The translations under genes and the position numbers were made by a program. From Sulfurimonadaceae bacterium (GTDB taxonomy: Bacteria; Campylobacterota; Campylobacteria; Campylobacterales; Sulfurimonadaceae), in contig JBNKLA010000057.1 of assembly GCA_050292115.1 (NCBI GenBank), forward strand, positions 239 to 64,238: a stretch of DNA of 64,000 bases, in the 5' to 3' direction. Under the pieces are notes generated by a model. That model searched no databases, was not told where the DNA came from, and saw only the letters and a program-made list of their open reading frames with translations. Of the stretch, positions 1 through 64,000 are shown piece after piece. How positions within the stretch are numbered: position 1 is the stretch's first letter; each line of letters opens with the position of its first letter.

Positions 1-1
1 T

Positions 2-583
2 TTTATCGCCGCGTATCTGGTAGGCGGCATTCCTTTTGGGCTGATTTTGGCCAAACTTTTTGCCGATGTCAATATCAAATCCTCGGGTTCCAACAGTATT
101 GGTGCCACCAATGTGCTGCGCGTCGTGCAAGAAAAAGACCCCGCTCTGGCCAAGAAACTCGGGGCGGCAACACTGGTACTAGATGCGTTAAAAGGCCTTG
201 TTGTACTGCTTATCGCGTATTTTATGGGGCTTAGCGAAGGGACGCTTTGGGGTATTGCGGTACTTAGCGTCATTGGCCACTGTTTTAGCCCCTACCTTTG
301 GTTTGAGGGCGGCAAAGGCGTGGCAACCGGCATGGGTGTGATGTTTTTTATGCTTCCCGTTGAAACGGCAATTGCACTTGCCGTATGGTTTATAGCCGCC
401 AAAACCATCCGCATCTCTTCGCTCTCATCACTCCTTGGCGTTGGTGCTTTGGTGGTGGGAAGTTTTGTGCTACAACCGCAGATGGCTCATGCTCCGGTGG
501 TGTTAATCGCGTTTATTCTCTTTTATAAACATATTCCCAATATTATCCGTCTTTTTCAGGGTCAAGAAGCGCAGGTCGTTTAA
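2..583 (+). CDS. plsY: Glycerol-3-phosphate acyltransferase PlsY; the 5' end lies outside the window
   Basis: The frame is open from nt 2 (FIAAYLVGGIPFGLILAKLF precedes tracked ORF 47..583). It has the SGSNSIGATNVLR motif and a multi-pass hydrophobic profile typical of PlsY. Confidence 0.85.
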   Translation, partial: FIAAYLVGGIPFGLILAKLFADVNIKSSGSNSIGATNVLRVVQEKDPALAKKLGAATLVLDALKGLVVLLIAYFMGLSEGTLWGIAVLSVIGHCFSPYLWFEGGKGVATGMGVMFFMLPVETAIALAVWFIAAKTIRISSLSSLLGVGALVVGSFVLQPQMAHAPVVLIAFILFYKHIPNIIRLFQGQEAQVV

Positions 584-916
584 ATGCGCATCCATATCGA
601 TGATCTTACCTTCGATGCGATCATCGGTATTTTAGAATCTGAGCGCCATACGCCTCAACGCGTTAGGGTTACATGTAAGATTGATTATGCCTACACAGCG
701 GATACTTTTATTGACTACGCCGTCGTTGCCCAAACAATACAATCTACTATTATTGAAACGGAGTTTGAACTGCTTGAAAGTGCCATCGAGACATTAGGCA
801 CCGTTTTAAAAACACGTTTTCCATTGATTCAGAGTCTCTATCTTAAAATTGAAAAACCCGACATTCTGCCCCAAGCCACGGTAGGAATCAGCCATACTTT
901 CACTTTTAATTCTTAA
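584..916 (+). CDS. folB: Dihydroneopterin aldolase (FolB family)
   Basis: 110 aa. The N-terminus MRIHIDDLTFDAIIGILESERHTPQRVRV resembles the FolB GIxxxER..Q signature. The start codon directly abuts the plsY stop. Confidence 0.7.
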   Translation: MRIHIDDLTFDAIIGILESERHTPQRVRVTCKIDYAYTADTFIDYAVVAQTIQSTIIETEFELLESAIETLGTVLKTRFPLIQSLYLKIEKPDILPQATVGISHTFTFNS

Positions 917-984
917 AGAAAATTGAAACTTTTTTTAAAGAAAGTTGAAAAACAAATTAAATTAACCTAAAACTATGCTATAAT
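913..984 (+). promoter_or_regulatory. Candidate promoter of the response-regulator gene, with two 16-bp direct repeats at a 22-bp period
   Basis: TTAAAGAAAATTGAAA (913-928) and TTAAAGAAAGTTGAAA (935-950) differ at one base. They are followed by an extended -10, TGCTATAAT (976-984), 36 nt before the ATG at 1020. Confidence 0.35.
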
Positions 985-1019
985 CCCGAATCTAAAATAA
1001 TCCATTATGAGGACACTAA

Positions 1020-1691
1020 ATGCGCATTCTCATCATCGAAGATGAAGTCACATTAAATAAGACTTTGGCCGAAGGCCTCAAAGAGTTCGGCTATCAAAGT
1101 GATGTCGTCGAAACCCTCAAAGATGGCGAATATTATCTTGATATCCGCAATTACGACTTGGTTTTGACCGACTGGATGCTTCCTGACGGTAACGCCGTAG
1201 ATATTATTCCTGATGTTAAAGCCAATACGCCTAAAACCGTAATCGTTGTACTCTCTGCACGAGACGACAACGATAGTGAGATCGAAGCACTACGTGCGGG
1301 AGCAGACGATTATATCCGTAAACCGTTTGATTTCGACGTTTTAGTAGCGCGTCTTGAGGCACGTTTACGCTTTGGCGGCAGTAATATTATTGAAATCGAA
1401 GATCTGATTATTAATCCCGAAGAAGAGAAGATCATCTACCGTGACAAAGAGATCGAACTCAAGGGCAAACCGTTTGAAGTACTCACGCATCTGGCACGCC
1501 ATCGTGATCAAATTGTAAGCAAAGAGCAGTTGCTTGATGCCATCTGGGAAGAGCCGGAACTGGTCACGCCAAACGTAATTGAGGTGGCTATCAACCAAAT
1601 TCGTCAAAAAATGGACAAGCCGCTGGGCATTACTACCATCGAAACGGTACGCCGCCGCGGGTACCGCTTTTGCTTTCCTAAAGAGGTCTGA
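1020..1691 (+). CDS. OmpR/PhoB-family two-component response regulator
   Basis: Receiver domain (MRILIIEDE...DLVLTDWMLPD...K) plus a winged-helix C-terminus (TVRRRGYRF). Confidence 0.9.
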   Translation: MRILIIEDEVTLNKTLAEGLKEFGYQSDVVETLKDGEYYLDIRNYDLVLTDWMLPDGNAVDIIPDVKANTPKTVIVVLSARDDNDSEIEALRAGADDYIRKPFDFDVLVARLEARLRFGGSNIIEIEDLIINPEEEKIIYRDKEIELKGKPFEVLTHLARHRDQIVSKEQLLDAIWEEPELVTPNVIEVAINQIRQKMDKPLGITTIETVRRRGYRFCFPKEV

Positions 1692-1707
1692 TTTCAGACC
1701 TCTTTTT
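1681..1707 (+). terminator. Rho-independent terminator overlapping the response-regulator stop codon
   Basis: AAGAGGTCTGA (1681-1691) pairs perfectly with TCAGACCTCTT (1694-1704) and is followed by a T-run to 1707. Confidence 0.65.
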
Positions 1708-1773
1708 CAACATTTAACCCCTTTTTACAACTCTTTTTGATATCATAAATTATCTCGTTGCAAGGCTCTTTTT

Positions 1774-3069
1774 GTGATTAAAAAAAGTATCCGCAGACAG
1801 TTTCTTGTTCAACTCATCCTTGCTTCGGCATCACTGATTCTTATCTTTTCATCTGCACTATTTTTCTTAATCAAAGAGTCGATTTACGAAGAGAAACGCC
1901 AAAATATGATTAAAGTAGCCGAAAACATCTGCGCCTTTCAATCGGTTGAGAGTCCACAGCTTCCCAATGAAAGTATTTTGGGCCTCTCGGTCGAACTTGC
2001 CACACTGCACAATATTGAAGAGAACACTATAGTGATTACCGAGGTCGATAATGAAAAAAAACACTACCTTAAGCTTGTCTACCCCTTTAATCAAGAAGAG
2101 CACAGCTATCTCAAAATAATGAAAGACATCACCAGCACCAAAAAATTGCTGGGCAAAATCCTAAATGCCATCTTTATCATCAATGCCGTCGGTTTTTTAG
2201 TAGTGATTCTTTACGCCATCGGTCTGTCTAAAATGCTGATCTCGCCCGTTGCCACGCTAAGCCAGCGGCTCTCTAATATGAATGAGCAACTTATCCGGCC
2301 TATCACGGTCGAAGAGTTGCCCGAAGAGTTTGAGCCACTTGGTATGACACTAAACCGTCTTATCAACCGGATACAGAACTTTATTAAGTATCAAAAAGAG
2401 CTGTTTATCGGTGCCGCGCATGAGCTCAAAACCCCACTGGCAGTCATTAAACTTAAAAATCAGGTAACACTTATTAAAAAACGTAGCCCCGAAGAGTATA
2501 TTGAAGCAATCAAAATTACTAACGAATCGATTAATGAAATGGATAAGATTGTCAGCAATATTCTCAATATCGGACGCCAAGAAGGGGCTCACCTTGAAAA
2601 ACCGACAGAGGTTGACGTCATTGGGGTTTTACGTCGCAAAGCAGAAGATTTTCAACTGCTGGCAGAGAGCGAAAATAAAATACTCAAAGCCTCTTTTGAA
2701 CCCAACCTCTTTATGGCGACACTTCAGGTTAGCCTGCTTAATCAAATTATTCAGAACTTTTTGCAAAATGCCCTTAAATTTACACCGCAAGGACGCACGG
2801 TTATCATTCAAAGCACGCTACAGGATACCGGACTGCTGATTGAAGTGACCGATGAAGGTTGCGGTATTGATGAGAGCGTCGATCTTTTTGCCCCTTTTAA
2901 ACGCGAAGGCAATAAATCGGGGGTCGGTTTAGGCCTCTTTTTGGCTAAAAGTGCCGCCGATGCCATCGGAGGAGCAATTACGCTTAAAAATCGAAATGAT
3001 GGCGTTGATGGAACTGTAGCGGCACTACTCTTGGAGTCAAAACTCTGCTGTCCGATCAAAAAACCCTGA
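1774..3069 (+). CDS. Membrane sensor histidine kinase
   Basis: GTG start and two hydrophobic segments. It has an H-box FIGAAHELKTPLAVI and HATPase motifs (QNALKFTP, DEGCGI, GVGLGL). Confidence 0.85.
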   Translation: MIKKSIRRQFLVQLILASASLILIFSSALFFLIKESIYEEKRQNMIKVAENICAFQSVESPQLPNESILGLSVELATLHNIEENTIVITEVDNEKKHYLKLVYPFNQEEHSYLKIMKDITSTKKLLGKILNAIFIINAVGFLVVILYAIGLSKMLISPVATLSQRLSNMNEQLIRPITVEELPEEFEPLGMTLNRLINRIQNFIKYQKELFIGAAHELKTPLAVIKLKNQVTLIKKRSPEEYIEAIKITNESINEMDKIVSNILNIGRQEGAHLEKPTEVDVIGVLRRKAEDFQLLAESENKILKASFEPNLFMATLQVSLLNQIIQNFLQNALKFTPQGRTVIIQSTLQDTGLLIEVTDEGCGIDESVDLFAPFKREGNKSGVGLGLFLAKSAADAIGGAITLKNRNDGVDGTVAALLLESKLCCPIKKP

Positions 3070-3134
3070 TCTTAAAATTCGTTCAAGCTTTCTTCTGCTA
3101 TAAATCGTGACACAAGATTTTAATAAGGTGTACT

Positions 3135-3389
3135 ATGCCTCTTTTGATTAATGATGAGTGTATCGCGTGCGACGCCTGCCGCGAAGAGTGTCCTACTGAA
3201 GCTATTGAAGAGGGCGATCCGATTTACGTTATCGACCCTGACCGATGTACCGAATGTGTCGGCCATTATGATGAGCCACAATGTATCGCTGTGTGTCCGG
3301 TAGACTGTATCATACTTGATCCCGATAACCGTGAAACGCTTCAAGAACTTGAGTTCAAATATAATCAAATTATGGAAGAGGAGGAGTAG
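3135..3389 (+). CDS. YfhL-type 2x[4Fe-4S] ferredoxin
   Basis: 84 aa with CIACDACREECP and CTECVGHYDEPQCIAVCP cluster motifs. Confidence 0.85.
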   Translation: MPLLINDECIACDACREECPTEAIEEGDPIYVIDPDRCTECVGHYDEPQCIAVCPVDCIILDPDNRETLQELEFKYNQIMEEEE

Positions 3390-3402
3390 CCCTCCTCTTT
3401 TG
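3376..3402 (+). terminator. Hairpin with T-tract overlapping the ferredoxin stop
   Basis: AAGAGGAGG (3376-3384) pairs with CCTCCTCTT (3391-3399), with a 6-nt loop and then TTT. Confidence 0.5.
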
Positions 3403-3412
3403 GCAATAATAC

Positions 3413-4882
3413 GTGGCAAAACGCACTGCAATCATCGACATCGGTTCCAACTCCGTCCGAATGGTCGTATTTGAAAAGACAAGCCGTTTTGCGTTTCATC
3501 TGCTTCATGAAGTTAAAAGCCCCGTACGCATTAGCAGTGGCGCTTATGAAAACGGCGGCAACCTTCAAGATGATGCCATAGCTCGTGCGTTGGCGGCACT
3601 AAGCGACTTTCACTCTATTGCCCACTCTTACAAAGTCCGCAAACTGATTTGTGTCGCCACTTCGGCAGTACGCGACGCCCCCAACAAAACCGATTTTCTG
3701 GCTCTAATTCGACACAAACTTAAACTCGATATTAAAATCATATCCGGTGAAAAAGAGGCTTATTACGGTGCCATTGCCGCCGCCAATCTTTTGCCAAAAC
3801 GCTCCGGCATCACTGTGGACATCGGCGGCGGTTCAACGGAATCGGCGCTAATTGATGCCGGTATTGTACACGAAAGCTACTCGCTTAATCTCGGTTCGGT
3901 ACGTCTTAAAGAGCTCTTTTTTGATAAAAATGACCTCAAAGGCGCTACGCGCTATATCGACGAAGCCATCGCCACACTCCCTTTTGAAACGGTTGAGCAC
4001 ATCGTCGGTATCGGGGGAACATTTCGCGCACTCAGCCGCGTTATCATGAAACGCCAAGCATATCCTCTGCCCAAACTTCACGCGTTTACCTTCGATGCCA
4101 AAACTGTGCTCACGCTCGGTGAAACCGTTTTAGATGCCGACGAATCTGAGCTTAAAGCGCTGGGGATCAAACCCGAACGCTACGATATTATCAAATCGGG
4201 AACACTGATTTTATTACGTCTGATCAAACGCTTTGGTGTGACCAAACTCACCTCCAGCGGCGTCGGCGTACGCGAAGGCGTCTTTTTACACGATCTATTG
4301 CGTTCACATCGCGGGCGTTTTCCGGCTAATTTTAACCCCTCGATGCGCTATCTACTTGATCGTTATGTCACCGATGAAACAGGCTCCAAACAGCTTGCCG
4401 CCGTTGCAGGGAATCTTTTTGATCTCATGCACAAACCGCTACAACTTGAAGCGCGCTACCGTCGTAACCTTATCATCGCCGCCAAACTGGCCAAGATCGG
4501 GACGGCACTGCACTACTATTCCTACCACCACCACGGCTATTATCTGATTCAAACCGCACTAGAATACGGTTTTGAGCACGAAGATATTTTACTAATTGCT
4601 ACATTGGTACGGTTTCAAAAACGTAAACTGCCCAAAAAAGAGCACAAGAACTTTTATGAATCGCTACTTCCCGATTTTGATACGCTCGATCATCTCAGTT
4701 CGCTACTGACCCTTGCCGATACCCTGCTACAGCACCATCCAAGACAGATCGATTTTAGACTGCTATGTGAAGAAGAGACACTGGTAGTAGAGACATCACG
4801 CCCACTCTATCTGGTACAAGAACAGTTGCGTAGCCTTCCCGATTTCCCCATCAACGTCGCATTTAGGCAACCGGCTTATTGA
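3413..4882 (+). CDS. ppx: Ppx/GppA-family exopolyphosphatase / pppGpp phosphohydrolase
   Basis: GTG start. It has the ASKHA-fold motifs IDIGSNSVRMVVFE and DIGGGSTE, and a C-terminal HD-like region. Confidence 0.85.
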   Translation: MAKRTAIIDIGSNSVRMVVFEKTSRFAFHLLHEVKSPVRISSGAYENGGNLQDDAIARALAALSDFHSIAHSYKVRKLICVATSAVRDAPNKTDFLALIRHKLKLDIKIISGEKEAYYGAIAAANLLPKRSGITVDIGGGSTESALIDAGIVHESYSLNLGSVRLKELFFDKNDLKGATRYIDEAIATLPFETVEHIVGIGGTFRALSRVIMKRQAYPLPKLHAFTFDAKTVLTLGETVLDADESELKALGIKPERYDIIKSGTLILLRLIKRFGVTKLTSSGVGVREGVFLHDLLRSHRGRFPANFNPSMRYLLDRYVTDETGSKQLAAVAGNLFDLMHKPLQLEARYRRNLIIAAKLAKIGTALHYYSYHHHGYYLIQTALEYGFEHEDILLIATLVRFQKRKLPKKEHKNFYESLLPDFDTLDHLSSLLTLADTLLQHHPRQIDFRLLCEEETLVVETSRPLYLVQEQLRSLPDFPINVAFRQPAY

Positions 4883-5274
4883 CACCGGCTACATATTCCG
4901 CTGTAGATCAGACTGGTTTCGGTGATTTTGAAGCCTGAAGTGTTATCCATGCACTTGGCAATGCCATCCATATCAACGCTCACATCTTCAAAACTTCCGC
5001 ATTTTTCGCACAACAGATGCGCATGTGGCGCTTTGGCAATCTCATAACGCGATTTTGTATAAGGCGCTTTGACCTCTTTTAAAATCGCTTTTTCCAACAT
5101 GGCGTTGATGTTTTTATACAGCGTCGCCAGTGAAATGGAAGAGAACTGTTTTTGTATCTTTTCGTACAGCTCTTCAATGCTAATATGCCCCGTATCGTAC
5201 ATCAATGACAATATTCCAAGGCGTTGAGGCGTGACTTTGAGATCATGCTCACGCAGTAATAGTTCGTAATTCAT
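4876..5274 (-). CDS. Fur-family metalloregulator (Fur/PerR/Zur type not resolved)
   Basis: 132 aa with LKVTPQRLGILSLM in the winged helix. It carries CEKCG and CSRC zinc-site pairs. Confidence 0.8.
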   Translation of the reverse strand: MNYELLLREHDLKVTPQRLGILSLMYDTGHISIEELYEKIQKQFSSISLATLYKNINAMLEKAILKEVKAPYTKSRYEIAKAPHAHLLCEKCGSFEDVSVDMDGIAKCMDNTSGFKITETSLIYSGICSRCQ

Positions 5275-5318
5275 GAAAATATTATATCCACTTATATGCC
5301 TATCAATTACATTAGTTT

Positions 5319-5342
5319 GATTATTTAAGGATAATTTTTATC
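5319..5342. promoter_or_regulatory. Fur-box-like hexamer array in a divergent promoter region
   Basis: GATTAT (5319-5324), GATAAT (5330-5335) and TTTATC (5337-5342) lie between the Fur-family gene start (5274) and a TATAAT at 5358-5363. Confidence 0.25.
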
Positions 5343-5389
5343 TCTTAGCGATTCCGCTATAATGGCATCATTACTTCGCCGGAGTCTTG

Positions 5390-7603
5390 ATGCGCATCCG
5401 CTTTTTTGCAGTCAATCGTACACAACAACGCTATTTTTTGCAACTTAAGGAGCACCTTACATGTAGCTCTGATGTGCGTTTATGCAAGCAGTTACTACGT
5501 CCTCGTCTCGCACTATTTCAAATCGACTCACACACACTAATTGAGCATAAAATCAAAGAGCTACGCAATAGCGGAAGTTTTTGGGGTTATGGTATTGGCC
5601 ACTATCTGATGTGCGCAATCTTACATGTTGAGATCACGCTCATGGTGCTACGCTACGCTCACTATGTCGATGACCCGCGCTACGACACCATTGCACTGTG
5701 GAACGGAAAGCATCTGCGCCAAGCGCTTCTGGCACAACTTGCAAGCCATTTTGGCAAGCAAACGCTCTTTTTTGAAAACGGAATGCTGCCCGACACCACC
5801 GTATGCGATATCAAAGGCGTGAATGCCGACAACAGCGTCCCGCGTGAGCGTGCATTTTTTGAAACCTTTACATGTAACGTGAAACGTCCGCTTCCCGAAG
5901 CGCTTAGCGTGCGGCACTCCAAATCGGGTCGGAGCCAGTCTGATAACGGTGCGTGGTTACCCGAAAATTTTATGTTTATCCCGTTTCAGGTCAATCACGA
6001 TACCCAGATTACCCACCATTCGCCTTGGATTGAGGATATGTTTGCGTTTTTTGAACTTTGCAAAGCGATGGCCAAAGCACTCCCTCGCCAAAATTTCATA
6101 TTAAAAATCCACCCCTCCGACCCCGCGGATTACACCTCACTGCTTACGCGCGCCGATAATCTGCCCAACCTCACGTTTGCCAATGCCGTGCCGACGCAAG
6201 AGCTGATTGAGCGCTGTGAGGGTGTGGCCACGATAAACTCCAGTGTCGGTATCGAAGCGATGCTCTATCACAAGCCGGTGATCGTACTGGGCGAAGCGTT
6301 TTATGCCATCGAAGGCATTACGCAAACGATACGCTCTAAAGCAGAGCTTCTTGCACTGCTTGAGCGCAGTATCGACACACCCAATGCTACGCTTCGCCAA
6401 AACTTTTTGGATTATCTCAATAGCGAATACCTCATTCCCGCACACTGGAAAAATCCCACCAAAGCGCACTATGACGCTCTCAATCAAAGGCTTACATGTA
6501 AAGCTTCTCGCAAAGAGTGCGTTCTCTTTATGGTCTCGACCACACTGCATCTTTACAACGCCATCGTTGCGGCAATGATGCACGACGAGTGGGAGTCGCA
6601 CCTCGTGTATATCGATCAGGCTCCACAAGAGCATCACCTCTATTTTGAGGCGCTTCAAGCGTGGGAAACCTCGCCGTTTCAGAGCCTTTCGCTCTATCCG
6701 ACTCGCGTTAAAGGCGCACTCAACAAATGGCGTGTGCGCCGCAACGCGTTTAAACGATTACGCCGCGACGTCGGCGCCATTGCCCCGCAGCGCATCTATG
6801 TCGGAAACGACCGCCGCATCGAATTTGCATACGCCCTACATGTAGCCAAGCAGATTCAACCCGATGTGATCGGCGGCTATATCGACGATGGGGCGTATTC
6901 GTATATTGTGCAAAAGAGCAAGTGGTATCAAGATACGTTTATCGATATCACCTTTAAAAAGCTTATTTACGGTTTTTGGTATTTCCGCCCTAGCATCATT
7001 GCCGCAAGCGACGCGGTACAAGAGGCCTTTGTTGCCTTGCCCGAATTTGTGCACGAAAAGCTCAAAACCAAAACACTGCACCGCCTTGAGACCGACCGAC
7101 TACTCGATACGCGCCTCAAGCCGTTTACCGACTACATTGTGTCACCCTATCATCTTGATACCAAAGCCATCAAAGCGCTTGATCTGCTCTTTATTCTTCC
7201 GCACGAATCGCTCATACGAAGCGCACCCGATTTTATGAACAGCGTATTGCAAAGCATAAAGCAAAGCGTGGCACAAGGCTACAGTGTGGGCATCAAATAC
7301 CACCCGAGGCAATCGGAACGCGATCCCTTGGGGCTATTAGAGTATAAAGGCGTAAGTCTGCTTCCCAACACTCTTGCCTTTGAAGCGTTGCTACCGCTTT
7401 TAGGATCACCCATAATTGTGGGCGACGTCTCTTCGGCACTGCTGATGGCGCGCTGGCTACGTAGCGATCTCAAGGTGCTCTCGCTACGCAAACCCAACGA
7501 TGCTAGACAAAAAGAGATGCGCGCCATTTTTGAGTATGTCGGCATAACCATCGTCGAACCGTCACACTTTCAAACTACTCTTGCCAAGGAGCTTGCGCGA
7601 TGA
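5390..7603 (+). CDS. Two-domain capsule/surface polysaccharide biosynthesis protein (KpsS/KpsC-like N-terminal half)
   Basis: The FIPFQVNHDTQI motif and the surrounding region resemble the Capsule_synth family. The C-terminal ~370 aa form a second, unassigned domain. The ATG at 5390 is preferred over the tracked TTG at 5387. Confidence 0.55.
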   Translation: MRIRFFAVNRTQQRYFLQLKEHLTCSSDVRLCKQLLRPRLALFQIDSHTLIEHKIKELRNSGSFWGYGIGHYLMCAILHVEITLMVLRYAHYVDDPRYDTIALWNGKHLRQALLAQLASHFGKQTLFFENGMLPDTTVCDIKGVNADNSVPRERAFFETFTCNVKRPLPEALSVRHSKSGRSQSDNGAWLPENFMFIPFQVNHDTQITHHSPWIEDMFAFFELCKAMAKALPRQNFILKIHPSDPADYTSLLTRADNLPNLTFANAVPTQELIERCEGVATINSSVGIEAMLYHKPVIVLGEAFYAIEGITQTIRSKAELLALLERSIDTPNATLRQNFLDYLNSEYLIPAHWKNPTKAHYDALNQRLTCKASRKECVLFMVSTTLHLYNAIVAAMMHDEWESHLVYIDQAPQEHHLYFEALQAWETSPFQSLSLYPTRVKGALNKWRVRRNAFKRLRRDVGAIAPQRIYVGNDRRIEFAYALHVAKQIQPDVIGGYIDDGAYSYIVQKSKWYQDTFIDITFKKLIYGFWYFRPSIIAASDAVQEAFVALPEFVHEKLKTKTLHRLETDRLLDTRLKPFTDYIVSPYHLDTKAIKALDLLFILPHESLIRSAPDFMNSVLQSIKQSVAQGYSVGIKYHPRQSERDPLGLLEYKGVSLLPNTLAFEALLPLLGSPIIVGDVSSALLMARWLRSDLKVLSLRKPNDARQKEMRAIFEYVGITIVEPSHFQTTLAKELAR

Positions 7604-8541
7604 TTTTTAAACCGCTACTACAGTATCTTACTCACCGTTTCGATCCCAATAACTACCGCCTTGTTATGACGATTCTGTGCAAAGACGAAGCCGATATTAT
7701 CGAAGCCAATATTCGCGTCCACGCCGCTTTGGGTGTGGACGCTTTTGTGGTGATGGACAACGGTTCACGCGACGGTACCCGCGAAACACTCACTGCACTT
7801 CAAGAGGAGTTTGAGTTACATGTAATCGATCGTGAAGGGGTGTATGATCAGAGCGCATGGATGACGGAACTGGCACATTACGCCCGCGATGAAATGGGTG
7901 CGGATTGGGTGATAAGCAACGATGCCGATGAGTTCTGGCTACCCCAAAGCGAACGTTCGCTCAAAGAGATTTTGGCACGTAGCGGCAGTGTGCTGACCTG
8001 CCACCGCTACAATATGCTGATGGATGCGCAGGCCTTACATGACGATTATAAATTTTACGACTGCGGATTGCGCGTAGAAAACCCTATTTTCTACCATAAC
8101 GAACAGCTCTCTAAAGAAAACGTCTCGATTGTGCTTTCCAAAATTGGCCCCAAAGTGATTGTCAATCCCCACGGCCTCATTAAAGTGAAAGGCGGCAACC
8201 ACCGTGCCAAGCATGTGGCGTTTAAGAGCATTGTCGATTACATGAAGCCTTACGACAAGCTCAAAAAAGTTGATGAGATCAAAGTGTATCACTTCTCCAT
8301 GCGCGGTTGGAAACATTTTGAGGGCAATATTTTAAACCGCAAACACCTGCTTGAAGAGCATGAGAATGTGCGCATGGGTAACCACTACCGCCGCTGGGTC
8401 AAACTTTATAACGAAGGTACACTAAAAAATGAGTTTGAGAACTTTATTTTCAAACCGGATGATATTGCAGTGTTAGAAAAGTACGGTGTCGTGCTTTATG
8501 ATGAATATCCCATTAAGAAGATCAAAAGTCTCCTCTTATGA
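7600..8541 (+). CDS. Family-2-like glycosyltransferase
   Basis: ATGA overlap with the upstream gene. The segment ILCKDEADIIEANIRVHAALGVDAFVVMDNGSRDGT...DADEF is typical of GT2-type (Glyco_tranf_2_4-like) proteins. Confidence 0.7.
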   Translation: MIFKPLLQYLTHRFDPNNYRLVMTILCKDEADIIEANIRVHAALGVDAFVVMDNGSRDGTRETLTALQEEFELHVIDREGVYDQSAWMTELAHYARDEMGADWVISNDADEFWLPQSERSLKEILARSGSVLTCHRYNMLMDAQALHDDYKFYDCGLRVENPIFYHNEQLSKENVSIVLSKIGPKVIVNPHGLIKVKGGNHRAKHVAFKSIVDYMKPYDKLKKVDEIKVYHFSMRGWKHFEGNILNRKHLLEEHENVRMGNHYRRWVKLYNEGTLKNEFENFIFKPDDIAVLEKYGVVLYDEYPIKKIKSLLL

Positions 8542-9732
8542 GCGGTAGATATAGATCGGTTTGTCACTGATTGTGGCGCGGGTGCTAAGCGATTGCACTC
8601 CGTCATACGAGATCACTTTATACTCGTGCGCAAAGTGAACGTCATGCTCCTGTTCCGACCAGAGGATCATAACCGTGCCCAAACGGTTCTTACATGCAAG
8701 CCGATGGCGCTTTTCAAACGTGCCTTGAGACTCAAATATCTTATCGCGTTCGTCATACACGCCATACGAGACAAACGTACTTTCTTGCAGATGTGTCAAC
8801 ACTGTTTGATACACTTTACGCACCTGTTCACTTTCACTATCAATCACTCCAAAAATGCCGTCAACCTGCTGTGTCGCAAACGCGATAAGATAATAGCGTA
8901 GCATAAAAAGTACATACTGCTCATTATCAAGAGCAAAATTGGCTTCGGTGATATAGAGTTCATGCCCTACATTACGACTTAGTAGCATCAATGCACGCTG
9001 AAATTTAATCTTTTCAAAAAGTGATAGACCGTATTTTCGTGCTTCAGGGGCACCGTGTTGATCAACATCAAACAGTGAAGCCATAGCCTCAAAACGCAGG
9101 CGGTCGTCGTTAAAAAGCGCATGTGCCGTGACATGGCATTCAAAACCTCGTACACCCGGACCAATAAGCTCAAGGTTGCCAAACTTATGGACATTGAGCC
9201 AATACGCAATGGCATAAAAATCGACATACTCACCGACACTAAAAAAGCCCCATTCGGCGCGGTTAATGCTTGAGCCGATCTGAAATCGTTTGGCGTAGGG
9301 GCTTAGCAGTTCAAAAATACGCTCAAAATCGCGGCGGCTAAGATCGAGATCTTCGATATGTTCGCGGTCTTGGATAAGGGTGATGGTAATTTCACAATTC
9401 TCAAAACGTGCACAAAACGCCGCATATTGCTCCAAGCGATGCAGTTTCCACATCGGCACGCGAATGAGAATGCTCTTAATGCCCAGTTCATGGATGGTTT
9501 GAAGCGCTTGAGTGTGATCCCCATTGACACTCATGCCAAAAAAACGGTGAGATTCCACACTACGTTTACGTATAAAAAAGTGTAAAAGATACGCCGTAGG
9601 CAAAATAATCGCGGCGATCAACACGGTCTTAATGCGTGAAAGCCGTACCTTTTGATACATCTCTTGGGCATAAGCAAAATTGAGTTTTTTGGGGCGATCA
9701 TTGTTATCATCCCATTCAAACGGAAATTTCAT
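8536..9732 (-). CDS. Membrane-anchored hypothetical protein, possibly a TIM-barrel glycosidase-like protein
   Basis: 398 aa with one N-terminal TM segment (TVLIAAIILPTAYLLHFFI). The ITEANF motif is reminiscent of glycoside hydrolase clan A, but the function is not established. Confidence 0.45.
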   Translation of the reverse strand: MKFPFEWDDNNDRPKKLNFAYAQEMYQKVRLSRIKTVLIAAIILPTAYLLHFFIRKRSVESHRFFGMSVNGDHTQALQTIHELGIKSILIRVPMWKLHRLEQYAAFCARFENCEITITLIQDREHIEDLDLSRRDFERIFELLSPYAKRFQIGSSINRAEWGFFSVGEYVDFYAIAYWLNVHKFGNLELIGPGVRGFECHVTAHALFNDDRLRFEAMASLFDVDQHGAPEARKYGLSLFEKIKFQRALMLLSRNVGHELYITEANFALDNEQYVLFMLRYYLIAFATQQVDGIFGVIDSESEQVRKVYQTVLTHLQESTFVSYGVYDERDKIFESQGTFEKRHRLACKNRLGTVMILWSEQEHDVHFAHEYKVISYDGVQSLSTRATISDKPIYIYRS

Positions 9733-9755
9733 TTGGCTATTCTACCCACCGTTTA

Positions 9756-10805
9756 TTAACCGTAAAACGTTTTATACCACGCCACAAAATGCTTAATCCC
9801 CTCACGTAGATCCGTATCGGGTTTATACTCAAAATCTTCTACCAGCGCATCTACATCGGCATAGGTCGAAACTACATCGCCGTCTTGCATGGGTAGCATC
9901 TCTTTTTGCGCCTCTTGTCCCAATTCTGCTTCAAGTGTTTTAATGAAGTCCATAAGTGCCACGGGTTTATTATTGCCGATATTATAAATTCGGTACGGTG
10001 CCGAGGAGCTGTCGATCTCAGGATCATCCGAGTTCCACGAAGTATTGCGTTGTGCCGGTTTGTCAATCACATTTACTACCCCACTCACGATATCATTGAT
10101 ATAGGTGAAGTCACGGCTCATCTGCCCGTTGTTAAAGACTTTGATGGGACGGTTGTTTAAAATGGCATCGCTAAAGAGCATGGGTGCCATGTCGGGTCGT
10201 CCCCACGGCCCATACACGGTAAAAAAGCGCAGTCCCGTCGTCTGAATCCCAAAAAGATGACTATACACATGCGCCATCATCTCATTAGATTTTTTCGTTG
10301 CGGCGTACATGCTTACCGGATGTTCCGTTTTGTCCGACGTTTTAAAGGGTTGCGAGGTATTTAGACCATACACCGACGAACTCGAAGCGTAGGTGAGATG
10401 CTTTATCTCAAAACGGCGACACGCCTCTAAAATATTTAAAAAGCCGCTCACATTGCTATCGACATACGCCTGAGGATTTTCAAGCGAATAGCGCACCCCT
10501 GCTTGCGCCGCAAGGTGACACACCGCATCAAAACGCTCGGTTTCAAAGATTTGAAACAGTGCTTGCTGATCGGAGAGATCGGTTTTATAAAAACGGTGCT
10601 GCTCGTATGTTTGCGATGCTACGGCACTATTATCACTTATAGCATCACGCGCTATTCCCAGTACATGTAAGCGTCCGTATTTGAGATTAACATCATAATA
10701 ATCATTGATATTATCAACCCCAATCACCTCATCGCCACGCTCAAGTAGACGCCGTGCAAGGTGAAAGCCGATAAATCCGGCGCTTCCCGTTACTAAAATT
10801 TTCAT
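9756..10805 (-). CDS. NAD-dependent nucleotide-sugar epimerase (UDP-glucuronate 4-epimerase-like)
   Basis: MKILVTGSAGFIGFHL Rossmann start and a YAATK catalytic motif. The internal ATG at 10805 is preferred to the tracked start at 10865. Confidence 0.85.
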   Translation of the reverse strand: MKILVTGSAGFIGFHLARRLLERGDEVIGVDNINDYYDVNLKYGRLHVLGIARDAISDNSAVASQTYEQHRFYKTDLSDQQALFQIFETERFDAVCHLAAQAGVRYSLENPQAYVDSNVSGFLNILEACRRFEIKHLTYASSSSVYGLNTSQPFKTSDKTEHPVSMYAATKKSNEMMAHVYSHLFGIQTTGLRFFTVYGPWGRPDMAPMLFSDAILNNRPIKVFNNGQMSRDFTYINDIVSGVVNVIDKPAQRNTSWNSDDPEIDSSSAPYRIYNIGNNKPVALMDFIKTLEAELGQEAQKEMLPMQDGDVVSTYADVDALVEDFEYKPDTDLREGIKHFVAWYKTFYG

Positions 10806-10883
10806 ATTTTTGCTTATAGTTTTTTTAGCATTATACTCTATTGCAAAGCGGGTGGTATAATACACGTTTCATTTAGGAGCGCT

Positions 10884-12581
10884 ATGAAAGCTGTTTTCAA
10901 ACGTTACTGGCCCTATCTCAAAGAGTATAAACGCTACTACGTTCTTGTAATTACAGGCATTATTCTGACCGTTGCAGCTACCACGGCTACGGCGCATATT
11001 ATGAAGCCGTTGATGGACGAGATGTTCATAGCCCGCGATCCGGCGATGCTGGTAGGCATTCCGCTGGGGATGATCGGCATCTATTTTATCAAGTCCGTCG
11101 GGCGCTATATTCAAAGCGTTTTTACCCGTCATATCGGAATGCACATCGTCTCGCGGTTTCGTGAGATGCTTTTAGCAAAAATTCTCTACTCCGATATGGA
11201 GTTTTTATACGCCAACCGTAGCGGTGAGCTGATTTCACGTCTTACCAACGACATGAACCGTATTCACTACTTTGTCTCCAACATGCTACCCGATCTGATT
11301 TTAGAGTCGCTTACCATTGTGGCACTGGTGGGATATGTAGTCTATCTCGATCCAGGGCTTAGTTTTTACGCGTTTATCGTAATTCCGCTGGTGATTGTGC
11401 CGCTCATCAAAATCGCCCGCCGTCTTAAAAAGCTCTCGCACCGCTCCCAAGAGAAAAACGCCGATGTCGTCACGCGCCTTACCGAGGTCTTTAACAACAA
11501 CGAAGTCATCAAAGCCAATGCGACCGAAGCGTATGAGCTGAAGCGCTTTAGTGCGGAGAACTGGAAGTTTTTTCGCATTAACATGAAGTCGGTCTACACC
11601 AACGAACTGGTTTCACCTATTATGGAAATTCTGGGCGCTTCGGCACTGGCGGCCATTATCTACATCGGCGGGCACAAGGTGTATGACGGCAGCATGAGCG
11701 TGGGCGAGTTTACCGCGTTTTTAACGGCCGTGGGATTGGCGTTTCAGCCCATTCGCCGTGTGGGCTCCATCTACGGCAAGATTCAAGACGCCATTGCCGC
11801 GAGTGAGCGCATCTTTGCCGTGCTTGATCGAGACGATCACGTTGTCGATGGAAGCACGCAGCTTGAGGAGGATATCACCTCTATTGCGCTGCGAGATGTC
11901 ACCATGCATTATGGCGACACAAAGGCGCTTGAGGGTATTACCCTTGAACTCAAAGCCGGCGATACGGTGGCGCTGGTAGGTGACAGCGGTGGCGGCAAAA
12001 GCTCCCTGATTAACCTGCTGATGCGCTTTTATGAACCCTCTAGCGGCTCTATTACCGTTAACGCCATGCCCATCGAGGCCTTTACCCAGCACTCGCTACG
12101 CCACCATATCGCCATTGTGACCCAGCGTGTTTATATTTTTCAAGACACCCTTGCCGCCAATGTCGCTTATGGCGAAGCGGTCGATGAGGCGCGTGTCATA
12201 GAAGCGCTCAAACTCGCCGATGCTTTAGAGTTTGCACAGAAACTTGAGAACGGCATCCATACCCTTATGGAAGAGTTTGGCGCCAACCTCTCCGGCGGCC
12301 AGCGCCAGCGTATCGCTATTGCCCGCGCCATCTACAAACATGCGTCGCTGCTGATTCTCGATGAAGCCACCAGTGCGCTTGATAACGCCAGCGAACAGCG
12401 CATTCAAAACGCGCTGGAAAACTACGCCAAAGACAAGATTACCATTATCATCGCCCACCGGCTTGATACGATTAAACACGCCGATACGATTTTGGTGTTT
12501 GAATCGGGGAAAATTGTGGAGCGCGGCAGTTACGACACACTCAAAAATGATTCACGGGTCTTTAAGAATCTGATTCGCTGA
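10884..12581 (+). CDS. msbA: MsbA-like ABC exporter (fused permease-ATPase)
   Basis: Six-TM N-terminal half, Walker A GDSGGGKSS, signature LSGGQRQR and Walker B LLILDEATS. Confidence 0.85.
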   Translation: MKAVFKRYWPYLKEYKRYYVLVITGIILTVAATTATAHIMKPLMDEMFIARDPAMLVGIPLGMIGIYFIKSVGRYIQSVFTRHIGMHIVSRFREMLLAKILYSDMEFLYANRSGELISRLTNDMNRIHYFVSNMLPDLILESLTIVALVGYVVYLDPGLSFYAFIVIPLVIVPLIKIARRLKKLSHRSQEKNADVVTRLTEVFNNNEVIKANATEAYELKRFSAENWKFFRINMKSVYTNELVSPIMEILGASALAAIIYIGGHKVYDGSMSVGEFTAFLTAVGLAFQPIRRVGSIYGKIQDAIAASERIFAVLDRDDHVVDGSTQLEEDITSIALRDVTMHYGDTKALEGITLELKAGDTVALVGDSGGGKSSLINLLMRFYEPSSGSITVNAMPIEAFTQHSLRHHIAIVTQRVYIFQDTLAANVAYGEAVDEARVIEALKLADALEFAQKLENGIHTLMEEFGANLSGGQRQRIAIARAIYKHASLLILDEATSALDNASEQRIQNALENYAKDKITIIIAHRLDTIKHADTILVFESGKIVERGSYDTLKNDSRVFKNLIR

Positions 12582-13245
12582 TACGCTCAAAAAAGAGATA
12601 ATAGAGCATCTTCGCCGTAATATACATAATAAAAAACGACACGACCACATCGCTCAAAAAGTGTCCTCCCGCCGCCATGCGGGCGTACCCCACCGAAAAC
12701 CCGTACAGCAGTGCCAGTGTCATCCAGAGTTTTTTACGGCGCGCTAGCAGTGCATAGGCAATAAGCGCAAATGCGCCCGAGGCGTGCCCGCTACTAAACG
12801 AGTTGCCGTTTTGATCGCTCAGTACAAACGCGGGTGTAAAGGTGCGTTTGCCTCCAAACTCCTCAATTTGTATCGGACGCGCGCGCCCCCAGTGATCTTT
12901 GAGTAGTGCATTCACAATCAATCCCGAACCGATACCCAGCACCAAGAGCGCAAAGAGCAGTTTTTTACCGTCAAATGCCGCAATCGTTTTGGAGTTGATA
13001 CGGTTGTAGATCCACACGCCAAGCGCCAGTACGTTGATGCCGATGAGTAAGACGGGCACACTTTTATATAGCACCATTTCCCACCAGCTATTTTTGGAAT
13101 AAAATCCCATTTCGGGGGTATAAAAGAGTCCTGAGGTTTGCAGATCGATTTGCGGGTAAAAAATCCATATAAACGAAGTGGCAAGAAAAAGAAGCCAAAT
13201 AGGGAACGGGACGGAGTTCAAAAACGCTTTCATAAGCGTAATCAT
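12562..13245 (-). CDS. PAP2-family membrane phosphatase (possibly a lipid A or undecaprenyl-PP phosphatase)
   Basis: PAP2 motifs KDHWGRARP, SFSSGHAS and GGHFLSD. The start is uncertain (13266 TTG, 13245 or 13233 ATG). Confidence 0.7.
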   Translation of the reverse strand: MITLMKAFLNSVPFPIWLLFLATSFIWIFYPQIDLQTSGLFYTPEMGFYSKNSWWEMVLYKSVPVLLIGINVLALGVWIYNRINSKTIAAFDGKKLLFALLVLGIGSGLIVNALLKDHWGRARPIQIEEFGGKRTFTPAFVLSDQNGNSFSSGHASGAFALIAYALLARRKKLWMTLALLYGFSVGYARMAAGGHFLSDVVVSFFIMYITAKMLYYLFFERISESDS

Positions 13246-13290
13246 ACCAGAATGCCGCGGTAGCAACTACCGGCGGCGACCAAAACCGAT

Positions 13291-13506
13291 TTAATTTCCG
13301 TGCTGTTTCTCTAAACACGTCTCATATTCGGTGTCACATGCCTGATAGCATTTATCGGCATCTTCGGGTGCTTCGGCACATTTGTCCATGCACTGATCGT
13401 ATTTTTCGTCACATACGGCAGGCTGATAGCTCTCTTCTTCGGCACTTACGGGTGCGCTAAAAAGCATTGCCACAGCAAGAAGACTCAAAAAGTACTTCAT
13501 TTGCAT
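13291..13506 (-). CDS. Small secreted acidic six-cysteine protein
   Basis: Signal peptide MQMKYFLSLLAVAMLFSAPVSA, then CX6CX3CX9CX3CX6C. The upstream part of tracked ORF 13291..13644 has no coding character. Confidence 0.6.
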   Translation of the reverse strand: MQMKYFLSLLAVAMLFSAPVSAEEESYQPAVCDEKYDQCMDKCAEAPEDADKCYQACDTEYETCLEKQHGN

Positions 13507-13769
13507 TACACTATTCTCCAAAATTTTAAAATTGTCATAAGATTGTTTTGTTAGGATGCAGATACAGTTTTTACTGTAACTTCTATCCTGACAAAACGCC
13601 TCAAGGTTCGTTTTACTCAGGCGTATACCGATGCGAACCGCCAAGAAGCATCGGTGTACACACGTGCGTTTTCTATCCGCCCAAGAATTATACTCCCAAA
13701 AAAAATCTTTTATGCTTTGATTTTTTTGAAGAAATCAGATTAATTTTTCGAGTCTTTACAGGATAGCTT

Positions 13770-14486
13770 TTGCACCAGATTAGCAACCACATTTTTTGCG
13801 ACGACTTCGTCTTTAACGTCACTCAAAACCCCCTATTAATGCCTTCGGCTTACGAAGATTATCCCTATCTTTTAATTCCCGATTTTTTTGATACGCTACA
13901 GACATCACTGATTATGGATGAGGTACACCAATCGCTCATTAACACCAAAAAAGCGGCACAGATTAAAATTTCCAAGCAGGGCGCTTATATCCCCAAACTT
14001 CAAAAAGAGATTCGGCATACCCAAACTCTTGAACTAAGCGATACGATTCTCTCAAGCTATTTTGATGCATTTGCTAAGATTCAAAAAACTATCGAAGCGT
14101 TCTTTTGCGCACCGCTCTCAACGGCATCGCACCCGCAAGGGCTTTTTTATGAGCAGGGCGGTTTTTATATGCCACATGCCGATGATTCAAGTATGGTGCT
14201 GGATTCAGATGGAGAGACTGTGGGATTTAAGCACGTGGCACCCCAACGTAAAATTACGACGATTGCATTTTGCAATTCGCATTGTGATTATGATGCTAAA
14301 GGTTTTGAGGGCGGCGAAGTGGTGTTTAGCTATTTAAAAACCAAAAACGGTGAAAGGGTACGTATTAAGCCCAAAGCAGGAACGTTACTGGCATTTCCAA
14401 GCAACCCCCTTTTTGTGCATGAAGTGACCAAAGTTACACAAGGCCAACGTTTTTGCATTGTACAGTGGCATAACGCCGTATTATAG
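13770..14486 (+). CDS. 2OG-Fe(II) oxygenase (prolyl 4-hydroxylase-like)
   Basis: HAD facial triad (YMPHADD), a distal His in FVHEV, and a conserved R (GQRF). TTG start with AGGA 6 nt upstream; an alternative ATG lies at 13839. Confidence 0.7.
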   Translation: MHQISNHIFCDDFVFNVTQNPLLMPSAYEDYPYLLIPDFFDTLQTSLIMDEVHQSLINTKKAAQIKISKQGAYIPKLQKEIRHTQTLELSDTILSSYFDAFAKIQKTIEAFFCAPLSTASHPQGLFYEQGGFYMPHADDSSMVLDSDGETVGFKHVAPQRKITTIAFCNSHCDYDAKGFEGGEVVFSYLKTKNGERVRIKPKAGTLLAFPSNPLFVHEVTKVTQGQRFCIVQWHNAVL

Positions 14487-14488
14487 CG

Positions 14489-14498
14489 TTACATGTAA
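14489..14498. repeat. TTACATGTAA palindrome filling the gap between convergent stop codons
   Basis: The 12-nt gap 14487-14498 reads CGTTACATGTAA; GTTACATGTAAC is a 12-bp palindrome. Confidence 0.95.
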
Positions 14499-14975
14499 CT
14501 ATTTAGAACACGTCGTTAAGCTGGCCTCTTGGACTAACTGCTTGATGTTGTCATCAAAATAGCGCACGGTTTTGCCATCAACTTCGACATCAAGTTTGCG
14601 AATGCTAAAACACTCTACCTCTGTATCACCCCATCCACCATTGAGTACCGGCTTGGCATTGACGCTCCCCGGAGAGACATGTTCGTAATCCTCCACCCAG
14701 TGTGCCATTGTGGTGCCCTCAGCTTTGGCTTCGAGCTCATAAATTACGACGGAGATTAACTTATCGGATGTATTTGCAAAGTTGATAACCGGATGCACCT
14801 GACCGGTTTTGGAATCTTTAAAGGTTGAAACGCCATAAATCACCAAAGGCAAACCCGCTTTTTTGGCCGCTTCGACATCTACGCTATTTTTAGGGGCTTT
14901 GGGCTGTTTGGAACACCCACTAAATAAGACCGAAAATATCAATGCCAAAACGATAAACGCACTAAATTGCTTCAT
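14499..14975 (-). CDS. Lipoprotein of unknown function
   Basis: Signal peptide with lipobox LFSGC (MKQFSAFIVLALIFSVLFSGCSK). Confidence 0.7.
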   Translation of the reverse strand: MKQFSAFIVLALIFSVLFSGCSKQPKAPKNSVDVEAAKKAGLPLVIYGVSTFKDSKTGQVHPVINFANTSDKLISVVIYELEAKAEGTTMAHWVEDYEHVSPGSVNAKPVLNGGWGDTEVECFSIRKLDVEVDGKTVRYFDDNIKQLVQEASLTTCSK

Positions 14976-15093
14976 AACACTGCTCCATTAAGAATTTGAA
15001 ATTATTATAGCAAAACAGCCCAATTGAATAAAAAAATATTATACTTATTGAAGATTTTTAGAGTGGATGTGATAATTTTTTGATACGTAAGGG

Positions 15094-15123
15094 TTTACAT
15101 GTAAGCCTAAACTTACATGTAAA
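15094..15123. repeat. Inverted pair of TTACATGTAA motifs downstream of dnaK
   Basis: TTTACATGTAAG (15094-15105) and CTTACATGTAAA (15112-15123) are perfect reverse complements with a 6-nt loop. No T-tract follows on the dnaK strand. Confidence 0.9.
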
Positions 15124-15139
15124 AGGGGAAAGAAAAATG

Positions 15140-17026
15140 TTACTCAATCTCAGCGTCGATCACGTCGTCTTCTGCTTTTTTAGCACCGGAAGCTGCTTCG
15201 CCACCTGCTGCGCCCTCTTGTTGTTTGTACATCTGCTCCGCCATTTTGTGGCTCGCTTCGGTAAGAGCTTTAACCTTCTCTTCGATCTGCTCTTTCGTAG
15301 CCGACTCATCTTTGAGAATCGCTTTAAGATCATCTGCCGCACTCTGAATCGCCGCTTTTTCTTCATCTGAAATCTTATCGCCAATCTCGCCAAGCGATTT
15401 TTCAGTCTGCGCTACCAGTGCGTCGGCTTGGTTGCGAAGATCCACCATCGATTTACGCTCTTCGTCCGCCGCTTTGTTTTTCTCGGCGTCTTGGATCATC
15501 TGGTTGATCTCCTCTTCGCTAAGCCCTGAGCTTCCGGTAATTTTGATCTCTTGCGATTTGCCGGTACCTTTATCTTGCGCCGAAACGGTCAAAATACCGT
15601 TGGCATCAATATCAAAAGTGACCTCAATTTGAGGCACGCCGCGTGGCGCCGATGGAATACCTGTCAGTTCAAAAAGACCAAGCGATTTATTGTCGCGTGC
15701 GAACTCGCGCTCACCCTGACCAACGCTAATGCTCACCGCAGGTTGGTTATCTTCTGCCGTAGAGAATACTTGCGATTTCTTAACCGGAATCGTCGTACCT
15801 TTTTCGATAATTTTTGTCATCACGCCGCCAAGGGTTTCAATCCCAAGGCTAAGCGGCGTCACGTCAAGAAGCAGCACGTCTTTAACATCACCGCGAAGTA
15901 CCCCGCCTTGAATCGCCGCACCGGCCGCAACCACTTCGTCAGGATTCACACCTTTGTTAAGCTCTTTGCCGCCAAAGAACTCAGAAACTTTTTTCTGGGC
16001 AAGTGGAACACGAGTCGAACCACCGACCATAATGATCTCTTTAATCTCATTGGCATCAAGGTCGGCATCTTTCATCGCCGTTTTGATGTGAGCAATGGTT
16101 TCTTCGATGTATTTCTCAATCATCCCTTCAAATTTCGCGCGAGTCAATTTCACCACAAGGTGTTTAGGGCCTGTCGCATCGGCAGTGATAAACGGTAGGT
16201 TGATCTCGGTTTCAGACGCGGAAGAGAGCTCTTTTTTCGCATTTTCCGCCGCATCTTTAAGACGTTGAAGCGCCATTTTGTCGGCTTTAAGATCAATGCC
16301 GTTATCTTTTTTGAACTCATCCGCAAGATAATTTACAATAGCGTTGTCAAAGTCGTCACCACCCAAGAAAGCGTTACCGTCGGTTGAAAGTACCTCAAAG
16401 GTACCGTCAGAGATTTCCAGTGTCGTAACGTCAAACGTTCCGCCCCCAAGGTCGTAAACGAGTACGTTCTCATCGCTTTTGCTCTCAAGTCCGTATGCCA
16501 GTGCCGAAGCCGTCGGCTCATTAATGATACGAAGCACGTTCAGTCCCGCAATCGTCCCCGCCTCTTTGGTTGCTTTACGCTGTGCGTCATTAAAATAGGC
16601 CGGAACGGTAATGACCGCATCGCTTACGGCAGACCCTAGGTAGCTCTCTGCATCCTCTTTTAGTTTGCTAAGAATTTTTGCCGAAATTTCCTGCGGCGTA
16701 TAGACGGTTCCTGCAACATCGACTGCCGCCATACCGTTTTTATCGACAATGTTATAGGTAACTTTGTCGTGCGCCTCTTTGGCTTTCTCTTCGTTCATCA
16801 TCAGACCCATAATACGTTTGACCGAGTAGATGGTTTTATCAGGATTGGTAATCGCCTGACGTTTTGCGGGATCACCTACAAGCGTTTCGCCTTTATCGGT
16901 AAATGCAACCACCGATGGTGTCGTGTTTTTACCCTCTTTATTGGGGATAACTTTCGCTTCGCCGCCTTCATACACGGCCACACAAGAGTTTGTGGTTCCT
17001 AAATCGATTCCAATTACTTTTGACAT
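15140..17026 (-). CDS. dnaK: Chaperone DnaK (Hsp70)
   Basis: [17 protein letters not shown] and the full-length Hsp70 architecture over 628 aa. Confidence 0.98.
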
Positions 17027-17108
17027 CTTCTATTTCCTTTTAAAATTTATTTTCTAATTTCACCATTGTAGAGCAAACTGATTTTTCGTTGCGCTACTTA
17101 AGTGGCAC

Positions 17109-17660
17109 TCAGTTAGCAATCACAACCATCGCGTCGCGAAGCGTGCGCTCTTTATATTTGTAGCCCTTTTGAAAGGTGTTTACAATTTCACCGCTCTCAT
17201 GCTCTTCGGAATCTACCTGTTGCACGGCATGGTGAATGTTGGGATCAAACGGCTCCTCTTCGCTCACTTGCGTCACGCCGTGTTTTTCAAGCACGCTTAA
17301 AAACTGCTTCATAGTGAGCTCCACGCCCTCTTGCAGTTTTTCCAAAAGCTCTGCCGCGTCCGCTTCACTTTTACCTGCGCTTATGGCACCTTCAAGCGAA
17401 TCAATCACCGGAATCAGATCTTTGGCAAATTTTTCGTTTGCGTACTCAAGTGCTTGATACTTCTCGCGCTCCAGACGCTTTTTAATATTGTCAAAGTCGG
17501 CATGAACGCGCGCATATTTATCTTGCATCGCCGCAAGTGCCGCACCGAGTTGCTCAACTTCGTTTACTTCTTCTTCAGCCGTCTCTTCTTCAACATTTTC
17601 AACCTCTTGGGTTGCTTCCGTCTCTTCCGAAATAGCTTCGTTTTTCTCTTCTGTGGACAT
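17109..17660 (-). CDS. grpE: Nucleotide exchange factor GrpE
   Basis: Acidic N-terminus, coiled coil and a C-terminal beta domain; located upstream of dnaK. Confidence 0.95.
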   Translation of the reverse strand: MSTEEKNEAISEETEATQEVENVEEETAEEEVNEVEQLGAALAAMQDKYARVHADFDNIKKRLEREKYQALEYANEKFAKDLIPVIDSLEGAISAGKSEADAAELLEKLQEGVELTMKQFLSVLEKHGVTQVSEEEPFDPNIHHAVQQVDSEEHESGEIVNTFQKGYKYKERTLRDAMVVIAN

Positions 17661-17695
17661 AAATAAAAACGACTCCTTTTTGAAATCTTAAGGGC

Positions 17696-17775
17696 ATTAT
17701 AGCAATTGAGTCATTTACTGTCAAGTATAATATTAGTCTATTTATATAATTAAACTTGAGTCTATTAGACTAATA
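17696..17775 (-). promoter_or_regulatory. Candidate grpE-dnaK promoter with HAIR-like (HspR-type) and other inverted repeats
   Basis: Minus-strand TATAAT at 17696-17701. ATTGAGT-N7-TGTCAAG (17705-17725) compares with the HAIR consensus CTTGAGT-N7-ACTCAAG. CTTGAGT recurs at 17755-17761. A 10-bp inverted repeat TATTAGTCTA (17731-17740) / TAGACTAATA (17766-17775) is also present. Confidence 0.3.
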
Positions 17776-17784
17776 TAAAAACAG

Positions 17785-17823
17785 AACGTTTACAAAACGT
17801 TAATGGAACGTTGTTGGAACGTT
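17785..17823 (+). promoter_or_regulatory. Four AACGTT palindromes at exact 11-bp phasing upstream of the rhodanese gene
   Basis: AACGTT starts at 17785, 17796, 17807 and 17818 (GAACGTT tac aAAACGTT aat gGAACGTT gtt gGAACGTT). They end 7 nt before TATAAT (17831-17836). An AAGGAG RBS and the ATG follow at 17865. Confidence 0.45.
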
Positions 17824-17864
17824 GACCATGTATAATTACACTCGAATTTTTTTAAGGAGAATTA

Positions 17865-19178
17865 ATGACAAAAAAAATCACCACCGTTGTGGGCGCCTCA
17901 ATTGTTGCGGCTGCTCTTATATTTTCAGGATGCGGCTCTGACTCAGATAGCACCGCTTTAGCAGATAACTACGCTAATTACCGCTCGGGCGTTATTACAG
18001 CCGACACCCTCACAGGCTACATTGATAACTGGGAAGCCAACCGCCCTTCAGGCTCTAACGGTCGTCTTGTAATTATTCAAGCAGGACCTTCTAGTAGTGG
18101 TAAATACATTAAAAGCGATGAAGCAAATGGAGTCGTAGTCTACGAAATTCCGGCAGGTGGCGCGTGCGATCCTTCGTATATGCGCCATGACGGTGTGGCT
18201 AACATCCCAGGTGCACTGCTTAGCGGTGAGTATGCCGATGCGATGATTAACGGTTTTCACCTTGATCCACAAAACGATACGGTGGTTTTTGCCGTAGGTG
18301 TCGGTTCGACCAAACTGCGCGACATTGTACGCTCATACTGGGTACTTTCGTATTGGGGCTGGCCGAAAGAGCGTCTGGGCTTTTTAAACGGTTCTGTCGA
18401 TTACAACTTTGCATCGGCGCGCGGGCTTGATGGCTATCTTGTCGATGCACCGACTACGGCACCTGCAACACCGACAAGCTACCAGATGAAATCACTAGGT
18501 ACCGATAACACCGATATGCAGACCTATATTGACGAGATGATGGAGATCGCCTCTAAAGAGGATCAAAGCGGTTACTTTATTGCCGATGCACGCGGAACGT
18601 CTGAGTATAGCGGCGCGTCTAAATCCAAAGCTGCCGACAAAACGTGTGGACCCAATCATAACGAGCAGTGTTATAGCCCCTATCAGGGACACATTCGCGG
18701 AGCGGTTGATTTCCCGTATACCGACGTACTGATTCGTGATGATGCCACCGAAGATGTGAACGGCGACGGTACCATCGATGCTGATGATGCTTCATTTAAA
18801 TTCTTACCGCCATCGGAACTTCAAACGCTTTTTGCCGCCAAAGGCTACCAAAAAGGCGACAAGATCATTACCTATTGCCGTACCGGACGCAAAGCAACCG
18901 TGCTTTCACTTATGGCGTATGGCGTACTCGGTTATGACGTCTCCATGTATGACGGCTCATGGATTCAGTGGGGTGAAATGGCCAACCGTACCGATGTTGA
19001 AGGCAACGAAATTTTAGCAGCGGGCAATCAATGGATTACGATGGATGAGAAGTACTCCGTAATCATCTCTACCACAGAGCCCGAATATACGCAAAGTGCC
19101 ACCCCTTATGCAATTAACTCCAATGCCACATCGGCACAAGATGTTAAAAACGAAGATAAAGCCTATCTAGGTCTCTAA
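17865..19178 (+). CDS. Rhodanese-domain lipoprotein (thiosulfate/polysulfide sulfurtransferase-like)
   Basis: Lipobox IFSGCGS and a C-terminal rhodanese active-site loop, YCRTGRKAT. Confidence 0.8.
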   Translation: MTKKITTVVGASIVAAALIFSGCGSDSDSTALADNYANYRSGVITADTLTGYIDNWEANRPSGSNGRLVIIQAGPSSSGKYIKSDEANGVVVYEIPAGGACDPSYMRHDGVANIPGALLSGEYADAMINGFHLDPQNDTVVFAVGVGSTKLRDIVRSYWVLSYWGWPKERLGFLNGSVDYNFASARGLDGYLVDAPTTAPATPTSYQMKSLGTDNTDMQTYIDEMMEIASKEDQSGYFIADARGTSEYSGASKSKAADKTCGPNHNEQCYSPYQGHIRGAVDFPYTDVLIRDDATEDVNGDGTIDADDASFKFLPPSELQTLFAAKGYQKGDKIITYCRTGRKATVLSLMAYGVLGYDVSMYDGSWIQWGEMANRTDVEGNEILAAGNQWITMDEKYSVIISTTEPEYTQSATPYAINSNATSAQDVKNEDKAYLGL

Positions 19179-19186
19179 TTCTCGAC

Positions 19187-19222
19187 CTTTACATGTAAGT
19201 CAGGCTTACATGTAAAGCTTTT
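19187..19222 (+). terminator. Inverted pair of TTACATGTAA motifs forming a terminator-like hairpin
   Basis: CTTTACATGTAAG (19187-19199) and CTTACATGTAAAG (19205-19217) are perfect complements with a 5-nt loop. CTTTT follows. Confidence 0.55.
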
Positions 19223-19230
19223 GCTATAAT
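19222..19230 (+). promoter_or_regulatory. Extended -10 promoter element for the DASS transporter gene
   Basis: TGCTATAAT lies 28 nt upstream of the ATG at 19258. Confidence 0.4.
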
Positions 19231-19257
19231 CGTTTCAATTTTTCTTTGGAACGTTAT

Positions 19258-20664
19258 ATGGCTTTTATCGCATCAAAATCTTTTCACACCTTTTTAATGG
19301 TATCTATCATTGCTCTAGGCTGGTTTATACCTACCCCCGAAGGTTTAACACCTGAGGCGTGGCATCTATTTATTATCTTCTTGGCAACAATTCTAGCCAT
19401 TATTATAGGGCTACTTCCTATTTTTACCGCTTCCATTATTGCCGTCTCTTTTGCCATTCTTAGCGGCACTATGGATGCCAAAGCGGCCTATAGCGGCTTT
19501 GACGAGAGCTTTATTTTGCTCATCGTAGCGGCTTTTTTGGTAGCGCGCGGTGTAGTCAAATCGGGACTTGGCAAACGTATCGCCTTGCTTATTATTCGCA
19601 AATTCGGCCACTCCACGCTAGGGCTTGGCTACTCCATGGTGGCCACCGATATGTTGATCGCTCCGGCCTTCCCTTCCAACACGGCGCGCTCGGGCGTGCT
19701 CTTTCCTATTGTGCACTCTTTGGCGCATGACAGTGGCTCCAAAGTGGCTGACGGCACGGCCAAAAAAGTCGGTGCATACCTTATGATGAACTCCATGGCG
19801 GGCATCGCCATCAGCTCAAGTCTGTGGCTTACCGCAATGGCTTCTAACCCCGTGGGCGCGGCGATTGCCAAAGATATGGGGATTCACATCACCTTTGGCT
19901 CATGGCTTGCCAGTGCTCTGCCTCCGGCACTTGGCGCTTTTATAGCCATACCGTGGCTGTTGTATAAGATATTTCCGCCCGAACTCAAAGCCACACCCGA
20001 GGCACCGCAAACGGCGCAACAAGAGCTTAAAAAGATGGGTGCAATCAGCCGCAATGAGTGGATTACGGGACTTACCTTTGTCAGCATGGTAACGCTCTGG
20101 GCGCTTTCAGGCGTACTGGGTATCGATAAAACGGCCATCGCGTTTGCGGGGCTTGGCATCATGATGATTAGCAAAATTTTTACGATAGAGGATATGCACA
20201 ATCAGGGCGAAGCGCTCTCGACCTTGATCTGGTTTGCGATTCTTTATGCCATGAGTTCAGAGCTTAACCGTCTGGGCTTTATGAGCTATGTCGGCGAAGG
20301 TATTGCAGGACAACTTGGGCATATGGAGTGGTTTGGCACTTATGTGATGCTCATTGTCATTTATGTGTTAATTCACTACCTCTTTGTATCGCAAACGGCG
20401 CATATGCTCGCACTCTTTGGCGTATTCTTACATGTAGGAGTCGATGCCGGTGTACCGGGGGAGCTTTTGGCGCTCATGTTGCTCTTTGCCACCAATTTTA
20501 ATTCGGTTATTACGCCGCAAGGCTCCAGTGCCAATGTACTTTTTGCCGGATCGGGCTATCTAAGCGCCGCCGATATCTACAAAAACGGCGGTATCGTTAC
20601 CGCTACGAACACTGCCATCTTTTTGCTTGTCGGCACGCCATGGATTTTATTTCTTACGACATAG
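19258..20664 (+). CDS. DASS/SLC13-type anion (di/tricarboxylate or sulfur oxyanion) transporter
   Basis: About 12 hydrophobic segments and an SNTARSG-type hairpin motif (FPSNTARSGVLFP). The ATG at 19258 is preferred over the tracked TTG at 19246. Confidence 0.8.
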   Translation: MAFIASKSFHTFLMVSIIALGWFIPTPEGLTPEAWHLFIIFLATILAIIIGLLPIFTASIIAVSFAILSGTMDAKAAYSGFDESFILLIVAAFLVARGVVKSGLGKRIALLIIRKFGHSTLGLGYSMVATDMLIAPAFPSNTARSGVLFPIVHSLAHDSGSKVADGTAKKVGAYLMMNSMAGIAISSSLWLTAMASNPVGAAIAKDMGIHITFGSWLASALPPALGAFIAIPWLLYKIFPPELKATPEAPQTAQQELKKMGAISRNEWITGLTFVSMVTLWALSGVLGIDKTAIAFAGLGIMMISKIFTIEDMHNQGEALSTLIWFAILYAMSSELNRLGFMSYVGEGIAGQLGHMEWFGTYVMLIVIYVLIHYLFVSQTAHMLALFGVFLHVGVDAGVPGELLALMLLFATNFNSVITPQGSSANVLFAGSGYLSAADIYKNGGIVTATNTAIFLLVGTPWILFLTT

Positions 20665-20694
20665 CTGTCCCCTATTTTTTGCTATAGTATTACT

Positions 20695-23600
20695 ATGCAA
20701 AAATTACTGGATCGGCTTCATCGACTCGGCTTTTGGCCGTATATCTTTCTTTTTACCACTTTGGCGATTGTCATCTCCGAGCTGTTGATCCTTGTGCAGA
20801 GCTACTGGTTGAGCGGCACTTTTTTTGATAGAAACCTGCTTATCGTCGGCTTTATTACTCCGGCCATTGACGGCTTTATTATTTTTTTTCTGATGGCACT
20901 CTTATTACGCTATGTTTACACGCTTTCGCAAGAACAGAGCCATTTAAGTGCGCTTTTTGACCGTAGCGATATTGTACTGTTCAAATGGAAAAATGCTGAA
21001 AATTGGCCGGTTGAAAGCGTCTCAAAAAATGTGTCGGCACTTACGGGCTATTCCTCGCAAGAGTATCTTGAGGGAACGGTTTTATACTCTAATCTGATTC
21101 ATCTCGACGATCTTCCGATTGTTACCGCCGAAGTTATCGATGCGATCGACACCCATACGGATTTTTTTACCCATCAACCTTATCGCATTATCACACGTGA
21201 CGGCGATGAACGCTGGGTGCTTGACCGCACGCTTCCCATTCGCGACGGAAACGATCAGATTACCCATTTTGTCGGATTTCTTACGGACATTACCGATGTC
21301 ACGCTCAAAGACAAACAGCTTCTTGAGAGCGAATTACGCTGGAAATTTGCGATCGAAGGCAGTGGAGACGGGCTATGGGAGTGGAATGTCCAAACCCATG
21401 AAGTCTATTTTTCAAGACAGTGGAAAATGATGCTTGGCTATTCAGACGATGAGATCCAAAACCGTTTTGACGCGTGGGAACAGCTACTTCACCCCGATGA
21501 TCGTGAACCGACACATAAACATATTGATGAATTTATTGCGCGCAAGAGTAAACGCTATATGGTGGAATTTCGTCTGCGTTGCAAAGACGGTACCTATAAA
21601 TGGATTCTTGCCCGTGCCAAAGCTCTCAAATACGATAATGACGGCAATATTGTTTTGATGACCGGCATCCACACCGATATCGATGAACGCAAACGTCAAG
21701 CTGAAGCGCTTGTACAAGCACAGCGCATGGCCAACCTTGGAAGTTGGAGTTACGATATTGCCAACGATACGCTCCATCTATCCGAACAGATTTACAGAAT
21801 TTTCTCTATTAACCTTTCAACAGTTGCACCTACTTACAAAAACATTCTTCATGTTATCCATCCCGATGATCGCAAAATGGTCAATGATCTCTATACCCGT
21901 GCACTTCAAAACCATGGACCCTATAAGCTCACGCACCGCCTTTTGTTAAAAAACGGAACCATCAAATATGTCATCGAACGCGGAGAAACCCTATATAACG
22001 ATAAAGAAGAGGCTGTTATCATTCGCGGAACTATTCAAGATATTACGCAACAGCATGAGACCCAATTAGCACTGGTTGAAGCTAAAAAAAGTGCCGATAG
22101 GGCCAACAAGGCAAAAAGTAATTTTCTTGCCAATATGAGCCATGAAATTCGCACACCGCTTAACGGTATTATCGGACTTACTAAACGTTTAGAGTCTACC
22201 CCGATCAACCCCAAACAGCGTGATTATCTTGATAAAATCCTGTATTCATCCGAATCGTTACTACACATCATTAATGACATCCTCGACTACTCTAAAGTCG
22301 AAGCGGGTAAACTGGAACTTCTGATGCAACCCTTTAGCCTCAATGAACTGCTTGAATCACTGCATGATCTTTTTGATTTTACAGCCTCTTCCAAAGGGGT
22401 CGCACTACGGCTTGAGCTATCTGATAACGTGCCCGACACGCTTCTCGGCGACGCTTTAAGGCTCAAGCAGATTTTGACCAACATTATCGGTAATGCGATC
22501 AAATTTACCGAAAAAGGCTCGGTGACAGTAAGGCTTACGTGGCTCAACAAACATCCCACCCCCCTCTGCCGGTTTGAGATTATCGACACCGGTATCGGTA
22601 TGCGTCCCGAAGTGCTCCAAAATCTTTTCACAGAGTTTATGCAAGCAGATGATTCCATTACCCGAAAATTTGGCGGAAGCGGTCTTGGACTGGCAATTAC
22701 CAAGAAACTGGTAGATCTGATGAATGGCACCATCAGCGCCACAAGCCGTGAGCACATCGGCACCACTATGCGTGTCGATATTCCGCTAATACCCTCGCGA
22801 GTCAAAACATCCTCTGCGCCTAGCGTTGAAAATAGCCTACCCGTCAGCTTTAGCAATACCCGAATTTTGCTGGTTGAAGACGATATCATTAATCAGATGG
22901 TTGCCAAAGAGTTACTCGAATCGTATGATATCCATGTGAGCGTTGCATTCAATGGGATCGAGGCGGTGCATTATGCGCAAACAGAGTCGTTTGATATGAT
23001 TCTTATGGATCTGCAAATGCCGGAAATGGACGGATTTGAAGCCACACGACGCATCCGTGATATTGATACATGTAAAGCCATTCCCATTATCGCGCTGAGT
23101 GCCGCCGTACTGCCAAACGACCGTGAACTGACCCAAGAGAGCGGTATGAACGGCCATCTTGCAAAACCGATTGATGAGAGAGAATTTATCGCGACACTCT
23201 CAAAGTGGCTTAAACACACTACACAGACGCCCACGCCGATTAAACACTCTGTGACCAATTCGCAAACCTCTATCGAAGGTATCGATATGCAAGCATTACT
23301 AAAGCGTCTCATGAACAAGAGTGACAAAGTAGCTAAACTTTTAGAACTCTTTAGCATGGAGTATCGCGATTTTGTATCTACATGCGAAGCGCAAAAAGAT
23401 TCACCGGAGCACTTTAAAAAATTGATGCACACTTACAAAGGTACTACTGCCAATCTTAGTATGAACCGACTCAGTGCAATGGCAAAGTCGCTTGAAAATG
23501 CGTTTGATCAAACGCAATTTGTAACGCTTTTGAAGCAGCATGAGCAAATGCTCACCGATATTTCCAACTACTTACATGTAAACCCTCAAGAGCAGATAAA

Positions 23601-23829
23601 AACAGTTGCGCCCACGCTATCGCGCAACCGTCTTAAAGAGCAATGTGGAGCACTCATTGACGATCTTGCGGTTTCACGTCTGGTCGAAGCAGAGCAAATT
23701 GAAGCGATTGCGGTAGCCCTAAATACCCATATCGGATTCGAGAATGCGCAGCTCCTTAAAAAACAGATTACTTCTTTTGAGTATGATGATGCCATCAAAA
23801 CTCTAATTGAGATTATGGAGAAATTATGA
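20695..23829 (+). CDS. Hybrid sensor histidine kinase (TM, multiple PAS, HisKA, HATPase, receiver, HPt)
   Basis: H-box NMSHEIRTPLNG, HATPase DTGIGM/GGSGLGL, receiver ILLVEDD...DMILMDLQMPEMDG...K, and a C-terminal HPt-like HTYKGTTANL. Confidence 0.9.
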   Translation: MQKLLDRLHRLGFWPYIFLFTTLAIVISELLILVQSYWLSGTFFDRNLLIVGFITPAIDGFIIFFLMALLLRYVYTLSQEQSHLSALFDRSDIVLFKWKNAENWPVESVSKNVSALTGYSSQEYLEGTVLYSNLIHLDDLPIVTAEVIDAIDTHTDFFTHQPYRIITRDGDERWVLDRTLPIRDGNDQITHFVGFLTDITDVTLKDKQLLESELRWKFAIEGSGDGLWEWNVQTHEVYFSRQWKMMLGYSDDEIQNRFDAWEQLLHPDDREPTHKHIDEFIARKSKRYMVEFRLRCKDGTYKWILARAKALKYDNDGNIVLMTGIHTDIDERKRQAEALVQAQRMANLGSWSYDIANDTLHLSEQIYRIFSINLSTVAPTYKNILHVIHPDDRKMVNDLYTRALQNHGPYKLTHRLLLKNGTIKYVIERGETLYNDKEEAVIIRGTIQDITQQHETQLALVEAKKSADRANKAKSNFLANMSHEIRTPLNGIIGLTKRLESTPINPKQRDYLDKILYSSESLLHIINDILDYSKVEAGKLELLMQPFSLNELLESLHDLFDFTASSKGVALRLELSDNVPDTLLGDALRLKQILTNIIGNAIKFTEKGSVTVRLTWLNKHPTPLCRFEIIDTGIGMRPEVLQNLFTEFMQADDSITRKFGGSGLGLAITKKLVDLMNGTISATSREHIGTTMRVDIPLIPSRVKTSSAPSVENSLPVSFSNTRILLVEDDIINQMVAKELLESYDIHVSVAFNGIEAVHYAQTESFDMILMDLQMPEMDGFEATRRIRDIDTCKAIPIIALSAAVLPNDRELTQESGMNGHLAKPIDEREFIATLSKWLKHTTQTPTPIKHSVTNSQTSIEGIDMQALLKRLMNKSDKVAKLLELFSMEYRDFVSTCEAQKDSPEHFKKLMHTYKGTTANLSMNRLSAMAKSLENAFDQTQFVTLLKQHEQMLTDISNYLHVNPQEQIKTVAPTLSRNRLKEQCGALIDDLAVSRLVEAEQIEAIAVALNTHIGFENAQLLKKQITSFEYDDAIKTLIEIMEKL

Positions 23830-25079
23830 GGCGTTCGAATATTCTTATTGTAGATGATGAGCCGATCAACCTCTCTATGATTGCAGATATTTTAAAAGTG
23901 CAGCACAATATCTTTATTGCAACCGGAGGAAAAAAAGCTCTTGATATTCTAAGACGTGAGCATATCGATCTGATTCTTCTTGATATCGTCATGCCGGATA
24001 TGGACGGCCTTGAAGTCGCCGATACCATCAATCATGACTCGCAATATCACAATGTACCGTTTATCTTTTTAACAGCTCAAAATACCCAACAGCAGATTGT
24101 TAAAGGTTTTGAAGCCGGTGCTATCGACTACATCGCCAAACCCTACAGCAAAGAGGAGCTTATGGCCAGAGTCGGAACGCATTTAAAAGTACACCGGCTT
24201 CAACACGAGATAAAACAGAGCCAAAGACGCTTGCAAAAACTCTATGATATGCAAAAAAACATTGTCATCGTAACCGATGGCCAAATGCTAAAAATCGTCA
24301 ATAAGAGCCTTTTGGAGTTTTTCGGCTTTGACTCTCTTAAAACCTTCCAACAACACTATAGTTGCATCTGTGAGCTTTTTGAGCCAAAAGAGGGCTTTTT
24401 TCATCTCGACCTTGTTAACGAAGCAGAGACATGGAGCCATGCCATGATAAAGCTTGCACCTGAAAAGCGGGTGGTCTCTTTAAAAGATCAGCATGGTGAA
24501 GATCACGCCTTTAGCGTATCAGTGAATGATTTTGAAGATAATGAATTTATCATCACTTTTAGCGATATCAGCTCCACCATAAGGCTACAGCAAGCGCTAC
24601 AAGATGAAACCCTGCATGATCCACTTACCAGAGCCAAAAACAGAAAGTTTTTTGATACCCATATTAATGCCATTTTAGAAAATGCCAAAGGCAACATCGG
24701 CCTTTTAATGCTAGATATCGACCACTTCAAACGCGTTAACGACACTTACGGACATCTTGTTGGCGATACGGTACTCAAAACGCTTGTACAGGTTATCAAA
24801 GCTTCCATACGCAACCAAGACCACCTTATACGCTGGGGAGGCGAAGAGTTTCTGCTCATCATTGATATCGACAGCACTAATGATCTTTTGATCGCGGCTG
24901 AAAACCTTCGCCGTAATATTGAAATCTACACCTTTGAGGCCGCAAAAAACATTACATGTAGTATCGGAGGTAAGATGCATCAACGCTATCACAATGTCGC
25001 CTCAACCGTGCAAGAGGCCGACGAAGCACTCTATCGCGCCAAAAACGAAGGCCGTAACCATGTAGTAATCTCATCATAA
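23826..25079 (+). CDS. Response regulator with a GGDEF diguanylate cyclase output
   Basis: ATGA overlap with the kinase gene. Receiver (ILIVDDEP...DLILLDIVMPDMDG), a central PAS-like region and the RWGGEEFLL active site. Confidence 0.9.
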   Translation: MRRSNILIVDDEPINLSMIADILKVQHNIFIATGGKKALDILRREHIDLILLDIVMPDMDGLEVADTINHDSQYHNVPFIFLTAQNTQQQIVKGFEAGAIDYIAKPYSKEELMARVGTHLKVHRLQHEIKQSQRRLQKLYDMQKNIVIVTDGQMLKIVNKSLLEFFGFDSLKTFQQHYSCICELFEPKEGFFHLDLVNEAETWSHAMIKLAPEKRVVSLKDQHGEDHAFSVSVNDFEDNEFIITFSDISSTIRLQQALQDETLHDPLTRAKNRKFFDTHINAILENAKGNIGLLMLDIDHFKRVNDTYGHLVGDTVLKTLVQVIKASIRNQDHLIRWGGEEFLLIIDIDSTNDLLIAAENLRRNIEIYTFEAAKNITCSIGGKMHQRYHNVASTVQEADEALYRAKNEGRNHVVISS

Positions 25080-25088
25080 GGAACTGTT

Positions 25089-25214
25089 GTGAAATTTCTG
25101 ATACTTTTAGTGGGCATAATATTAATATTTGGCGGATGTACGACCAAAACATTTGATCATGAAAGCTACGAACGTCAAAACAGCGCCGCTGAAAAAAGCC
25201 TTGAATCACTCTGA
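25089..25214 (+). CDS. Candidate 41-aa lipoprotein, below the ORF-track size cutoff
   Basis: GTG KFLILLVGIILIFGGCTTKTFDHESYERQNSAAEKSLESL stop. It has a clear signal peptide with lipobox FGGC. Confidence 0.45.
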   Translation: MKFLILLVGIILIFGGCTTKTFDHESYERQNSAAEKSLESL

Positions 25215-25222
25215 TTTAAGCC

Positions 25223-25232
25223 TTACATGTAA
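25223..25232. repeat. TTACATGTAA palindrome in an intergenic gap
   Basis: Exact copy. The following AAGGA could serve as the RBS for the ATG at 25247. Confidence 0.95.
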
Positions 25233-25246
25233 AGGATATTGTTTTT

Positions 25247-27250
25247 ATGAAATGGCTTATCGCTATCGTATCGACCCTACTTCTCATTTTTATTTTGCTG
25301 TTTGCTCTGCTCTTCACACCTCCGGGAAATAGCATCGTCGGTGGTATTGTCGAATCTAAACTCAATGCAAAACTACCGCTAAAAACGACGCTTGAGACCT
25401 TTGAACTCTCTTATGATGCGTTACATGTAGAGCTGTTGCTTACGCCCAATAACCGTATCAGTGTAGTTGGAAACTTTAACCTTTTTTCTCAGGCATTCAA
25501 CATGGCCTATCGTCTGAAACTTGAAAATCTCAAAGCGCTTGAGCCGTTAAGTAAGCAAAAACTTTACGGGGTATTTCGCACCGAGGGCACGGTTACGGGC
25601 GATCTTAAAACGACTCGCATTCAGGGCAACAGCGACGTGGCAGAGTCTAACACCACCTACCATATGGTGCTAAACGACTTTAACCCGCAAAGCATCATCG
25701 CCACTATCGATGGCGCAAAAACAGAGCAACTTTTAGCCATGGTCGGCAAAGCTCCCTATGCGCTCTCACGTCTACATGTAAAGGCTAATATGCGCTCCAT
25801 TGACCCCGCCAATCTCGATGGCGACATGGCAATAACACTCAGCGACGGCCGTATCGATACCGCGCTGATGCAACGCGACTTCAACGTTACCCTGCCGCAA
25901 ACCACCTTGGCGCTTGACTCCAAAGCACTGCTTAAAAGTAGCACTGTCGATTATAATCTAAAACTCACCTCTAACCTTGCCAAAATTATCTCCAAAGGTA
26001 CGATTGAGCCCAAAACCCTCGGCATGGATCTGGCCTATGCGCTTGATATCGCCAAACTCGAACTCTTTAAGCCGCTTACCAATGCGCCGCTTCGCGGTGC
26101 CGTGCGTCTTAGCGGTGATGTCAAAGGCAATAAAGCCAAACTGCTGGTGCGCGCCCAAAGCGATGTGGCGGCAAGCGACACCACGATAAACGCCGAACTG
26201 CATGAGTTTAAACCTTACGCCATAAAGGGTGAAATTCGCAAGCTCTCACTGGAGAAACTGCTCCATATGCTCGAACAGCCTCACTATCTTAGCAGCGGTC
26301 TTTTAAGTGCCAAAATCGATATTCCCGATGCTAGGGAGGGAAACCTTAAGGGAGATATCACCTCTTTTATCAGCGACGGTCGTGTCGATACCGGCACCAT
26401 GCAAACCGAATTGGGATTTATCAATATGCCCAAAACCGTGTTTACTACCAAAACCCACTCTCAATTTGCCCAAAGCTTGATCGATACCCGCGTCGATGTC
26501 GATTCCAATCTGGCTGATCTTAGTATTGCTCACGCGCGTTTTGATATGAAGGATGCAACCCTTAAAAGCGACTACAACGCGACATTGCATGATTTAAGCA
26601 AGCTCCGGTTCGTAACCAAACAGCCGCTTCGCGGCACGCTTACATGTAACGGTGACATTATTAAAGATCAAGCCCTAAAAGCCACCTTTCATTCTGCTAC
26701 ACTCGGCGGAACCATAGATGCCACACTTAATGACAATGATTTTAATGCCCATCTTGTGCAGCTTGAAACGTTGAAGATTTTACATATGCTCTATTACCCC
26801 GAAGTCTTTGCCTCGACACTCAAAGGCACACTGCATTACGATCTGGCTCAAAAAAAGGGCGCGCTTGATAGCGTTATGCATAAAGGAAGATTCACCCAAA
26901 ACCAGATGGGCGACCTGCTGAAAAAGTACGCCAAATACGATCTCTATCAAGAGCGGTTTGAAACCACACTCAACAGCACCATTGCGCCCAAACAGATTGA
27001 TAGCAACCTCTCGATGCGCGGCGGATCGATCACAATTAACGATCCCAAAATGCGGCTTTTGACCGAAAAACAGAGCATTCGGTCCGATCTGAATATCGTA
27101 GCCAACAACAACCCGCTAATCGTAAAACTGCGTGGCAATGTCAAAGCGCCCAACGTTTCGGTTGACGCCAGCAAACTGATTCAGCGCGAAGCGGGCAAAG
27201 TGATCAACAAAGAGGTGGGAAACCTGCTCAATTCGCTTTTTAAAAAGTAG
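25247..27250 (+). CDS. Large N-terminally anchored envelope protein with internal repeats (AsmA/TamB-like, uncertain)
   Basis: N-terminal TM segment (WLIAIVSTLLLIFILLFALLF). The repeated module is LDGDMAITLSDGRIDTALMQ versus LKGDITSFISDGRVDTGTMQ. Confidence 0.6.
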   Translation: MKWLIAIVSTLLLIFILLFALLFTPPGNSIVGGIVESKLNAKLPLKTTLETFELSYDALHVELLLTPNNRISVVGNFNLFSQAFNMAYRLKLENLKALEPLSKQKLYGVFRTEGTVTGDLKTTRIQGNSDVAESNTTYHMVLNDFNPQSIIATIDGAKTEQLLAMVGKAPYALSRLHVKANMRSIDPANLDGDMAITLSDGRIDTALMQRDFNVTLPQTTLALDSKALLKSSTVDYNLKLTSNLAKIISKGTIEPKTLGMDLAYALDIAKLELFKPLTNAPLRGAVRLSGDVKGNKAKLLVRAQSDVAASDTTINAELHEFKPYAIKGEIRKLSLEKLLHMLEQPHYLSSGLLSAKIDIPDAREGNLKGDITSFISDGRVDTGTMQTELGFINMPKTVFTTKTHSQFAQSLIDTRVDVDSNLADLSIAHARFDMKDATLKSDYNATLHDLSKLRFVTKQPLRGTLTCNGDIIKDQALKATFHSATLGGTIDATLNDNDFNAHLVQLETLKILHMLYYPEVFASTLKGTLHYDLAQKKGALDSVMHKGRFTQNQMGDLLKKYAKYDLYQERFETTLNSTIAPKQIDSNLSMRGGSITINDPKMRLLTEKQSIRSDLNIVANNNPLIVKLRGNVKAPNVSVDASKLIQREAGKVINKEVGNLLNSLFKK

Positions 27251-27680
27251 CGGCCAGTTGCGCTTCGTTGCACGCAAAGCGCACCGATGAGACGGTCTGA
27301 TTTTGGAGTTCCAGTAGCGTCACACACCCCTCTTGATAGGGAAGCTGTTGATTATATTTGGCATCAAAGCTCAATAAAATAGGATGCTCATAGCTTTGCA
27401 TACGCGGTTTGACAAAGAGGCTGAAAATACCGGAAGGCACCTGCGACACATCCACCACCAAAGCGGCGTTATGCGTCTGCAAAAAGCTTTTGTGCGCGTC
27501 GATATATCGGTTTGCCAAACGCGTTGTCTCTTTGTCCCACGCCAGTAACCATAGACGCTCACTACCCAGCACATGCTTGACGCCAAACTGATCTTCAAGC
27601 TCTAGCGCGCTAATTTTTGAACCGAGACTTAGCGTTTGGGCTATGATTATGGCGGGAATAACAAGTATCCAAAACTTCAT
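27240..27680 (-). CDS. Secreted hypothetical protein
   Basis: 146 aa with an N-terminal signal-like segment, MKFWILVIPAIIIAQTLS. An RBS, GAGGAA, lies upstream. Confidence 0.55.
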   Translation of the reverse strand: MKFWILVIPAIIIAQTLSLGSKISALELEDQFGVKHVLGSERLWLLAWDKETTRLANRYIDAHKSFLQTHNAALVVDVSQVPSGIFSLFVKPRMQSYEHPILLSFDAKYNQQLPYQEGCVTLLELQNQTVSSVRFACNEAQLAATF

Positions 27681-27717
27681 TCTATTTCCTCACAATTACG
27701 CCACCAAAAAGAGACTT

Positions 27718-28734
27718 TTATCTCAAACTAATTTTCGATGCAATTGATTCTGCAAGCGCTTCAAAATCTTTTTTTGCACCTAAAACTGCATTTGCATGAC
27801 TGCCAATGGCTCCATCGGCAGCTGTGAGGTTAAAAATAGGTTTACGAGATTCTTGTGCCATTGGTATTAATGAACGGTAATGTTTGATCGTTCCAAGAGA
27901 GTAAGGATCATCGTTTACGGTAATATTTGATGAAGCAGTGGTTTCATTCAAGACCACTTCTCGATAAACACTGGGAATTTTATTGATCCATCGGTCGTAT
28001 GCTTTGACTGGACGATCTAAGCGCACACCATGTTGCTGAGAGAGGTATCCTACTGGTTGCATGATACCTTGAGGTAAAGTGAAGTCGGTATATTCTTGAA
28101 AATCACTACTCTCTTTCCAGTTCTCTAACCGTTTTTTCCATGCACTTCGCCAATTTTTTAATGCCGGACCAAGGTTTTTAAGTCCTTGCAACGAGAAAAG
28201 ATCTGCTCCTAGTGGAATAACAACATAATCCGTAGCCAATAGTACCGATCTATTAATCGCACCTAAATTGGGTCCAATATCTACTAAAATGATATCGGCA
28301 TTGATTTGTGATGCCGCATTTTGCATCACGTGCCAAAAAGATGTCAAAATACGCAAAGGACGATACAGATTATTGTCTGCCATACTTTCTCCCCATTGTG
28401 ACGCCAAAACATCCTCATAACTCGACAAAGCTACATCGCCTGCAACAAGAAAAAGGTTTTGTGTAATAGTTTGCAAGCGAGGCGTTACAAGATCGCCAAC
28501 ACCCGTCAATGGCCTAACACATTGATAAATTGTGGAACCCGATTCGGAACGCTCCCATAACGTATTAATTTCATCCTCATTTAAAAACGCAGCAGTCAAA
28601 TTGGCCTGAGGGTCTAAATCTGCCACAACGACACGCTTGCCCAGCAAAGCATACATCCATGCAAGATGATAGATTAAAGAAGTTTTTCCCACCCCCCCTT
28701 TGTTATTAAAAAAAGTCAGAACCGGAACACTCAT
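27718..28734 (-). CDS. ParA/Soj-like deviant Walker A ATPase with a C-terminal extension
   Basis: FNNKGGVGKTS deviant Walker A and DLDPQANLT. 338 aa. The start overlaps the upstream gene stop (ATGA). Confidence 0.85.
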   Translation of the reverse strand: MSVPVLTFFNNKGGVGKTSLIYHLAWMYALLGKRVVVADLDPQANLTAAFLNEDEINTLWERSESGSTIYQCVRPLTGVGDLVTPRLQTITQNLFLVAGDVALSSYEDVLASQWGESMADNNLYRPLRILTSFWHVMQNAASQINADIILVDIGPNLGAINRSVLLATDYVVIPLGADLFSLQGLKNLGPALKNWRSAWKKRLENWKESSDFQEYTDFTLPQGIMQPVGYLSQQHGVRLDRPVKAYDRWINKIPSVYREVVLNETTASSNITVNDDPYSLGTIKHYRSLIPMAQESRKPIFNLTAADGAIGSHANAVLGAKKDFEALAESIASKISLR

Positions 28735-29939
28735 TGTTTACCTCGAATAATACACAAAACGTGACTTTCATTCACTTCAAAATCAAGCGGGGGATTGCCA
28801 TTGGTCTCTAGCGCTTTTTTTGCCGTAGCAATACCTCTGCCAAAGGACTGCACGTATCCAAAGACTTTTAATACATCCGCAATATTAGGGTTTCTATAAT
28901 CTGTAATACCGGGGGTAGCAAAATTATTTACCGTAACGTTTCCATACGGACCGCCGGGACTCATAATCTCAATACGGTCATTAAACCAATACACACGAAT
29001 AGGCATATTGGTATTTTCATAGGTACGATGCATAACGGCATTGTACACAAGTTGTTGCAAGGCAACTTGAGGATACGGCGATGTTATGGCGTGTGTGGGC
29101 GAAGAGGTAATATCAATAGCATTACGGTTATGTGCTTTAAGCTTCTCTTCAATACGCCGCAATACTTCAACAAGCGCTCCCGTAATCTTCTCCTCATCAA
29201 TCACCTCATCACTAAGCTCGGTACCATCAATGCGCAAAAATTGAATAAATGCACCGAGTATAAAATCTTGCGGCGTTTTACCCAATGCCAAAATTCCTGT
29301 CACTGTGGGCACCGTCTCTTCAGGAGAAACAATCATTTTGCATGAAGATAAACGCTCCTCGTAACTTCTGCCGTTTTCTTCTAAAACATCTGATGCAAAC
29401 GCTGAAGGTAAATATTCATACTCAAATTTTGAACGCACCAAATCAGACAATGAAGCCGTTGAAACAGGATAAAGGTCAAACGGTAGGTGTTTGTAGCGAC
29501 GCTTTTCAATCAAAATACGTTCATCTTGAGCCGATGCCAAGCTTCGTCTTGGACCGGTACGTACCCAAATACGTCCATCATATTTTACAGGAGGAATATC
29601 TGAGGGCATCACGATTACTACAACCATTTCAGCTCCATCTAATACGCGTTTTTCAACACTCATAGTTGGCACGGGTAAAATATTACCGTCTGTTTTCATG
29701 TTAGCAATGTTTAACAACAGTGCATCATCTATCATAAGATGTGAGGGTGAACCATCATCTTTCGCACCAATAATGAGCACTCCCGCCTTATTATGATTGC
29801 TCAAATCGTTACAAAAAGCACAAATTGCCTGACGCGCTTTTTTGGGGACATCCCCTTTAAACGACTCTTTTCGCTCACACAATTCGGATTCGGTATCGTG
29901 TAACAGTCTTACAAGCTCATCATCGATGTATCTAGTCAT
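28731..29939 (-). CDS. AlbA_2 (Schlafen-type) domain protein with a C-terminal HATPase_c_4-like domain
   Basis: The N-terminal ESELCERKESFKG is typical of the AlbA_2 'divergent AAA' domain. The C-terminal NAVMHRTYENTNMPIRVYWFNDRIEIMSPGG matches the RecG-like C-terminal ATPase-like domain signature. Confidence 0.8.
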   Translation of the reverse strand: MTRYIDDELVRLLHDTESELCERKESFKGDVPKKARQAICAFCNDLSNHNKAGVLIIGAKDDGSPSHLMIDDALLLNIANMKTDGNILPVPTMSVEKRVLDGAEMVVVIVMPSDIPPVKYDGRIWVRTGPRRSLASAQDERILIEKRRYKHLPFDLYPVSTASLSDLVRSKFEYEYLPSAFASDVLEENGRSYEERLSSCKMIVSPEETVPTVTGILALGKTPQDFILGAFIQFLRIDGTELSDEVIDEEKITGALVEVLRRIEEKLKAHNRNAIDITSSPTHAITSPYPQVALQQLVYNAVMHRTYENTNMPIRVYWFNDRIEIMSPGGPYGNVTVNNFATPGITDYRNPNIADVLKVFGYVQSFGRGIATAKKALETNGNPPLDFEVNESHVLCIIRGKQ

Positions 29940-30004
29940 CTGCGTTCTCTATTTTATATTGCTTCAAGTATACTTACTCTGTACTAAAAAATGGTTAAAA
30001 ATGG

Positions 30005-30829
30005 CTATGCTAATCGCCTGTTGCGCCATCTAAAATAGACCCATAGCACCACCGCCCCTGCGATCATCATCAAGCTCAGCTCTTGGCCTTTACTCATCCA
30101 TCCGCAGCAGATAAAGCCCAGTTGCGGGTCGGGTTCGCGCCAAAACTCGGCTGTAAAGCGTGCAAGTCCATAAGCAAAGCCATAAAGCAGTACCAGTTCA
30201 CCCTCAAAACGCTTGTAATTACGGTACATGTAAATGACTAAAAAGACCGCAAGACCTTCAAGTAGCGCTTCGTAGAGTTGCGAAGGATGGCGCAGTACGC
30301 CATCAACATAGATACCTATCGGCAACTCGGTTGCGCGCCCCACAAGCTCTTGATTTAAAAAATTGCCGATACGTCCAAAGATATAGCCTACCGGTATAGC
30401 AGTGACGGCCACATCGAGCACCCGCCCCATCGGTACTCTCTGGCGCTTATAAAAGAGATACGAACCGATAAAAAAGCCGATCACCGCACCGTGATAGCTC
30501 ATTCCGCGAATCCCCACGAAGTCGCCTGCGGCATTAAAAGGGTTAAATATCTGCCACGGATGGCTCAGATAATACGCTGTCTGCGGATCGTAAAAGAGAA
30601 TATAGCCAAGCCGTGCGCCCAAGATTACGCCGATCTCAACATAAATAAAGTAGTCATCAAGCTGTTTATGTGTTAGGGCAATCGCATCGCGGCGCACAAT
30701 CCATTTGGCAGCCCACAATGCCGTAAGCAGTGCCAAAACGTACATAAGCCCATACCAGTGCACCGGAATCGAAAAGAGCGTAAACGCCACCGGATCAAAC
30801 TGTTCGTAGATATGGTTCCAAAACTCCAT
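30005..30829 (-). CDS. lgt: Prolipoprotein diacylglyceryl transferase
   Basis: HWYGLMY, GRIGNF and HPSQLYEALLEG motifs. Confidence 0.92.
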   Translation of the reverse strand: MEFWNHIYEQFDPVAFTLFSIPVHWYGLMYVLALLTALWAAKWIVRRDAIALTHKQLDDYFIYVEIGVILGARLGYILFYDPQTAYYLSHPWQIFNPFNAAGDFVGIRGMSYHGAVIGFFIGSYLFYKRQRVPMGRVLDVAVTAIPVGYIFGRIGNFLNQELVGRATELPIGIYVDGVLRHPSQLYEALLEGLAVFLVIYMYRNYKRFEGELVLLYGFAYGLARFTAEFWREPDPQLGFICCGWMSKGQELSLMMIAGAVVLWVYFRWRNRRLA

Positions 30830-30837
30830 TTTTGTCC

Positions 30838-31641
30838 TTATAGTTGCTCTAAATCCGTTACATGTAAGCTAAAGAAATCGCCGTCTTCGCTGATTATATG
30901 AATATACTCACCCTCAAGTGCCACCCCTTCAACCTGCCCGATATCGCCAAAAACGATGCGGCGTACGCTTCCTTCAAAAAGATTCGTTGCCTCGCTATTA
31001 GGCTCAAACAGATAGAGCGACTCATAGGTGAGCACCGCGATACGTTTGCCGTCACTATCGGCTGCGGTCACCTTGCCGCCAATGGGGTAATCGGCAATTT
31101 TTTTGGCTACGCCTTTATCAACAAAATAGAGGGTTGTGTCGGTATCAGAGCGGTGTTTGGTAAGCAGATAGAGCCGGTTATGGAATGAAAAAAGCGCCTC
31201 ACAGTCGTAGTTTTTAAGCTTAGGGTTTGAGTGTTGATCTTCATACACAAAACGGTTCATCCCTTTGATTCGCGTACGTCTATCATGATAGGGATTGGGT
31301 TCATCAATAAAGTAGAGCGTCAGATCGTCGCGCCTGTTTTTATTATTTCCCGTATCGGCGATTACGATCTGGCCGTTGTGATAACTAATATCTTCCCAGT
31401 CCACATTGTCGGCGCGCTTGATCTTGATGCGCGAGATGAGTTTGAGCGTTTTGGCATCCAAAGCGTAGAGGCGCGCTTTATCTCCTGCATCGTTGTGGCT
31501 CCACAACACGCCGGGATACATTTGGCTTACCAGCAGTCCCGAAGCCTCATCAAGCCGATCATTTTCAAAGTGACGCCCTTGCATTTGCGCCATCAGCGTG
31601 CCGATACAAAAGAGTAACAGAGCCGTGACACGCTTAATCAT
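30838..31641 (-). CDS. Secreted hypothetical protein (possibly a beta-propeller fold)
   Basis: Signal peptide MIKRVTALLLFCIGTLMA. No confident family assignment. Confidence 0.55.
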   Translation of the reverse strand: MIKRVTALLLFCIGTLMAQMQGRHFENDRLDEASGLLVSQMYPGVLWSHNDAGDKARLYALDAKTLKLISRIKIKRADNVDWEDISYHNGQIVIADTGNNKNRRDDLTLYFIDEPNPYHDRRTRIKGMNRFVYEDQHSNPKLKNYDCEALFSFHNRLYLLTKHRSDTDTTLYFVDKGVAKKIADYPIGGKVTAADSDGKRIAVLTYESLYLFEPNSEATNLFEGSVRRIVFGDIGQVEGVALEGEYIHIISEDGDFFSLHVTDLEQL

Positions 31642-32917
31642 CTAAGGCATCCGATATCAGTTCGATAGGATTTTTAAAGAGCGTATCCACTTCGGCCTCA
31701 AAAAGCGAATTACTAATCTGCATCCGGCACGCCGAACACTCTGCCGATACTACCTCGGCTCCGCTCTCTTTAATCATCGCCGCTTTAGGTTTACCCGCCG
31801 CCTGAGCAAAATGAAACTTCTCGGTCTGCATCGTCACACCGCCAAAACCGCAACACGCATTGGGATCACGCATTTCGACAATATTATAGTTTTGGCCAAT
31901 CAGCGCGCGCGGCTCTTTATAGACCCCCTGCATCTTGCGCGCGTGACACGGGTCGTGGTAAGTTACATGTAAGCTTTTTTTACCTTTTTCGGCCAATAAC
32001 TGCGGCAGTTCGCTCTGCTGCTCCAGCCACTCGGTCGCCATAAAAATTTTAGGTTTTAGCAACCTTGCTCGTGTGCGCCATGCTACATCATCATGAAAAA
32101 AGTGCTCATAATCGACTTTAATCATAGCGCTACATGTAGCCTCGGGGATAATGATGGCATCCACCTCATCAATAAAGCTCTCAAAATAGCGGATATTCTT
32201 TTTGGCGTTATGCGCCACGGTATCGAAATCGCCAGTAAAATAGGCCGGTGCTCCGCAACAAAGTTGCTTTTTGGGGATAAAAACGTCCACTTCAAGGTGT
32301 TTGAGAGTATTAAGCAAACTCTTGCCGATCTCGGTGTAGTTGTAGTTAGCCAGACAGCCGATAAAGATGGCCACGCGCTGTTTGCCGCCGTTGTGGATAT
32401 GTTCGGGATTATCATTTAAAAACGAACGTTTGGCAAGGCTGGGCAAGAGGCGATCTTTTTTGATAATCGGCAGTGAAAAGCGCGGCTCCATCGATGTTTT
32501 TTCGGCATGAATCTTAAAGCCGCAGGTCTGAAACGCATAGCCAAGGCTAAAGAGCATGTCCATCAGCGGTCGGTGGCGTAACAGGGTGAAAAACGCTTTT
32601 TTATACCACGCGATGCCGTAGCGATCCGCCAGATCGGAGCGCACCTGCTCGATAATCATATCGGTAGGCAGGCTATTGGGGCAGACATCCACACAGTTGG
32701 TGCATAAAAAGCAGCTCTCGAAAATATCTTTGGCATTCTCATCCAGCGGCAGTTCACCGCGCTGATACGCCCCCAACAAGTCGATAAAACCGCGCGGACT
32801 CGTCACCTCGTCGGCATTGACGTTATGGATGGTACAGACCGGAATGCACTTGCCGCATTTTACGCAGGCATCGCTGGTTTGGGTAAAGTTGAAGATCTCC
32901 AACGCCTTTGTACTCAT
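31634..32917 (-). CDS. Fe-S oxidoreductase, GlcF/GlpC-like, with two CCG domains
   Basis: CVKCGKCIPVC and CFLCTNCVDVCP ferredoxin motifs. Two Cys-rich CCG-type repeats (CCGAP, CCGFGG). Confidence 0.8.
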   Translation of the reverse strand: MSTKALEIFNFTQTSDACVKCGKCIPVCTIHNVNADEVTSPRGFIDLLGAYQRGELPLDENAKDIFESCFLCTNCVDVCPNSLPTDMIIEQVRSDLADRYGIAWYKKAFFTLLRHRPLMDMLFSLGYAFQTCGFKIHAEKTSMEPRFSLPIIKKDRLLPSLAKRSFLNDNPEHIHNGGKQRVAIFIGCLANYNYTEIGKSLLNTLKHLEVDVFIPKKQLCCGAPAYFTGDFDTVAHNAKKNIRYFESFIDEVDAIIIPEATCSAMIKVDYEHFFHDDVAWRTRARLLKPKIFMATEWLEQQSELPQLLAEKGKKSLHVTYHDPCHARKMQGVYKEPRALIGQNYNIVEMRDPNACCGFGGVTMQTEKFHFAQAAGKPKAAMIKESGAEVVSAECSACRMQISNSLFEAEVDTLFKNPIELISDALDD

Positions 32918-32920
32918 GCG

Positions 32921-34291
32921 CTACACCGTTTTTGAAAAGCTCTTTTTAGAAGCGGCATATTTTTGCATGTACGCATCAAAAGGCAGTGCAATATTGCGAA
33001 TCAGTAGCGTGCCGGTAGGCTTACATGTAATGTGCGCTTCATCCATCTCTAGCAGATCGTCATCCACAAAAGGTTGCAGTGCGGCTAGGGCATCGGCAAA
33101 ATACTTGGCAAACACCACATTAAATTGAGCTTCAAAGCGCTTAATGTCGAGTTTGAAATTGCTCATAAGCTCCATAATCACATAGTTGCGTATTTTGTCG
33201 TCTTCATTAAGCACGACGCCACGCTCAAAGGGCAGTTTACCCGCATCGATTGCCGCTTCATAGTGCTTCATCTCTTTAAAATTCTGGGCATAATAGTTCA
33301 TATGCCCTTCCCCGATAGAGGTAAGCCCAATGCCGATAAGATCGGCTCCGCCTTTGGTGGTATAGCCCTGAAAGTTACGGTGTAGCTCTCCTTTTTCAAT
33401 CGCCTTAAACAGCTCGTCATCGGGTTTGGCAAAGTGATCCATACCGATCATTTTATAGCCCTGCTCATTCATAAAGTCGATCGTATGGCGCATAATGGCA
33501 AGTTTTTCATCGGGTTTGGGAAGCGTAGTCTCGTCAATCTTGCGCATCGTCTTTTTAAGCCACGGCACATGCGCGTAGTTAAATACGGCGAAACGATCAG
33601 GATCAAGCGAAACGGCCAGTTCAAGCGTCTGTTTAAAACTCTCAAGACTCTGATAAGGCAACCCGTAAATCAGATCGACATTCACGCTTTTCATTCCGTA
33701 TTTGCGCGCCAAATCCATCGCATTTTTGGTAACGTCATAGGGCTGAATACGGTGTACCGCCGTCTGCACCTTTTCATTAAAATCCTGAATCCCGAAACTC
33801 ACACGGTTAAAACCGGAATCGGCAAGGACTTTCATCTGCGCTTCGTTGATATGGCGCGGGTCGATCTCGCAACTAATCTCCGCATCGTCGGCAAAATTAT
33901 GAAAGTGGCTTTTGATCGCGTCAATAATCATTTGTAGCTGAGGCGCGGAGAAAAAGGTCGGCGTACCGCCACCAAAGTGCATCTGAATCACGTGGCGCGA
34001 CATGTCTACATGCTGTACCAGTAGCTCCATCTCTTTTTTGAGATACTCGATGTAGCGCAGCATCTTCTCCTCTTTTGAGGTAAACACCACGTTACAGCCG
34101 CAAAAGTAGCAGGCGTTGCGGCAAAACGGCAGGTGAAAATAGAGCGAGAGCGGCGTTTGAGCGTTTTGTGCTTCAAGTTTACGGATGTAATCGTCATACA
34201 CAAATGCGTCACTAAACTCCAGTGCTGTGGGGTAGCTGGTATAGCGTGGTCCGGATTTGGAGTATTTACTGAATTTGGCGAAATCGAGCAT
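32921..34291 (-). CDS. hemN: Oxygen-independent coproporphyrinogen III oxidase (radical SAM)
   Basis: GPRYTSYPTA and CRNACYFCGC radical-SAM motifs; 456 aa. Confidence 0.92.
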   Translation of the reverse strand: MLDFAKFSKYSKSGPRYTSYPTALEFSDAFVYDDYIRKLEAQNAQTPLSLYFHLPFCRNACYFCGCNVVFTSKEEKMLRYIEYLKKEMELLVQHVDMSRHVIQMHFGGGTPTFFSAPQLQMIIDAIKSHFHNFADDAEISCEIDPRHINEAQMKVLADSGFNRVSFGIQDFNEKVQTAVHRIQPYDVTKNAMDLARKYGMKSVNVDLIYGLPYQSLESFKQTLELAVSLDPDRFAVFNYAHVPWLKKTMRKIDETTLPKPDEKLAIMRHTIDFMNEQGYKMIGMDHFAKPDDELFKAIEKGELHRNFQGYTTKGGADLIGIGLTSIGEGHMNYYAQNFKEMKHYEAAIDAGKLPFERGVVLNEDDKIRNYVIMELMSNFKLDIKRFEAQFNVVFAKYFADALAALQPFVDDDLLEMDEAHITCKPTGTLLIRNIALPFDAYMQKYAASKKSFSKTV

Positions 34292-34382
34292 TAGATATCT
34301 TTACATGTAGGATATATTTATTTGGCGATTATACCGTGAGACGTTGAAGAAGGGCTTACATAATTTGTGCTAAAATAGGTAA

Positions 34383-35258
34383 ATGCCGATTCCACAGGAA
34401 GCCATAATGGACTTTAACAGCTTCAAGAAAAAGTTTGAAAATGAAACCCATTTTCAGCACTATGTGTACCGCAAGTTTCACCGTTCGCAACAAGAAAAAC
34501 AGCTCAAACCCTACCAAGCGGAGCTCATTAAGCTCCAGCGTTATCTTGAACTAAAAAACGAAAAGATGATCGTGCTGGTCGAAGGGCGCGATGCTGCGGG
34601 AAAAGGCGGAGCAATCCGCCGGATTACTCGGTATATGAACGAAAAGCATTACCGTGTCGTAGCGCTGGGCAAGCCCTCGGAAGTCGAACAGTCGCAGTGG
34701 TATTTTCAGCGTTATATCAAGCAGTTTCCCCAAGGCGGCGAGATTGTACTTTTTGATCGTAGCTGGTATAACCGCGCTATGGTCGAGCCGGTTTTCGGTT
34801 TTTGTACGCAAACACAGTACGAGACCTTTATGAACAGCGTTACCGCCTTTGAAGAGGATCTGATCAACCATGGATTTCACTTTATAAAAATCTACTTCTC
34901 CGTCACCAAAGAGGAGCAGGCCGCACGCTTTGATGAACGCGAAAAAAACCCGCTCAAACAGTGGAAACTCAGCGAAATCGACGTGCAGATGCAAGAGCGT
35001 TGGGATGAGTTTACCCAAGTCAAATACCAGATGCTCAAAAAGACCCACACCTATCGTACGCCGTGGACGATTATCCGTAGCGACGATAAATTTTTAGCGC
35101 GTCTCAACGCCATCAAAAGCATTCTTAACAAAATCGATTATGCAGATCGTAACCTTGATCTTGATTATAGTGTCGATCAGAGCATTGTCTATTCGGGTGC
35201 GCATGAGATCGAGATTATGGAGCAGCAGCTTAGAGATAGTGGAAAAATTCTAGGATAA
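34383..35258 (+). CDS. ppk2: Polyphosphate kinase 2
   Basis: The Walker A-like VLVEGRDAAGKGG and RSWYNR motifs are typical of PPK2. An alternative start lies at 34407. Confidence 0.88.
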   Translation: MPIPQEAIMDFNSFKKKFENETHFQHYVYRKFHRSQQEKQLKPYQAELIKLQRYLELKNEKMIVLVEGRDAAGKGGAIRRITRYMNEKHYRVVALGKPSEVEQSQWYFQRYIKQFPQGGEIVLFDRSWYNRAMVEPVFGFCTQTQYETFMNSVTAFEEDLINHGFHFIKIYFSVTKEEQAARFDEREKNPLKQWKLSEIDVQMQERWDEFTQVKYQMLKKTHTYRTPWTIIRSDDKFLARLNAIKSILNKIDYADRNLDLDYSVDQSIVYSGAHEIEIMEQQLRDSGKILG

Positions 35259-35263
35259 TGTGT

Positions 35264-35273
35264 TTACATGTAA
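35264..35273. repeat. TTACATGTAA palindrome immediately after the ppk2 stop
   Basis: Exact copy 6 nt after the stop codon. Confidence 0.95.
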
Positions 35274-35320
35274 CAATTGACGATTCTAGTATCAATTAAT
35301 TACACATAATAAATCCTTAT

Positions 35321-35338
35321 TTATCAACTTTTTGATAA
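35321..35338. promoter_or_regulatory. Palindromic operator candidate TTATCAA-N4-TTGATAA
   Basis: Perfect 7-bp arms overlapping a possible -10 (GATAAT/TAATAT), 35 nt upstream of the ATG at 35373. Confidence 0.3.
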
Positions 35339-35372
35339 TATTGTGATAGTAGGAGTACCCCAAAGGATTATC

Positions 35373-36122
35373 ATGGCAAATATTAGAGTTTTGATTGTTG
35401 AAGACGATGAAGTCACCGCAGCCAATCTTAAGCTCTCACTCGAGAAGCATGACTACGAGGTTGTGGCAATGAGCGACAACGCCACGCAAGCACGCAGTAA
35501 ACTCAAAATCTATAACCCCGATATTGTTTTTATCGATATCTCACTACAAGATAGCACAGACGGTATTGAACTTGCCCGTTATATCAACGACAACCAGAAA
35601 AAGCCCTTTATTTTTCTAACCGCCCATACCGATGAGAACATTATTGAAGAGGCGAAGCTAACCGAACCTTACGGCTACATCGTAAAGCCTTTTGATCCGA
35701 TGAGCCTTCATGCCACCATTGTGATGGCACTGTATCGCTACAAAGAAGAGGAGAAACGCAACCTTAATTTCAATGCCCTGCGTAGCGACAAAGATTCGCT
35801 GGAAAAACTGCTTTATGCCAAAAAACTTTCCGACAAACCCATTGTGCCTTTTGGCGCCGAATATTATCTTGATATCAGCGTATGCGAAACCTTTTACGAC
35901 AGCCAAAAAATCAAACTTACCCGCAAGGAAAATGCCTTTATCCGCCTGCTGGTAGCTCAACTGGGCACCGTCGTTACTTTTGATCAGGTTATCAAATACG
36001 TCTGGGACGAAGGCGGTGCCACCGAAAACAGCGTGCGCACGCTGGTGTGGCGACTACGCAACAAACTCCCGACCAATATCATTAAAAACGCTTCGGGAGT
36101 GGGGTATTATATTGAGGAGTAG
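35373..36122 (+). CDS. Response regulator with a receiver and a winged-helix DNA-binding domain (atypical long linker)
   Basis: MANIRVLIVEDDE...DIVFIDISL...K receiver. The C-terminal LTRKENAFIRLL...VRTLVWRLRNKL trans_reg_C-like domain. Confidence 0.8.
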   Translation: MANIRVLIVEDDEVTAANLKLSLEKHDYEVVAMSDNATQARSKLKIYNPDIVFIDISLQDSTDGIELARYINDNQKKPFIFLTAHTDENIIEEAKLTEPYGYIVKPFDPMSLHATIVMALYRYKEEEKRNLNFNALRSDKDSLEKLLYAKKLSDKPIVPFGAEYYLDISVCETFYDSQKIKLTRKENAFIRLLVAQLGTVVTFDQVIKYVWDEGGATENSVRTLVWRLRNKLPTNIIKNASGVGYYIEE

Positions 36123-36168
36123 TTGCGTGGTGTGAAGCAGAACTGTTGTGCACATGCAAAATCTGGGT

Positions 36169-36178
36169 TTACATGTAA
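36169..36178. repeat. TTACATGTAA palindrome between convergent genes
   Basis: Exact copy in the 120-bp gap between the response regulator and M14 peptidase 3' ends. Confidence 0.95.
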
Positions 36179-36242
36179 CGTTATGCTATTTCATTGCACT
36201 TAATAACTTCCAAAAAGTCTGAGTCTGAAGCGTTTGAAAATA

Positions 36243-38840
36243 TCAAACCTTCACACCCGCATAAAAAACCGATGTCGGCGCAGAGAAATTCGGCACATCG
36301 TCATACACAAAAACAGCGTAATATTTATTGACGTCCAGTGCACCGAAGTTATCAAAGGTATAGTTGTCTTTTCCACCATAAAGCTTTTGCCCGTCATAGG
36401 GCGTACACGGCACGCGAAACGGGTTCTTAACTACAATCACGCCGTTGTAGCCCTCACTAGCGCTAGGGCGATCCCAATCCAGCCGAATCATGCCGTTCTC
36501 TTTGCTAATACGCAGATTTTCAGCACTCTGCGGTGCTTCACGCCGTTTTTTGATGTACTCTATTACCAGTTTAGGGCGTGCAGTGCGCTTCTCATCAAGC
36601 CACTGTACATTTTGATTTTTAACAAACGATTTTTCCGACGTAGGTGAAAGGACAAACATCAGTTTCTCTTCTTCGCGGATGGCACTTACCATCTCTTCGA
36701 TAGCATAACGATCAAAAATCAAGACACGTTCACGGTTTTGTTTCAGATCAGACACACTCACGTCATACCCGATACGCTCAACCACTTCACGCTTTTTAAG
36801 CGCATCGTAGCTTCGCAATCCTTCATGTTTTTTGACCATCTCCAGATGAAAACGTTGCACCGGATTAGAGTCGATCTTTTGCGCTTCGATTACTACATAA
36901 GCATTGGTGATAATCGTCGTATCGATATCGGGAACCTGACACAGATCAAACTCGATAGCGCCGTAGTTGCGATCGCCATCGCTATTAAAACCCACCAGTA
37001 GCGACGACTCTTCGATCATCGACTTGGAGATTGTAAATTCCGCTTGTGAGAGCAGTTCAATATGCGCCTCTTCAAGCGTGTACTCAATCTCTAAGCGCGG
37101 TCTAAAGTGCAAGCCACCACTATAGCTACCGTAGCCGATATCCCACTGCATCAGTTGCGAAGAGCGATCCAGCGGCAGACGGCGCGGCCCCTCCATACGA
37201 AAGGTCACTTTGCGGCGTTTGAGTGCATCTTGCAAAATATCGCGCTCTTGTTTAGCAAAAGTATACGTTCGCCAAATGCCCTGCGTGAGCTGGTCTGAAC
37301 GCGTCGGGTTGCCCACATAGCCCAGCATTTCGGCATTTTTAATCTCATCATAACTGTACAAACTATCGCAGGTGCGCTCATCCATAATCCCCACACGCCA
37401 CTCGCCAAAACGCTCCACCTGCACCGAGACGCGGTTCATGGGGTAAAACGAGATGCGCGCGCTTTTCACCAGCGCGTTTTCGGGAATCGTATCGAGTGAA
37501 AAACTGCTCACGCCAAAACACTCTCCACGCCCCTCAGAGATACCTACAAAGAGTGAATTTTCTCCAAAATGCTCTTTGTTTTTGAGTGTCTTTTCCCCTA
37601 CATAGCCGATCTCATCACGAAGCGGAAAGAGCTCTTTGGAGAATTTACCAAGTTCAGGCTTGGTACGCACGCCCACCACGGGTGCAAACGGTGATTTAAT
37701 ATAGCGCTTTTTATTCACCGCGCGAATAAAATAGAAGTAGGTTGTAGCCGTAGGCAGATGGCGGTCGATAAAGCGGCGATCTTTTGTCATTCCGATGCGG
37801 TTGGAACTTTGTGAATACCCCTTAAGACTGCGAGAGCGAAAAATCTCAAAATAGATCTCGTCATCACTCTCATACTCCCACTCTAGCGTCACTTCACGCG
37901 AGTTATAATTACGCACCACAAAGTTTTGAACGCGCTCAAGACCTTCGTTTTTTTCATAATTGGGCACCTCGGAGAGTGCAAACATGAGCGCGGGAATGTT
38001 TTCGTTGATATGCTCTTGCATATGCTCTTTATAATCGGAAATATTGCGCGTTCCCACCTCAACCGTCAGTGCCAGTGCACCTTGCGAATAGTAAAATTCG
38101 CGCCCGCTTCCGCTAATAAGATGTGTGGGCGGTTTACCCATGTGCACTCCGTATTCACGGTCGGAGACCTTGCGAATCTCCTCGGCCATATTGGCGGAAA
38201 GCACATTAAGATCAGTCGCATCTATTGCATCTTCGTGTATAAAGTTGTGTGCCGGAAAAAAGACATTGCCCTGAGAGTGGTAGTCAAGTGCAATGGTAAT
38301 ATTGGGATGTGCCAGCACAAAATCGCGCAATGCTACGGTTTCGGGCTCACTAAAAGCTGAAGGCCCCGAATAGACATTGGAGGCGGTATCTTTATTGGGC
38401 GCAAATCCCACCGAGAAGTTACGGTTGAGATCCACCCCAAAACTCCCATCGGCATTATGGCGGCGATTTTTGCGCCAAAAAGCATAATGGTTGCGCGAAT
38501 ACTCAAACCCGTCGGGATTCGCGCACGGTACAATATAAAAGGTAGCGCGTTCTAAGAGCGAAATCAGTTGCGGATCGTACTCGATATGCTCTATTACATG
38601 TAGGCCAAAAGCCATAGCCAGTTCGATGCCAATCCACTCGCGCGCATGAATGGTGCCGGTATAAAAGAGTGCGGGATGGGTATCGGCACTCTGAATGTCG
38701 TTGCTGATCGTTACGGCAATAAGTTCGCGCTCTTCCCAAGTGGTGCCTATCGTCTCAACTTTGAAGATGTCGGGCAATTGTTCCTGTGCCGATCTAAAAA
38801 AATCCACACACTCCTGATACGAACTGTACTGCTGTCTCAC
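36243..38840 (-). CDS. M14-family zinc carboxypeptidase with a ~550-aa C-terminal extension and no signal peptide
   Basis: GTG start. N-terminal YSSYQECVDFF...IGTTWEERELIAVTIS, zinc ligands HAREW and DYHS, and a catalytic TVEVG. The C-terminal part contains FN3-like segments. Confidence 0.8.
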   Translation of the reverse strand: MRQQYSSYQECVDFFRSAQEQLPDIFKVETIGTTWEERELIAVTISNDIQSADTHPALFYTGTIHAREWIGIELAMAFGLHVIEHIEYDPQLISLLERATFYIVPCANPDGFEYSRNHYAFWRKNRRHNADGSFGVDLNRNFSVGFAPNKDTASNVYSGPSAFSEPETVALRDFVLAHPNITIALDYHSQGNVFFPAHNFIHEDAIDATDLNVLSANMAEEIRKVSDREYGVHMGKPPTHLISGSGREFYYSQGALALTVEVGTRNISDYKEHMQEHINENIPALMFALSEVPNYEKNEGLERVQNFVVRNYNSREVTLEWEYESDDEIYFEIFRSRSLKGYSQSSNRIGMTKDRRFIDRHLPTATTYFYFIRAVNKKRYIKSPFAPVVGVRTKPELGKFSKELFPLRDEIGYVGEKTLKNKEHFGENSLFVGISEGRGECFGVSSFSLDTIPENALVKSARISFYPMNRVSVQVERFGEWRVGIMDERTCDSLYSYDEIKNAEMLGYVGNPTRSDQLTQGIWRTYTFAKQERDILQDALKRRKVTFRMEGPRRLPLDRSSQLMQWDIGYGSYSGGLHFRPRLEIEYTLEEAHIELLSQAEFTISKSMIEESSLLVGFNSDGDRNYGAIEFDLCQVPDIDTTIITNAYVVIEAQKIDSNPVQRFHLEMVKKHEGLRSYDALKKREVVERIGYDVSVSDLKQNRERVLIFDRYAIEEMVSAIREEEKLMFVLSPTSEKSFVKNQNVQWLDEKRTARPKLVIEYIKKRREAPQSAENLRISKENGMIRLDWDRPSASEGYNGVIVVKNPFRVPCTPYDGQKLYGGKDNYTFDNFGALDVNKYYAVFVYDDVPNFSAPTSVFYAGVKV

Positions 38841-38849
38841 GCCGCTCCC

Positions 38850-38859
38850 TTACATGTAA
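38850..38859. repeat. TTACATGTAA palindrome in a 22-nt intercistronic gap
   Basis: Minus-strand reading: TAA gcg TTACATGTAA GGGAGcggc GTG. The motif abuts the RBS of the M14 gene. Confidence 0.95.
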
Positions 38860-38862
38860 CGC

Positions 38863-40182
38863 TTAAGCGAAATGCTTTCTCCACTGCTCAAGCTGCTCTG
38901 TTGCGATGAAATCATAGTCAGCCAATCCTTCGTAGGAGCTTACTTCGCCACTATCGATCAACTCTCTGATTTTCACGGCAATCGCTTCATCCATGCCATA
39001 AAGCGTCATCAGTTCGGTCAGTGTTACCGTGGTAAAATCAAATGTATGTTCTTCCGGTAGTTCGTCAGGTGCATCCTCATCCTCGGTTTTCACCATCTCG
39101 GGAAGCTCCTCCTCGCTAAGTGGCGGTGCAATCGGCTCGGGCACATCAGTCGGATGTGATGCATCGGTGCGCTCCATCTCAAAATCGCCCTTATCGGCCA
39201 GCCAGTAGGCACCGTCTGTCGAAGGTGTGTATTTAGCAAAATAGAGGTGACGTAGGGTGCGTAGCAGTGACGCATCCATCTTACCAAGCTCCTCCCACGA
39301 AAAGAGCGGTACGTGTGGCATTTTAAAATAGCCTTCGCTTAGATCCCACATGACATATTGACCAATCCAGTCGCGAATATACGGAAATGCCGCAAAGGCC
39401 GTAGCGCACTCTAAAATATACGCCTCTTTGCTTTTTTCATCTATGGCGATATCACACGCCCAATACTCCGCTTTAGCCGCTTTAGAGGCTTTGACCGCCA
39501 ACTCCAGTGCATTCATCGGTACGTTTTCATAGCTCATAGAGCCACCTTGAGAGGTGTTGGTAATCCACGCCCCCTGCCCCGAATAGCGCCAAAATGCGCA
39601 CACAGGTTTATGGCCGATAAGCATCACACGGATATCGCCAGAATCTTTGAGCGCTATTGCATCTTGCAGGTACATCGGCACGTATTTTTTCTGATCAAAG
39701 AGCGCTTTGGCCTCGGCATGATTATCGACTTTATGCACATAATAACCGCCGTAGTTCGAGGGCCCGTAGGAGCGTTTGACAATCTTGGGGTATTTGGCCG
39801 TCTTAAGATACTCATACCCTTTTTTCACATCATAAAAAATCTCCGTATGCGGCGCTTGGAGATTGTATTTACGGCAAAAAAGCGTTACGTTCTCTTTGGA
39901 CTTATTGGAAAATTGCGTCTCGATTGAGGGCAAAAACCGCACGTTTGGAAGCGCTTTGGCGATCTCTTTAAAAGTCTCATACGCCGTTGCCGGAATATTG
40001 CCCACCAATACGTCGATCTTTTTGGCTTGTACCTCTTTAATAAAACGCTCTTTGTCGTTGCCCCAGTGATACACTACAGTCTCGATTTTGTCGGGCCATC
40101 CCTTGAAGTTGCTTTTATCAAAAAAACGCAGTACATAATCGAGATACAGTAATCCCAGCTTCGGCAGTTTTGGTGTGCTCAT
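38863..40182 (-). CDS. ATP-grasp ligase-like protein with an acidic tail and a C-terminal helix-hairpin-helix-like segment
   Basis: ATP-grasp hallmarks (YPKIVKRSYG, GDIRVMLIGHK, NTSQGGS, ACDIAIDE...YILECA). The C-terminus EEELPEMVKTEDEDAPDELPEE is followed by LTELMTLYGMDEAIAVKIRELI. Confidence 0.7.
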   Translation of the reverse strand: MSTPKLPKLGLLYLDYVLRFFDKSNFKGWPDKIETVVYHWGNDKERFIKEVQAKKIDVLVGNIPATAYETFKEIAKALPNVRFLPSIETQFSNKSKENVTLFCRKYNLQAPHTEIFYDVKKGYEYLKTAKYPKIVKRSYGPSNYGGYYVHKVDNHAEAKALFDQKKYVPMYLQDAIALKDSGDIRVMLIGHKPVCAFWRYSGQGAWITNTSQGGSMSYENVPMNALELAVKASKAAKAEYWACDIAIDEKSKEAYILECATAFAAFPYIRDWIGQYVMWDLSEGYFKMPHVPLFSWEELGKMDASLLRTLRHLYFAKYTPSTDGAYWLADKGDFEMERTDASHPTDVPEPIAPPLSEEELPEMVKTEDEDAPDELPEEHTFDFTTVTLTELMTLYGMDEAIAVKIRELIDSGEVSSYEGLADYDFIATEQLEQWRKHFA

Positions 40183-41090
40183 CTATTCTCCTGTTTTTTG
40201 GTCTTACGGTCAATCATATCCACAATCAACTCGATTTTGCGCTCGTTAAAGTTAATCCCCATCTTCTCTTGCTCCGGTGTGGCAAATGCCGGAATACCGT
40301 TAACTTCAAGCACCGTGTAGCACTCGCGGTCAAGATCATATAAAATATCAACCCCCGCAATATCCATCCCCAGTGCTTTGGCCGCCGAAACTGCAACATC
40401 AACCACCTCATCATTGGGTTCGCGCAAAATGATGCTACCGCCCGCCGTCACATTGGTACGCCAGTCGCGACCTGTGGCTTTGCGCCCATAGCAACCCACA
40501 AACTTCCCATCAACCACATCGATACGGTAATCGGAAAAATCGTAATTAATAAAGCGCTCCACATAGATGTTGCGAATATTCATCTGATTAATAAAAGGCA
40601 TCAGCATATCAAAATTTTCACGGCTGTTTAGTAGCGCCATACCTGCACCGCCCCAACCGTCAATGGGTTTAAACACCATTTTGCCCCATGTGTCGATCCG
40701 CTCATACAGATGATCCAAGTCGCTCTCGCGGTGACAGATAAAAAAGTCGCTCGTCGGCACGCCGGCACGTTGCAACGCCATATTGGTGCGTAGCTTATCT
40801 TCGGAGAGTTTAAAGGCGTCAAAACTGTTGACCGTCGTGATTATGTCGGCAAGGATTTCGTACATGTAAACCTGCCCCAGCGTCTGCTCTCCGGCGTTGT
40901 AGGAGAAAAAAAGATCAAGATCAAACATATTGGTGGCGTTACACATCATCGCGCCGTTATGCACTTCGGCAAAACGCAGATCAAGCCCCTGAACCACATC
41001 GATGTCACGTTCACGAAGCTTGGCCTCGATCTGCTTTTGAATACGATCGCCGCCGCTGTTAGTGTACATCCACATTCCAATTTTACGCAT
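40179..41090 (-). CDS. RimK-family ATP-grasp alpha-L-glutamate ligase-like protein
   Basis: KMVFKPIDGWGGAGM, DYRIDVVDGKF, WRTNVTAGGS and AGVDILYD...YTVLEVNGIP. The ATG at 41090 is preferred and gives an 8-nt overlap with the upstream M20 gene. Confidence 0.8.
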   Translation of the reverse strand: MRKIGMWMYTNSGGDRIQKQIEAKLRERDIDVVQGLDLRFAEVHNGAMMCNATNMFDLDLFFSYNAGEQTLGQVYMYEILADIITTVNSFDAFKLSEDKLRTNMALQRAGVPTSDFFICHRESDLDHLYERIDTWGKMVFKPIDGWGGAGMALLNSRENFDMLMPFINQMNIRNIYVERFINYDFSDYRIDVVDGKFVGCYGRKATGRDWRTNVTAGGSIILREPNDEVVDVAVSAAKALGMDIAGVDILYDLDRECYTVLEVNGIPAFATPEQEKMGINFNERKIELIVDMIDRKTKKQENR

Positions 41091-42189
41091 CAAAACTCCC
41101 CTTTTTAATAAAGTGCTCAAACAGCTTTACACTTAAATCGATACGTGATGCAAAACTCGCCTTGCTGGCGCGCTCATGCACCGTATGATCGCCATCGCCA
41201 AACGGCCCCAAACCGTCAAGCGTTACCACGCCTTGCGAACTCACAATATTCGCATCGCTCACGCCGCCACGCTCTTCGTAAAGTAAACGCTCGCCCGTAA
41301 TGCGTTCAATCGCATCAATCCACGCCATCGAGGCTTTGGAAGGCTGCATCACATCGCGCTGGATACCGCCACTAAGTTGAGATGTGCTCCCCTCAACATA
41401 CGATGTACTCACTATCGTATCAATCGCGTGAAGCAGACGCTCACGTTCATCGGCACTTTTGTAGCGTATTTCAAAGAGCAGATGGGCGCGTGGCGAAATC
41501 GTATTGGCTCCAATACCGCCTTCGATTTTGCCGACATTTACGGTGGTGCCTTTATCTAAATTGGTAAGGGCTACAAGTTTTTGGATTTTATAACTTGCCT
41601 CAAGATTGGCATCGATCCCTTCGGCATAGTGATTGCCCGCATGTTTGGCCAGCCCCGTAATCGTAATCGTAAAAGTTCCGACCCCTTTACGCGCTGTGAC
41701 CACTTCGCCCTTAGCACCCGCCGCTTCATATACCAAAGCGTAATCATACTCTTGTGCCAGCTTCGCGCTCAGCAATTTAGAGTCATCACTACCCGTCTCT
41801 TCGTCACTCACCAACAGCATGTCGATATTGTGAATCTCCATACCCTTTACATGTAAGGCTCTAAGGGCTTCAAGCGCTACGATATTACCGCCTTTCATAT
41901 CGCATACACCAGGGCCATATATCCACTGATCATCTTCGCTATAGGTCTCAAAAGTATCGGGAGGAAAAACGGTATCAAGGTGGCCTAATAAAAGCAGTTT
42001 CTTACCCTCAGCGCTTTTTGAGCGGTAATGACGGTGCCCGCCAATCAGTTCACGCTGATGATGCTCTACATGAAAACCAAGCGGTTCAAGCCATGCATCA
42101 AACTGCTCGCCGACTGCATCGACACCTGCCTTGTTTTTGGTGTACGAGTTGATACAAACAATCGTTTTCAGATCGTCAAGATAGTGCAT
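41083..42189 (-). CDS. M20-family metallopeptidase (glutamate carboxypeptidase/CPG2-like)
   Basis: LLLGHLDTVFP, CDMKGG and SDEETGS metal-binding and catalytic motifs. No signal peptide. Confidence 0.85.
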   Translation of the reverse strand: MHYLDDLKTIVCINSYTKNKAGVDAVGEQFDAWLEPLGFHVEHHQRELIGGHRHYRSKSAEGKKLLLLGHLDTVFPPDTFETYSEDDQWIYGPGVCDMKGGNIVALEALRALHVKGMEIHNIDMLLVSDEETGSDDSKLLSAKLAQEYDYALVYEAAGAKGEVVTARKGVGTFTITITGLAKHAGNHYAEGIDANLEASYKIQKLVALTNLDKGTTVNVGKIEGGIGANTISPRAHLLFEIRYKSADERERLLHAIDTIVSTSYVEGSTSQLSGGIQRDVMQPSKASMAWIDAIERITGERLLYEERGGVSDANIVSSQGVVTLDGLGPFGDGDHTVHERASKASFASRIDLSVKLFEHFIKKGSFDA

Positions 42190-42300
42190 TCAACACCTCT
42201 ACATGTAAGAGTGGAAATATAAAATGCGATTATACAGCGAAATAATTGAAATTGGTTAAAAAGTTGCGGAAGTTTTAAACAGAAGCGGGGAGTCCGAAAA

Positions 42301-42657
42301 TTACTTTCGGAGCTCTTTAATACGTGCGGCTTTACCGGCACGGTTGCGAAGATAGAAGAGTTTCGCACGACGAACACGACCGCGGCGAATCACTTTAATC
42401 TCTTCGATGCTGTCACTGTAGATTGGAAATACACGCTCAATCCCTACACCGTTAGCACCGATTTTGCGTACATTTACACTGCGTCCGGTACCTTCGCCGC
42501 GAAGTGCGATACAGACACCTTCATAGTTTTGAACACGTGTTTTTTCACCCTCTTTAATGGTTACAGAGAGGCGAAGCGTGTCACCTGCGCGAAATTCGGG
42601 AATATTTTTCTCTGCGATCTGCGCTTTTTCAAAGTTTTCGATGTACTTATTTCTCAT
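42301..42657 (-). CDS. rplS: 50S ribosomal protein L19
   Basis: [14 protein letters not shown]...FRAGDTLRL. The internal ATG at 42657 is preferred over the tracked 42675. Confidence 0.95.
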
Positions 42658-43339
42658 AAGTGCTCCTTTTTTCATGCTGAATCAGCTGCCCCGGCCGGAA
42701 ATATTTCGTCTTGGCTTTTGCAAGGGCGTTTTTTAGTGCCGTGATTTTACTATGGTTTCCCTTTAAAAATTCTGATGGTGTGCCCATATTTTCATAATTT
42801 GCCGGTTTTGTGAATGTCGGTGCTTCTAAAAGTTGCGTTTCAAAGCTCTCGGTCTCCAGTGAGCCGCTATTCCCTAAAACCCCATCAACATTTCGTAAAA
42901 TCGCATCGCTCATTACCAAAGAGGGAAGTTCACCGCCGGTAAGTACATAATCTCCAATACTAAAGAGCTCATCGCCAAAGCGCTCAATCACCCGCTCGTC
43001 AATTCCCTCATAACGCCCGCTTACAAAAACCACATGCGGCTTTTGCGCCAGACGCTTGGCATCGTTTTGCGTAAAAGGTTTGCCCACAGGCGTTGTAAAA
43101 ACAATATGGGCATCTTTAAACGCATCAAGCGCATCAAAAAGCGGTTGAGGGGTCATCACCATTCCTGCGCCGCCGCCTGCCGCAGTGTCATCCGTTTTAT
43201 GGTGCTTTGAGGCCGAGTAGTCGCGCGGATTGCAGTAATCCACGCTAAACAGCCCTTTTTGCAGGGCGCGGTTTAAAATGGAGTCTTGAAAATAGCCCTC
43301 GATAAGGTTTTGAAAAAGGGTAACGTAAGTAATACGCAT
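42647..43339 (-). CDS. trmD: tRNA (guanine37-N1)-methyltransferase
   Basis: GGGAGMVM and YVLTGGELP motifs; operon position between rimM and rplS. Confidence 0.93.
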
Positions 43340-43878
43340 TACGATGCCTGTAGCAAATCGAGTCCGCCGCTCACTTCGATGGTTTTGCGCTCGATATCGG
43401 TGGCAACGATAAACGGCGGCTGATAGGGGATCAAAAAGCGCCCGCTTTCGCCTTGCGATACCAGTGCGGCATCGGTTTTAATGCTCAGATAATCCAGCGC
43501 ACCGATACGCTCAATCTCTTTGACCACACCCAGCACCATGCCGTTTTCGATGACGCTGCATTCCATAATGTCAAACCAAAAAAACTCCCCCTCTTCAAGC
43601 GCGCAATTTTCGCGGGTCGCTTCGTAGGTGGTGTAGAGTTTGGCATTGATAAAACGCTTGGCATCTTCAGGTGAGTTGATACCTTTGAGTTTTACCGTGC
43701 CGCGGTTTTCGTTATAAGACTCAATTACCAGCTCTCGCCGATCTTTGTCCAAAAATTCGGCACCGTTAAAAAACTGTTCGGGAAAATCGCTTTTTATATG
43801 AAGTTTCATATCGCCTTTAAGCCCCACGGTCTTACCGAGGGTGGCGACATGAAGAAGGTTATCGGATGGGTTCGACAT
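43339..43878 (-). CDS. rimM: 16S rRNA processing protein RimM
   Basis: VATLGKTVGLKGDMKL N-terminus and a PRC barrel C-terminus. The ATG at 43878 is preferred over the tracked 43938. Confidence 0.85.
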   Translation of the reverse strand: MSNPSDNLLHVATLGKTVGLKGDMKLHIKSDFPEQFFNGAEFLDKDRRELVIESYNENRGTVKLKGINSPEDAKRFINAKLYTTYEATRENCALEEGEFFWFDIMECSVIENGMVLGVVKEIERIGALDYLSIKTDAALVSQGESGRFLIPYQPPFIVATDIERKTIEVSGGLDLLQAS

Positions 43879-44098
43879 TGATGCGGTAACTTTTGCCGTC
43901 TTTGGCTTTACAGCCTGAAATGACGGTCTTGATCGCACCGATCATTTTGCCCTCTTTGCCAATCAATTTACCGACATCGGATTGATTGGCATGAAGTGTA
44001 ATCTCAATGATTTCGTCATGTTCACTTGAGCCGACCGAAATATCGTCAGGATGCGAGGCAATCAGTTTGGCAAACTGTTCAACGAAATCTTCGACCAC
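43859..44098 (-). CDS. KH-domain RNA-binding protein (YlqC/UPF0109)
   Basis: 79 aa with a GKLIGKEGKMIGAIKTV KH GXXG loop. Conserved position between rpsP and rimM. Confidence 0.8.
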   Translation of the reverse strand: MVEDFVEQFAKLIASHPDDISVGSSEHDEIIEITLHANQSDVGKLIGKEGKMIGAIKTVISGCKAKDGKSYRINVEPIR

Positions 44099-44100
44099 GA

Positions 44101-44328
44101 TTAACGGCCTGTAATCTTTTTAACGCGATCCGACATTTTAGCGCCTACGCCAATCCAGTAGTCAAGGCGCTCATTGTCAACTTTAAGCTCTTTGTTTTCG
44201 CCCATTGGGTTGTAGTGGCCGATAAGCTCAATCCAGCCGCCGTCACGACGCTTGCGTGAGTCGGTTACGACGATACGATAAAAAGGTTGTTTTTTACGAC
44301 CCATACGAGTCAAACGAATTACTGTCAT
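44101..44328 (-). CDS. rpsP: 30S ribosomal protein S16
   Basis: [21 protein letters not shown]. The ATG at 44328 is preferred over the tracked 44478. Confidence 0.95.
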
Positions 44329-44387
44329 AGTATTCCTACAGATATAAAATTTGGTACAAAATTCAGGAAAAAACAAAGTGAAAAGGC

Positions 44388-44397
44388 TTACATGTAA
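44388..44397. repeat. TTACATGTAA palindrome upstream of rpsP
   Basis: GCTTACATGTAAGC is a 14-bp perfect palindrome, 60 nt upstream of the rpsP ATG. Confidence 0.95.
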
Positions 44398-44542
44398 GCG
44401 TAGAAAACTTTGCCTCTTAACCGTCTTTTTGTGGACGTCACACGCACCGAAACCTGTCGGTGCTTCGTCTTTTATCACAGAGGGATTCTTTAAGAGACGA
44501 AAACGATGGCGAAATTATAGCAGATTTTTTTCTAAATTCAAA

Positions 44543-46399
44543 TCAATCACCGCTTGGCCCGTTATGACAGTCATAACAGGTTACCTGATCGCCTTTTTTA
44601 TACGTTACGGTTTTGCCTTCGGCTCTGAAGCTACGATCACTCCATACTGCCGAGAGTGCGGAACCGCGATAATCACTACCGTGGCATGAACGGCACGACG
44701 CACGGTCACGCTCGGCGTAATCTTCATGATCGCTAACCCATCGTGATCCGACCGTATGCATTCCGTGAGGGCCACCCGATTTAGTTCGAGGAACACTATC
44801 ATGGCACGCGCTACACTCCGCTACCGTACCGCTATGTCCCTGTAAGGAGATACTCAGCAGATTATCGCCTGCTTCATGCGATGGATAAATAGCATGTGTG
44901 GCACCGTGGCATGATTCACACTGAAGGTCACCGTGACCCGTGCTAAAGCGGTACAGGCTGTATCCGCTAGCCGGCGTATTAGGATTGGTGGCAAAACGGG
45001 TATCGACTGCGGCGCGAAGCGTCCCGTTTGATGTAAGTGCCGAAGTATAGCGTTTGCCGTCTTGGTGGCACGACTGGCAATTGGGCTCTTCAAACCATCC
45101 GTTGCGGCTTGACGCGCCGACTTGAGCCATGTTACCGTGACAGCTTTGACAATCCATTCCCGCGTCACCCATAGCACCGCGCAGACACTGCGTCTCTTGC
45201 CCTGGGTGACAGCTATAACATGAGTTACGGTTGCTACTGGAATTAAGCGTTCCGCCGTTTTTAGGATCGGCAGCATTGGCATGACCACTATGTATGGCTT
45301 TTGTAAGCGGCGGCACACCGGAGACTCCGGTACCTGCAAGGGCATTGGAAGCGTGGCACGATGCACATAAAATCGGTGTGCCCGAAGTTTGTGTGGCTTC
45401 AAGTCCACCGGCGTTGTAGCTAATTCCTTTTGCCTGCAATGCACTCATATTATTGCTAACGGCATTGGGATGCAGATCATCATGTTTGCGCAAAATGTTA
45501 CGTTTGTAATCGCGTAGCGCGTTGGCATCATTCACCCATCCCGCATCGGGACGGGCATCGGCATACCCGCTGGTACTGCCATGGCAGGTACGACAATCCA
45601 TCTCATCACTCACGGGTAACACCGTAATCGCTTCGGCAAGTACCGCACCCGAACTGTTTTTGGCCACGACCTTAACACGCGGATAGAAATTTTTGGCACC
45701 GTTATCATCAATAGGGGTAAGTGGAATCCCCTCGGCTTCCCACCACTCATGCGTCGCATTAAACTGCATTGTCTGTGGCGTACGAGTTTGTACTTTCATG
45801 CCGGCTAAACCGGTATCATCCGCAAGCGCGGCACCGTAAAGTTTCTCAGAGTAGTCCCAGAAGTTTGTTTTTGGATTATTGTGTTCATCCACCATGCTGG
45901 TAGTATTGTAAACACCACTTGCGCTTGCTTCGGCTTCGTAGGTGAGTGTCACACCGCTAGTCACTAAATCACCGCTCTTACTTTTCAATTGGGCATGAAG
46001 CGTATTGTAGGGCGGTAAAATCGAAAAGACCGAATAGTCATCGCCGTCCATACAGTGCATCCCCAAATCGTTCCACGCTAAAAGCGCATAATTTCCGGTT
46101 TGAGCGGCAACCGATGATGACGAAGCAGAGCGCGCCGACGATGATGAACGTGACCACCTACTTGATGAAGAAGAGCGTGACCATCTGCTTGATGATGAAG
46201 AAGAGCGTGACCACCTGCTCGAAGACGAAGAGGACCTCGACCATCGGCTTGATGATGAATGATGCTCTTCATCCTCATCACTCTCATAATGATTGTGCGA
46301 ATTATACGAACTCTCTTTGTTGCCTGAACTTGCGCTTTGACAACCACCAATAGCCAGTACCAATGCTACGGCACCCATACTCAAAAACAGCGACTTCAT
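44543..46399 (-). CDS. Nine-haem c-type cytochrome lipoprotein with a Ser-rich repeat linker
   Basis: Lipobox LAIGGC. Nine CXXCH motifs (CRTCH, CASCH, CYSCH, CQSCH x2, CESCH, CSACH, CRSCH, CYDCH). Confidence 0.85.
   Translation of the reverse strand: MKSLFLSMGAVALVLAIGGCQSASSGNKESSYNSHNHYESDEDEEHHSSSSRWSRSSSSSSRWSRSSSSSSRWSRSSSSSRWSRSSSSARSASSSSVAAQTGNYALLAWNDLGMHCMDGDDYSVFSILPPYNTLHAQLKSKSGDLVTSGVTLTYEAEASASGVYNTTSMVDEHNNPKTNFWDYSEKLYGAALADDTGLAGMKVQTRTPQTMQFNATHEWWEAEGIPLTPIDDNGAKNFYPRVKVVAKNSSGAVLAEAITVLPVSDEMDCRTCHGSTSGYADARPDAGWVNDANALRDYKRNILRKHDDLHPNAVSNNMSALQAKGISYNAGGLEATQTSGTPILCASCHASNALAGTGVSGVPPLTKAIHSGHANAADPKNGGTLNSSSNRNSCYSCHPGQETQCLRGAMGDAGMDCQSCHGNMAQVGASSRNGWFEEPNCQSCHQDGKRYTSALTSNGTLRAAVDTRFATNPNTPASGYSLYRFSTGHGDLQCESCHGATHAIYPSHEAGDNLLSISLQGHSGTVAECSACHDSVPRTKSGGPHGMHTVGSRWVSDHEDYAERDRASCRSCHGSDYRGSALSAVWSDRSFRAEGKTVTYKKGDQVTCYDCHNGPSGD
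46112..46258 (-). repeat. Imperfect 27-30 bp in-frame tandem repeats encoding (S)n-RWSR units
   Basis: The protein reads SSSSRWSR SSSSSSRWSR SSSSSSRWSR SSSSSRWSR SSSSARSASSSS. The DNA units are similar but not identical. Confidence 0.7.
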
Positions 46400-46479
46400 G
46401 TTTACTCCTCGCTAAACGTTGTAAACCGAAGTATGAAATAGTTTTATGAAGGAATGATGAGGCGTGAAATTAGGCTAAC

Positions 46480-47844
46480 TTATCTTGGCAACCCGCCAAG
46501 ACCGCCCATTCCACCGGGGCCGCCCATCTGTCCCATCATCTTTTGCAGATCGGCCATTCCTTTTTTGCCTGAGAATTTTTTGGCCATCTTAGAGGCGTTT
46601 TTAAACTGCTTGAGCATACGGTTCACTTCTACTTGCGACAAACCGCACCCTTTGGCAATGCGTTGTTTGCGCGAATTGTTGAGCAGATCGGGGTCTTCGC
46701 GCTCTTTAGGGGTCATGGAAGTTACCATCGCTTTGATGACCACAATTTCGCGTGAATTTTCCAGATCGACATCTTTAAGGGCGTTCGCCATATTGCCCAT
46801 GCCCGGAATCATGCCCATCAGTGATTTCATATTGCCCAGTTTACTAATAGACTCCATCTGCTCAAGAAAATCGTTAAAGTTGAATTTGCCTTTTTTAATC
46901 TTTTGGGTCATCTTTTTAGCGGTTTTCTCATCAATTACCGCCGCCGTTTTCTCGGCAAGTCCTTCGACATCGCCAAATCCCATAAGACGGTTGGTAATGC
47001 GCTCTGGTAAAAACGGCTCGATATCTTCCATCTTCTCGCCGCTACCGATAAAGCGTAGCGGTACCTGAACCTGATGCGCGATGCCCAGTGCCACGCCGCC
47101 TTTGGAGTCGCCGTCGTATTTGCTTAAAATAACCCCGTCAATACCGATCTGTTCATGAAAACTCTGCGCCGTGCGTACCGAATCCTGCCCTGTCAGTGAA
47201 TCGGCAACATAAAAAATTTCGTGCGGTTTGGCCGTTTCACGCACCTGTTTTAGCTCGTCCATCAATTCATCGTCAATCGCCAAACGTCCGGCGGTATCGA
47301 TGAGCACGACATCATAGAGTGACTGCGACGCTTTGGCCATAGCGCCACTCACCACTTCGACCGGATTTTTGGTCACATCGTCGCTATAAAGCTCTACTTC
47401 GATCTTCTCACAAATCTGGCGCAGTTGCTCCACCGCCGCCATACGCTGTAAGTCCGCCGCAACTACCAGCACTTTTTTCTTGCGGTTTTTAAGATAGAGC
47501 GCCAATTTTCCGGTAGTGGTCGTTTTTCCCGAACCTTGAAGCCCCGTCATTAAAATCACGGTCGGAGGGTGCGATGCGAAAACAAAGCCCTGGTTGCCTT
47601 TAGTCTCTAAAATAGCGTTGAGACTTTCACTCATGGCATTCATAAACTGATCTTTGCCGATGCCCGCTTCTTTAGTTTTGAGTTCCACCGATTGAATCAA
47701 GTCTTTAACGACCTTATGATTCACATCGGATTTAAGTAGCGATTTTTTCAGCTCATTGAGCGCTTTACTAAGCGCCTTTTCATCATCATGAAAACGGATT
47801 TTTTTGAGTGCGCCGCTAAACGACTCGGTCAGGGTATCAAACAC
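46480..47844 (-). CDS. ffh: Signal recognition particle protein Ffh
   Basis: GLQGSGKTTT, DTAGR and a Met-rich M domain. GTG start with an AAAGGAG RBS. Confidence 0.97.
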   Translation of the reverse strand: MFDTLTESFSGALKKIRFHDDEKALSKALNELKKSLLKSDVNHKVVKDLIQSVELKTKEAGIGKDQFMNAMSESLNAILETKGNQGFVFASHPPTVILMTGLQGSGKTTTTGKLALYLKNRKKKVLVVAADLQRMAAVEQLRQICEKIEVELYSDDVTKNPVEVVSGAMAKASQSLYDVVLIDTAGRLAIDDELMDELKQVRETAKPHEIFYVADSLTGQDSVRTAQSFHEQIGIDGVILSKYDGDSKGGVALGIAHQVQVPLRFIGSGEKMEDIEPFLPERITNRLMGFGDVEGLAEKTAAVIDEKTAKKMTQKIKKGKFNFNDFLEQMESISKLGNMKSLMGMIPGMGNMANALKDVDLENSREIVVIKAMVTSMTPKEREDPDLLNNSRKQRIAKGCGLSQVEVNRMLKQFKNASKMAKKFSGKKGMADLQKMMGQMGGPGGMGGLGGLPR

Positions 47845-47883
47845 GCCGGCTCCTTTAAAAGTGAAATTTTATCGAATTTGGGC

Positions 47884-48621
47884 TTATGACGACGCAAAGT
47901 GCGCAAACACTTTAGGCTCCGGCGCTTCAAAGCTGTAGCCTAGCAACTCCACCTTTTTGGCATGAAGCATGACGCGCTGGTAGCGTCTACCGCCGTATTG
48001 CTCATCGCCGATGATCGAGTGATCTATGGAGCGCAAATGGGTGCGAATTTGGTGCGTGCGCCCGTGGTGGATAATGAGTTTGAGTTTGGTTTTTTTACCG
48101 CTAACCAGTTCAGGGTAGACCTCGGTAATCGCCGGTTTGCCCTGCTTTGAAACTTTAGAGTACGCCTTGCCGCCGCGTTTTTCGGTGATGATGGGCTTAT
48201 CAATCACCGTCTCTTCAGTAAGCATTCCATCGACCCAGGCTACATACTCTTTGTAGACCTCATCACGTTTAAACGCTTTAATGGCCTCTTGCTGAAACGC
48301 CTCGTTTTTCACCAGCATCAGCACGCCACTGGTTTCACGATCAAGTCGGTGCAAGAGCTTTGCACCCGCAAACTGCCGCTCGATCTCGTCGGAGTTGACA
48401 AAAGGCGGTTTATCGACTACCACAAGGTTGTCATCTTCAAAGATCGGTTTGGCCTTTTCAACTTCATTCACACGAAATTTTGTTTTGCTATCCAGTTCGC
48501 CACGGGCGATCACCACTTTTTTGCCTCCCACATAGACCAGTCCGCGGTCAATCAACGCTTTGGCCTGATTGTTGGAGATGCCCTGTTGCTGGGCTAGAAG
48601 TTTATACGCTTTTTCCATCAT
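47884..48621 (-). CDS. RluA-family pseudouridine synthase with an S4 domain
   Basis: HRLDRETSGVLML catalytic motif and an N-terminal S4-like segment. Confidence 0.85.
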   Translation of the reverse strand: MMEKAYKLLAQQQGISNNQAKALIDRGLVYVGGKKVVIARGELDSKTKFRVNEVEKAKPIFEDDNLVVVDKPPFVNSDEIERQFAGAKLLHRLDRETSGVLMLVKNEAFQQEAIKAFKRDEVYKEYVAWVDGMLTEETVIDKPIITEKRGGKAYSKVSKQGKPAITEVYPELVSGKKTKLKLIIHHGRTHQIRTHLRSIDHSIIGDEQYGGRRYQRVMLHAKKVELLGYSFEAPEPKVFAHFASS

Positions 48622-49805
48622 GGTAATACTGCTTTCATATCGTTTATTATCTCGCTTAGATCGATCTTCTCATCAATCATCGAAGGCGGAAGCTCATGCG
48701 TTTTTCGTAAAGCCGCGCCAATGGCATCGCGCTCAACAAACTGAACGTGATGTACATATTTAAAAAGCTCTTTTTGGTTAAAAAAGTGCACTCCGCTAAT
48801 AATCTTACATCCAAAATGCGCCGGTTCCAGTGGATTGTGCCCGCCGACATTTTCATTAAACGCACCACCTAAAATTACGACATCGCTTATGGCGTAGATA
48901 TTGTTGAGTTCACCCAAAGTATCGAGTAGCACAATATCCGCATCAAAGCCCTCTTTGTCGCTCCAGCGTTTACAGGCACCCTGAAAGAAGTGCCCTTGGG
49001 GTGTAAAAGTGTTACATGTAAGGCTATCCCATACTGCGCTGAAACGTTCAGGATGGCGCGGTGCGATGATAAGCATACTCTCACTATGCGTCTGACGATA
49101 CACCATAAACGCTTCAACAATCGCCTGCTCTTCACCTTCATGTGTGCTGGCCGCCGTAATGACTTCGCGCTTTGGTTTCTCATAGCTACGGCTCAGCTCA
49201 ATCTTTTGCGCCAGTTTGATATTACCCAATACCTTTACATGTAAGGCTTCCAGTGCCACGAAACGGTTTTTATCTGCCTCAGACTGCACATAGATAGCGT
49301 CACAATACTCAAGTAATTTACGATAAAACCACCCAAAACGCAGATATTTGGCAAAACTGCGCTCTGAGATGCGGGCGTTAAGCAATACCACCTTTGCGCC
49401 ACGCGCTTTGGCAATATGAAAGAGCAGATACCAAAACTCCGCCTCTAACACCACCACCATTTTAGGCCGTTTAATCCAAAAAGGCAAGAACATTTCAAAC
49501 GGAAGGTAGCGCACTTCACAACCGTACTTTTGCGCCTCGGCATACCCCGTATGCGTGATCGTCGAAATCATAACGTTTTCACTTCCAATCGCTTCAATGA
49601 GCGGTGCAAGTGAACGCACCTCGCCTAAAGAGCAGGCATGAAACCAGATGCCCTTACATGTAAAGCGCGGATTGCGCCATAAAAAGAAACGTGCGGGAAT
49701 CGAACGGCGGTATTTGGATTTAAAACTTAAAACAAGCAGTAGCGGTAGCGCCAGTGCATAAAGCGCCAACGCAAGCGTGAAATAAAAGAGCGTAAAGAGC
49801 TTCAC
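48618..49805 (-). CDS. waaA: 3-deoxy-D-manno-octulosonic acid (Kdo) transferase
   Basis: N-terminal anchor, then WFHACSLGEV and GGHNPLEPA motifs typical of WaaA/KdtA. Confidence 0.85.
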   Translation of the reverse strand: MKLFTLFYFTLALALYALALPLLLVLSFKSKYRRSIPARFFLWRNPRFTCKGIWFHACSLGEVRSLAPLIEAIGSENVMISTITHTGYAEAQKYGCEVRYLPFEMFLPFWIKRPKMVVVLEAEFWYLLFHIAKARGAKVVLLNARISERSFAKYLRFGWFYRKLLEYCDAIYVQSEADKNRFVALEALHVKVLGNIKLAQKIELSRSYEKPKREVITAASTHEGEEQAIVEAFMVYRQTHSESMLIIAPRHPERFSAVWDSLTCNTFTPQGHFFQGACKRWSDKEGFDADIVLLDTLGELNNIYAISDVVILGGAFNENVGGHNPLEPAHFGCKIISGVHFFNQKELFKYVHHVQFVERDAIGAALRKTHELPPSMIDEKIDLSEIINDMKAVLP

Positions 49806-49816
49806 GGTGCGGCGGC

Positions 49817-50548
49817 TCAGGCGCTCGCTTCGTCTCCGTCTTCACTCGGCTCGATATAAAGCAAACGGCCGCAGTGTGGACAGGTAGTAATCTCTTCGCC
49901 GCGGATCACCTCGGAGTAGGTTTTATCATTGATAGCCATAAAACAGCCCATACACGCTTGATGTTTCACCGGTACGGCAGTAGTGTTTTTAGCCCAACGG
50001 CGAATTTTTTGATAAAACGCCAAACCTTTTTGATTCATTTGTGATACCAGAGCCTCTTTTTTAGCAAACACTTGTTGGCGTTCGACATCAATGGCTGCAA
50101 GTTTTTCATCGACTTCAGCTTTGATCTCAGCAAGGCTTTCATCAATCTGTGTCATCTCCGCTTCAAGTTCGCCAACCTTCTCTTCTTTGCTGGCGATCAC
50201 ACGTTCCAGACGTTCAATCTCTTCGTTGGCAAAAGCAACCTGCTCTTTGGCAATCTCCTCTTCGAGTTGAAGCGATTTCATCTCGCGCTCCGACTTAATT
50301 TCGGCGCTTTTTCTACTGTTCTCTTCAAGTTTAGCGGAGAGTTCGGCAAGATGCAGTTCGTTTTTCTGCTTTTTGATCTGCTCCTCTTTAATCTCGCTTT
50401 GAAGCAGTTGAATCTGTGTAGAGAGGCTCTCTTGCGTAGCAAGAACCGTCTCGTACTTGTGATTGGCTTCTTCGATCTGAGGCTCGAACGCATCGATCTC
50501 TTTGTCGATTGCCGAAAGCTCTATAAGCTGTTCAAGGTGTTTGTTCAT
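49817..50548 (-). CDS. Coiled-coil protein with a C-terminal C4 zinc ribbon (HP0958/DUF164-like)
   Basis: Long heptad-rich region, then CMGC...CPHCGR. Adjacent to a NIF3 homologue, as I recall for Helicobacter. Confidence 0.7.
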   Translation of the reverse strand: MNKHLEQLIELSAIDKEIDAFEPQIEEANHKYETVLATQESLSTQIQLLQSEIKEEQIKKQKNELHLAELSAKLEENSRKSAEIKSEREMKSLQLEEEIAKEQVAFANEEIERLERVIASKEEKVGELEAEMTQIDESLAEIKAEVDEKLAAIDVERQQVFAKKEALVSQMNQKGLAFYQKIRRWAKNTTAVPVKHQACMGCFMAINDKTYSEVIRGEEITTCPHCGRLLYIEPSEDGDEASA

Positions 50549-50589
50549 TTAGGTTCCTCTTTTTGGATATCTCTGGTTAGAAGTCGGTG

Positions 50590-51312
50590 CTATAAATAGG
50601 AAAAAGGATTTTTCGATTTTGAAATTATAGCCTCTAAACCTAAATTTTTCAACTCTTTGGCCAAAATCTCACTAAAATAGCGCTCGCTCTCATAGTGACC
50701 GATATCTAGCATACTCAGGCCGATACTGCGTGCTTCCATCGCGTCATGATACTTGATGTCGCCGGTCAGAAAGCAGTCTGCCTTAATTTGACGCATCAAA
50801 GATGCCCCCGATCCGGTGGTAAGCGCGACACGCCCAATATGCTCATGACATGCCACCATACGCATATGTTTAAGGCTAAATACATCGGCCACATGGCGGG
50901 CAAAATGTTCAAAACTATCGTTGACATCCATATAGGCCACAAAACCCTCTTTCTCTACAATGGAGTATCCCAGTATCGTTTCGGCAACGTAGCTATTAAG
51001 ATGTGTCTGGTCAAAATTGGTGTGCAGTGCAATATTGGAGATGTTTTTTTGAATCATCTTGCGCAACAATACGGCAGGGTATTGATTGAACTGCAACTGC
51101 TTCAAGCCACCAAAAATCAACGGATGGTGGGTAATGACCAGCGTCCCTTCATCAAGAGTGTCAATCATCTCTTCATCCAGATCGATACTGAGCACAATCG
51201 TACCGACTTCTTGCATAAAGTCGCCCACGATCAGTCCTGAATTGTCCCACGACTCTTGAAGTTCAAAGGGTGATAGCGTATCTAAAGCGCTGTACACGTC
51301 CGAGAGTCTCAT
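50590..51312 (-). CDS. Nif3-family dinuclear metal centre protein (YbgI-like)
   Basis: WDNSGL, ITHHPLIF and HYESE motifs. Confidence 0.85.
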   Translation of the reverse strand: MRLSDVYSALDTLSPFELQESWDNSGLIVGDFMQEVGTIVLSIDLDEEMIDTLDEGTLVITHHPLIFGGLKQLQFNQYPAVLLRKMIQKNISNIALHTNFDQTHLNSYVAETILGYSIVEKEGFVAYMDVNDSFEHFARHVADVFSLKHMRMVACHEHIGRVALTTGSGASLMRQIKADCFLTGDIKYHDAMEARSIGLSMLDIGHYESERYFSEILAKELKNLGLEAIISKSKNPFSYL

Positions 51313-51884
51313 TTAAGTTTCTCCAATTCAAACTTGGCCTGTGTAAAGTCAGGATCAATTTCAATGGCGCTCACATAGCGTTGACGGGCTTCCTCTTTAC
51401 GCTCCATATCCAGCAGTAAATTGGCATAATTGAAATGGGTTATCGCATAGTCATCATCAATCTCAAGTGCACGCCTATAATGCTCCTCGGCCTTCTCATA
51501 CGCTTTTTGACTTCGTAGCACCGAAGCAACGGCGTTATGGACTATATCGTCATGTTCATTGAGCGCCAGTGATGCTTCATACGCTTCAAGCGCTTCGTCA
51601 TATCGCCCCTCTTTGGCTAAAACAAAACCGAGTTTATTGAGGACTTCCGTGCTTTTGAGATCAATGTTATGGGCATTTTGCAGTAGGGTGAGCGCTTGAT
51701 AATACTCGCCTTGTTCATATGCACGATCGGCATCTTCAATCATCGATTCAACGCTCTGCGTCTCATACGGTATCGTCTCCTCTTCAGCAACGCTATCTCT
51801 ATCTTCAAGCGTCTTTACATGTAAGTAAATCTGATACGCAAAAAAGAGTGCCGCAGCAAGCAATATAACCGAAAAAAAGCTCAT
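51309..51884 (-). CDS. Membrane-anchored TPR-repeat protein
   Basis: The ATG at 51884 has an AAGGAG RBS. One TM segment is followed by several TPR units (YYQALTLLQNA..., YDEALEAYEASL...). Confidence 0.7.
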   Translation of the reverse strand: MSFFSVILLAAALFFAYQIYLHVKTLEDRDSVAEEETIPYETQSVESMIEDADRAYEQGEYYQALTLLQNAHNIDLKSTEVLNKLGFVLAKEGRYDEALEAYEASLALNEHDDIVHNAVASVLRSQKAYEKAEEHYRRALEIDDDYAITHFNYANLLLDMERKEEARQRYVSAIEIDPDFTQAKFELEKLK

Positions 51885-51968
51885 ACATTTCTCCTTGGTG
51901 ATGACAGTATAACCCAGATTCGTAACGAGGCATAGCGAAAATTCGTTATAATCCCCAAAAATATTTCG

Positions 51969-54077
51969 GTGAAGCTCATGACAACCAATCTTCAAGTACC
52001 TCAATACTATAACAACCGTGAGCTCTCATGGCTTCAGTTTAACACCCGTGTGCTCAAACAGGCGCAAGACCAGTCGCTTCCACTGTTGGAACGGTTGAAG
52101 TTTTTAGCCATTTACGGCACCAATCTCGACGAGTTTTATATGATTCGCGTTGCGGGGCTCAAAAAACTTTTTAGCGCCGGTGTAATCGTATCGGGAGCCG
52201 ACCGCCTTACACCGCTACAACAGCTGCGTGAGATTCGCAACTACCTGCATCAAGAGCTACAGGTCGTTGAACATACGAAACTCAGCATTTTTGAAAAACT
52301 CAAAAAAGAGGGTGTGGCCATCAAACGCTTTGCCGATGTGAGCCACGAAGAGCAAAAAATACTACATGAGTATTTTTATCAAAACATCTACCACGTTATC
52401 GTCCCTATCGCCGTAGATGCCACCCACCCCTTTCCGCACCTTAACAACCTAAGTTTTGGCCTGCTACTTAAACTCGCCGATGTGGAAGAGCCTTCGATTA
52501 CCCGCTACGGCATTGTACGCATTCCTCGTGTTTTACCGCGTTTTGTCGAGATCGGTAGCGGCAATTTTGTTTTAATCGAAAGTATCGTTTCCGAACATAT
52601 CGGCGATCTTTTTCCAGGCTATGAGCTTATCTCCGACGCTTCATTTCGTGTGACGCGTAATGCCGATATCGAGATTGAGGAGGAGGAAGCGGACGACTTT
52701 ATGGAGATGCTCGAAGAGGGGCTAAAACTTCGCAAAAAAGGTGAGCTTGTACGCCTTGAACTTGGACGCGGCGCCAATGATGACCTTATCGCTTTTTTTA
52801 ACCGCCACGCCAAGATCAATCCTGATGACATCTATCAGTTTCACACCTTTTTAAATCTCGGTAGCCTTTGGCAAATTGTAGGAAACAAAGATTTTGCCCA
52901 TTTGGTTCTACCTGCATTTAAACCACGTATTTTGCCACCGCTTTCAGAAAATGAGAGCATCTACAACATTTTAGACAAAGAAGATCTGCTACTCGTTCAC
53001 CCTTACGAAAGTTTTGAGCCGATTATTAATTTTATTCAGATCGCCTCAAAAGACCCCAATGTCGTTGCCATCAAAATGACGCTGTATCGTGCCGGAGCCA
53101 ATTCGCCCATTATCCAAGCGCTGATTCACGCGGCGGAGCTTGGCAAACAGGTCACGGTGATGGTGGAGCTTAAAGCGCGTTTTGACGAAGAGAACAACGT
53201 GCAGTGGGCCAGAGCACTCGAAAATTCCGGTGCCCACGTGATTTACGGTATCCGCGGTCTGAAAGTTCATGCTAAAGCGCTACTCATCACTCGCCGTATG
53301 GGCAATGAGCTCAAACAGTATGCTCACCTTGGTACCGGAAACTACAACGCTACAACGGCAAAAATCTACAGTGACATCAGCTATATGACCACCAATAGCG
53401 AAATCACCAACGACCTCACACGTTTTTTTCACTTTCTAACCGGTTTTAGCAAAAAAGGCACACTCAACAAGCTCTTTATGTCGCCTACGCAGATTAAACC
53501 CAAAATACTTGCAATGATCGAAAATGAGGCCAAAAAGCGAAAAGAGGGACACATCATTGCCAAAATTAACTCACTAGTTGATGAAGACGTGATCTGCGCA
53601 CTCTATAAAGCCTCACAAGCCGGTGTCCGTATTGAACTGGTCGTTAGGGGGATTTGTGCTCTAAAACCCGGCATTGAAGGTATCAGCGACAATATTCGCG
53701 TGATTTCTATTATTGGCAAATACCTTGAGCACGCCCGTATTTTTTATTTTAAACACGCCACTCCGCAGCTCTATATCTCAAGTGCCGATTGGATGACGCG
53801 TAATCTTTCGCGCCGTATCGAACTGCTTACCGGTATTGAAAGCGAAGAGCTTGCCGAACGCCTACTACAGATATTAAAACTGCAACTCAACGATAACACT
53901 CTAGCGCATGAGCTTCAAAGCGAAGGGCACTATGTTAAGGTCAAAACCGATCCTGAGAATCCTATTAATAATCAAGAGGTAATTGAGAATAACGTCAACA
54001 AAATTAACAAAGCCTCAAACAAAGAGCAACCCTCACGGGTACAGCAACTCACCAACCGTCTGTTTAAGGAGAGCTAA
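51969..54077 (+). CDS. ppk: Polyphosphate kinase 1
   Basis: NRELSWLQFNTRVL N-terminus and a conserved autophosphorylation-region His (VHAK). About 700 aa. The start is GTG 51969 or ATG 51978. Confidence 0.93.
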   Translation: MKLMTTNLQVPQYYNNRELSWLQFNTRVLKQAQDQSLPLLERLKFLAIYGTNLDEFYMIRVAGLKKLFSAGVIVSGADRLTPLQQLREIRNYLHQELQVVEHTKLSIFEKLKKEGVAIKRFADVSHEEQKILHEYFYQNIYHVIVPIAVDATHPFPHLNNLSFGLLLKLADVEEPSITRYGIVRIPRVLPRFVEIGSGNFVLIESIVSEHIGDLFPGYELISDASFRVTRNADIEIEEEEADDFMEMLEEGLKLRKKGELVRLELGRGANDDLIAFFNRHAKINPDDIYQFHTFLNLGSLWQIVGNKDFAHLVLPAFKPRILPPLSENESIYNILDKEDLLLVHPYESFEPIINFIQIASKDPNVVAIKMTLYRAGANSPIIQALIHAAELGKQVTVMVELKARFDEENNVQWARALENSGAHVIYGIRGLKVHAKALLITRRMGNELKQYAHLGTGNYNATTAKIYSDISYMTTNSEITNDLTRFFHFLTGFSKKGTLNKLFMSPTQIKPKILAMIENEAKKRKEGHIIAKINSLVDEDVICALYKASQAGVRIELVVRGICALKPGIEGISDNIRVISIIGKYLEHARIFYFKHATPQLYISSADWMTRNLSRRIELLTGIESEELAERLLQILKLQLNDNTLAHELQSEGHYVKVKTDPENPINNQEVIENNVNKINKASNKEQPSRVQQLTNRLFKES

Positions 54078-54602
54078 ATGATCGCCGGTTTTAAAACATG
54101 GAACCCAAAAATTGGAGCAAACAGCTGGATTGCCCCTTCATCGGATGTTATCGGTGATGTCACAATCGGTAAAGAGGTCTCCATCTGGTTTGGATGCGTT
54201 GTACGCGGCGATGTACACTACATAAGCATTGGAGACCGATCCAACATTCAAGATCTCTCCATGATTCATGTCACGCACTATAAAAAAACGGATCGCTCCG
54301 ACGGTTATCCGACGATTATCGGCAATGACGTCACGGTGGGACATCGCGTGATGCTACACGGCTGTACGATCGAGGATGCCTGCCTTATCGGTATGAGCGC
54401 CACTATCCTTGACGGTGCCGTGATTGGCAAAGAGTCTATTGTCGGCGCAGGCGCGCTGGTAACCAAAAACAAAGTCTTTCCACCCCGCTCGCTTATTATG
54501 GGCTCACCCGCCAAAGCCGTGCGTACGCTTAGTGATGCCGAAGTTCAAGAGCTTTACGATTCTGCCACACGTTATGTGACATTTAAAAACGAGTATATGT
54601 AA
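54078..54602 (+). CDS. Gamma-carbonic-anhydrase-like hexapeptide-repeat protein
   Basis: Left-handed beta-helix repeats and a His pattern (VGHRVMLHG). Confidence 0.8.
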   Translation: MIAGFKTWNPKIGANSWIAPSSDVIGDVTIGKEVSIWFGCVVRGDVHYISIGDRSNIQDLSMIHVTHYKKTDRSDGYPTIIGNDVTVGHRVMLHGCTIEDACLIGMSATILDGAVIGKESIVGAGALVTKNKVFPPRSLIMGSPAKAVRTLSDAEVQELYDSATRYVTFKNEYM

Positions 54603-54607
54603 CTCCG

Positions 54608-55645
54608 CTAAAGAATTGTCTCACTAATCCATCCGCCGCCAAGTACGCGGTTATTTTCATAAAACACGGCGGCTTGTCCGGCGGCGACACCCAAAACCGG
54701 CTCATTTAGCGTGATAATGCCATGATCGTCTTGAAGCTCTACCTTACATGTAACGCCGGGATTGCGGTAGCGCAGTTTGACCTGACACTCAAATGTTGTT
54801 CGCGCATCAAACATATTGATATCGTGGATAATAACGCCGTTACACTCCAGTTTATCCCGTGTACCTACAACGATCTGATTGGTTTTGGGGCGAATCTCGA
54901 CAACATAATGCGGATCATGCGCGCCATGCACACTAAAGCCGCGGCGTTTTCCTATGGTGTAGTGCATGTAGCCTTTATGTTTACCCACTACATTACCCTC
55001 GATATCAAGCACGTCGCCCTCGTGATCGACATCGACGTAATCTTTAAGAACATCGGTGTACTCCGTTTCGACGAAGCAGATTTCGCTCGATTCAGCCTGC
55101 GTGGCAAAGCTCTCAAGCCCCGCAATAGATGCGGCTTTTGCCTTCACGTCGCTCTTGTGCGCACTGCCGAGAGGAAACAGCAGTCGCGGTACGATCTCCT
55201 TGTGGATATAAAAAAGAAAATAGCTCTGATCTTTACTATCGTCTTCGGCCTGCATTAGGTAGGTTCCATCCGTGCGGATATAGTGTCCCGTAGCGATATG
55301 ATATGCCCCAATCGAATCGGCAAAATCGGCCATGGCTCCAAACTTCATGGTACGGTTGCACAATGCACAAGGGTTAGGAGTTCGACCCTGTTTGTACGTA
55401 TCGATAAAGGGTAAAAAAACATTAGCTTCAAACGCATCTTGCAAATCGAGTATATGTAACGTCACTCCTATAAAATCCGCCGCCCTCTGCGCACGTGCAA
55501 GATGAATCTCATGATAGCCCGGTTTGGAGTGAAGCTTCATGTAAACGCCCTCAACCTCATAGCCCTGCTCTTTAAGCAGAAGTGCCGATATGGTCGAATC
55601 GACGCCACCGCTCATGCCGATGAGCACCTTGTTATTGGGCGTCAT
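54608..55645 (-). CDS. mnmA: tRNA 2-thiouridine(34) synthase
   Basis: GMSGGVDS PP-loop and conserved Cys residues. Confidence 0.93.
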   Translation of the reverse strand: MTPNNKVLIGMSGGVDSTISALLLKEQGYEVEGVYMKLHSKPGYHEIHLARAQRAADFIGVTLHILDLQDAFEANVFLPFIDTYKQGRTPNPCALCNRTMKFGAMADFADSIGAYHIATGHYIRTDGTYLMQAEDDSKDQSYFLFYIHKEIVPRLLFPLGSAHKSDVKAKAASIAGLESFATQAESSEICFVETEYTDVLKDYVDVDHEGDVLDIEGNVVGKHKGYMHYTIGKRRGFSVHGAHDPHYVVEIRPKTNQIVVGTRDKLECNGVIIHDINMFDARTTFECQVKLRYRNPGVTCKVELQDDHGIITLNEPVLGVAAGQAAVFYENNRVLGGGWISETIL

Positions 55646-56430
55646 TGCGAATCTTTGCCTTCACCGATCTGACGATCATCAAAGTAGTTGGCCAATAGCT
55701 GATAGTATTTGGTCTGTGCAAGACCCTCGTTTTCAAGCTCTTGTAGCTGCACGCGTAATGAGGCTTCGACCTGCTTTACGATATATGCCATATCATCGGT
55801 AAGACAGATAATATCAAGATCGGCTTGCGATATCATCCCCTCTTCAAGAAGCGAACTATTCAAAAACGCAATTAGCGGCGCATAAAAGTCACTTCCAACC
55901 AGAAAAATACGCTGGCCGATCATTTTACCGGTCTGAATCAGTGTCAAGGCTTCAAAGAGTTCATCAAGCGTTCCGAATCCTCCGGGAAAAATCACATAAG
56001 CCATCGAGTATTTGACCAGCATCACCTTACGCGAAAAGAAATAATCAAAACGCTGTGCTTTAGTGGTGTAGGGGTTGGCAATTTGCTCTTCGGGCAGTTC
56101 GATATTAAGCCCAATAGATTCTGCATAACCACGGTTTTGATACGCCCCTCGATTTGCCGCTTCCATAATACCCGGCCCACCGCCGGTAATCACGTTAAAA
56201 CCGTGCTTACCCAGTAGATCGCCAAGCTCCAGCGCCTTTTGATAGTAAGGATCATCCTCTTTAGTGCGGGCGCTTCCAAAAACGGTTACAGACGGGCCTA
56301 GCTCACCCAGTTCATCATACCCCTGCACAAAATCGGCAATAATCTTAAAAACGCTCCAGACGTCACCTGATTTAATATCCTGTACATACCGCTTGGATAC
56401 AGCTTCTCTAACCTGTTTTCGACGCTCCAT
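55642..56430 (-). CDS. LOG-family (TIGR00730) nucleotide phosphoribohydrolase-like protein
   Basis: GGGPGIMEA and PGGFGTLDELFE motifs. Confidence 0.85.
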   Translation of the reverse strand: MERRKQVREAVSKRYVQDIKSGDVWSVFKIIADFVQGYDELGELGPSVTVFGSARTKEDDPYYQKALELGDLLGKHGFNVITGGGPGIMEAANRGAYQNRGYAESIGLNIELPEEQIANPYTTKAQRFDYFFSRKVMLVKYSMAYVIFPGGFGTLDELFEALTLIQTGKMIGQRIFLVGSDFYAPLIAFLNSSLLEEGMISQADLDIICLTDDMAYIVKQVEASLRVQLQELENEGLAQTKYYQLLANYFDDRQIGEGKDSQ

Positions 56431-56438
56431 CTATCACC

Positions 56439-56448
56439 TTACATGTAA
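56439..56448. repeat. TTACATGTAA palindrome in a 22-nt intercistronic gap
   Basis: Minus-strand reading: TGA tgtg TTACATGTAA GGTGAtag ATG. The motif abuts the RBS of the LOG-family gene. Confidence 0.95.
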
Positions 56449-56452
56449 CACA

Positions 56453-57340
56453 TCAGCTTTTGAGCTGATTGAGCCGTTCGCGCTTGGTGCCTATTGAGGT
56501 GATCTGCACACCAAAGTTGCCGTCAACAATCACGACTTCACCTTGCGCCACCACATGATCATCTACCAAAATATCCAGCGGATCATTCGCCAGTTGGTTC
56601 AACTCTATCACCGAGCCGATATCCATACTTAGCACATCTTTAAGTAGCATCTTCTTTTTACCGATACGCACACGCACCGGAAGCTTAACATCCATGATAA
56701 GGCCGATATTTTTCATTTCGCCTTCATCAAGATTGGCCTCGGGGATATAACTTGCACCGCCGAAAGAGGATTGGCTCTGCGTTGCACTTGACGTTTTAGA
56801 AGCTTCGGGAGTTGTAGCGTTTGCTGAGCCTTGGAGTGCATCAACAAGTCCCTGATCCATCACTAGCATCATGAGTGAATTGATCGCGCCCAAAGAGAAG
56901 TTATAGACCTCCATTTTTACGAAGCCATCAATATTGACCTCCTGATCTTCAGGAACAAACTCGATATCATCTACTTTAAAACTCAATTTGGGCACTTCAT
57001 CTTGCGATGTAAGGGTTGTCGTTAGAGCACCAAGGATATTAGAGACAATCTCTTTGGCAGCATCGAGATCCTCATCATCCATTGTCTCCTTGCCTTCGCC
57101 TTCACCGCCAAGCATCAAGTCCCCAAGTGCCGTAGCCAATGAAGGTGGAAGCACCACAATCGCTTTGGCCTCTGCATCGCCGCTCACCCAAGCACGTATC
57201 AGCGAGGTTGGTGCGATGATATTAGAGACGACAGAGACATCCTCTTCTTCTTTAAACTCCAAAGAAGGAGCCTGCCCCGTCAAACTCTCGATAGTTGCGA
57301 TGGTCTCGTTTTCAAAGAGTTTTAAAAAATCTTTAATCAT
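56453..57340 (-). CDS. fliY: Flagellar motor switch protein FliY (FliN-domain C-terminus)
   Basis: The C-terminal segment VRIGKKKMLLKDVLSMDIGSVIELN...GEVVIVDGNFGVQI is SpoA/FliN-like. Confidence 0.85.
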   Translation of the reverse strand: MIKDFLKLFENETIATIESLTGQAPSLEFKEEEDVSVVSNIIAPTSLIRAWVSGDAEAKAIVVLPPSLATALGDLMLGGEGEGKETMDDEDLDAAKEIVSNILGALTTTLTSQDEVPKLSFKVDDIEFVPEDQEVNIDGFVKMEVYNFSLGAINSLMMLVMDQGLVDALQGSANATTPEASKTSSATQSQSSFGGASYIPEANLDEGEMKNIGLIMDVKLPVRVRIGKKKMLLKDVLSMDIGSVIELNQLANDPLDILVDDHVVAQGEVVIVDGNFGVQITSIGTKRERLNQLKS

Positions 57341-58449
57341 GCTTCTTCCTCCTCATCAAAGAAGTCATCTTCAGTGATGTCAATGATCTCTTTGGCACTA
57401 CTAATCTTCTCTTTACGTTTGGCTTCAAAATCTTGAAGCGCCCGTTTAACGGCATCTTTTTCCGTATCAATCACTTCGGTAACCGATACCGATTTTCTAA
57501 AACGCCGTAACCCGATTTCGCCTTTAAAACGCTCTTTACCATCAATGCTAAGCGTGACGATATCATCCGCAGGAGCTTTAAGACGAATAATATCCCCGTT
57601 ACTAAGCTCCAAAACCTCTTGTAGACTCAATTCCGCTTCGCCGAGGTCTGCTTCTACAATCACCTGCGCACCCCCAAGCAGTACTTGTAGCTCTTGATTT
57701 CGACTCTTTTTAGAGCTGGTCTCGTTAAGCATCAGATCACGACTCGCCAATTTAGGCAATACCGGTTCTAGCGCAATAACCGGATAACAGATATTCATCA
57801 TACCCGAAGAGTGGCCGATGATAATCTCCATTACTACCATTACGACGATCTCGTTTTGCGCGACGATCTGCACAACGTTGGGACTGGACTCTTTATTTTC
57901 GATCGTAGGATAGACATCGGTTACCGGTCCCCATGCTTCTTTAAGCGTACCCATCATTACCCGTAAGATAGTCTCAAAAAGGCTCAGTTCAATATCGGAA
58001 AACTCCCGATTGGACTCAAAAGGATCCCCTTTACCGCCCAACAGACGATCCAGCATCGGAAACGCAATCGAGGGGTTAATTTCCAAAACACCGCTGCCCT
58101 CAAGCGGTTTCATCGAAAAGACGTTAAAACTGGTCGGATTGGGAAGCGACATCAAAAATTCGCCATACGTCATTTGATCGACCGAATGCAGTTGTATCTC
58201 TACGATAGAGCGCATGATAGAGGAAATTTGCGAGCTCAAAGAGCGCGCCATCTTGTCATGAATACCCCGAAACGCCCGCAATTGCTCTTTAGAGACACGA
58301 TTGGGACGTTTAAAATCATACAGCGTAATCTGGCGTTGCGAAAAGAACGAATCGGAACTATCCGATTCCGCTTCTAGGGCGTCATCACCATCATCATCGA
58401 CAACGTCAAGTAGGGCATCGATCTCCTCTTGAGAAAGAATATCAGCCAT
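57337..58449 (-). CDS. fliM: Flagellar motor switch protein FliM
   Basis: MADILSQEEIDALL CheY-P-binding N-terminus and a FliM middle domain. Confidence 0.93.
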   Translation of the reverse strand: MADILSQEEIDALLDVVDDDGDDALEAESDSSDSFFSQRQITLYDFKRPNRVSKEQLRAFRGIHDKMARSLSSQISSIMRSIVEIQLHSVDQMTYGEFLMSLPNPTSFNVFSMKPLEGSGVLEINPSIAFPMLDRLLGGKGDPFESNREFSDIELSLFETILRVMMGTLKEAWGPVTDVYPTIENKESSPNVVQIVAQNEIVVMVVMEIIIGHSSGMMNICYPVIALEPVLPKLASRDLMLNETSSKKSRNQELQVLLGGAQVIVEADLGEAELSLQEVLELSNGDIIRLKAPADDIVTLSIDGKERFKGEIGLRRFRKSVSVTEVIDTEKDAVKRALQDFEAKRKEKISSAKEIIDITEDDFFDEEEEA

Positions 58450-59137
58450 CGTGTTCTCCCAATACGTTTTGAATTTTGCGTATTACCGACTTATGTATCT
58501 GCGAGATTCGCGATTCGGTGATGCCCAAAATGTCACTAATCTCTTTTAGCGTTAACTCTTCAAAATAGTAGAGTTGGATAATCAACTGTTCACGTTCATT
58601 ATAGCGCGATAAAATCGTTTTAATCACTTCCACCAACTCATCACGCTCAATACGCGCCAAAGTGGCACCTTCATCACCTACGCCCAACTGATCATCCAGT
58701 GGCATCACGGCATAGATCTCCGATGCCACACGCGCTTCGCGAATCTTTTCAATATCCTCTTCAAGCATTTCAGAAAGCTCCTGATCCGAAGGCTCTTCAT
58801 CATGATTGCCCAGATACAGATCAATCGCCTTATTGATCTGTTTCACCAGCTTACGATTTGAACGGCTTAACACATCTAGCGAGCGCAAATAATCTAACAT
58901 CGCTCCATAAACCCGAGTTTTGGCATAGCCCCAAAATGAATCGTTTTGCTTCTCATCGTAGCGGCGTGCGAGTTTTACCAACTCTTCGGTACCGATGGCG
59001 GAAAGATCCATATAATCGACCGAACTGGGCAGACGCTCTTTGAGGCGAAACGACATCGCTTTAACCGCGGGAAGGTATTGCAGTGCCAACTGATCACGCT
59101 GATGTTTCAGTTCGCTCTCATACCCTTCAACGCTCAT
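58442..59137 (-). CDS. fliA: Flagellar sigma factor FliA (sigma-28)
   Basis: Sigma-70 regions 2-4 (e.g. LKEISDILGITESRISQIH) within the flagellar operon context. Confidence 0.9.
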   Translation of the reverse strand: MSVEGYESELKHQRDQLALQYLPAVKAMSFRLKERLPSSVDYMDLSAIGTEELVKLARRYDEKQNDSFWGYAKTRVYGAMLDYLRSLDVLSRSNRKLVKQINKAIDLYLGNHDEEPSDQELSEMLEEDIEKIREARVASEIYAVMPLDDQLGVGDEGATLARIERDELVEVIKTILSRYNEREQLIIQLYYFEELTLKEISDILGITESRISQIHKSVIRKIQNVLGEHDG

Positions 59138-59433
59138 GCTACTTGTCCCTTGTTATCGTACTTATCATCAATCATCAGTTCACGTTTATTAATTTCACGT
59201 ACAAAAAAGTCTAAATCTTTCTCATGTCCCATTTTAGGAAAAAAAGTCGGCTTGCTCGTTAGAGTACCCACATAAAATGCCACAAAAAGGTGTGAAAAAA
59301 GATAAAAAAAGATGCTAATCGAAAAGGTATAACTTAGAAGCTCAAAGGCACTCTCCGACTTTAACAGCGCAAAGACGACTCCGATAAAAAAACCGCCTAC
59401 CGTAAAGAATGAGACAAAGTTGGCACCACGCAT
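59134..59433 (-). CDS. Small membrane protein conserved between flhG and fliA
   Basis: 99 aa with two or three hydrophobic helices. Overlaps the fliA start. Confidence 0.55.
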   Translation of the reverse strand: MRGANFVSFFTVGGFFIGVVFALLKSESAFELLSYTFSISIFFYLFSHLFVAFYVGTLTSKPTFFPKMGHEKDLDFFVREINKRELMIDDKYDNKGQVA

Positions 59434-59454
59434 CGCTTCTTTGCTCCTTGCATC

Positions 59455-60327
59455 TTAAAAATGTTCCATCAAACGCTTAAATAGCCCGCTAAGACCACTG
59501 TCTGAGGGTGTAGAAAGCACATTGTGTTCCAATTTTTTGGCGAGATTGCCTACAATCTTTTCAATATCGCGTGTCGCCTGTATACTTGGCATCTCTTTGG
59601 CAAAAAGTGTGCGCTTTTTAATGCAGAGCGCCACTTTGGCATCGTAGTTGATTTTACCCAGATAATTCAGCATAAGCTGATCTCCAATATTGAGCCGCGC
59701 CACTTTTTTAATCTTTTCAAAAACGGCAATTGCCTCTTTATCGCCGTGAACCTGATTCATTACCACATCAATCTGCGTGCGAATACGCGAGGTTACTTTA
59801 ATGGTCGCATAGGCATCGGTAATTGCCGCAGGGTCAGGCACCGTCACCACCACCACGTCATCTGCCGCTTTTAAAAAGAGCTGGGTGTGTTCGCCGATTC
59901 CCGCGCCCGTGTCGATAATCATCACATCAATGTCATCAAGCGCATGGGCATTTTGCATAAAACGCTCAAACATCGTTGAAGAGGCGTATTTTAAAATCTC
60001 TTCACCGCTCTCACCCGGAATCAAAATCAGATTGGGTGCAATCGGAATCAAAATATCCGAAACTTCGGCTTCACCTTTGAGTACATGTAAGATGGTCTTT
60101 TTGATCTTAACGTTAAACATCACATCCAGATTGGCCAGCCCGATATCGGCATCAAATATGGCCACTTTCAGACCGCTTTGCGCCAAAAGATACGCTATAT
60201 TAGCGCTAATAGTACTTTTGCCCACTCCGCCTTTACCACTCGTTACGGCTATAAATCGCGTCTTTTTGGAACTGCTACTATGACGCTCTTTCACCAGCGC
60301 TTCGAGTTTTGCCGCCTGATGTTTCAT
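59455..60327 (-). CDS. flhG: MinD/ParA-type flagellar number regulator FlhG
   Basis: TSGKGGVGKST deviant Walker A; immediately downstream of flhF. Confidence 0.9.
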   Translation of the reverse strand: MKHQAAKLEALVKERHSSSSKKTRFIAVTSGKGGVGKSTISANIAYLLAQSGLKVAIFDADIGLANLDVMFNVKIKKTILHVLKGEAEVSDILIPIAPNLILIPGESGEEILKYASSTMFERFMQNAHALDDIDVMIIDTGAGIGEHTQLFLKAADDVVVVTVPDPAAITDAYATIKVTSRIRTQIDVVMNQVHGDKEAIAVFEKIKKVARLNIGDQLMLNYLGKINYDAKVALCIKKRTLFAKEMPSIQATRDIEKIVGNLAKKLEHNVLSTPSDSGLSGLFKRLMEHF

Positions 60328-61571
60328 GAGGCGTTTCCTTTATGGAAGCCGTGAAGCAAACACTCAATCAAATATTCACTGCTGGCAACGACCAAATCTT
60401 CAGGTACCTCCTGTCCGATCGAGAGGTAACTAATCGGCACTTTCGTCGCAAAAGAGAGTGAAAAAAGATTGCCAAAGCCTCGCGTCTCATCCAATTTGGT
60501 AAACATCATCGTATCAATTCCAAGCGTCTCAAAATTGTCATAAGTAGCTTTGAGATCGTCATATTTAATGGAGCTGGGCATCACCAGTACCACATCGATG
60601 TCATACGCGCTGTCGGTGCCTTGAAGGCATTCATAGATCGTCTCGATTTTCGCCTTGTCGTAAGGCGAACTTCCCATGGTATCAATCAAAATATAGTCAC
60701 AATAGTGCAGTGCCTGAAGCGCTCCGGCAAACTCGGGCGGATCGACTACCGTCTCAATACCGAGCTTCATCATACGCGCATACTGCATCAGCTGCTCCAC
60801 CGCACCGATACGGTAGGTATCCAGCACCACAAGACCCACTTTGTACCGCTTTTGCATCAGATACGAATAGCGTGCGGCCAATTTGGCAATAGAGGTGGTT
60901 TTTCCCACACCCGTCGGACCCACCAGCATAATCACCTTTTTTTGACCGTTTTTAAGCGGTTGCTCCGCTCGCACGGGGATCATCTTGCGCAGCAGGGTTT
61001 GAAAATAGCGCTTGACCGTTTCGGTGTTGTCACGCATCTTTAAAGGCATATGCTCCAGTGTTAGCGCCATAATCGCATCGAGATGATCGGGATTCATGCC
61101 GCTCTGTTTGGCCAGACGGTAAATCTCGGAAAATTCGGGCGGAATTGCCGTTGCCATATCGGGACGGCGTTCATCCCAAAACATATTTTGAATCGATTTT
61201 ACCTTATCGCCAAGCTTGGAGATCTCTTTTTTGATCTCTTTAAGCTCTTCGCTCTCTTTGGGCTGTAGCGACGCACTTGTTTCGGTCACATCGGCAATTT
61301 TAGAGATCTGCTTTGCGGCCTCGGAGATATTAAAGAGCACATCGCTACTCTCTTGCGAGAGCGGTTTTTGCTGTTGTAGCGGTTTCTTGGGTTTTTTAGG
61401 TTTAATGTCATTTTCATCTACACCGACCACAATTTCATAAAGCGCACTTTGTCCCAGTGCTTTTTTTTGCAGTTGGCGCGTTTCAATTAGCATCGCGTCG
61501 CTACCCACGGCCTCTTGTGCCTTTTTTAGTGCTTCAGCGGGCGATGTGCCGCTAAACGTCAAAACCTTCAC
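60324..61571 (-). CDS. flhF: SRP-type GTPase FlhF
   Basis: GPTGVGKTTSIAKLA, DTYR and TKLDET motifs. Confidence 0.9.
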   Translation of the reverse strand: MKVLTFSGTSPAEALKKAQEAVGSDAMLIETRQLQKKALGQSALYEIVVGVDENDIKPKKPKKPLQQQKPLSQESSDVLFNISEAAKQISKIADVTETSASLQPKESEELKEIKKEISKLGDKVKSIQNMFWDERRPDMATAIPPEFSEIYRLAKQSGMNPDHLDAIMALTLEHMPLKMRDNTETVKRYFQTLLRKMIPVRAEQPLKNGQKKVIMLVGPTGVGKTTSIAKLAARYSYLMQKRYKVGLVVLDTYRIGAVEQLMQYARMMKLGIETVVDPPEFAGALQALHYCDYILIDTMGSSPYDKAKIETIYECLQGTDSAYDIDVVLVMPSSIKYDDLKATYDNFETLGIDTMMFTKLDETRGFGNLFSLSFATKVPISYLSIGQEVPEDLVVASSEYLIECLLHGFHKGNAS

Positions 61572-61580
61572 GCTAAACCT

Positions 61581-62069
61581 TTACATGTAGAGCATACTAA
61601 GCGGTATGACCACGCTTGCACGCTCTGCCCAATGGGGATGCGGTATCCGTAAACGCGGCGTATCTACCACCCTGCCGTCAAAAAAAAGAATATCCAAATC
61701 GAGTGTTCTCGGCGCATTCGCAAAACTGCGTTTACGCCCAAAACGCTTCTCGGTATGCAATAAAAAATCCAAAAAACGTTGTGGAGTAAGTGACGTTTTG
61801 AGCGCCAATACCGCGTTGTAAAAATCCGCTTGATCACTAAAACCAAAAGGCGGATTCTTCAGAATCGGACTACTGCTACACAGCGTCACGACACGCTGGC
61901 GGCGCAACCATGCAATCAGATGATAAAAGCGGCGGCGCACATCGCCGACATTGCCGCCAATCCCGATCACAGCCGTATGGCGTAACGCGGAATCGCATCG
62001 ATAACGGGCAGGAAAACGGCGGTCTTTATAGAGTGTCAGAGTATCATTAAACCGTTGCGCCACTGCCAC
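61581..62069 (-). CDS. folK: HPPK (2-amino-4-hydroxy-6-hydroxymethyldihydropteridine pyrophosphokinase)
   Basis: RTLDLDILFF and IPHPHWAERASV motifs. The stop codon lies inside a TTACATGTAG motif variant. Confidence 0.85.
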   Translation of the reverse strand: MAVAQRFNDTLTLYKDRRFPARYRCDSALRHTAVIGIGGNVGDVRRRFYHLIAWLRRQRVVTLCSSSPILKNPPFGFSDQADFYNAVLALKTSLTPQRFLDFLLHTEKRFGRKRSFANAPRTLDLDILFFDGRVVDTPRLRIPHPHWAERASVVIPLSMLYM

Positions 62070-62080
62070 ATTACGCCTTT

Positions 62081-62563
62081 TTATTGCTGTGCTTGCTGTT
62101 GTGCGGCTTGCTGCTGTTTGAGTGCGTTGATTTCGTTGAGCACCTGTGCCATGCCGATCATCGCCAAATGGTAACTAAACGGCCCAAAACCGATGATTGA
62201 AGAAGCACATACCGGAGCGATCATGCTCTTTTGACGGAACTCTTCGCGGCGGTTGATGTTGCTAATATGCACTTCGATCGTCGGTAAACCTACCGCTGAG
62301 ATGGCATCGCGAATCGCAATTGAGGTGTGCGTATAGGCGGCGGGGTTGATGATAATGCCGTCGGCATCGCCATAACACTCTTGAATTTTATCGACAATTT
62401 CACCCTCTAAATTGCTTTGAAAAAACTCGACCTCAAGGTTATTGTCATCGGCGAACGATTTCATCTGTGCGTGAATCTGCTCCAGTTTCATCGGTCCGTA
62501 AATATTTTGCTCACGTACGCCGAGCATATTGAGATTGGGGCCTTGTATTACGACTACTTTCAT
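62081..62563 (-). CDS. aroQ: Type II 3-dehydroquinate dehydratase
   Basis: [29 protein letters not shown] and EVHISN motifs. Confidence 0.93.
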
Positions 62564-62665
62564 TATTTTCCTTATGCTTAATTGTTGCGGTATATTATAG
62601 ATAAAATCGCATTGTAAAGTGCTTATGGGTAAGATTAGATTTCATTTCGCTTACAAGGCCATAGA

Positions 62666-63886
62666 GTGACTATTATCCAGCCCGATTATATTTTAACACC
62701 GCATACCCTGCTTGAAAAACAGGCCGTGGCATTTGAAAAAACGATTGTTGCCATTGGTCCGATAGACGATCTCAAAAGTGCGTATCCCGATGCCAAGATC
62801 GTTACATGTAAGCCCAATTCGCTCTTGATGCCGGGACTGATTAACGCACATGTGCATCTTGAATTTAGCGCCAATAAAACCACACTGGAGTATGGAAACT
62901 TTTTACCGTGGCTCTATTCGGTGATCAAAAATCGTGATGATCTTATTACTACATGTAACACCGAATGTATGCAAAAAGCGGTTGCGATGATGTTGCACTC
63001 GGGCATTACCACTTTTGGAGCTATCAGTTCGCACGGATATGATCTCGAAGCCGCCGAAGTCGCGCCGCAAAACGTGCTGTTTTTCAATGAGCTTATCGGT
63101 TCGCAAGCCGCCATGGCCGATGCACTGTATACCGACTTTTTAGAGCGGCTTGACAACTCCAAAAAAATCACGCGCGAAGGCTTTATGCCCGCCATTGCCA
63201 TCCACTCGCCCTATTCGGTGCATCCGATTTTGATTAAACGTGCGCTTGAGATGGCCACAAACGAAAACCTGCCGTTAAGTGCGCACTATATGGAGTCGCC
63301 CGCCGAGCGCGAATGGCTAGATGAAAACCGTGGCGATTTTGCGCCCTTTTTCAAAGATTTTCTCAACATGGAGTACGCCGTTAACCGCTCTGAGGAGTTT
63401 TTAGAGCTTTTTGACGATACCCCAACGCTCATGACCCATGTGGTGCACGCCTCAAAACCAGAGCTTGAGATGCTAAAAAACGGCGATCATACCGTGGTGC
63501 ACTGCCCTATTTCAAACCGTCTACTCGGAAACGGTGCCATCGATTTGGATGCGCTTGAAAACGAAGGTATTTCATGGCTACTAGCCACAGACGGGCTAAG
63601 CTCAAACTACACACTCGATCTTTTTGAAGAGATGAAAATCGCACTCTTTATGCACCACGGGTCAGATCTGATACCGCTGGCACAAAAGCTTATTGAGAGT
63701 GTTACATGTAACGCCGCCAAAGCGCTCAATCTCAACACTGGAAGTATCGAAATCGGTAAACAGGCCGATATGCTTCTGTTTAATCTTGATGAAGCTCCAA
63801 ACGAGCAACTTACCCTGCATCTGCTACTGCACCGCTACCCGATTAGCGACATTTTTATTCGCGGTAAACGTTATGAAGGATTTTGA
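62666..63886 (+). CDS. Amidohydrolase-superfamily deaminase/chlorohydrolase (possibly aminofutalosine deaminase-like)
   Basis: GTG start. Metal-binding GLINAHVHLEFS and the later HxxH / D motifs of the amidohydrolase fold. Confidence 0.75.
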   Translation: MTIIQPDYILTPHTLLEKQAVAFEKTIVAIGPIDDLKSAYPDAKIVTCKPNSLLMPGLINAHVHLEFSANKTTLEYGNFLPWLYSVIKNRDDLITTCNTECMQKAVAMMLHSGITTFGAISSHGYDLEAAEVAPQNVLFFNELIGSQAAMADALYTDFLERLDNSKKITREGFMPAIAIHSPYSVHPILIKRALEMATNENLPLSAHYMESPAEREWLDENRGDFAPFFKDFLNMEYAVNRSEEFLELFDDTPTLMTHVVHASKPELEMLKNGDHTVVHCPISNRLLGNGAIDLDALENEGISWLLATDGLSSNYTLDLFEEMKIALFMHHGSDLIPLAQKLIESVTCNAAKALNLNTGSIEIGKQADMLLFNLDEAPNEQLTLHLLLHRYPISDIFIRGKRYEGF

Positions 63887-63916
63887 TAGAATAAACTAAA
63901 AAAAGGAACCGTAACC

Positions 63917-64000
63917 ATGTCACGTTTTACAGAGGGAATGCACCAGCTATTTTTGCCACTCACGACAACGATCAAATTTATTCAAAACCACTTTAAAGCG
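63917..64000 (+). CDS. 5' fragment of an unidentified ORF that runs off the window
   Basis: ATG preceded by AAGGAA. Only 28 codons (MSRFTEGMHQLFLPLTTTIKFIQNHFKA) are visible. Confidence 0.3.
   Translation, partial: MSRFTEGMHQLFLPLTTTIKFIQNHFKA

Follow-up and report, generated by a model that had tools for sequence, protein, structure and literature searches.

The 10-base palindrome TTACATGTAA was found in 28 exact copies in the window (the whole 64-kb stretch of DNA analysed, 46.2% GC), against about 0.05 expected. The strict constrained unit is its 8-mer core TACATGTA, of which the window holds 45 copies. On sequence grounds we tentatively read this core, usually extended to TTACATGTAA, as a 'self' word of the HIP1, USS and DUS kind, spread through the whole genome in certain lineages; the function inferred for it most probably involves natural transformation, and methylation of the CATG core may also play a part. 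The word is apparently undescribed. An earlier, sequence-only reading of this DNA knew of no such element for Campylobacterota, and our literature searches likewise found no description of one.

A sharp 8-bp core in large excess

A recount returned all 28 exact copies at the positions that the sequence-only reading had listed; its rough expectation had been about 0.1 copies. In 100 dinucleotide-preserving shuffles of the window TTACATGTAA occurred 0.05 times on average (maximum 1), and an order-3 Markov model gave 0.08 copies per strand, or 0.03 with the word masked from the background; by these measures the enrichment is roughly 350- to 900-fold. A maximal-order Markov model 'predicted' the count (56 vs 56.01), but this test is uninformative because the motif itself supplies nearly all of the 8- and 9-mer sub-words. 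The 10-mer had been taken as the unit, with at least 16 further copies carrying one mismatch. The word is real and we counted 16 such versions, 15 of them altered at the outer base only, with the listed examples correct apart from 30234, which should read 30224; the unit itself, however, is the 8-mer. The sole inner-mismatch 10-mer of the window lies at 8690 (TTACATGCAA). ACATGT belongs to a copy of TACATGTA at 45 of its 49 sites and is not enriched outside it. In pooled counts we observed 341 exact copies, 55 outer variants and 25 inner one-off variants, the last against 19 expected. The core is crisp, and an inner one-mismatch halo is essentially absent.

The density is about 1 copy per 1.4-2.3 kb, and copies are placed along the window no more regularly than at random (CV 0.92). 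The palindrome widens to 14-18 bp with A/T-rich shoulders. As had been claimed, A almost never precedes the motif (0 of the 28 exact copies), and two of the 28 are followed by T. Flank preferences, described earlier for the window, vary between lineages. Beyond about 4 bp the flanks of different copies are unrelated, so TACATGTA is not a mobile repeat, and the possibility of one longer mobile repeat with conserved flanks, raised beforehand, falls away. An identical 19-mer does occur twice as reported, although it starts at 6488 and 19202 (6488-6506 and 19202-19220) and not at 6489 and 19203.

Copies of the word in the window. All sites have strand '.' (palindrome); amino acids are those of the frame reading through the word.
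Position	Sequence	Context	Amino acids
669..678	exact TTACATGTAA	folB-like gene	V-T-C-K
5457..5466	TTACATGTAG	KpsS-like gene (5387-7603)	L-T-C-S
5868..5877	exact TTACATGTAA	KpsS-like gene	F-T-C-N
6492..6501	exact TTACATGTAA	KpsS-like gene; centre of 19-mer	L-T-C-K
6836..6845	CTACATGTAG	KpsS-like gene	L-H-V
7816..7825	exact TTACATGTAA	ORF 7600-8541	L-H-V
10661..10670	GTACATGTAA	epimerase/dehydratase gene, minus strand	L-H-V
14489..14498	exact TTACATGTAA	fills 12-nt gap between two convergent stop codons	
15095..15122	exact pair (15095, 15113)	19-37 nt past dnaK stop; 13-bp hairpin, -14.4 kcal/mol, z -6.1	
19189..19215	exact pair (19189, 19206)	12 nt past rhodanese-like gene stop; 14-bp hairpin, -16.5 kcal/mol, z -4.5; then AGCUUUUG	
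20428..20437	TTACATGTAG	DASS transporter gene	L-H-V
23066..23075	ATACATGTAA	hybrid sensor kinase gene	D-T-C-K
23572..23581	exact TTACATGTAA	hybrid sensor kinase gene	L-H-V
24952..24961	TTACATGTAG	response-regulator/GGDEF gene	I-T-C-S
25223..25232	exact TTACATGTAA	intergenic; 3' end merges into AAGGA ribosome-binding site of gene 25247-27250	
25421..25430	TTACATGTAG	gene of 667-aa protein of unknown function	L-H-V
25772..25781	CTACATGTAA	667-aa protein gene	L-H-V
26640..26649	exact TTACATGTAA	667-aa protein gene	L-T-C-N
30224..30233	GTACATGTAA	lgt, third frame; outer mismatch avoids stop codon	Y-M-Y
30858..30867	exact TTACATGTAA	ORF 30838-31641, 21 nt before stop	L-H-V
31963..31972	exact TTACATGTAA	Fe-S oxidoreductase gene	L-H-V
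32130..32139	CTACATGTAG	Fe-S oxidoreductase gene	A-T-C-S
33021..33030	exact TTACATGTAA	hemN	I-T-C-K
34301..34310	TTACATGTAG	intergenic, divergent hemN/ppk2 starts	
35264..35273	exact TTACATGTAA	7 nt past ppk2 stop	
36169..36178	exact TTACATGTAA	convergent intergenic region	
38594..38603	TTACATGTAG	M14-peptidase-domain gene	L-H-V
38850..38859	exact TTACATGTAA	22-nt operon junction, stop codon to ribosome-binding site	
40860..40869	GTACATGTAA	RimK-like gene, third frame	Y-M-Y
41847..41856	exact TTACATGTAA	M20 peptidase gene; L-K-K-x in orthologues	L-H-V
42199..42208	CTACATGTAA	intergenic, 11 nt upstream of M20 peptidase start	
44388..44397	exact TTACATGTAA	most likely just upstream of true rpsP start	
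49012..49021	exact TTACATGTAA	waaA; orthologous copy in 4/4 nearest relatives	L-T-C-N
49235..49244	exact TTACATGTAA	waaA; orthologous in L258, L259, L263	A-L-H-V-K
49654..49663	exact TTACATGTAA	waaA; specific to this genome	F-T-C-K
51815..51824	exact TTACATGTAA	TPR gene; core copy at same offset (~61 nt) from called start in L258, L259, L261, L263	
54744..54753	exact TTACATGTAA	mnmA	V-T-C-K
56439..56448	exact TTACATGTAA	22-nt operon junction; own TAA + GGTGA = ribosome-binding site	
60081..60090	GTACATGTAA	flhG/MinD-like ATPase gene	L-H-V
61581..61590	TTACATGTAG	last codons and stop of folK	L-Y-M-stop
62802..62811	exact TTACATGTAA	amidohydrolase gene	V-T-C-K
62949..62958	CTACATGTAA	amidohydrolase gene	T-T-C-N
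63702..63711	exact TTACATGTAA	amidohydrolase gene	V-T-C-N

Placement in genes and at gene ends

About two thirds of the copies are intragenic, at arbitrary positions and in two frames, at a cost to protein sequence. Within ORFs the core is read as L-H-V 15 times, as x-T-C-K/N 15 times and as Y-M three times, which agrees with the two-frame use noted before; the third frame had been thought to occur only as a gene end, and this holds for the copy forming the folK stop, but the two others read TAC-ATG-TAC. L-H-V tripeptides number 18 in the window against 3.4 expected, and 12 of the 18 are encoded TTA-CAT-GTA, where the expected fraction is 0.013 (1.3%). T-C dipeptides number 25 against 10.1 expected, 15 of them within the word, and 8% of all cysteine codons fall within it. 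Orthologous positions in motif-free relatives encode different residues; at a waaA position, for example, the motif-bearing clade has A-L-H-V and motif-free relatives have A-K-N-I/V. All three copies previously placed near waaA lie inside the gene itself. The word thus rewrites protein sequence, overriding both codon usage and the ancestral protein sequence at the DNA level, and these codon and tripeptide statistics, together with the orthologous positions, strongly support the proposal of selection on the DNA word and not on a peptide.

Eleven of the exact copies are noncoding, as stated before, provided that the copy at 44388 is taken to precede the true rpsP start. Gene 3' ends and the gaps between convergent genes are strongly enriched in the word, and among the intergenic classes divergent promoter regions rank lowest. 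Close pairs fold as hairpins of 13-16 bp (-14 to -22 kcal/mol) lying 2-31 nt past stop codons (median about 10 nt); 30 are flanked by convergent genes and 4 by divergent ones. Their spacers are self-complementary, with sequence and length varying between pairs, and most hairpins have no U-run after them. Pairs account for 4 of the 45 core copies in the window, and a single copy with its flanks gave a folding z of +0.55. Overall, the word gathers where it is tolerated, namely at variable protein positions, in short post-stop gaps and in gene-end hairpin stems.

Distribution and conservation among Campylobacterota

The enrichment is not confined to the window. In the four nearest relative genomes (L258, L259, L261/L262 and L263), which were fetched by protein homology alone and so sampled without bias, the word occurs at 0.3-0.6 copies/kb despite a GC content of 30-51%. 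It exceeds the chance level by a factor of hundreds in this genome and in several Sulfurimonas- and Sulfurospirillum-like lineages, and is carried by many Sulfurospirillaceae, cultured strains included (S. arcachonense DSM 9755, strain SCADC and strain 1307); in many of these it is extended to CTTTACATGTAAAG. In contrast, it was absent from 805 kb sampled of other relatives (typical Sulfurimonas), from named Sulfurimonas and from Sulfurospirillum sp. 1612, and no substitute word was found in close relatives lacking it. Its occurrence is patchy by phylogeny and not phylum-wide: it is present or absent by lineage.

Among the nearest relatives, 54 of 93 sites (58%) were at orthologous positions, compared with 9.9% of background 8-mers, and the outcome was bimodal, a site being either perfectly kept or unrelated. 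The 15.8 kb of non-syntenic inserted blocks contained 2 sites, and the 68.2 kb of DNA shared between genomes contained 36 (P ~0.01). Individual copies persist for long, and lineage-specific insertions are poor in the word.

Known systems and possible explanations

The suggested resemblance to HIP1 and DUS held for every sequence-level feature that could be tested. Like HIP1 of cyanobacteria (GCGATCGC, with its 'alternate HIPs'), the word is perfectly palindromic, has a strict unit of 8 bp and is over-represented tens- to hundreds-fold inside and between genes, with one-off variants mainly at the first and last positions and an inner 6-mer (CGATCG for HIP1, ACATGT here) not enriched outside the full word; in both, sites are kept between genomes well above background and some lineages lack the word. 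Unlike HIP1, it is AT-rich with a CATG core, belongs to another phylum, is usually extended to 10-14 bp with lineage-specific flanks, is strongly enriched past stop codons and occurs as hairpin pairs. The DUS of Neisseriaceae is GCCGTCTGAA and the USS of Pasteurellaceae AAGTGCGGT; their properties as given here are established knowledge. Such classical uptake sequences are asymmetric and have a sizeable halo of one-mismatch copies. Similarities are the size of about 10 bp, the density, coding copies in preferred frames at variable protein positions, closely spaced complementary copies forming hairpins just downstream of genes, lineage 'dialects', conservation among related species and scarcity in lineage-specific insertions. 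The word differs in its perfect palindromy, in being almost without an inner halo and in its patchiness within families, and its uptake role is putative.

Under the self-tag reading, which we favour tentatively, a sequence-specific protein would read the 8-bp core with enzyme-like, all-or-none precision. Word-bearing DNA would be favoured in natural transformation, at uptake and/or recombination, and word-bearing alleles would therefore keep replacing those that had lost the word, with molecular drive and purifying selection acting together. Methylation inside the CATG/ACATGT core is probably needed for recognition, on the model of methylated RAATTY in Campylobacter jejuni, where only RAATTY-methylated DNA is taken up, and of methylated HIP1, which boosts transformation in cyanobacteria. 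HIP1 abundance also correlates phylogenetically with Type IV secretion system proteins, which the authors of that work link to DNA uptake. RAATTY comes from the same phylum, is palindromic and discriminates self from foreign DNA in natural transformation, much as proposed for the present word; it differs in being a degenerate 6-mer, frequent by chance and needing no enrichment, whereas the word here is a rare 8- to 10-mer enriched several hundred-fold. Hairpin pairs may be terminator-like stems into which the word was taken up; once one arm holds the palindrome, the other must hold it too. Genus-level patchiness and an identical core in two families are easier to reconcile with an enzyme that can be transferred than with an uptake receptor passed on vertically. 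Neither a methyltransferase nor a competence gene was seen in the window, a crude motif screen covering ~600 kb of loci that bear the word gave no methyltransferase-like ORF, and literature searches yielded nothing on natural transformation in these genera. These points, together with the nearly absent inner halo, the palindromic form and a spacing no more regular than chance, were counted against the self-tag reading.

A doubtful but serious alternative is that the word is the by-product of an 8-bp- or ACATGT/CATG-specific methyltransferase with biased repair or nicking, following Elhai's ratchet model for HIP sequences; it would be an epiphenomenon, or a strand or self mark for repair, with no role in DNA uptake. 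Perfect palindromy, restriction-enzyme-like sharpness with deviations almost only at the outermost bases (as reported for HIP1), unenriched ACATGT outside the word, and the patchy presence of one core in two families, which suits a horizontally moving enzyme gene, all agree with this. On the other hand, conversion of near-cognate sites should deplete inner one-off variants, which it has not (25 vs 19), and the screened loci showed no methyltransferase. Pathogenic Campylobacterota such as H. pylori and C. jejuni are not known to carry MutS1/MutL, which we also counted against the ratchet. Moreover, conservation of 58% versus 10% indicates that individual sites are retained and not only replenished, an argument that Xu et al. 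used for HIP1.

We regard it as unlikely that the word is the site of an abundant dimeric DNA-binding protein acting in place at ~1000 sites per genome, with possible roles in nucleoid organisation, supercoiling relief or transcription termination at gene ends. The widened palindrome with its A/T-rich shoulders is typical of a helix-turn-helix dimer site, sites are individually conserved, and the enrichment at 3' ends and between convergent genes would suit such roles. In unrelated bacteria and phages the same 10-mer acts as an operator-like repeat and is thus readily recognised by proteins. Palindromic operator- or centromere-like sites (phage and gammaproteobacterial TTACATGTAA repeats; Noc, SlmA and parS-type sites) share this 10-mer or similar 14-16 bp palindromes, are read by dimeric proteins and have copies about two helical turns apart; however, they are few and local, lie in regulatory DNA and have flanks of their own, whereas the present word recurs genome-wide about once per 1.5-2 kb and is mostly intragenic, in two frames and costly to protein. 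Against a binding protein also stand the poverty of divergent promoter regions, the close relatives that live with neither the word nor a substitute, and the word-poor inserted genes, which would be surprising were a site required at each gene end or in each domain.

It is very improbable that the word acts primarily in RNA, as a terminator or mRNA-stabilising hairpin block with incidental intragenic copies: the pairs are very stable, sit just past stop codons and have self-complementary spacers, but few window copies are paired, a lone palindrome cannot form a stable hairpin, most copies are coding, most hairpins lack a U-run, and terminators need no fixed stem sequence genome-wide. We give practically no credence to remnants of a mobile repeat (MITE, REP or REPIN) or to a compositional or peptide artefact: the repeated 19-mer and the superficially REPIN-like doublets are outweighed by unrelated flanks, differing spacers and in-frame copies at orthologous positions of housekeeping genes in genomes whose GC content is 30-51%. 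Flanks and orthology already refute the repeat, fewer than 0.1 copies are expected from shuffles and Markov models, and codon choice rules out peptide-level selection.

Abundance and unit of the word

The sequence-only reading had counted 28 exact copies of the 10-base palindrome TTACATGTAA (the word) by eye, and an exact search of the 64-kb window recovered all 28. Against its estimate of about 0.1 copies expected by chance, dinucleotide-preserving shuffles of the window (46.2% G+C) gave a mean of 0.05 copies and a maximum of 1, an order-3 Markov model gave about 0.08 copies per strand, and with the word masked from the background the expectation was 0.03. These models were used in place of a maximal-order Markov model, which is unusable as a test of excess and gives back the observed count trivially, because the 8- and 9-mer sub-words derive almost entirely from the motif. 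Two details needed correction. There are 16 one-mismatch 10-mers, 15 of which deviate at the first or last base only, but the copy placed at 30234 is really at 30224; and an identical 19-mer does occur twice, starting at 6488 and 19202 instead of 6489 and 19203. The single inner mismatch, TTACATGCAA, lies at 8690.

The top over-represented 8-mer of the window was the inner core TACATGTA, present in 45 copies. These contained 45 of the 49 ACATGT sites, and the inner hexamer was not enriched elsewhere. Their outer base pairs were T..A in 28 copies, T..G or C..A in 10, G..A in 4, C..G in 2 and A..A in 1. We then combined 583 kb of sequence from further Campylobacterota that bear the motif; it contained 341 exact copies. 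Outer-base variants were common in this set (C 34, G 14 and A 7, with fewer than one expected for each), whereas all 24 inner one-off variants summed to 25, against 19 expected by chance. This difference suggests all-or-none reading of the inner eight bases, as at a restriction/modification site, the outermost base being a mere preference.

The flanks add a weak symmetric extension to the core. In the window's genome, A-S-S-B stands to its left and V-S-S-T to its right; most Sulfurospirillum-like genomes have C-T-T and A-A-G instead, giving CTTTACATGTAAAG plus A-rich and T-rich shoulders; and Sulfurospirillum sp. 1307 mainly had TTACATGTAG or CTACATGTAG. These variants amount to dialects of particular lineages, the core itself being unchanged. 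Flank alignment and repeat search found the copies to be surrounded by unrelated sequence from about 4 bp outward on each side. The possibility, raised beforehand, that the copies are parts of one longer mobile repeat was thus not borne out, and a REP, REPIN or MITE reading was rejected on the same ground, most copies moreover being intragenic and in frame. Regular spacing was rejected as well, as copy-to-copy distances in the 64-kb window were indistinguishable from random (CV 0.92).

Placement, history and distribution of the sites

Annotation with Pfam and NCBIfam showed the window to be ordinary housekeeping chromosome (plsY, folB, ppx, perR, msbA, dnaK-grpE, hemN, lgt, ppk2, rplS-trmD-rimM-rpsP, ffh, waaA, ppk1, mnmA, fliM/N, fliA, flhF/G, folK and aroQ). 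ORFs hold 33 of the 45 core copies, and the two main reading frames described earlier account for 15 each, L-H-V and x-T-C-K/N/S. The other three are read as Y-M: one provides the folK stop codon, and two have a deviating outer base because they are read as TAC-ATG-TAC. L-H-V tripeptides numbered 18 in the window against 3.4 expected from composition, and TTA-CAT-GTA encoded 12 of the 18, where codon usage predicts 1.3%. T-C dipeptides numbered 25 against 10.1 expected, with 15 of them within the word. Judged by these codon and peptide counts, the excess acts on the DNA word and not on a peptide, as had been argued from the sequence alone. About 8% of the window's cysteine codons (15 of 191) are owed to the word, which clearly illustrates how a DNA word can reshape proteomes. 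Motif-free relatives have other residues at the orthologous positions, K-N-I-E or K-N-V-V for L-H-V-K and L-K-A-D or L-K-S-N for F-T-C-K, which makes the word the derived state. It occupies variable protein positions, where it overrides the protein sequence.

As claimed before, 11 of the 28 exact copies (about 39%) lie in noncoding DNA, which makes up a few percent of the window; this count includes copy 44388, because it stands upstream of the true rpsP start. Most intergenic copies in the window fell no more than 12 nt past a stop codon or within operon junctions of 22 nt, where the terminal TAA merges into the ribosome-binding site. Close copies formed pairs whose start-to-start spacing peaked at 20-22 nt and whose spacers are self-complementary (e.g. 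TTACATGTAAgggaaattcccTTACATGTAA). Such pairs fold as hairpins of 13-16 bp (-14 to -22 kcal/mol, z-scores -4.5 to -8.5) at a median of about 10 nt downstream of the stop codon. We found 30 between convergent genes, 29 in tandem and 4 in divergent arrangement.

Density of the word by gene context, and coordinates of features (intergenic per-kb densities are inflated because the loci were found through pairs)
Feature	Location	Observation
Convergent intergenic DNA	Motif-bearing loci	9.7 exact copies per kb
Tandem intergenic DNA	Motif-bearing loci	2.9 exact copies per kb
Divergent intergenic DNA	Motif-bearing loci	1.65 exact copies per kb; poorest intergenic class
Coding DNA	Motif-bearing loci	0.29 exact copies per kb
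Pair	Window, 15095/15113	After dnaK
Pair	Window, 19189/19206	After rhodanese-like gene
667-aa ORF	Window, 25247-27250	No Pfam/NCBIfam match; three word copies inside, one 16 nt upstream of start
Three minus-strand genes	Window, 27240-29939	ParA/RepA-like ATPase; AlbA_2 + HATPase_c_4 protein; 146-aa ORF without family match; inside the stretch 26640 to 30224, which is among the longest gaps free of the motif
Multihaem cytochrome gene	Window, 44543-46399	Minus strand; 618 aa; MtrC/MtrF-like
Acidic repeat	Window, 46137-46262	Four tandem copies, ~30-nt spacing
CCCTTAA array	L157 (motif-free relative), 9714-9798	~13 tandem heptamers
Palindrome ATCTTACATGTAAGAT(A)	L230, 7577-11553, and L245, 603-946 (IMG/VR phage)	16-18 bp
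Extended word (C)TTTACATGTAAAG	L215 (IMG/VR phage), 358-547	Five copies within 190 bp

The history of individual sites was followed pairwise in five syntenic genomes of 69-75% nucleotide identity; an earlier estimate from within Sulfurospirillum was dropped for locus ascertainment bias in favor of this unbiased set. Core sites were kept at the orthologous position in 54 of 93 cases, compared with 9.9% of background 8-mers. Their fate was bimodal: 58% were identical, 28% differed at three or more positions, and only 14% differed at one or two positions, compared with 55% in the background. In waaA, an A-L-H-V site is common to four genomes and has decayed to TTACATGTC in the fifth, and an x-T-C-K/N site is present in all five. 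Lineage-specific non-syntenic blocks carried 2 sites in 15.8 kb (0.13/kb), compared with 36 sites in 68.2 kb (0.53/kb) of the DNA common to the syntenic genomes (Poisson P ~0.01; the inserted blocks are a small sample). The block of three minus-strand genes at 27240 may be a small acquired island. No site was in common with the distant Sulfurospirillum-like UBA1877 (L003), which is syntenic over 43-51 kb, and the site sets of the two families therefore look independent or fully turned over. Taken together, these results show that a lineage-specific force acts on the DNA word, strong enough to alter proteins; that individual sites are long retained; and that the word accumulates in tolerated places, new insertions being poor in it.

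From its protein identities, the window's organism is a new Sulfurimonadaceae-like lineage: its WaaA is 65-70% identical to MAG proteins and 58-60% to named Sulfurimonas species, and for DnaK, Ffh and HemN no relative reaches 90% identity. Ffh and WaaA similarity to Sulfurimonas underlies the placement. The enrichment is not confined to the window. All four nearest relatives, fetched by protein homology alone (L258, L259, L261/L262 and L263; L259 and 'Sulfurimonadaceae bacterium H2.bin.31' are one assembly), have 0.3-0.6 copies of the word per kb at G+C of 30-51%; many Sulfurospirillaceae also carry it. A scan for paired copies no more than 30 nt apart, over 185,579 species genomes, gave at least 116 matches. 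Among those listed, Sulfurospirillum, Sulfurospirillaceae and Campylobacterales assemblies dominate, S. arcachonense DSM 9755 and Sulfurospirillum sp. SCADC included. The Sulfurospirillum-type loci had 3-9 exact copies per 8 kb, or 0.1-0.75 per kb once the two ascertained copies were subtracted; matches listed from other phyla mostly had only the two ascertained copies, operator-like in look, and a few (L004, L081) were local tandem arrays of 5-6 copies. The word is patchy overall. Only 5 exact copies turned up in 805 kb of metagenome sequence, from 80 loci surrounding ffh whose Ffh is 66-78% identical; S. paralvinellae, S. lithotrophica and Sulfurospirillum sp. 1612 had 0-1 core copies in 21 kb, and homology-sampled loci of Sulfurospirillum sp. 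1307 had 10. From homology-sampled presence and absence, the trait is clade-wide yet phylogenetically patchy, in at least two families.

No substitute hyper-abundant word was found in the motif-free relatives. One candidate, in L157, was rejected as a simple (CCCTTAA)n tandem array; it lies directly upstream of a TATAAT-like sequence and resembles a phase-variation repeat. L128, from a motif-poor clade, was excluded as a motif-bearing genome, as three of its four copies fall within 400 bp. The word is also present in the complete MAG CP093061.1, 'Arcobacter sp. MAG-3' (L024, L037, L085, L102); with its Ffh (P0165) 76% identical to UBA1877 Ffh and placed among Sulfurospirillaceae proteins, the Arcobacter label is probably wrong. 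CATG occurs at about 4 per kb in motif-bearing genomes and is strongly depleted in some motif-free relatives (L148, L137, L133, L162, L142; e.g. 1 in 3.4 kb, 8 in 11.5 kb), which suggests CATG-specific restriction systems in those lineages. TCTAGA, GTCGAC, GCATGC, GAATTC, CTGCAG and CCCGGG are absent from the window, and seven more palindromic hexamers occur once each; this looks like restriction-site avoidance. GCATGC has its CATG core in common with the word.

Known systems and candidate explanations

A likeness to the cyanobacterial highly iterated palindrome HIP1 and to DNA-uptake sequences had been proposed at the outset, and the palindromic octamer, outer deviations, conserved sites and gene-end hairpin pairs all bear it out. 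With the uptake sequences of Neisseriaceae and Pasteurellaceae (DUS and USS), the word shares an over-representation of at least 100-fold and dispersal through both coding and noncoding DNA at roughly one copy per kb, as well as a clade-wide presence with conservation at orthologous sites and scarcity in recent acquisitions, the last from a small sample. It also shares paired stem-loops immediately 3' of genes; hairpin pairs after stop codons are a feature of USS and DUS. Whereas DUS and USS are graded in specificity and have numerous copies mismatched at one base along the word, variation here is limited to the outer base. The closer parallel is HIP1, in that TACATGTA is a perfect, hyper-abundant palindromic octamer with a sharp 8-bp core, its deviations fall mostly at one of the two end positions, ACATGT is not enriched outside it, and its sites are conserved beyond neutral expectation. 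HIP1, however, is GCGATCGC and cyanobacterial, so that word and phylum both differ, and the relation is one of analogy, not membership. To our knowledge, only USS, DUS and HIP1 have been studied in depth as hyper-abundant genome-wide short words in bacteria. The word is a new instance of this class with a hybrid feature set: like HIP1 it is palindromic and enzyme-sharp, and like USS and DUS it forms hairpin pairs at gene ends. It would make a fourth, independent system, from a different phylum. The sequence-only reading knew of no such element described for Campylobacterota, and full-text literature searches likewise found no description of the 10-mer, or of the 8-mer with Sulfurospirillum or methyltransferase, and nothing relevant on uptake sequences in Sulfurospirillum/Epsilonproteobacteria, the Sulfurospirillum methylome or Sulfurimonas natural transformation.

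Thirty years on, the role of HIP1 is just beginning to be linked to methylation-dependent transformation. In its methylated form HIP1 now appears to boost natural transformation, and in the neighboring Campylobacter uptake depends on a methylated palindrome, C. jejuni importing only DNA methylated at RAATTY. Given this context and traits that are hallmarks of USS/DUS and HIP1, we tentatively favor a self-DNA tag: a predicted protein would read the word, and the putative tag would serve natural transformation, possibly via methylation. This is a plausible reading that we hold with less than even confidence. The hairpin pairs may be terminator-like stems that have absorbed the word. Pfam and NCBIfam found neither a methyltransferase gene nor a competence gene in the 64-kb window, and methyltransferase motifs were likewise missing from about 600 kb of motif-bearing loci under a regex screen, which is crude and hence a weak negative.

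The enzyme-like specificity and patchy distribution would also suit a word that arose as a by-product of methyltransferase-linked biased repair, a main rival that we regard as unlikely but worth keeping in view. Binding in place by an abundant dimeric protein, the other main rival, is doubtful: the 14-18 bp extended palindrome with its A/T shoulders fits a dimer and the same 10-mer is used as an operator elsewhere, but divergent promoter regions, where a set of regulatory or nucleoid-protein sites would be sought, are the poorest intergenic class. Quite improbable, in our judgment, is a horizontally transferable 'genome writer', a TACATGTA-specific system (e.g. methyltransferase/nuclease plus repair/recombination) that settled independently in Sulfurimonadaceae-like and Sulfurospirillaceae lineages. 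It would have driven about 1000 word copies into the chromosome, overwriting codons and amino acids, and its loss would let the word decay; such a drive on sequence, selfish or epigenetic, would differ from the receptor-based uptake bias of Neisseria and Haemophilus.

Close relatives with and without the word provide natural controls, among them two cultured Sulfurospirillum strains with complete genomes, 1307, which carries it, and 1612, which lacks it; cultured S. arcachonense and strain SCADC also bear it. A reader or writer gene is therefore open to phyletic profiling, and function is directly testable. For these MAGs the word serves as a strong signature in taxonomy and binning, and efficient genetic manipulation of Sulfurospirillum and related bacteria likely requires it.

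Similar words elsewhere and other repeats

Viral contigs gave 59 pair matches. In the roughly 10 loci with extra copies that we examined, the copies cluster locally in the manner of operators or iterons, with flanks peculiar to them, and nowhere are they dispersed as in the hosts; this bears on no model either way. In two IMG/VR phages, the palindrome ATCTTACATGTAAGAT(A) stands in most intergenic gaps of a 4-kb small-gene block that contains the small terminase gene, and is missing from the adjoining portal/large-terminase block; it looks like a phage regulatory site. Another phage contig (29% GC), which encodes a phage sigma factor and DNA-metabolism genes, has the Sulfurospirillum-type extended word interleaved with TTGACA and TTTACAC repeats, resembling an iteron or operator array. 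MAGs of Cellvibrio, Oleiphilaceae, Pseudomonadales and Agarilytica (L068, L098, L067, L051, L047) carry two or three TTACATGTAAT repeats, 21-25 nt apart, in an orthologous promoter-like region beside a divergent start codon. This arrangement is kept across these gammaproteobacteria and looks like the operator of a putative regulator. Within the window, the tandem repeat encoding an acidic sequence lies near the 5' end of the multihaem cytochrome gene.

Follow-up and report, generated by a model that had tools for sequence, protein, structure and literature searches.

A pair of overlapping genes, A and B, situated between lgt and a gene for a putatively secreted protein in a Sulfurimonadaceae bacterium, is most likely a bipartite module, hitherto undescribed, for defence or addiction. 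The pair lies in a window of 64,000 nucleotides, meaning the whole stretch of DNA analysed here, and encodes a Schlafen-GHKL protein and a ParA/Soj-like ATPase. Judged from comparisons of sequences across genomes, it is a conserved and horizontally spread unit. We favor, with moderate confidence, the reading in which the Schlafen-GHKL protein is an RNase effector gated by the ParA-like ATPase and the two genes form a horizontally acquired conflict module. The initial annotation of this DNA had offered the locus as a candidate phage-defence, abortive-infection or addiction module, and it stands as such a candidate, given the non-core position of the pair, its co-occurrence elsewhere and its foreign composition.

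The open reading frames and flanks agree with the arrangement first described, namely two genes joined by an ATGA overlap and enclosed by lgt (30005-30829; PF01790, 219 bits) and a secreted-protein gene, here orf146, a 146-aa ORF at 27240-27680 with a signal-peptide-like N-terminus. In the overlap, A terminates within the codon at which B initiates, which implies translational coupling. Features are collected in Table 1, in which the insertion borders are placed at gene spacers, the relatives being too diverged for base-level borders. Scans for a promoter-like site in the 65-bp upstream spacer and for a terminator-like site in the 37-bp downstream spacer yield nothing above chance, and transcription of the cassette by read-through from lgt is possible. 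A search for a hidden RNA gene with Rfam at E <= 1 returns a single chance-level snoRNA match.

Table 1. Features of the A-B cassette and its borders, in window coordinates.
Feature	Coordinates	Strand	Description and basis
Gene A	28731..29939	-	402 aa; Schlafen-GHKL ('Schlatpase'), predicted RNase effector; ORF and Pfam
Gene B	27718..28734	-	338 aa; DIP2308-family (PDB 3pg5) ATPase, ParA/Soj-like; predicted regulator/sensor of A
A/B overlap ATGA	28731..28734	-	A stop codon within B start codon
Upstream border spacer, A start to lgt stop	29940..30004	-	65 bp
Downstream border spacer, B stop to orf146 start	27681..27717	-	37 bp
Schlafen catalytic motif codons, E17-x4-E22-x-K24 of A	29868..29891	-	Read from translation
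GHKL (Bergerat-fold) ATP-binding region, about residues 237-394 of A	28758..29231	-	3lmm alignment (residues 237-385) and PF13749
N-box codons, Q296-L-V-Y-N300 of A	29040..29054	-	Gln in place of the catalytic Glu of other Schlatpases
Deviant Walker A codons, N10-T18 of B (NNKGGVGKT)	28681..28707	-	Signature Lys K12, P-loop Lys K17; translation
C-terminal extension, spanning about residues 205-338 of B	27721..28122	-	Common to 3pg5, missing in canonical ParA/Soj

The cassette differs from its surroundings in composition. Its GC content is 0.413 versus 0.462 for the window, a value as low as that of only 0.6% of equal-sized windows, and third-position GC is 0.345 in A and 0.319 in B versus 0.52-0.58 in lgt, orf146, orf267, orf667, hemN and the glcF-like gene. 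The earlier estimate of 37-43% GC against about 50% in the flanks is thus roughly right, but the flanks lie nearer 47-49%. The window contains 45 copies of the motif TACATGTA, none of which falls in the cassette, an absence that had been reported from the outset as a weak point; the gap of 3584 bp is merely the sixth largest, and depletion of the motif is too weak to serve as a sign of foreign origin. Among 68 hosts, 45 have a cassette poorer in GC than its flanks. Composition is foreign in the window, by GC3, and in most other hosts, by this count.

Comparison with related genomes points to insertion. In the closest available relative (L088, Lgt 87% identical), lgt and an orf146 orthologue are separated by a 62-bp gap without a cassette, and a second relative carries two unrelated genes at the site; the pair is therefore not part of a conserved core at this position. 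We rejected orf146 as a third component, since its orthologue adjoins lgt in the cassette-free L088 and is missing from other cassette loci. The gene table lists no integrase, tRNA, rep or parB within 10 kb on either side of the cassette, in keeping with the initial view that no integrase, tRNA, replication gene or partition site was visible, and no repeats above chance are found at the cassette ends. The A-B clade has no copy in 72,556 plasmids, in 50,697 phage records or in IMG/VR, an absence from plasmid and phage sets that counts against our favored explanation. A prophage or integrative-element remnant was rejected on the missing integrase and tRNA, the lack of copies in IMG/VR and phage records, and the chance-level border repeats. 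A partition-system remnant was rejected on the lack of ParB, centromere and plasmid copies and on scores below family cut-offs. A search for presence and absence at strain level in E. coli found no copy in 5,426 complete genomes.

Linkage shows that A and B form a unit. The cassette has roughly 220 genome loci in all; of 80 examined, spanning at least 12 phyla, 75 have B directly after A, and the identical 4-base (-4) ATGA junction recurs in 65 of these 75. In metagenomes, 38 of 41 B loci have A in front, even where the pair is just 36-53% identical, some at only 40-45%. The identities of A proteins, taken pair by pair, closely track those of B proteins (r = 0.957, Mantel p = 0.001), and a natural A-B fusion, P0310, is present on seven contigs from four sources. 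The best-matching PDB entries for A and B, too, are proteins of a single organism. The pairing, which the initial annotation had left to be checked, is accordingly near-obligate (75/80 and 38/41 loci, r = 0.96, natural fusion). Solo A genes account for the other five of the 80 loci; four look intact and possess the Ex4ExK motif, weak evidence against a strict need for B as an antitoxin. No conserved third gene accompanies the pair across the 80 loci.

The 402-aa product of A carries an N-terminal AlbA_2 and a C-terminal HATPase_c_4 domain, as first recognized, each above its Pfam gathering cut-off: SLFN_AlbA_2 (PF04326) scores 45.2 bits against 25.3 over residues 17-132, and HATPase_c_4 (PF13749) 60.1 bits against 26 over residues 313-394. 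Pfam detects no HEPN family in A. Homologues in at least 12 phyla share 63-76% identity and a fixed length of 402 aa, a degree of conservation across phyla that is unusual for a phage-sensing system and counts against one. Dickeya lacustris and D. chrysanthemi are among the hosts, with copies 72% identical. The Ex4(E/D)xK motif, catalytic in prokaryotic Schlafens (PMC13056530), is preserved, with E17, K24 and D61 present in all 85 paired homologues and E22 in 84, the exception being Asp. The confidently modelled N-terminal domain retrieves 3lmm, SLFN13, SLFN11, SLFN14, SLFN5 and the SAMD9 tRNase domain in Foldseek; the AF2 model of A as a whole has a pLDDT of 54.7 and is poor beyond residues 1-112.

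One element of the GHKL region sets A apart. N300, H304, R305, G329, G330, R349-N352 and G367-G369 are invariant, and the Mg-binding Asn (N300) of the N-box is thus retained, together with Q296 in all 85 paired A proteins. The corresponding Glu is present in 3lmm, in the fusion P0310, in three unpaired plasmid Schlatpases and in RzAgo (E314). Since the paired clade has Gln throughout where catalysis calls for Glu, A probably binds ATP without hydrolysing it. The N-box Gln is a variant trait of A and leaves its family membership unaffected.

B had been described as a 338-aa deviant-Walker-A ParA/Soj-like ATPase with an extra C-terminal region, and Pfam (AAA_31, 95.1 bits; CbiA, 49.2 bits), the match to PDB 3pg5 and the predicted fold all bear this out. 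The Walker A segment reads NNKGGVGKTS; across 85 homologues K12 is kept in 84 and K17 in 82, and T18, D39, D41 and D152 in all. The AF2 model (pLDDT 79, pTM 0.84) places 3pg5 first among Foldseek targets, followed by Soj, ParA and McdA, with E about 1e-11 for Soj and ParA, whose target chains are some 245-265 residues long. By sequence, 3pg5 matches residues 5-316 of B (E = 1.8e-29), and the C-terminal extension contains the conserved motifs H285, R287-L289 (within HYRSL) and G308-A309-I310-G311-x-H313 (within DGAIGxH). B remains below every NCBIfam cut-off compared, namely ParA_partition (57.8/180), RepA (68.8/348), SopA (30.1/725) and PrgP (39.9/400). The B family comprises 506 clusters at E <= 1e-30, and its members also accompany other effectors: on Spirosoma and Salmonella plasmids they share a 4-bp overlap with ThsA-like SIR2 genes, and P0383 is a fusion of B with a RES domain. 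By gene association, the B family would appear to be a general partner of suicide effectors (Schlafen, SIR2, RES).

The genomic surroundings connect the cassette to BREX in a minority of cases. In at least five loci (L013, L031, L037, L067 and L081) it lies between BrxC and PglX/PglXI with BrxF nearby; in L035 it adjoins a type I S subunit, and in L077 a solo A adjoins PD-Lambda-1. Other add-on defence genes also occur embedded in BREX loci. Ahead of A, 13-16 of the 80 loci keep a 3' tail of brxC, and some of these have no brxC itself. In nine loci with decayed BREX (L016, L027, L030, L039, L042, L044, L054, L058 and L084), brxC is fragmentary or reduced to the tail. In the window, no BREX gene occurs within 10 kb on either side, and no brxC-tail remnant was detected upstream of A. 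Defence genes, mainly BREX, stand among the four nearest neighbours in about 15-20% of loci; the defence neighbourhood suggested at the outset is therefore real, yet limited to that minority. Housekeeping genes surround the pair in about 80% of loci, the window among them, and none of the four closest neighbours there is a known defence gene, which counts against the favored explanation. The defence-linked share is lower than the 69.6% within +/-10 kb reported for prokaryotic Schlafens overall, a measure that differs from our four-neighbour census. A 2026 survey in NAR (PMC12839542) counts at least 1017 taxa in which Schlafen-HK proteins are linked to BREX and describes these proteins as auxiliary BREX effectors.

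No entry of PADLOC-DB v2.0 matches A and B together at full length as one named system. The hits to A come from pAgo-associated models and cover just their Schlafen-GHKL portions, with pAgo itself absent, and B matches PDC-M28B over 39 residues confined to the Walker A region. The pAgo and Aga models match A because PF04326 and PF13749 are common to both. The opening statement that this pair belongs to no characterised system agrees with PADLOC v2.0 and with the literature searched.

These observations suggest the following mechanism. By analogy with characterised prokaryotic Schlafens, A would be an RNase effector, probably one that cuts tRNA and becomes active solely upon oligomerisation. 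B would serve as a dedicated ATPase that complexes with A and gates its activity, either restraining A up to the arrival of a cue linked to infection or licensing the assembly of A. Once activated, A may halt translation, so that phage replication is aborted, or it may kill any cell from which the module has been lost. In the paired clade, the hydrolysis-driven switch would be provided by B; this idea of outsourced hydrolysis leaves the N-box Glu retained by the P0310 fusion unexplained. As to origin, the pair seems to have been an accessory within BREX operons, between brxC and pglX, that later became a stand-alone cassette.

Three other explanations were weighed against a gated RNase effector. 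The cassette could be an addiction module of the toxin-antitoxin type with no dedicated anti-phage role, in which A is an RNase toxin that B neutralises through a nucleotide-dependent conformational change or by phosphorylation, and in which the cost of losing the cassette accounts for its persistence and spread. Exactly this model was proposed for ParA/Soj-like ATPase and HEPN dyads (PMC3710099), and it fits the tight translational coupling, the rarity of solo A (5/80), and a cassette that persists as an isolated pair amid housekeeping genes and outlives decayed BREX loci in which brxC is fragmentary or tail-only. The four apparently intact solo A genes with Ex4ExK speak against it, for a lone toxin should vanish unless B lies elsewhere in the genome; so do the effector-first order, which reverses that of the 2013 dyads and of ParA-SIR2 pairs, and embedding in BREX operons, which points to a role during infection. 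Toxin-antitoxin and defence roles are, moreover, not mutually exclusive, and as a complete account we consider pure addiction rather unlikely.

Less credible still is an obligate BREX accessory, or 'backup effector', that needs BREX proteins to act and of which the window copy would be an undecayed but functionless relic. It would account for the cassettes between brxC and pglX/pglXI with BrxF nearby in at least five loci, for the brxC 3' tails that 13-16 of the 80 loci retain ahead of A, and for the description of Schlafen-HK proteins as auxiliary BREX effectors (PMC12839542). Most loci, however, the window included, are free of BREX and yet have both ORFs intact and every catalytic residue conserved; purifying selection outside BREX in at least 12 phyla argues for autonomous function, and divergent pairs at about 40-50% identity also stand alone. 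This reading seems improbable to us. We regard as very improbable a cellular role outside conflict, in which A is a DNA- or RNA-binding regulator switched or positioned by a ParA-type ATPase, or the pair is a partition remnant. Homologues are annotated 'putative DNA binding domain-containing protein', 'ATP-binding protein' and 'ParA family protein', A widely as 'transcriptional regulator / RecG-like', and the high conservation and housekeeping neighbours in most genomes would suit such a role. Against it weigh the patchy distribution with an empty site in the closest relative, the foreign composition in most hosts, the absence of ParB, centromere, replication gene and conserved neighbour, NCBIfam partition equivalogs far below their cut-offs, the absence of the clade from plasmids, a nuclease active site intact in sequence, and an ATPase family with further partners among toxin domains, namely SIR2 and RES.

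The gated-effector reading matters beyond this locus. Schlafen nucleases connect human antiviral immunity (SLFN11, SAMD9) to bacterial defence, and a mechanism has been demonstrated for only two bacterial Schlafen architectures, the most abundant, Schlafen with GHKL/HisKinase, being without one. The locus defines a large and cleanly delimited Schlafen subfamily tied to a dedicated ParA-like ATPase, and the pair provides a testable hypothesis on the control of Schlafen-GHKL effectors. ParA-type ATPases, hitherto known as positioners of DNA and protein cargo, become candidate regulators of toxic effectors (Schlafen, SIR2, RES), an idea predicted in 2013 (PMC3710099) of which we found no test in the literature searched. 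The brxC-tail fossils offer a rare readable trace of an accessory module leaving a defence operon to become an independent cassette. Tentatively, the DIP2308-type ParA-like ATPase could possibly be an unrecognised, widespread immunity sensor or switch that gates interchangeable suicide effectors, namely Schlafen-GHKL tRNases, ThsA-like SIR2, RES and possibly HEPN proteins, in response to general cellular state such as nucleoid/DNA occupancy or ATP level; the E-to-Q change in the GHKL domain of the Schlafen branch would then make it a pure ATP-binding assembly domain, with hydrolysis performed by the partner. If true, this would explain the null defence of the tested Schlafen-HisKinase proteins, the commonest prokaryotic Schlafens.

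Among known systems, the pSlfn class Slfn-HisKinase shares the architecture of A, an N-terminal Schlafen/AlbA_2 domain with Ex4(E/D)xK joined to a histidine-kinase-like ATPase domain, which makes up 34% of 5,930 pSlfn proteins (Perez Taboada et al., Nat Microbiol 2026, PMC13056530). Prokaryotic Schlafens are reported there to cleave tRNA and defend against phage; two Schlafen-HisKinase constructs gave no protection against the phage panel, which counts against our best explanation, and the main text mentions no ParA-like partner. The characterised Slfn5, with its Ig-like sensor, and DUF262-Slfn are single proteins with their own sensors, whereas A is tied to a separate ATPase gene and has Gln for the GHKL Glu. 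The SLFN-pAgo RzAgo likewise contains the 'Schlatpase' supradomain (PF04326 and PF13749), and binding of ATP to its GHKL domain leads to tetramerisation and an active nuclease (bioRxiv 10.64898/2026.05.29.728809). RzAgo, however, hydrolyses ATP via E314, where A carries Q296; the window has neither an Argonaute core nor guide RNA, and SLFN-pAgos lack a conserved gene partner (bioRxiv 10.64898/2026.05.29.728809), whereas A has a near-obligate one.

With BREX (type 3/1) accessory genes the cassette shares its position, filling the brxC-pglX junction in several genomes, but it is inserted there without belonging to the BREX core, and the window and about 80% of loci are without BREX genes. B resembles ParA, Soj, MinD and McdA in its deviant Walker A KGGVGKT with signature lysine, its Soj-like fold and its conserved Asp; it departs from them in some 130 additional, conserved residues at the C-terminus, in scoring below every curated family cut-off, in having a nuclease-ATPase as partner, and in a locus without a ParB, MinE or McdB partner or a centromere. 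The ParA/Soj-like ATPase and HEPN (MAE_18760 family) dyads were predicted to be toxin-antitoxin systems in which the nucleotide state of the ATPase regulates the RNase, and some MAE_18760 proteins are fused to Schlafen domains (Anantharaman et al., Biol Direct 2013, PMC3710099). The likeness to A-B is that of a two-gene unit of ParA/Soj-like ATPase and RNase effector; the effector is Schlafen-GHKL in A-B and HEPN in the dyads, and the dyads place the ATPase upstream, in the antitoxin position, whereas A-B places the effector first. ParA-SIR2 pairs also have the reverse of the A-B order.

The nearest structural counterparts come from Corynebacterium diphtheriae. Two structural-genomics proteins of this organism, DIP2308 and DIP2311, bear locus tags three apart, from which alone their adjacency is inferred, and they are distant from B and A (about 20-23% identity in Foldseek alignments). 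DIP2311 (PDB 3lmm) differs from A in its length of 583 aa and in keeping the N-box Glu; it is nonetheless the best solved relative of A (E = 1e-6, top Foldseek match over about 410 columns), just as DIP2308 (PDB 3pg5) is the best solved relative of B, C-terminal extension included.

The initial annotation had described an AT-richer islet of two genes beside lgt, and this islet is borne out by open reading frames that share the four bases ATGA, by their Pfam domains, and by a low GC content and a marked GC3 contrast. Gene A encodes SLFN_AlbA_2 (residues 17-132) and HATPase_c_4 (residues 313-394) domains, both above the gathering cut-off; the union of a Schlafen domain with PF13749 has been named the ‘Schlatpase’ supradomain (bioRxiv 10.64898/2026.05.29.728809). 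Gene B encodes AAA_31 and CbiA domains; its only NCBIfam match is to the generic ParA superfamily, and its scores against the curated NCBIfam partition-ATPase models all fall far below cut-off. The GC content of the cassette formed by A and B is 41.3%, compared with 46.2% for the window, in which a value this low is reached by just 0.6% of stretches of the cassette's size, and its GC3 is 0.32-0.35 versus 0.52-0.58 in six of six neighboring genes.

Coordinates of the cassette and its flanking genes in the window
Feature	Position	Strand	Description
Gene A	28731-29939	minus	ORF, 402 aa
Gene B	27718-28734	minus	ORF, 338 aa
lgt	30005-30829		one flank of cassette
146-aa ORF	27240-27680		signal-peptide-like N-terminus; other flank of cassette

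Two other stretches of the window, 501-2900 and 23200-25400, are AT-rich like the cassette (GC about 0.41-0.42), the latter spanning a response-regulator/GGDEF gene with a GC3 of 0.445. The 8-bp palindrome TACATGTA occurs in 45 copies in 64 kb, versus about 1-2 expected from length alone, at sites spread over the whole window (e.g., 670, 5458, 15096, 15114, 19190, 19207, 30225, and 63703), and may act as an uptake-type signal, mark the core of a dispersed repeat, or be a methylation-related motif. Its absence from the islet had been judged a weak argument, and we agree, since the gap spanning the cassette ranks only sixth in size.

Homologues of A and of B each number in the thousands. The 120 top-ranking homologues of each share about 69-76% identity with the window proteins, and most keep the lengths of 402 and 338 residues; A and B homologues occur in hosts as distant from one another as Sulfuricurvum, Dickeya, Rugamonas, Nitrospira, Acidobacteria, and Desulfobacter. 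A genome scan with A, restricted to one genome per species, yielded 220 relatives; among the best 80 of these, which are 63-76% identical and derive from at least 12 phyla, B lies immediately 3′ of A in 75 loci, 65 of which have the identical 4-base overlap. The reciprocal metagenome scan with B yielded 41 loci, 38 with A directly upstream, and all divergent metagenome pairs (identity to the window proteins 40-53% for B and 36-45% for A) keep this order. Pairwise identities of A and B correlate across 85 complete pairs (r = 0.957, Mantel p = 0.001) and inside the core clade (r = 0.74). Among 1.84 billion cluster representatives searched was a naturally fused protein of 731 aa, P0310, encoded on 7 contigs that come from four independent sources; in it, SLFN_AlbA_2, HATPase_c_4, and AAA_31 follow the order of the operon. 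No conserved third gene surrounds the cassette. The pairing seems to reach well past the conserved clade, because the closest solved structures of A and B, namely DIP2311 (3lmm) and DIP2308 (3pg5), are both uncharacterized products of structural genomics on Corynebacterium diphtheriae whose locus tags differ by three. An actinobacterial counterpart of the pair thus seems to have been crystallized in 2010 with the link going unnoticed.

Across 85 paired homologues, E17, K24, and D61 of A are invariant and E22 is present in 84, with Asp in one; since these residues are retained, the nuclease site of A looks active. Also invariant are N300, H304, R305, and the GHKL glycine motifs. The GHKL N-box (window 29040-29054; A residues 296-300) reads Q-x3-N, not E-x3-N, and Q296 occurs in 85/85 B-paired proteins, even those only about 42% identical. 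Glutamate occupies this position in 3lmm, the fusion P0310, three unpaired plasmid-borne Schlatpases, and the Argonaute fusion RzAgo. Judging from RzAgo E314A, and from GHKL proteins mutated at the catalytic Glu, which typically bind ATP without hydrolyzing it, paired Schlatpases are expected to bind but not hydrolyze ATP. Binding of ATP by its GHKL domain drives RzAgo to tetramerize, and this builds the active nuclease; the gamma-phosphate and Mg are coordinated by E314 and N318, and the E314A substitution abolishes hydrolysis and keeps binding (bioRxiv 10.64898/2026.05.29.728809). B keeps both lysines of a deviant Walker A motif together with D39, D41, and D152, and, like 3pg5, is extended at its C-terminus by a conserved region (HYRSL, DGAIGxH); its AF2 model is good and Soj-like (pLDDT 79, pTM 0.84).

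Genomic neighborhoods connect the cassette to BREX. A BrxC gene lies directly 5′ of A in L031, L037, L067, and L081, and a PglXI methyltransferase gene directly 3′ of B in L013 and L081; in these loci the cassette is therefore an insert in BREX operons, placed where brxC meets pglX. L037 carries a type IIG-like methyltransferase directly 3′ of the cassette with a PglXI homologue beyond, and BrxF is near the cassette in several loci. In 13-16 of the 80 loci, A is directly preceded by the recognizable last 60-80 bases of brxC (…KVRIVME*). Among these loci, brxC is present only as fragments or a tail in L039 (L039:1583-2632), L058 (L058:9000-10001), and L016, L027, L030, L042, L044, L054, and L084, the last seven with the conserved 3′ tail (…AAGGTGCGGATCGTCATGGAATAA) in the roughly 80 bases directly upstream of A, and none of these genomes has an intact brxC adjoining the cassette. 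We read such remnants as a fossil trace of an origin in BREX. Either the cassette exited BREX with a piece of brxC, or it outlasted the decay of the surrounding system. No brxC remnant was detected at the window copy.

Further defense neighbors of cassette loci include type I subunits, S in L035 and R in L044, as well as AbiEi and several PADLOC candidate families, and PD-Lambda-1 adjoins a solo A, that is, an A without adjoining B (L077). PADLOC-recognized genes are among the four nearest neighbors at only about 15-20% of loci, and none lies within 10 kb of the window cassette. On the Klebsiella IncC plasmid pNDM-KN (L137:865-7038), a type I R-M operon encodes a distant Schlatpase with 26% identity to A; its gene stands between those for a TrlF-family AAA-like ATPase and hsdS, after which comes another AAA ATPase gene. 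This is a further Schlafen protein with ATPase neighbors in a defense operon.

The cassette is foreign and mobile. In the nearest available relative (L088; Lgt 87%, small protein 55%, and 667-aa flank protein 62% identical), lgt is followed by 62 bp and then the small gene, with nothing between (L088:2652-2713); a more distant relative carries nitroreductase and glycosyltransferase genes at the cassette site (L090, 10513-14633). Over 68 loci, cassette GC averages 5.2 points below that of the flanks, lying more than 3 points below in 45 and more than 3 points above in only 3. No border repeats were found at the window cassette, and 72,556 plasmids, 50,697 phage records, IMG/VR, and 5,426 E. coli genomes contain no member of the conserved clade. 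Sulfurimonadaceae-like relatives differ in what lies between lgt and the small secreted-protein gene: nothing in L088, two genes in L090, and the cassette at window 27681-30004. This junction may be a local integration hotspot.

B-family ATPases also occur with other effectors. Full-length B-family genes overlap a downstream ThsA-like SIR2 gene by 4 bp on a Spirosoma plasmid (L133:4010-5898) and a Salmonella plasmid (L134:3992-5910), a pair that PADLOC v2.0 does not recognize as a system; on the Spirosoma plasmid it adjoins PDC-S28. P0383 (545 aa, 6 contigs) joins a B-family ATPase to a C-terminal RES toxin domain (Pfam, 51 bits). Another B-family protein, P0332 (595 aa), has an unassigned C-terminal region of about 270 aa with a possible PD-(D/E)xK-like motif by eye. 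Walker A is degenerate in both P0383 and P0332. Further members adjoin recombinases, type I R-M genes, and Abi genes. One ATPase with interchangeable effectors is the usual mark of modular defense and TA systems, and the B-family ATPase is, judging from these gene arrangements, a general companion of toxic effectors.

The best-supported reading, held with somewhat more confidence than doubt, is that A and B constitute a two-gene conflict module in which A would be a Schlafen RNase effector assembled through ATP and B a nucleotide-dependent regulator or sensor dedicated to it; the module would have begun as a BREX accessory and would now move on its own. Its main role may be abortive-infection defense or addiction. 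The A-B islet is real, and the cautious proposal of a candidate phage-defense, abortive-infection, or addiction module is supported. A role in defense remains a candidate on sequence grounds, and against it stand the housekeeping neighbors at most loci, the unusual degree to which A and B sequences are conserved, four intact solo A genes, the N-box Glu kept in the fused form P0310, and the negative outcome of the sole published tests of the Schlafen-HisKinase architecture, in which neither of two proteins was protective (PMC13056530).

An anti-phage effector role is established for prokaryotic Schlafens, which cut tRNA by means of an Ex4(E/D)xK site, and Schlafen-HisKinase is their commonest architecture (34%, plus 19% with HTH) (PMC13056530); a link between Schlafen-HK proteins and BREX loci is recorded for at least 1017 taxa (PMC12839542). 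A shares this Schlafen-HisKinase/Schlatpase architecture, but RzAgo has E314 where paired A has Q296. A ParA-type partner was not found in the main text of these two papers or of the Schlatpase paper, and PADLOC v2.0 contains no model for the A-B pair. The closest precedent dates from 2013, when comparative genomics predicted dyads of a ParA/Soj-like ATPase with a HEPN protein (MAE_18760), some of these HEPN proteins carrying fused Schlafen domains; the dyads were read as toxin-antitoxin systems in which the ATPase would be the antitoxin (PMC3710099). The A-B pair offers a clear experimental entry to the most abundant and least understood class of bacterial Schlafens. It is not a categorically new system; it is kin to known prokaryotic Schlafen effectors and to the predicted dyads of ParA-type ATPases and toxins.

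Follow-up and report, generated by a model that had tools for sequence, protein, structure and literature searches.

What is the role of a locus at which two ATP-grasp ligases are encoded between two carboxypeptidases? The locus lies within the window, the whole 64,000-nucleotide stretch of a Sulfurimonadaceae bacterium contig analysed here, and an earlier note had proposed that the ligases add C-terminal residues, probably Glu, and that the peptidases trim them. The four-gene observation is confirmed: genes for a pair of ATP-dependent amino-acid ligases and a pair of zinc carboxypeptidases are tightly packed on the minus strand, in the order M20 peptidase, G1 (a RimK-family ATP-grasp protein), G2 (a divergent ATP-grasp protein) and an 865-residue M14 carboxypeptidase (Table 1). 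The interpretation overall is partly supported: the ligase and carboxypeptidase logic is strengthened by an invariant Arg in the M14 protein and by intact CPG2 residues in the M20 protein, but the acceptor is not established. We favor, at a little better than even, a cytoplasmic writer/eraser module that reversibly ligates an acidic amino acid, most likely alpha-linked L-glutamate, at the expense of ATP.

Organization and conservation of the locus

The gene order, strand and spacing described previously all match the sequence. Read directly, the M20 stop (41083) and the G1 ATG (41090) overlap by 8 nt, and G1 and G2 share an ATGA giving a 4-nt overlap; the G2 stop (38863) and the M14 GTG start (38840) are separated by a 22-nt gap containing AAGGGAG. 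The mechanically called G1 frame begins at a TTG at 41120, and the alternative ATG has a AAGGGGAG ribosome-binding site and yields a protein of the same length as its orthologues. Because orthologues share 49–81% protein identity across Campylobacterota, we conclude that the four genes are real and are not chance open reading frames. All four proteins were checked and, as noted earlier, no signal peptides were found, nor was there any N-terminal hydrophobic stretch or transmembrane-like segment; judged from sequence, the module is cytoplasmic.

Table 1. Features of the four-gene locus and of the upstream gap, in window coordinates.
Feature	Coordinates	Strand	Details
rplS–M20 intergenic region	42190–42300	minus	111 nt
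Weak hairpin across rplS stop	42293–42311		rplS–M20 gap
Extended −10-like TGTATAAT	42236–42229		between rplS and M20
Genome-wide TTACATGTA word	42208–42200		one copy, rplS–M20 gap
M20 ribosome-binding site AGAGGTG	42200–42194		rplS–M20 gap
M20-family metallopeptidase, CPG2-like	41083–42189	minus	368 aa; catalytic and dimerisation domains; Pfam Peptidase_M20 1e-20, M20_dimer 2e-17
G1, canonical RimK-family ATP-grasp ligase	40179–41090	minus	303 aa; Pfam RimK 5e-20
G2 ORF	38863–40182	minus	
G2 core	39178–40182	minus	aa 1–335; Pfam RimK 1e-12
G2 acidic low-complexity linker	39028–39177	minus	aa 336–385; 17 D+E vs 2 K+R, pI 4.05
G2 C-terminal helix-hairpin-helix-like module	38866–39027	minus	aa 386–439; HHH_3 E 0.015
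M14 ORF	36243–38840	minus	865 aa
M14 catalytic domain, CPA/CPT-like	37947–38840	minus	aa 1–298; Pfam Peptidase_M14 5e-53, residues 13–266
Arg247 codon (CPA position 255)	38100–38102	minus	residue-level alignment
First fn3-like beta-sandwich of M14	37656–37946	minus	aa 299–395; AF2 beta strands, pLDDT 86–95
Tandem DNRLRE/CBM96-like jelly-rolls of M14	36537–37655	minus	A, aa 396–590; B, aa 591–768
Second fn3-like domain, M14 C-terminus	36246–36536	minus	aa 769–865; AF2 model

Co-conservation was checked in 80 related genomes or loci, out of 513 species that have a G2 relative. In about 70 of the 80, representing at least eight genera, the four genes stay together in the same order and with tight spacing, and hundreds of Campylobacterota species keep the module intact. 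The whole block is also present in the gammaproteobacterium Thiomicrorhabdus, in an unrelated gene context, the genes having moved together as a block. No universally linked further gene was found beside the block in the neighborhoods of related loci, and our literature search found no paper on the four-gene module.

The carboxypeptidases

The closest solved structures to the M14 protein, which has no pro-segment, are CPA4 (1e-30) and CPT (2.5e-28). The flanks of Arg247 (S-G-S-G and E-F) match S-G-S-S and D-W of CPA4, and residues H65, E68, R126, N139, R140, H188, R247 and E261 are invariant in 45/45 orthologues; position 247 is basic in 79/79 loci (Arg in 78 and Lys in one). A basic residue 255 gives CPO-type M14 enzymes specificity for acidic C-terminal residues (PMC9925722), and because the module enzyme has Arg at this specificity-pocket position we predict that it shares this specificity. 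It would trim C-terminal acidic residues singly, with Arg247 at the base of the S1' pocket. The residue aligned with CPA Tyr248 is variable, and the AF2 model is poor near the active-site loops. Carboxypeptidase O itself (M14A, Arg 255), whose basic S1' base residue likewise predicts C-terminal Glu/Asp removal, turns up in both the sequence and the fold matches, but it is an extracellular, GPI-anchored animal enzyme without accessory domains, whereas the module M14 is cytoplasmic and carries a tail of fn3, two DNRLRE/CBM96-like modules and fn3.

The first fn3 domain has a weak Pfam fn3 match, and precomputed fn3 assignments are present in several orthologues. Modules A and B are homologous to each other (hhalign 92%, E 6e-7), and the NCBIfam DNRLRE_dom model matches all 45 M14 orthologues (best E 8.8e-10). 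With an AF2 sub-model of the modules (pLDDT 87), the top Foldseek matches are 8wab, a chondroitin-sulfate-binding CBM (E 2e-7, TM 0.73), and the alginate-binding CBM96 7vbo (probability 1.0, TM 0.57); identity to these polyanion-binding CBMs is 13–14%, and the calculated pI of the modules is near-neutral. The CBM96 groove is positively charged and binds an internal alginate chain (PMC9971899), and characterized members of the CBM96/DNRLRE family, which occurs in alginate, chondroitin and hyaluronan lyases, bind polyanionic chains along internal stretches. Known members are extracellular (polysaccharide lyases and surface proteins), whereas here they are fused to a cytoplasmic peptidase, in which the two modules may grip a long negatively charged substrate.

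The closest solved relative of the M20 protein is CPG2 (1cg2, E 3e-24), which releases C-terminal Glu, and every metal and catalytic residue of CPG2 is kept (H-x-D, D-x-KGG, DEE, E and H). Its solved relatives also include a poly(aspartic acid) hydrolase, and among NCBIfam models PRK07338 'hydrolase' scores best (225 bits versus a cut-off of 357). This enzyme would cleave the short N-acyl-Glu or dipeptide products that remain.

Murein tripeptide breakdown in E. coli involves a cytoplasmic M14 enzyme (MpaA) together with an M20 enzyme (PepD). This precedent, and a faint MpaA match in one M14 orthologue (E 0.006), are what recommend peptidoglycan-peptide recycling, raised in the earlier note, or remodelling of such peptides; a cyanophycin or glutathione pathway going by a different name could similarly be suggested by weak G1 matches to cyanophycin synthetase and glutathione synthase ATP-grasp domains (1e-14 to 1e-15). 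We find all of these scarcely credible, as the M14 is CPA/CPT-like and not of the MpaA type, Arg at 255 has no obvious fit to removal of meso-DAP or D-Ala, and the block is without a Mur-ligase domain, cyanophycinase, GshA, Mpl, LdcA or epimerase. Every score is far under its cut-off, and the module reaches no curated family cut-off for a known pathway.

The locus had also been likened to the eukaryotic system of TTLL polyglutamylases and CCP deglutamylases, and the logic is indeed shared: several ATP-grasp writers and M14 erasers for acidic C-terminal residues, in the cytoplasm. The families are not shared. The M14 is a CPA/CPT-type enzyme (M14A/T) rather than a CCP (M14D), with no CCP structures among its 54 solved relatives, and the ligases are RimK/LysX-type, neither being a TTLL; the comparison is therefore an analogy only, which we read as convergence of logic and not membership.

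The two ATP-grasp ligases

Aligned with E. coli RimK, G1 keeps K, DxR, RxN...GG and D...E-V-N, and it retains R189 and N262, which contact the poly-Glu chain end in Pseudomonas RimK; in our reading the N-terminal S7/R8 motif, with which RimK binds poly-Glu, is absent from G1. Its best NCBIfam score is with MptN (133 bits), and it scores 129.8 bits with rimK_fam (cut-off 143.4). The RimK equivalog model (cut-off 331) gives 58 bits for G1 and 20 bits for G2, and both ligases fall below the RimK (S6 ligase), MptN, CofF and LysX equivalog cut-offs. G1 would form an acyl-phosphate of the acceptor carboxylate and join Glu to it through the alpha-amino group, perhaps over several rounds.

The G2 family is an isolated clade. 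A search of 1.84 billion representative proteins gave only 22 matches below 1e-30, mostly fragments of the family itself, with generic RimK/LysX proteins the next-best relatives at about 1e-11 or weaker; residues 270–335 form a conserved extension specific to the clade. The core has a LysX-like WITNTSQGG, and its ILECATAF reads E-x-A where the family has E-x-N. Because Ala replaces Asn of this metal/substrate motif, G2 may differ catalytically or be regulatory; as a LysX-like enzyme with an altered metal site, it could perform a distinct ligation such as initiation, branching or use of a different acceptor carboxylate.

Both the acidic tail and the helix-hairpin-helix (HhH)-like end previously noted on G2 are present, although the HHH_3 match, covering profile positions 4–64 of 65, is weak. 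The linker varies among orthologues and is Lys-rich in a stand-alone paralogue (locus L059). ComEA-type HhH domains are found on most G2 orthologues, and those of Arcobacter and other lineages have two HHH_3 stretches (E 1.5e-24); the window's module is an acidic, reduced form of this tail, making DNA binding by G2 doubtful in the source organism. The linker and tail might instead target or regulate G2.

The best solved relatives of G2 are LysX and ArgX-type proteins, it shares WITNT..GG with LysX, and LysX with an M20 hydrolase is a known writer/releaser pair. G2 could act on a LysW-type carrier protein, ligating an amino acid at the gamma-carboxyl of the carrier's C-terminal Glu, with a LysK-like M20 releasing the product, and the M20 does weakly match [LysW]-lysine hydrolase (1e-10). 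It is much nearer to CPG2-type than to LysK-type enzymes, however, G2 reaches 61 bits against the LysX cut-off of 276, no small carrier gene was found in or beside the cluster at any locus, and the module is without kinase, reductase or aminotransferase genes or linked LysZ/Y/J-type genes; a carrier pathway is very unlikely. Apparent G2–M14 gaps in Arcobacter-type loci correspond to the extended G2 tail.

Genomic context and candidate acceptors

As noted previously, the module lies directly downstream of rpsP, a KH-protein gene, rimM, trmD and rplS on the same strand, raising the possibility that S6, or another protein of the ribosome or of translation, receives a short Glu tail from the ligases and has it trimmed by the peptidases. 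RimK and the RimB protease form such an add-and-trim cycle on RpsF, as documented in PMC7343187 and PMC11957791, and G1 is a RimK-family member. In both the module and RimK/RimB (RimABK of Pseudomonas; E. coli RimK) a RimK-family ligase is co-transcribed with a product-shortening peptidase, and RimK, whose catalytic motifs G1 keeps, makes alpha-linked poly-Glu. The rplS adjacency is, however, limited to the window and 28 related Sulfurimonadaceae-type loci, and was not found in Arcobacteraceae, Sulfurospirillum, Nitratifractor, Hydrogenimonas or Thiomicrorhabdus loci. The rplS–M20 gap has its own −10-like box and, by eye, a TATAAT-like box is present 25–60 nt 5' of the M20 start in most Sulfurimonadaceae-type loci; the gap has no Rfam match and its fold is not unusual. 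With adjacency confined to one type of locus and a separate box in the gap, the ribosomal link is weak, and the target drawn from this neighborhood loses force. The module also differs from RimK/RimB in having M14 and M20 metallocarboxypeptidases in place of a retropepsin, a further, divergent ATP-grasp protein bearing an HhH tail, no EAL regulator and no conserved RimK acceptor loop, and why the trimming of a short tail would call for an M20 as well as an 865-residue M14 equipped with chain-binding modules is unexplained. We consider ribosomal modification improbable.

G1 and G2 could alternatively build a Glu dipeptide, pseudopeptide or cofactor tail that the M20 and M14 enzymes hydrolyze. 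MptN/CofF and RIMKLA/B (NAAG, beta-citrylglutamate) are precedents, MptN being the top NCBIfam match of G1, and small N-acyl-Glu compounds are substrates of CPG2-type M20 enzymes. RIMKLB acts as a beta-citrylglutamate/NAAG synthase, with a glutamate carboxypeptidase as its hydrolase (PMC7907349); RIMKLA and RIMKLB with glutamate carboxypeptidases II/III resemble the module in having two RimK-like ligases and metallo N-acyl-Glu hydrolases (PMC7907349). Self-sufficiency after transfer to another class also fits a universal small substrate. The RIMKLA/RIMKLB system is mammalian, acts on small molecules and uses M28 hydrolases without chain-binding modules or an HhH tail, and an M14 with fn3 and tandem chain-binding modules beside an HhH-tailed ligase is hard to explain by small-metabolite turnover. 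No linked transporter or other biosynthetic gene was found in the neighborhoods, and all matches are far under equivalog cut-offs, including those for the MptN/CofF-like cofactor tail suggested earlier; we regard this alternative as rather unlikely.

For the writer/eraser module, we prefer a polymeric polyanion as the acceptor, for example poly-Glu, either as a free chain or grown from the C-terminus of a protein, or a glycan that bears carboxylates; S6 with a short tail seems less likely. Which amino acid is added (Glu or Asp), how G1 and G2 share the work and what accepts the residue are all inferred, and each step of the chemistry is taken from homology. If this reading is true, the module would be a variation on the theme of a RimK-type ligase with an eraser.

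Among the related loci, one (L021) has a tandem duplicate of G1. Another locus (L032) carries a 1-kb insertion at the corresponding position, which is probably the same duplication.

Layout, predicted transcription and conservation of the four-gene block

The earlier note described four tightly packed minus-strand genes encoding an M20 peptidase, a RimK-family ATP-grasp protein (G1), a divergent second ATP-grasp protein (G2) and an M14 carboxypeptidase, and its description of the layout is correct in every detail. Pfam places the four proteins in the families named, and reading the junctions directly gives the claimed 8-nt overlap between the M20 and G1 genes, the 4-nt overlap between G1 and G2 (sharing ATGA), and the 22-nt spacer 5' of the M14 GTG start, which contains AAGGGAG. 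AAGGGGAG precedes the G1 ATG, and the protein that results has the length of its orthologues. The acidic tail reported for G2 corresponds to residues 336–385 (17 D+E vs 2 K+R) and its helix-hairpin-helix (HhH)-like end to the last 54 residues, with a weak HHH_3 match. Neither a hydrophobic N-terminus nor a transmembrane-like segment is present in any of the four proteins, in line with the reported lack of signal peptides, and the upstream same-strand genes rpsP, trmD, rimM, rplS and that for a KhpA-type KH protein are all there.

Coordinates of the four genes and of neighbouring features in the window
Feature	Position	Strand	Remarks
M20 peptidase	41083–42189	-	long ORF
G1, first ATP-grasp	ATG at 41090; 303 aa	-	ORF called mechanically starts at TTG 41120
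G2, second ATP-grasp	38863–40182	-	long ORF
M14 carboxypeptidase, 865 aa	36243–38840	-	long ORF
PPK2 polyphosphate kinase and OmpR-type response regulator	34383–36122	+	convergent to the operon end
Predicted lipoprotein, 618 aa	44543–46399	-	between ffh and rpsP

A -10-like box, TGTATAAT, marks a predicted promoter (42229–42236) 40 nt upstream of the M20 start in the 111-nt gap after rplS, similar boxes are visible in most of the related loci, and no terminator-like site was found on the coding strand inside the block. The simplest reading would be a single transcript from its own promoter, perhaps with read-through from rplS. A riboswitch or other structured leader 5' of M20 was considered and rejected, with no Rfam match at E values up to 1 and a fold z-score of 0.07.

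A search of 5.8 billion proteins returned more than 1300 relatives of G2, the best 120 of which (69–81% identity) are proteins of Sulfurimonas, unclassified Campylobacterota and Thiomicrorhabdus. Among 50%-identity representatives (1.84 billion sequences) the G2 family stands apart as an isolated clade, with just 22 matches below 1e-30, mostly fragments of the family itself; after these come generic relatives of the RimK/LysX kind, at about 1e-11 or weaker. Relatives of G2 are encoded in 513 GTDB species genomes, and the best 80 of these belong to Sulfurimonas, Sulfuricurvum, Arcobacter, Halarcobacter, Malaciobacter, Poseidonibacter, Aliarcobacter, Sulfurospirillum, Nitratifractor and Hydrogenimonas, together with the gammaproteobacterium Thiomicrorhabdus heinhorstiae and one MAG labelled Desulfuromonadales.

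Co-conservation of the four genes, on which the earlier proposal depended, is borne out when all the fetched loci are searched by tblastn with the four proteins of the window; apart from the exceptions described below, the order M20-G1-G2-M14 and the orientation are kept wherever the contig is long enough, with 60–80% identity across families. No fifth conserved gene emerged when all flanking ORFs from 80 loci were clustered, so that the unit of selection and transfer is exactly these four genes; signalling genes (GGDEF/EAL/receiver) were rejected as conserved neighbours because they form a heterogeneous cluster at variable distance. We likewise set aside a phage origin (no relatives of the module on viral contigs) and a defence system (none of the four proteins matches any PADLOC model). 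The module is real, strongly conserved and uncharacterised; a full-text literature search, which did not extend to the overview by Iyer et al. (2009) of gene contexts of ATP-grasp amidoligases, found no papers on this gene set.

Departures from the standard arrangement take several forms. Some Sulfurimonas genomes have two copies of G1 in tandem: locus L021 (7513–9417) carries such a duplicate, giving M20-G1a-G1b-G2-M14, with one copy resembling the Arcobacter type and the other the G1 of the window, and the same 1-kb insertion in L032 is probably also a G1 duplication. On a low-GC (28%) contig (L091, 1–4757) the order is G2-M14-G1, followed by a separate ORF encoding only an HhH-type tail module. 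A stand-alone G2 paralogue (L059, 9001–10461; also L053), 77% identical over the core and with a full (HhH)2 tail and a linker that is Lys-rich and not acidic, adjoins a selO-like gene and chemotaxis genes in a MAG that also has a complete operon (L036). At L085 (8001–8864) a decayed 287-aa G2-like remnant with 42% identity, no Pfam match and its WITNT motif lost is the sole member of the block left immediately after rplS. The other three genes (M20, G1 and M14) are missing there, showing that the module has been lost in some lineages. The M20 gene of Ca. Sulfurimonas marisnigri (L004, about 6100–6130) has an in-frame TGA at the position of an Arg in the window protein (ELIGSH*HY vs ELIGGHRHY) and is otherwise intact at 71% identity, reflecting either recent pseudogenisation or a sequencing error.

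The complete block in T. heinhorstiae (L001/L010, 5960–12021) shares 72–78% protein identity with that of the window and is closer to it than the Arcobacter orthologues are. This, together with its unrelated neighbourhood, points to lateral transfer from Sulfurimonadaceae to Thiomicrorhabdus; the GC content of the block is 0.48 vs 0.49 in its flanks.

Active sites and accessory domains of the ligases and peptidases

Both ATP-grasp proteins exceed the Pfam gathering score for RimK (PF08443, 21 bits), at 72.3 bits for G1 and 48.1 for G2, and both fall below every narrower model: G1 just under and G2 well under the NCBIfam rimK_fam cut-off (TIGR00768; 129.8 and 69.3 vs 143.4 bits), and both under the equivalog cut-offs for RimK (NF007764; 58.3 and 20.3 vs 331), LysX (102 and 61 vs 275.6), CofF (56.9 and 43.2 vs 300) and MptN (132.8 and 64.6 vs 350), the last being the best NCBIfam match of G1 at 133 bits. 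On these scores neither protein can be placed with RimK, MptN, CofF or LysX. Nor do G1 and G2 look like recent paralogues of each other, their sole BLASTP match being 37 residues long at E 0.003.

G1, a canonical member of the RimK family, has all the catalytic motifs (the ATP-binding Lys, D-x-R, the R/x-x-N...GG loop and the metal ligands D...E-x-N). When it is aligned to E. coli RimK, the DxR Arg and the E-V-N Asn are seen to be kept; these are the two residues that touch the end of the poly-Glu chain bound in the structure of Pseudomonas RimK. The N-terminal S7/R8 motif of RimK is missing from G1, which has a conserved W-x-Y-x-N-x-GG loop instead.

G2 resembles LysX more closely: its WITNTSQGG matches HWITNTARGG of LysX, and its best solved relatives are LysX and ArgX-type proteins. 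It keeps K136, R185, N209, the GG, D244 and E258, and has Ile for Arg, as LysX does, and Ala260 for Asn. The counterpart of E-x-N is ILECATAF, with Ala in all 33 close orthologues aligned and Ser at this position in P0130, a relative of 287 aa that is decayed. Ser also stands in place of this Asn in a bona fide GAK-system ATP-grasp and in unnamed RimK-like proteins, the nearest outgroup of G2. We rejected a firm assignment of G2 as a dead pseudoenzyme, and do not call it inactive, since the Arg-to-Ile change occurs also in active LysX and loss of the Asn is common to conserved subgroups that include the GAK-system ATP-grasp. The nearest relatives outside the family are RimK-like proteins of about 290–330 aa with E-x-S for E-x-N, and three of them (at L088, L089 and L090) lie in clusters of GT4/GT5 glycosyltransferases and GH15 and GH57 glycoside hydrolases, with an APH-type kinase and a carbamoyltransferase, which hints at a possible role in glycan metabolism for this ATP-grasp branch.

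The tail of G2 in the window scores below the gathering threshold of HHH_3, the ComEA-type (HhH)2 domain (PF12836; 15.8 vs 27 bits), while orthologue tails in other lineages reach 51–86 bits, and those of Arcobacter, Sulfurospirillum, Nitratifractor and others contain two HHH_3 stretches (E 1.5e-24); the window protein keeps the first, acidic, module only. The HhH element is ancestral to the system and persists in it, even as a separate ORF in L091, and is reduced in this organism. In Arcobacter-type loci an apparent gap of 200–470 nt separates G2 from M14 and was considered as the site of a small carrier or precursor ORF; it is occupied by the extended G2 tail with its second (HhH)2 module.

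The nearest solved structure to the M20 protein is carboxypeptidase G2 (CPG2, 3e-24), with which the two-zinc site and catalytic Glu align in the motifs HLD, CDMKGG, DEE, YEA and GDH (CPG2 reference residues H112, D141, E175, E176, E200 and H385); an M20_dimer dimerisation domain is present (2e-17), and the solved relatives include, at greater distance, a poly(aspartic acid) hydrolase. Among NCBIfam models the protein stays below cut-off both for glutamate carboxypeptidase PRK06133 (181 vs 349 bits) and for its best match, PRK07338 (225 vs 357 bits).

The catalytic domain of M14 is, by its sequence, CPA4/CPT-like. In a HMMER alignment to CPA4, H65, E68 and H188 fall on the zinc ligands H69, E72 and H196, and R126, N139/R140 and E261 on R127, N144/R145 and E270, the zinc and catalytic residues being invariant in 45 orthologues. 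A secretion signal and a pro-segment are typical of the M14 A/B subfamily; in the window protein there is no Propep_M14 match and no hydrophobic N-terminus, and the domain starts at residue 13. The lid residue Tyr248 is not kept, with His240 in its place (H, K, R or S among orthologues) followed in the sequence by Tyr250 and Tyr251. The same alignment puts Arg247 on position 255 of carboxypeptidase A (CPA), at the bottom of the S1' pocket, a register supported by the flanks (S-G-S-G/E-F vs S-G-S-S/D-W) and by the spacing to E270. This residue is Arg in all 45 orthologues and in 78 of 79 loci, the remaining one having Lys, so that it is basic throughout. A/B-subfamily enzymes with a basic residue at 255, carboxypeptidase O among them, owe to it their specificity for substrates ending in an acidic residue (PMC9925722), and M14 is accordingly predicted to prefer such substrates.

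Behind the catalytic domain lie an fn3 domain, two jelly-rolls (residues 396–590 and 591–768) that are homologous to each other, and a second fn3. AlphaFold2 models these remaining 570 residues confidently and the active-site loops poorly. The window protein matches the NCBIfam DNRLRE model (NF033679) at 19 bits (E 0.0012), under the domain cut-off of 34 bits, and a match at E ≤0.05 is found in all 45 orthologues (best 8.8e-10). A fold search with the full-length model recovered only carboxypeptidase catalytic domains, and a sub-model of residues 396–768 (pLDDT 87) was needed; its top solved folds, both at probability 1.0, are a chondroitin-sulfate-binding CBM (8wab; E 2e-7, TM 0.73) and the alginate-binding founder of CBM96 (7vbo; TM 0.57). 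CBM96 has been linked to the DNRLRE domain, and its positively charged groove, which has six subsites, takes up a polyuronate chain internally (PMC9971899).

Relation to known systems and candidate substrates

An ATP-grasp amino-acid ligase together with a cognate eraser peptidase is a known theme, to which this module would belong; what is unusual is a cytoplasmic CPA-type enzyme with Arg at 255 and CBM96-like modules, and an HhH-tailed LysX-like ligase. Membership fails for every named pathway. RimK/RimB is the closest functional relative, and to our knowledge reversible polyglutamylation in bacteria has been described only for this pair acting on ribosomal protein S6, whose gene, rpsF, is not in the window. 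The present set is more elaborate, with two ligases, two metallo-erasers, modules of a chain-binding type and an HhH tail. The likeness to the TTLL/CCP cycle raised in the earlier note stands as the closest analogy and goes no further, because M14 is not of CCP type by sequence or fold: all 54 solved sequence relatives are of CPA, CPB, CPT, CPO or CPD/E/M/N type and none is of the CCP (M14D) type, and the fold search agrees. Carboxypeptidase O (CPO) provides the closest precedent for M14 specificity, and LysX/LysK and RIMKLA/B with GCPII/III are partial parallels. No conserved small ORF that could encode a LysW-type carrier with a C-terminal Glu was found in the cluster, and the match to cyanophycin synthetase (52.7 vs 850 bits) covers the ATP-grasp part only, with no Mur-ligase domain.

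The cycle of adding and trimming C-terminal residues, probably Glu, that the earlier note proposed is plausible and now better supported, although its suggested ribosomal link is weak. Adjacency to rplS occurs in 28 Sulfurimonadaceae-type loci; Arcobacter-type loci have argG, tsaE and lptB in its place, and the Thiomicrorhabdus block is flanked by a glyoxalase gene and a Ppnp gene. We lean, without great confidence, towards a general writer/eraser reading of the module, in which the enzymes would share one chemistry, making and hydrolysing an amide that links a carboxylate of the acceptor to the alpha-amino group of an acidic amino acid. G1 would act as a RimK-like writer and G2 as another writer, whose active site differs in being LysX-like; M14 would be an exo-acting eraser of C-terminal Glu or Asp, its modules suited to holding a long anionic chain, and M20 might finish the process by hydrolysing short N-acyl-Glu products, its active site being of the enclosed type for small substrates.

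That a carboxypeptidase able to hold a chain is needed alongside an enzyme of dipeptidase type fits full depolymerisation of a long chain better than trimming of a four-residue tail. As the module works in a second bacterial class, to which it was transferred, we infer that the acceptor is either universal or absent (i.e. free Glu as primer), and this argument and the presence of both peptidase types together favour a polymeric, polyanionic substrate. The substrates we would favour are poly-alpha-Glu, whether unattached or carried at the C-terminus of a protein, and a carboxylated glycan. A bolder version, which we consider improbable as it stands, is that Campylobacterota (and Thiomicrorhabdus by transfer) make and degrade a cytoplasmic polyanionic polyamide, a long alpha-poly-glutamate possibly branched by G2 in the manner of cyanophycin, either free or on a nucleoid- or ribosome-associated protein, with G1 and G2 as synthetases and the exo-acting, chain-clamping M14 and the M20 dipeptidase as depolymerases. 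If true, this would be a bacterial polymer or long-chain polyglutamylation system new to science, and it might buffer glutamate, osmotic pressure or cations.

The phylum is an ecologically important one of sulfur-oxidising and marine bacteria that has exchanged the module with co-occurring Gammaproteobacteria. Identifying the substrate would uncover either a novel modification of proteins or a novel polymer or metabolite inside the cell, and would give a function to thousands of genes labelled 'ATP-grasp domain-containing protein' or 'M14 family metallopeptidase'.

Neighbouring genes and a repeated 10-bp word

The genes for a PPK2 polyphosphate kinase and an OmpR-type response regulator that converge on the operon end are not conserved beside the module in other genomes. 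On the other side, the predicted lipoprotein between ffh and rpsP begins with a stretch of SSSSSRWSR repeats near its N-terminus and contains a multihaem domain resembling MtrC/MtrF, in which CxxCH motifs are numerous; there is nothing at this position in Ca. S. marisnigri (L004).

Copies of the 10-bp palindrome TTACATGTAA precede M20 and M14 and a third follows M14; flanking the operon or sitting inside it, these three could be mistaken for a local regulatory site. We rejected an operon-specific role because the word is over-represented genome-wide: there are 28 copies in 64 kb, about one per 2.3 kb, both intragenic and intergenic (e.g. at 669, 5868, 15095/15113, 19189/19206, 36169, 38850 and 42200), and its 9-mer core has 71 matches on both strands where 0.47 are expected (at most 3 in 100 shuffles). 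The density resembles that of a DNA-uptake sequence or other genome-wide word. It is lineage-specific, being absent from 78 of the 86 fetched loci and enriched only in the closest relatives (L012, L008, L005 and L006), with 3.6 copies per 10 kb in L012 and 2.1 in L008.
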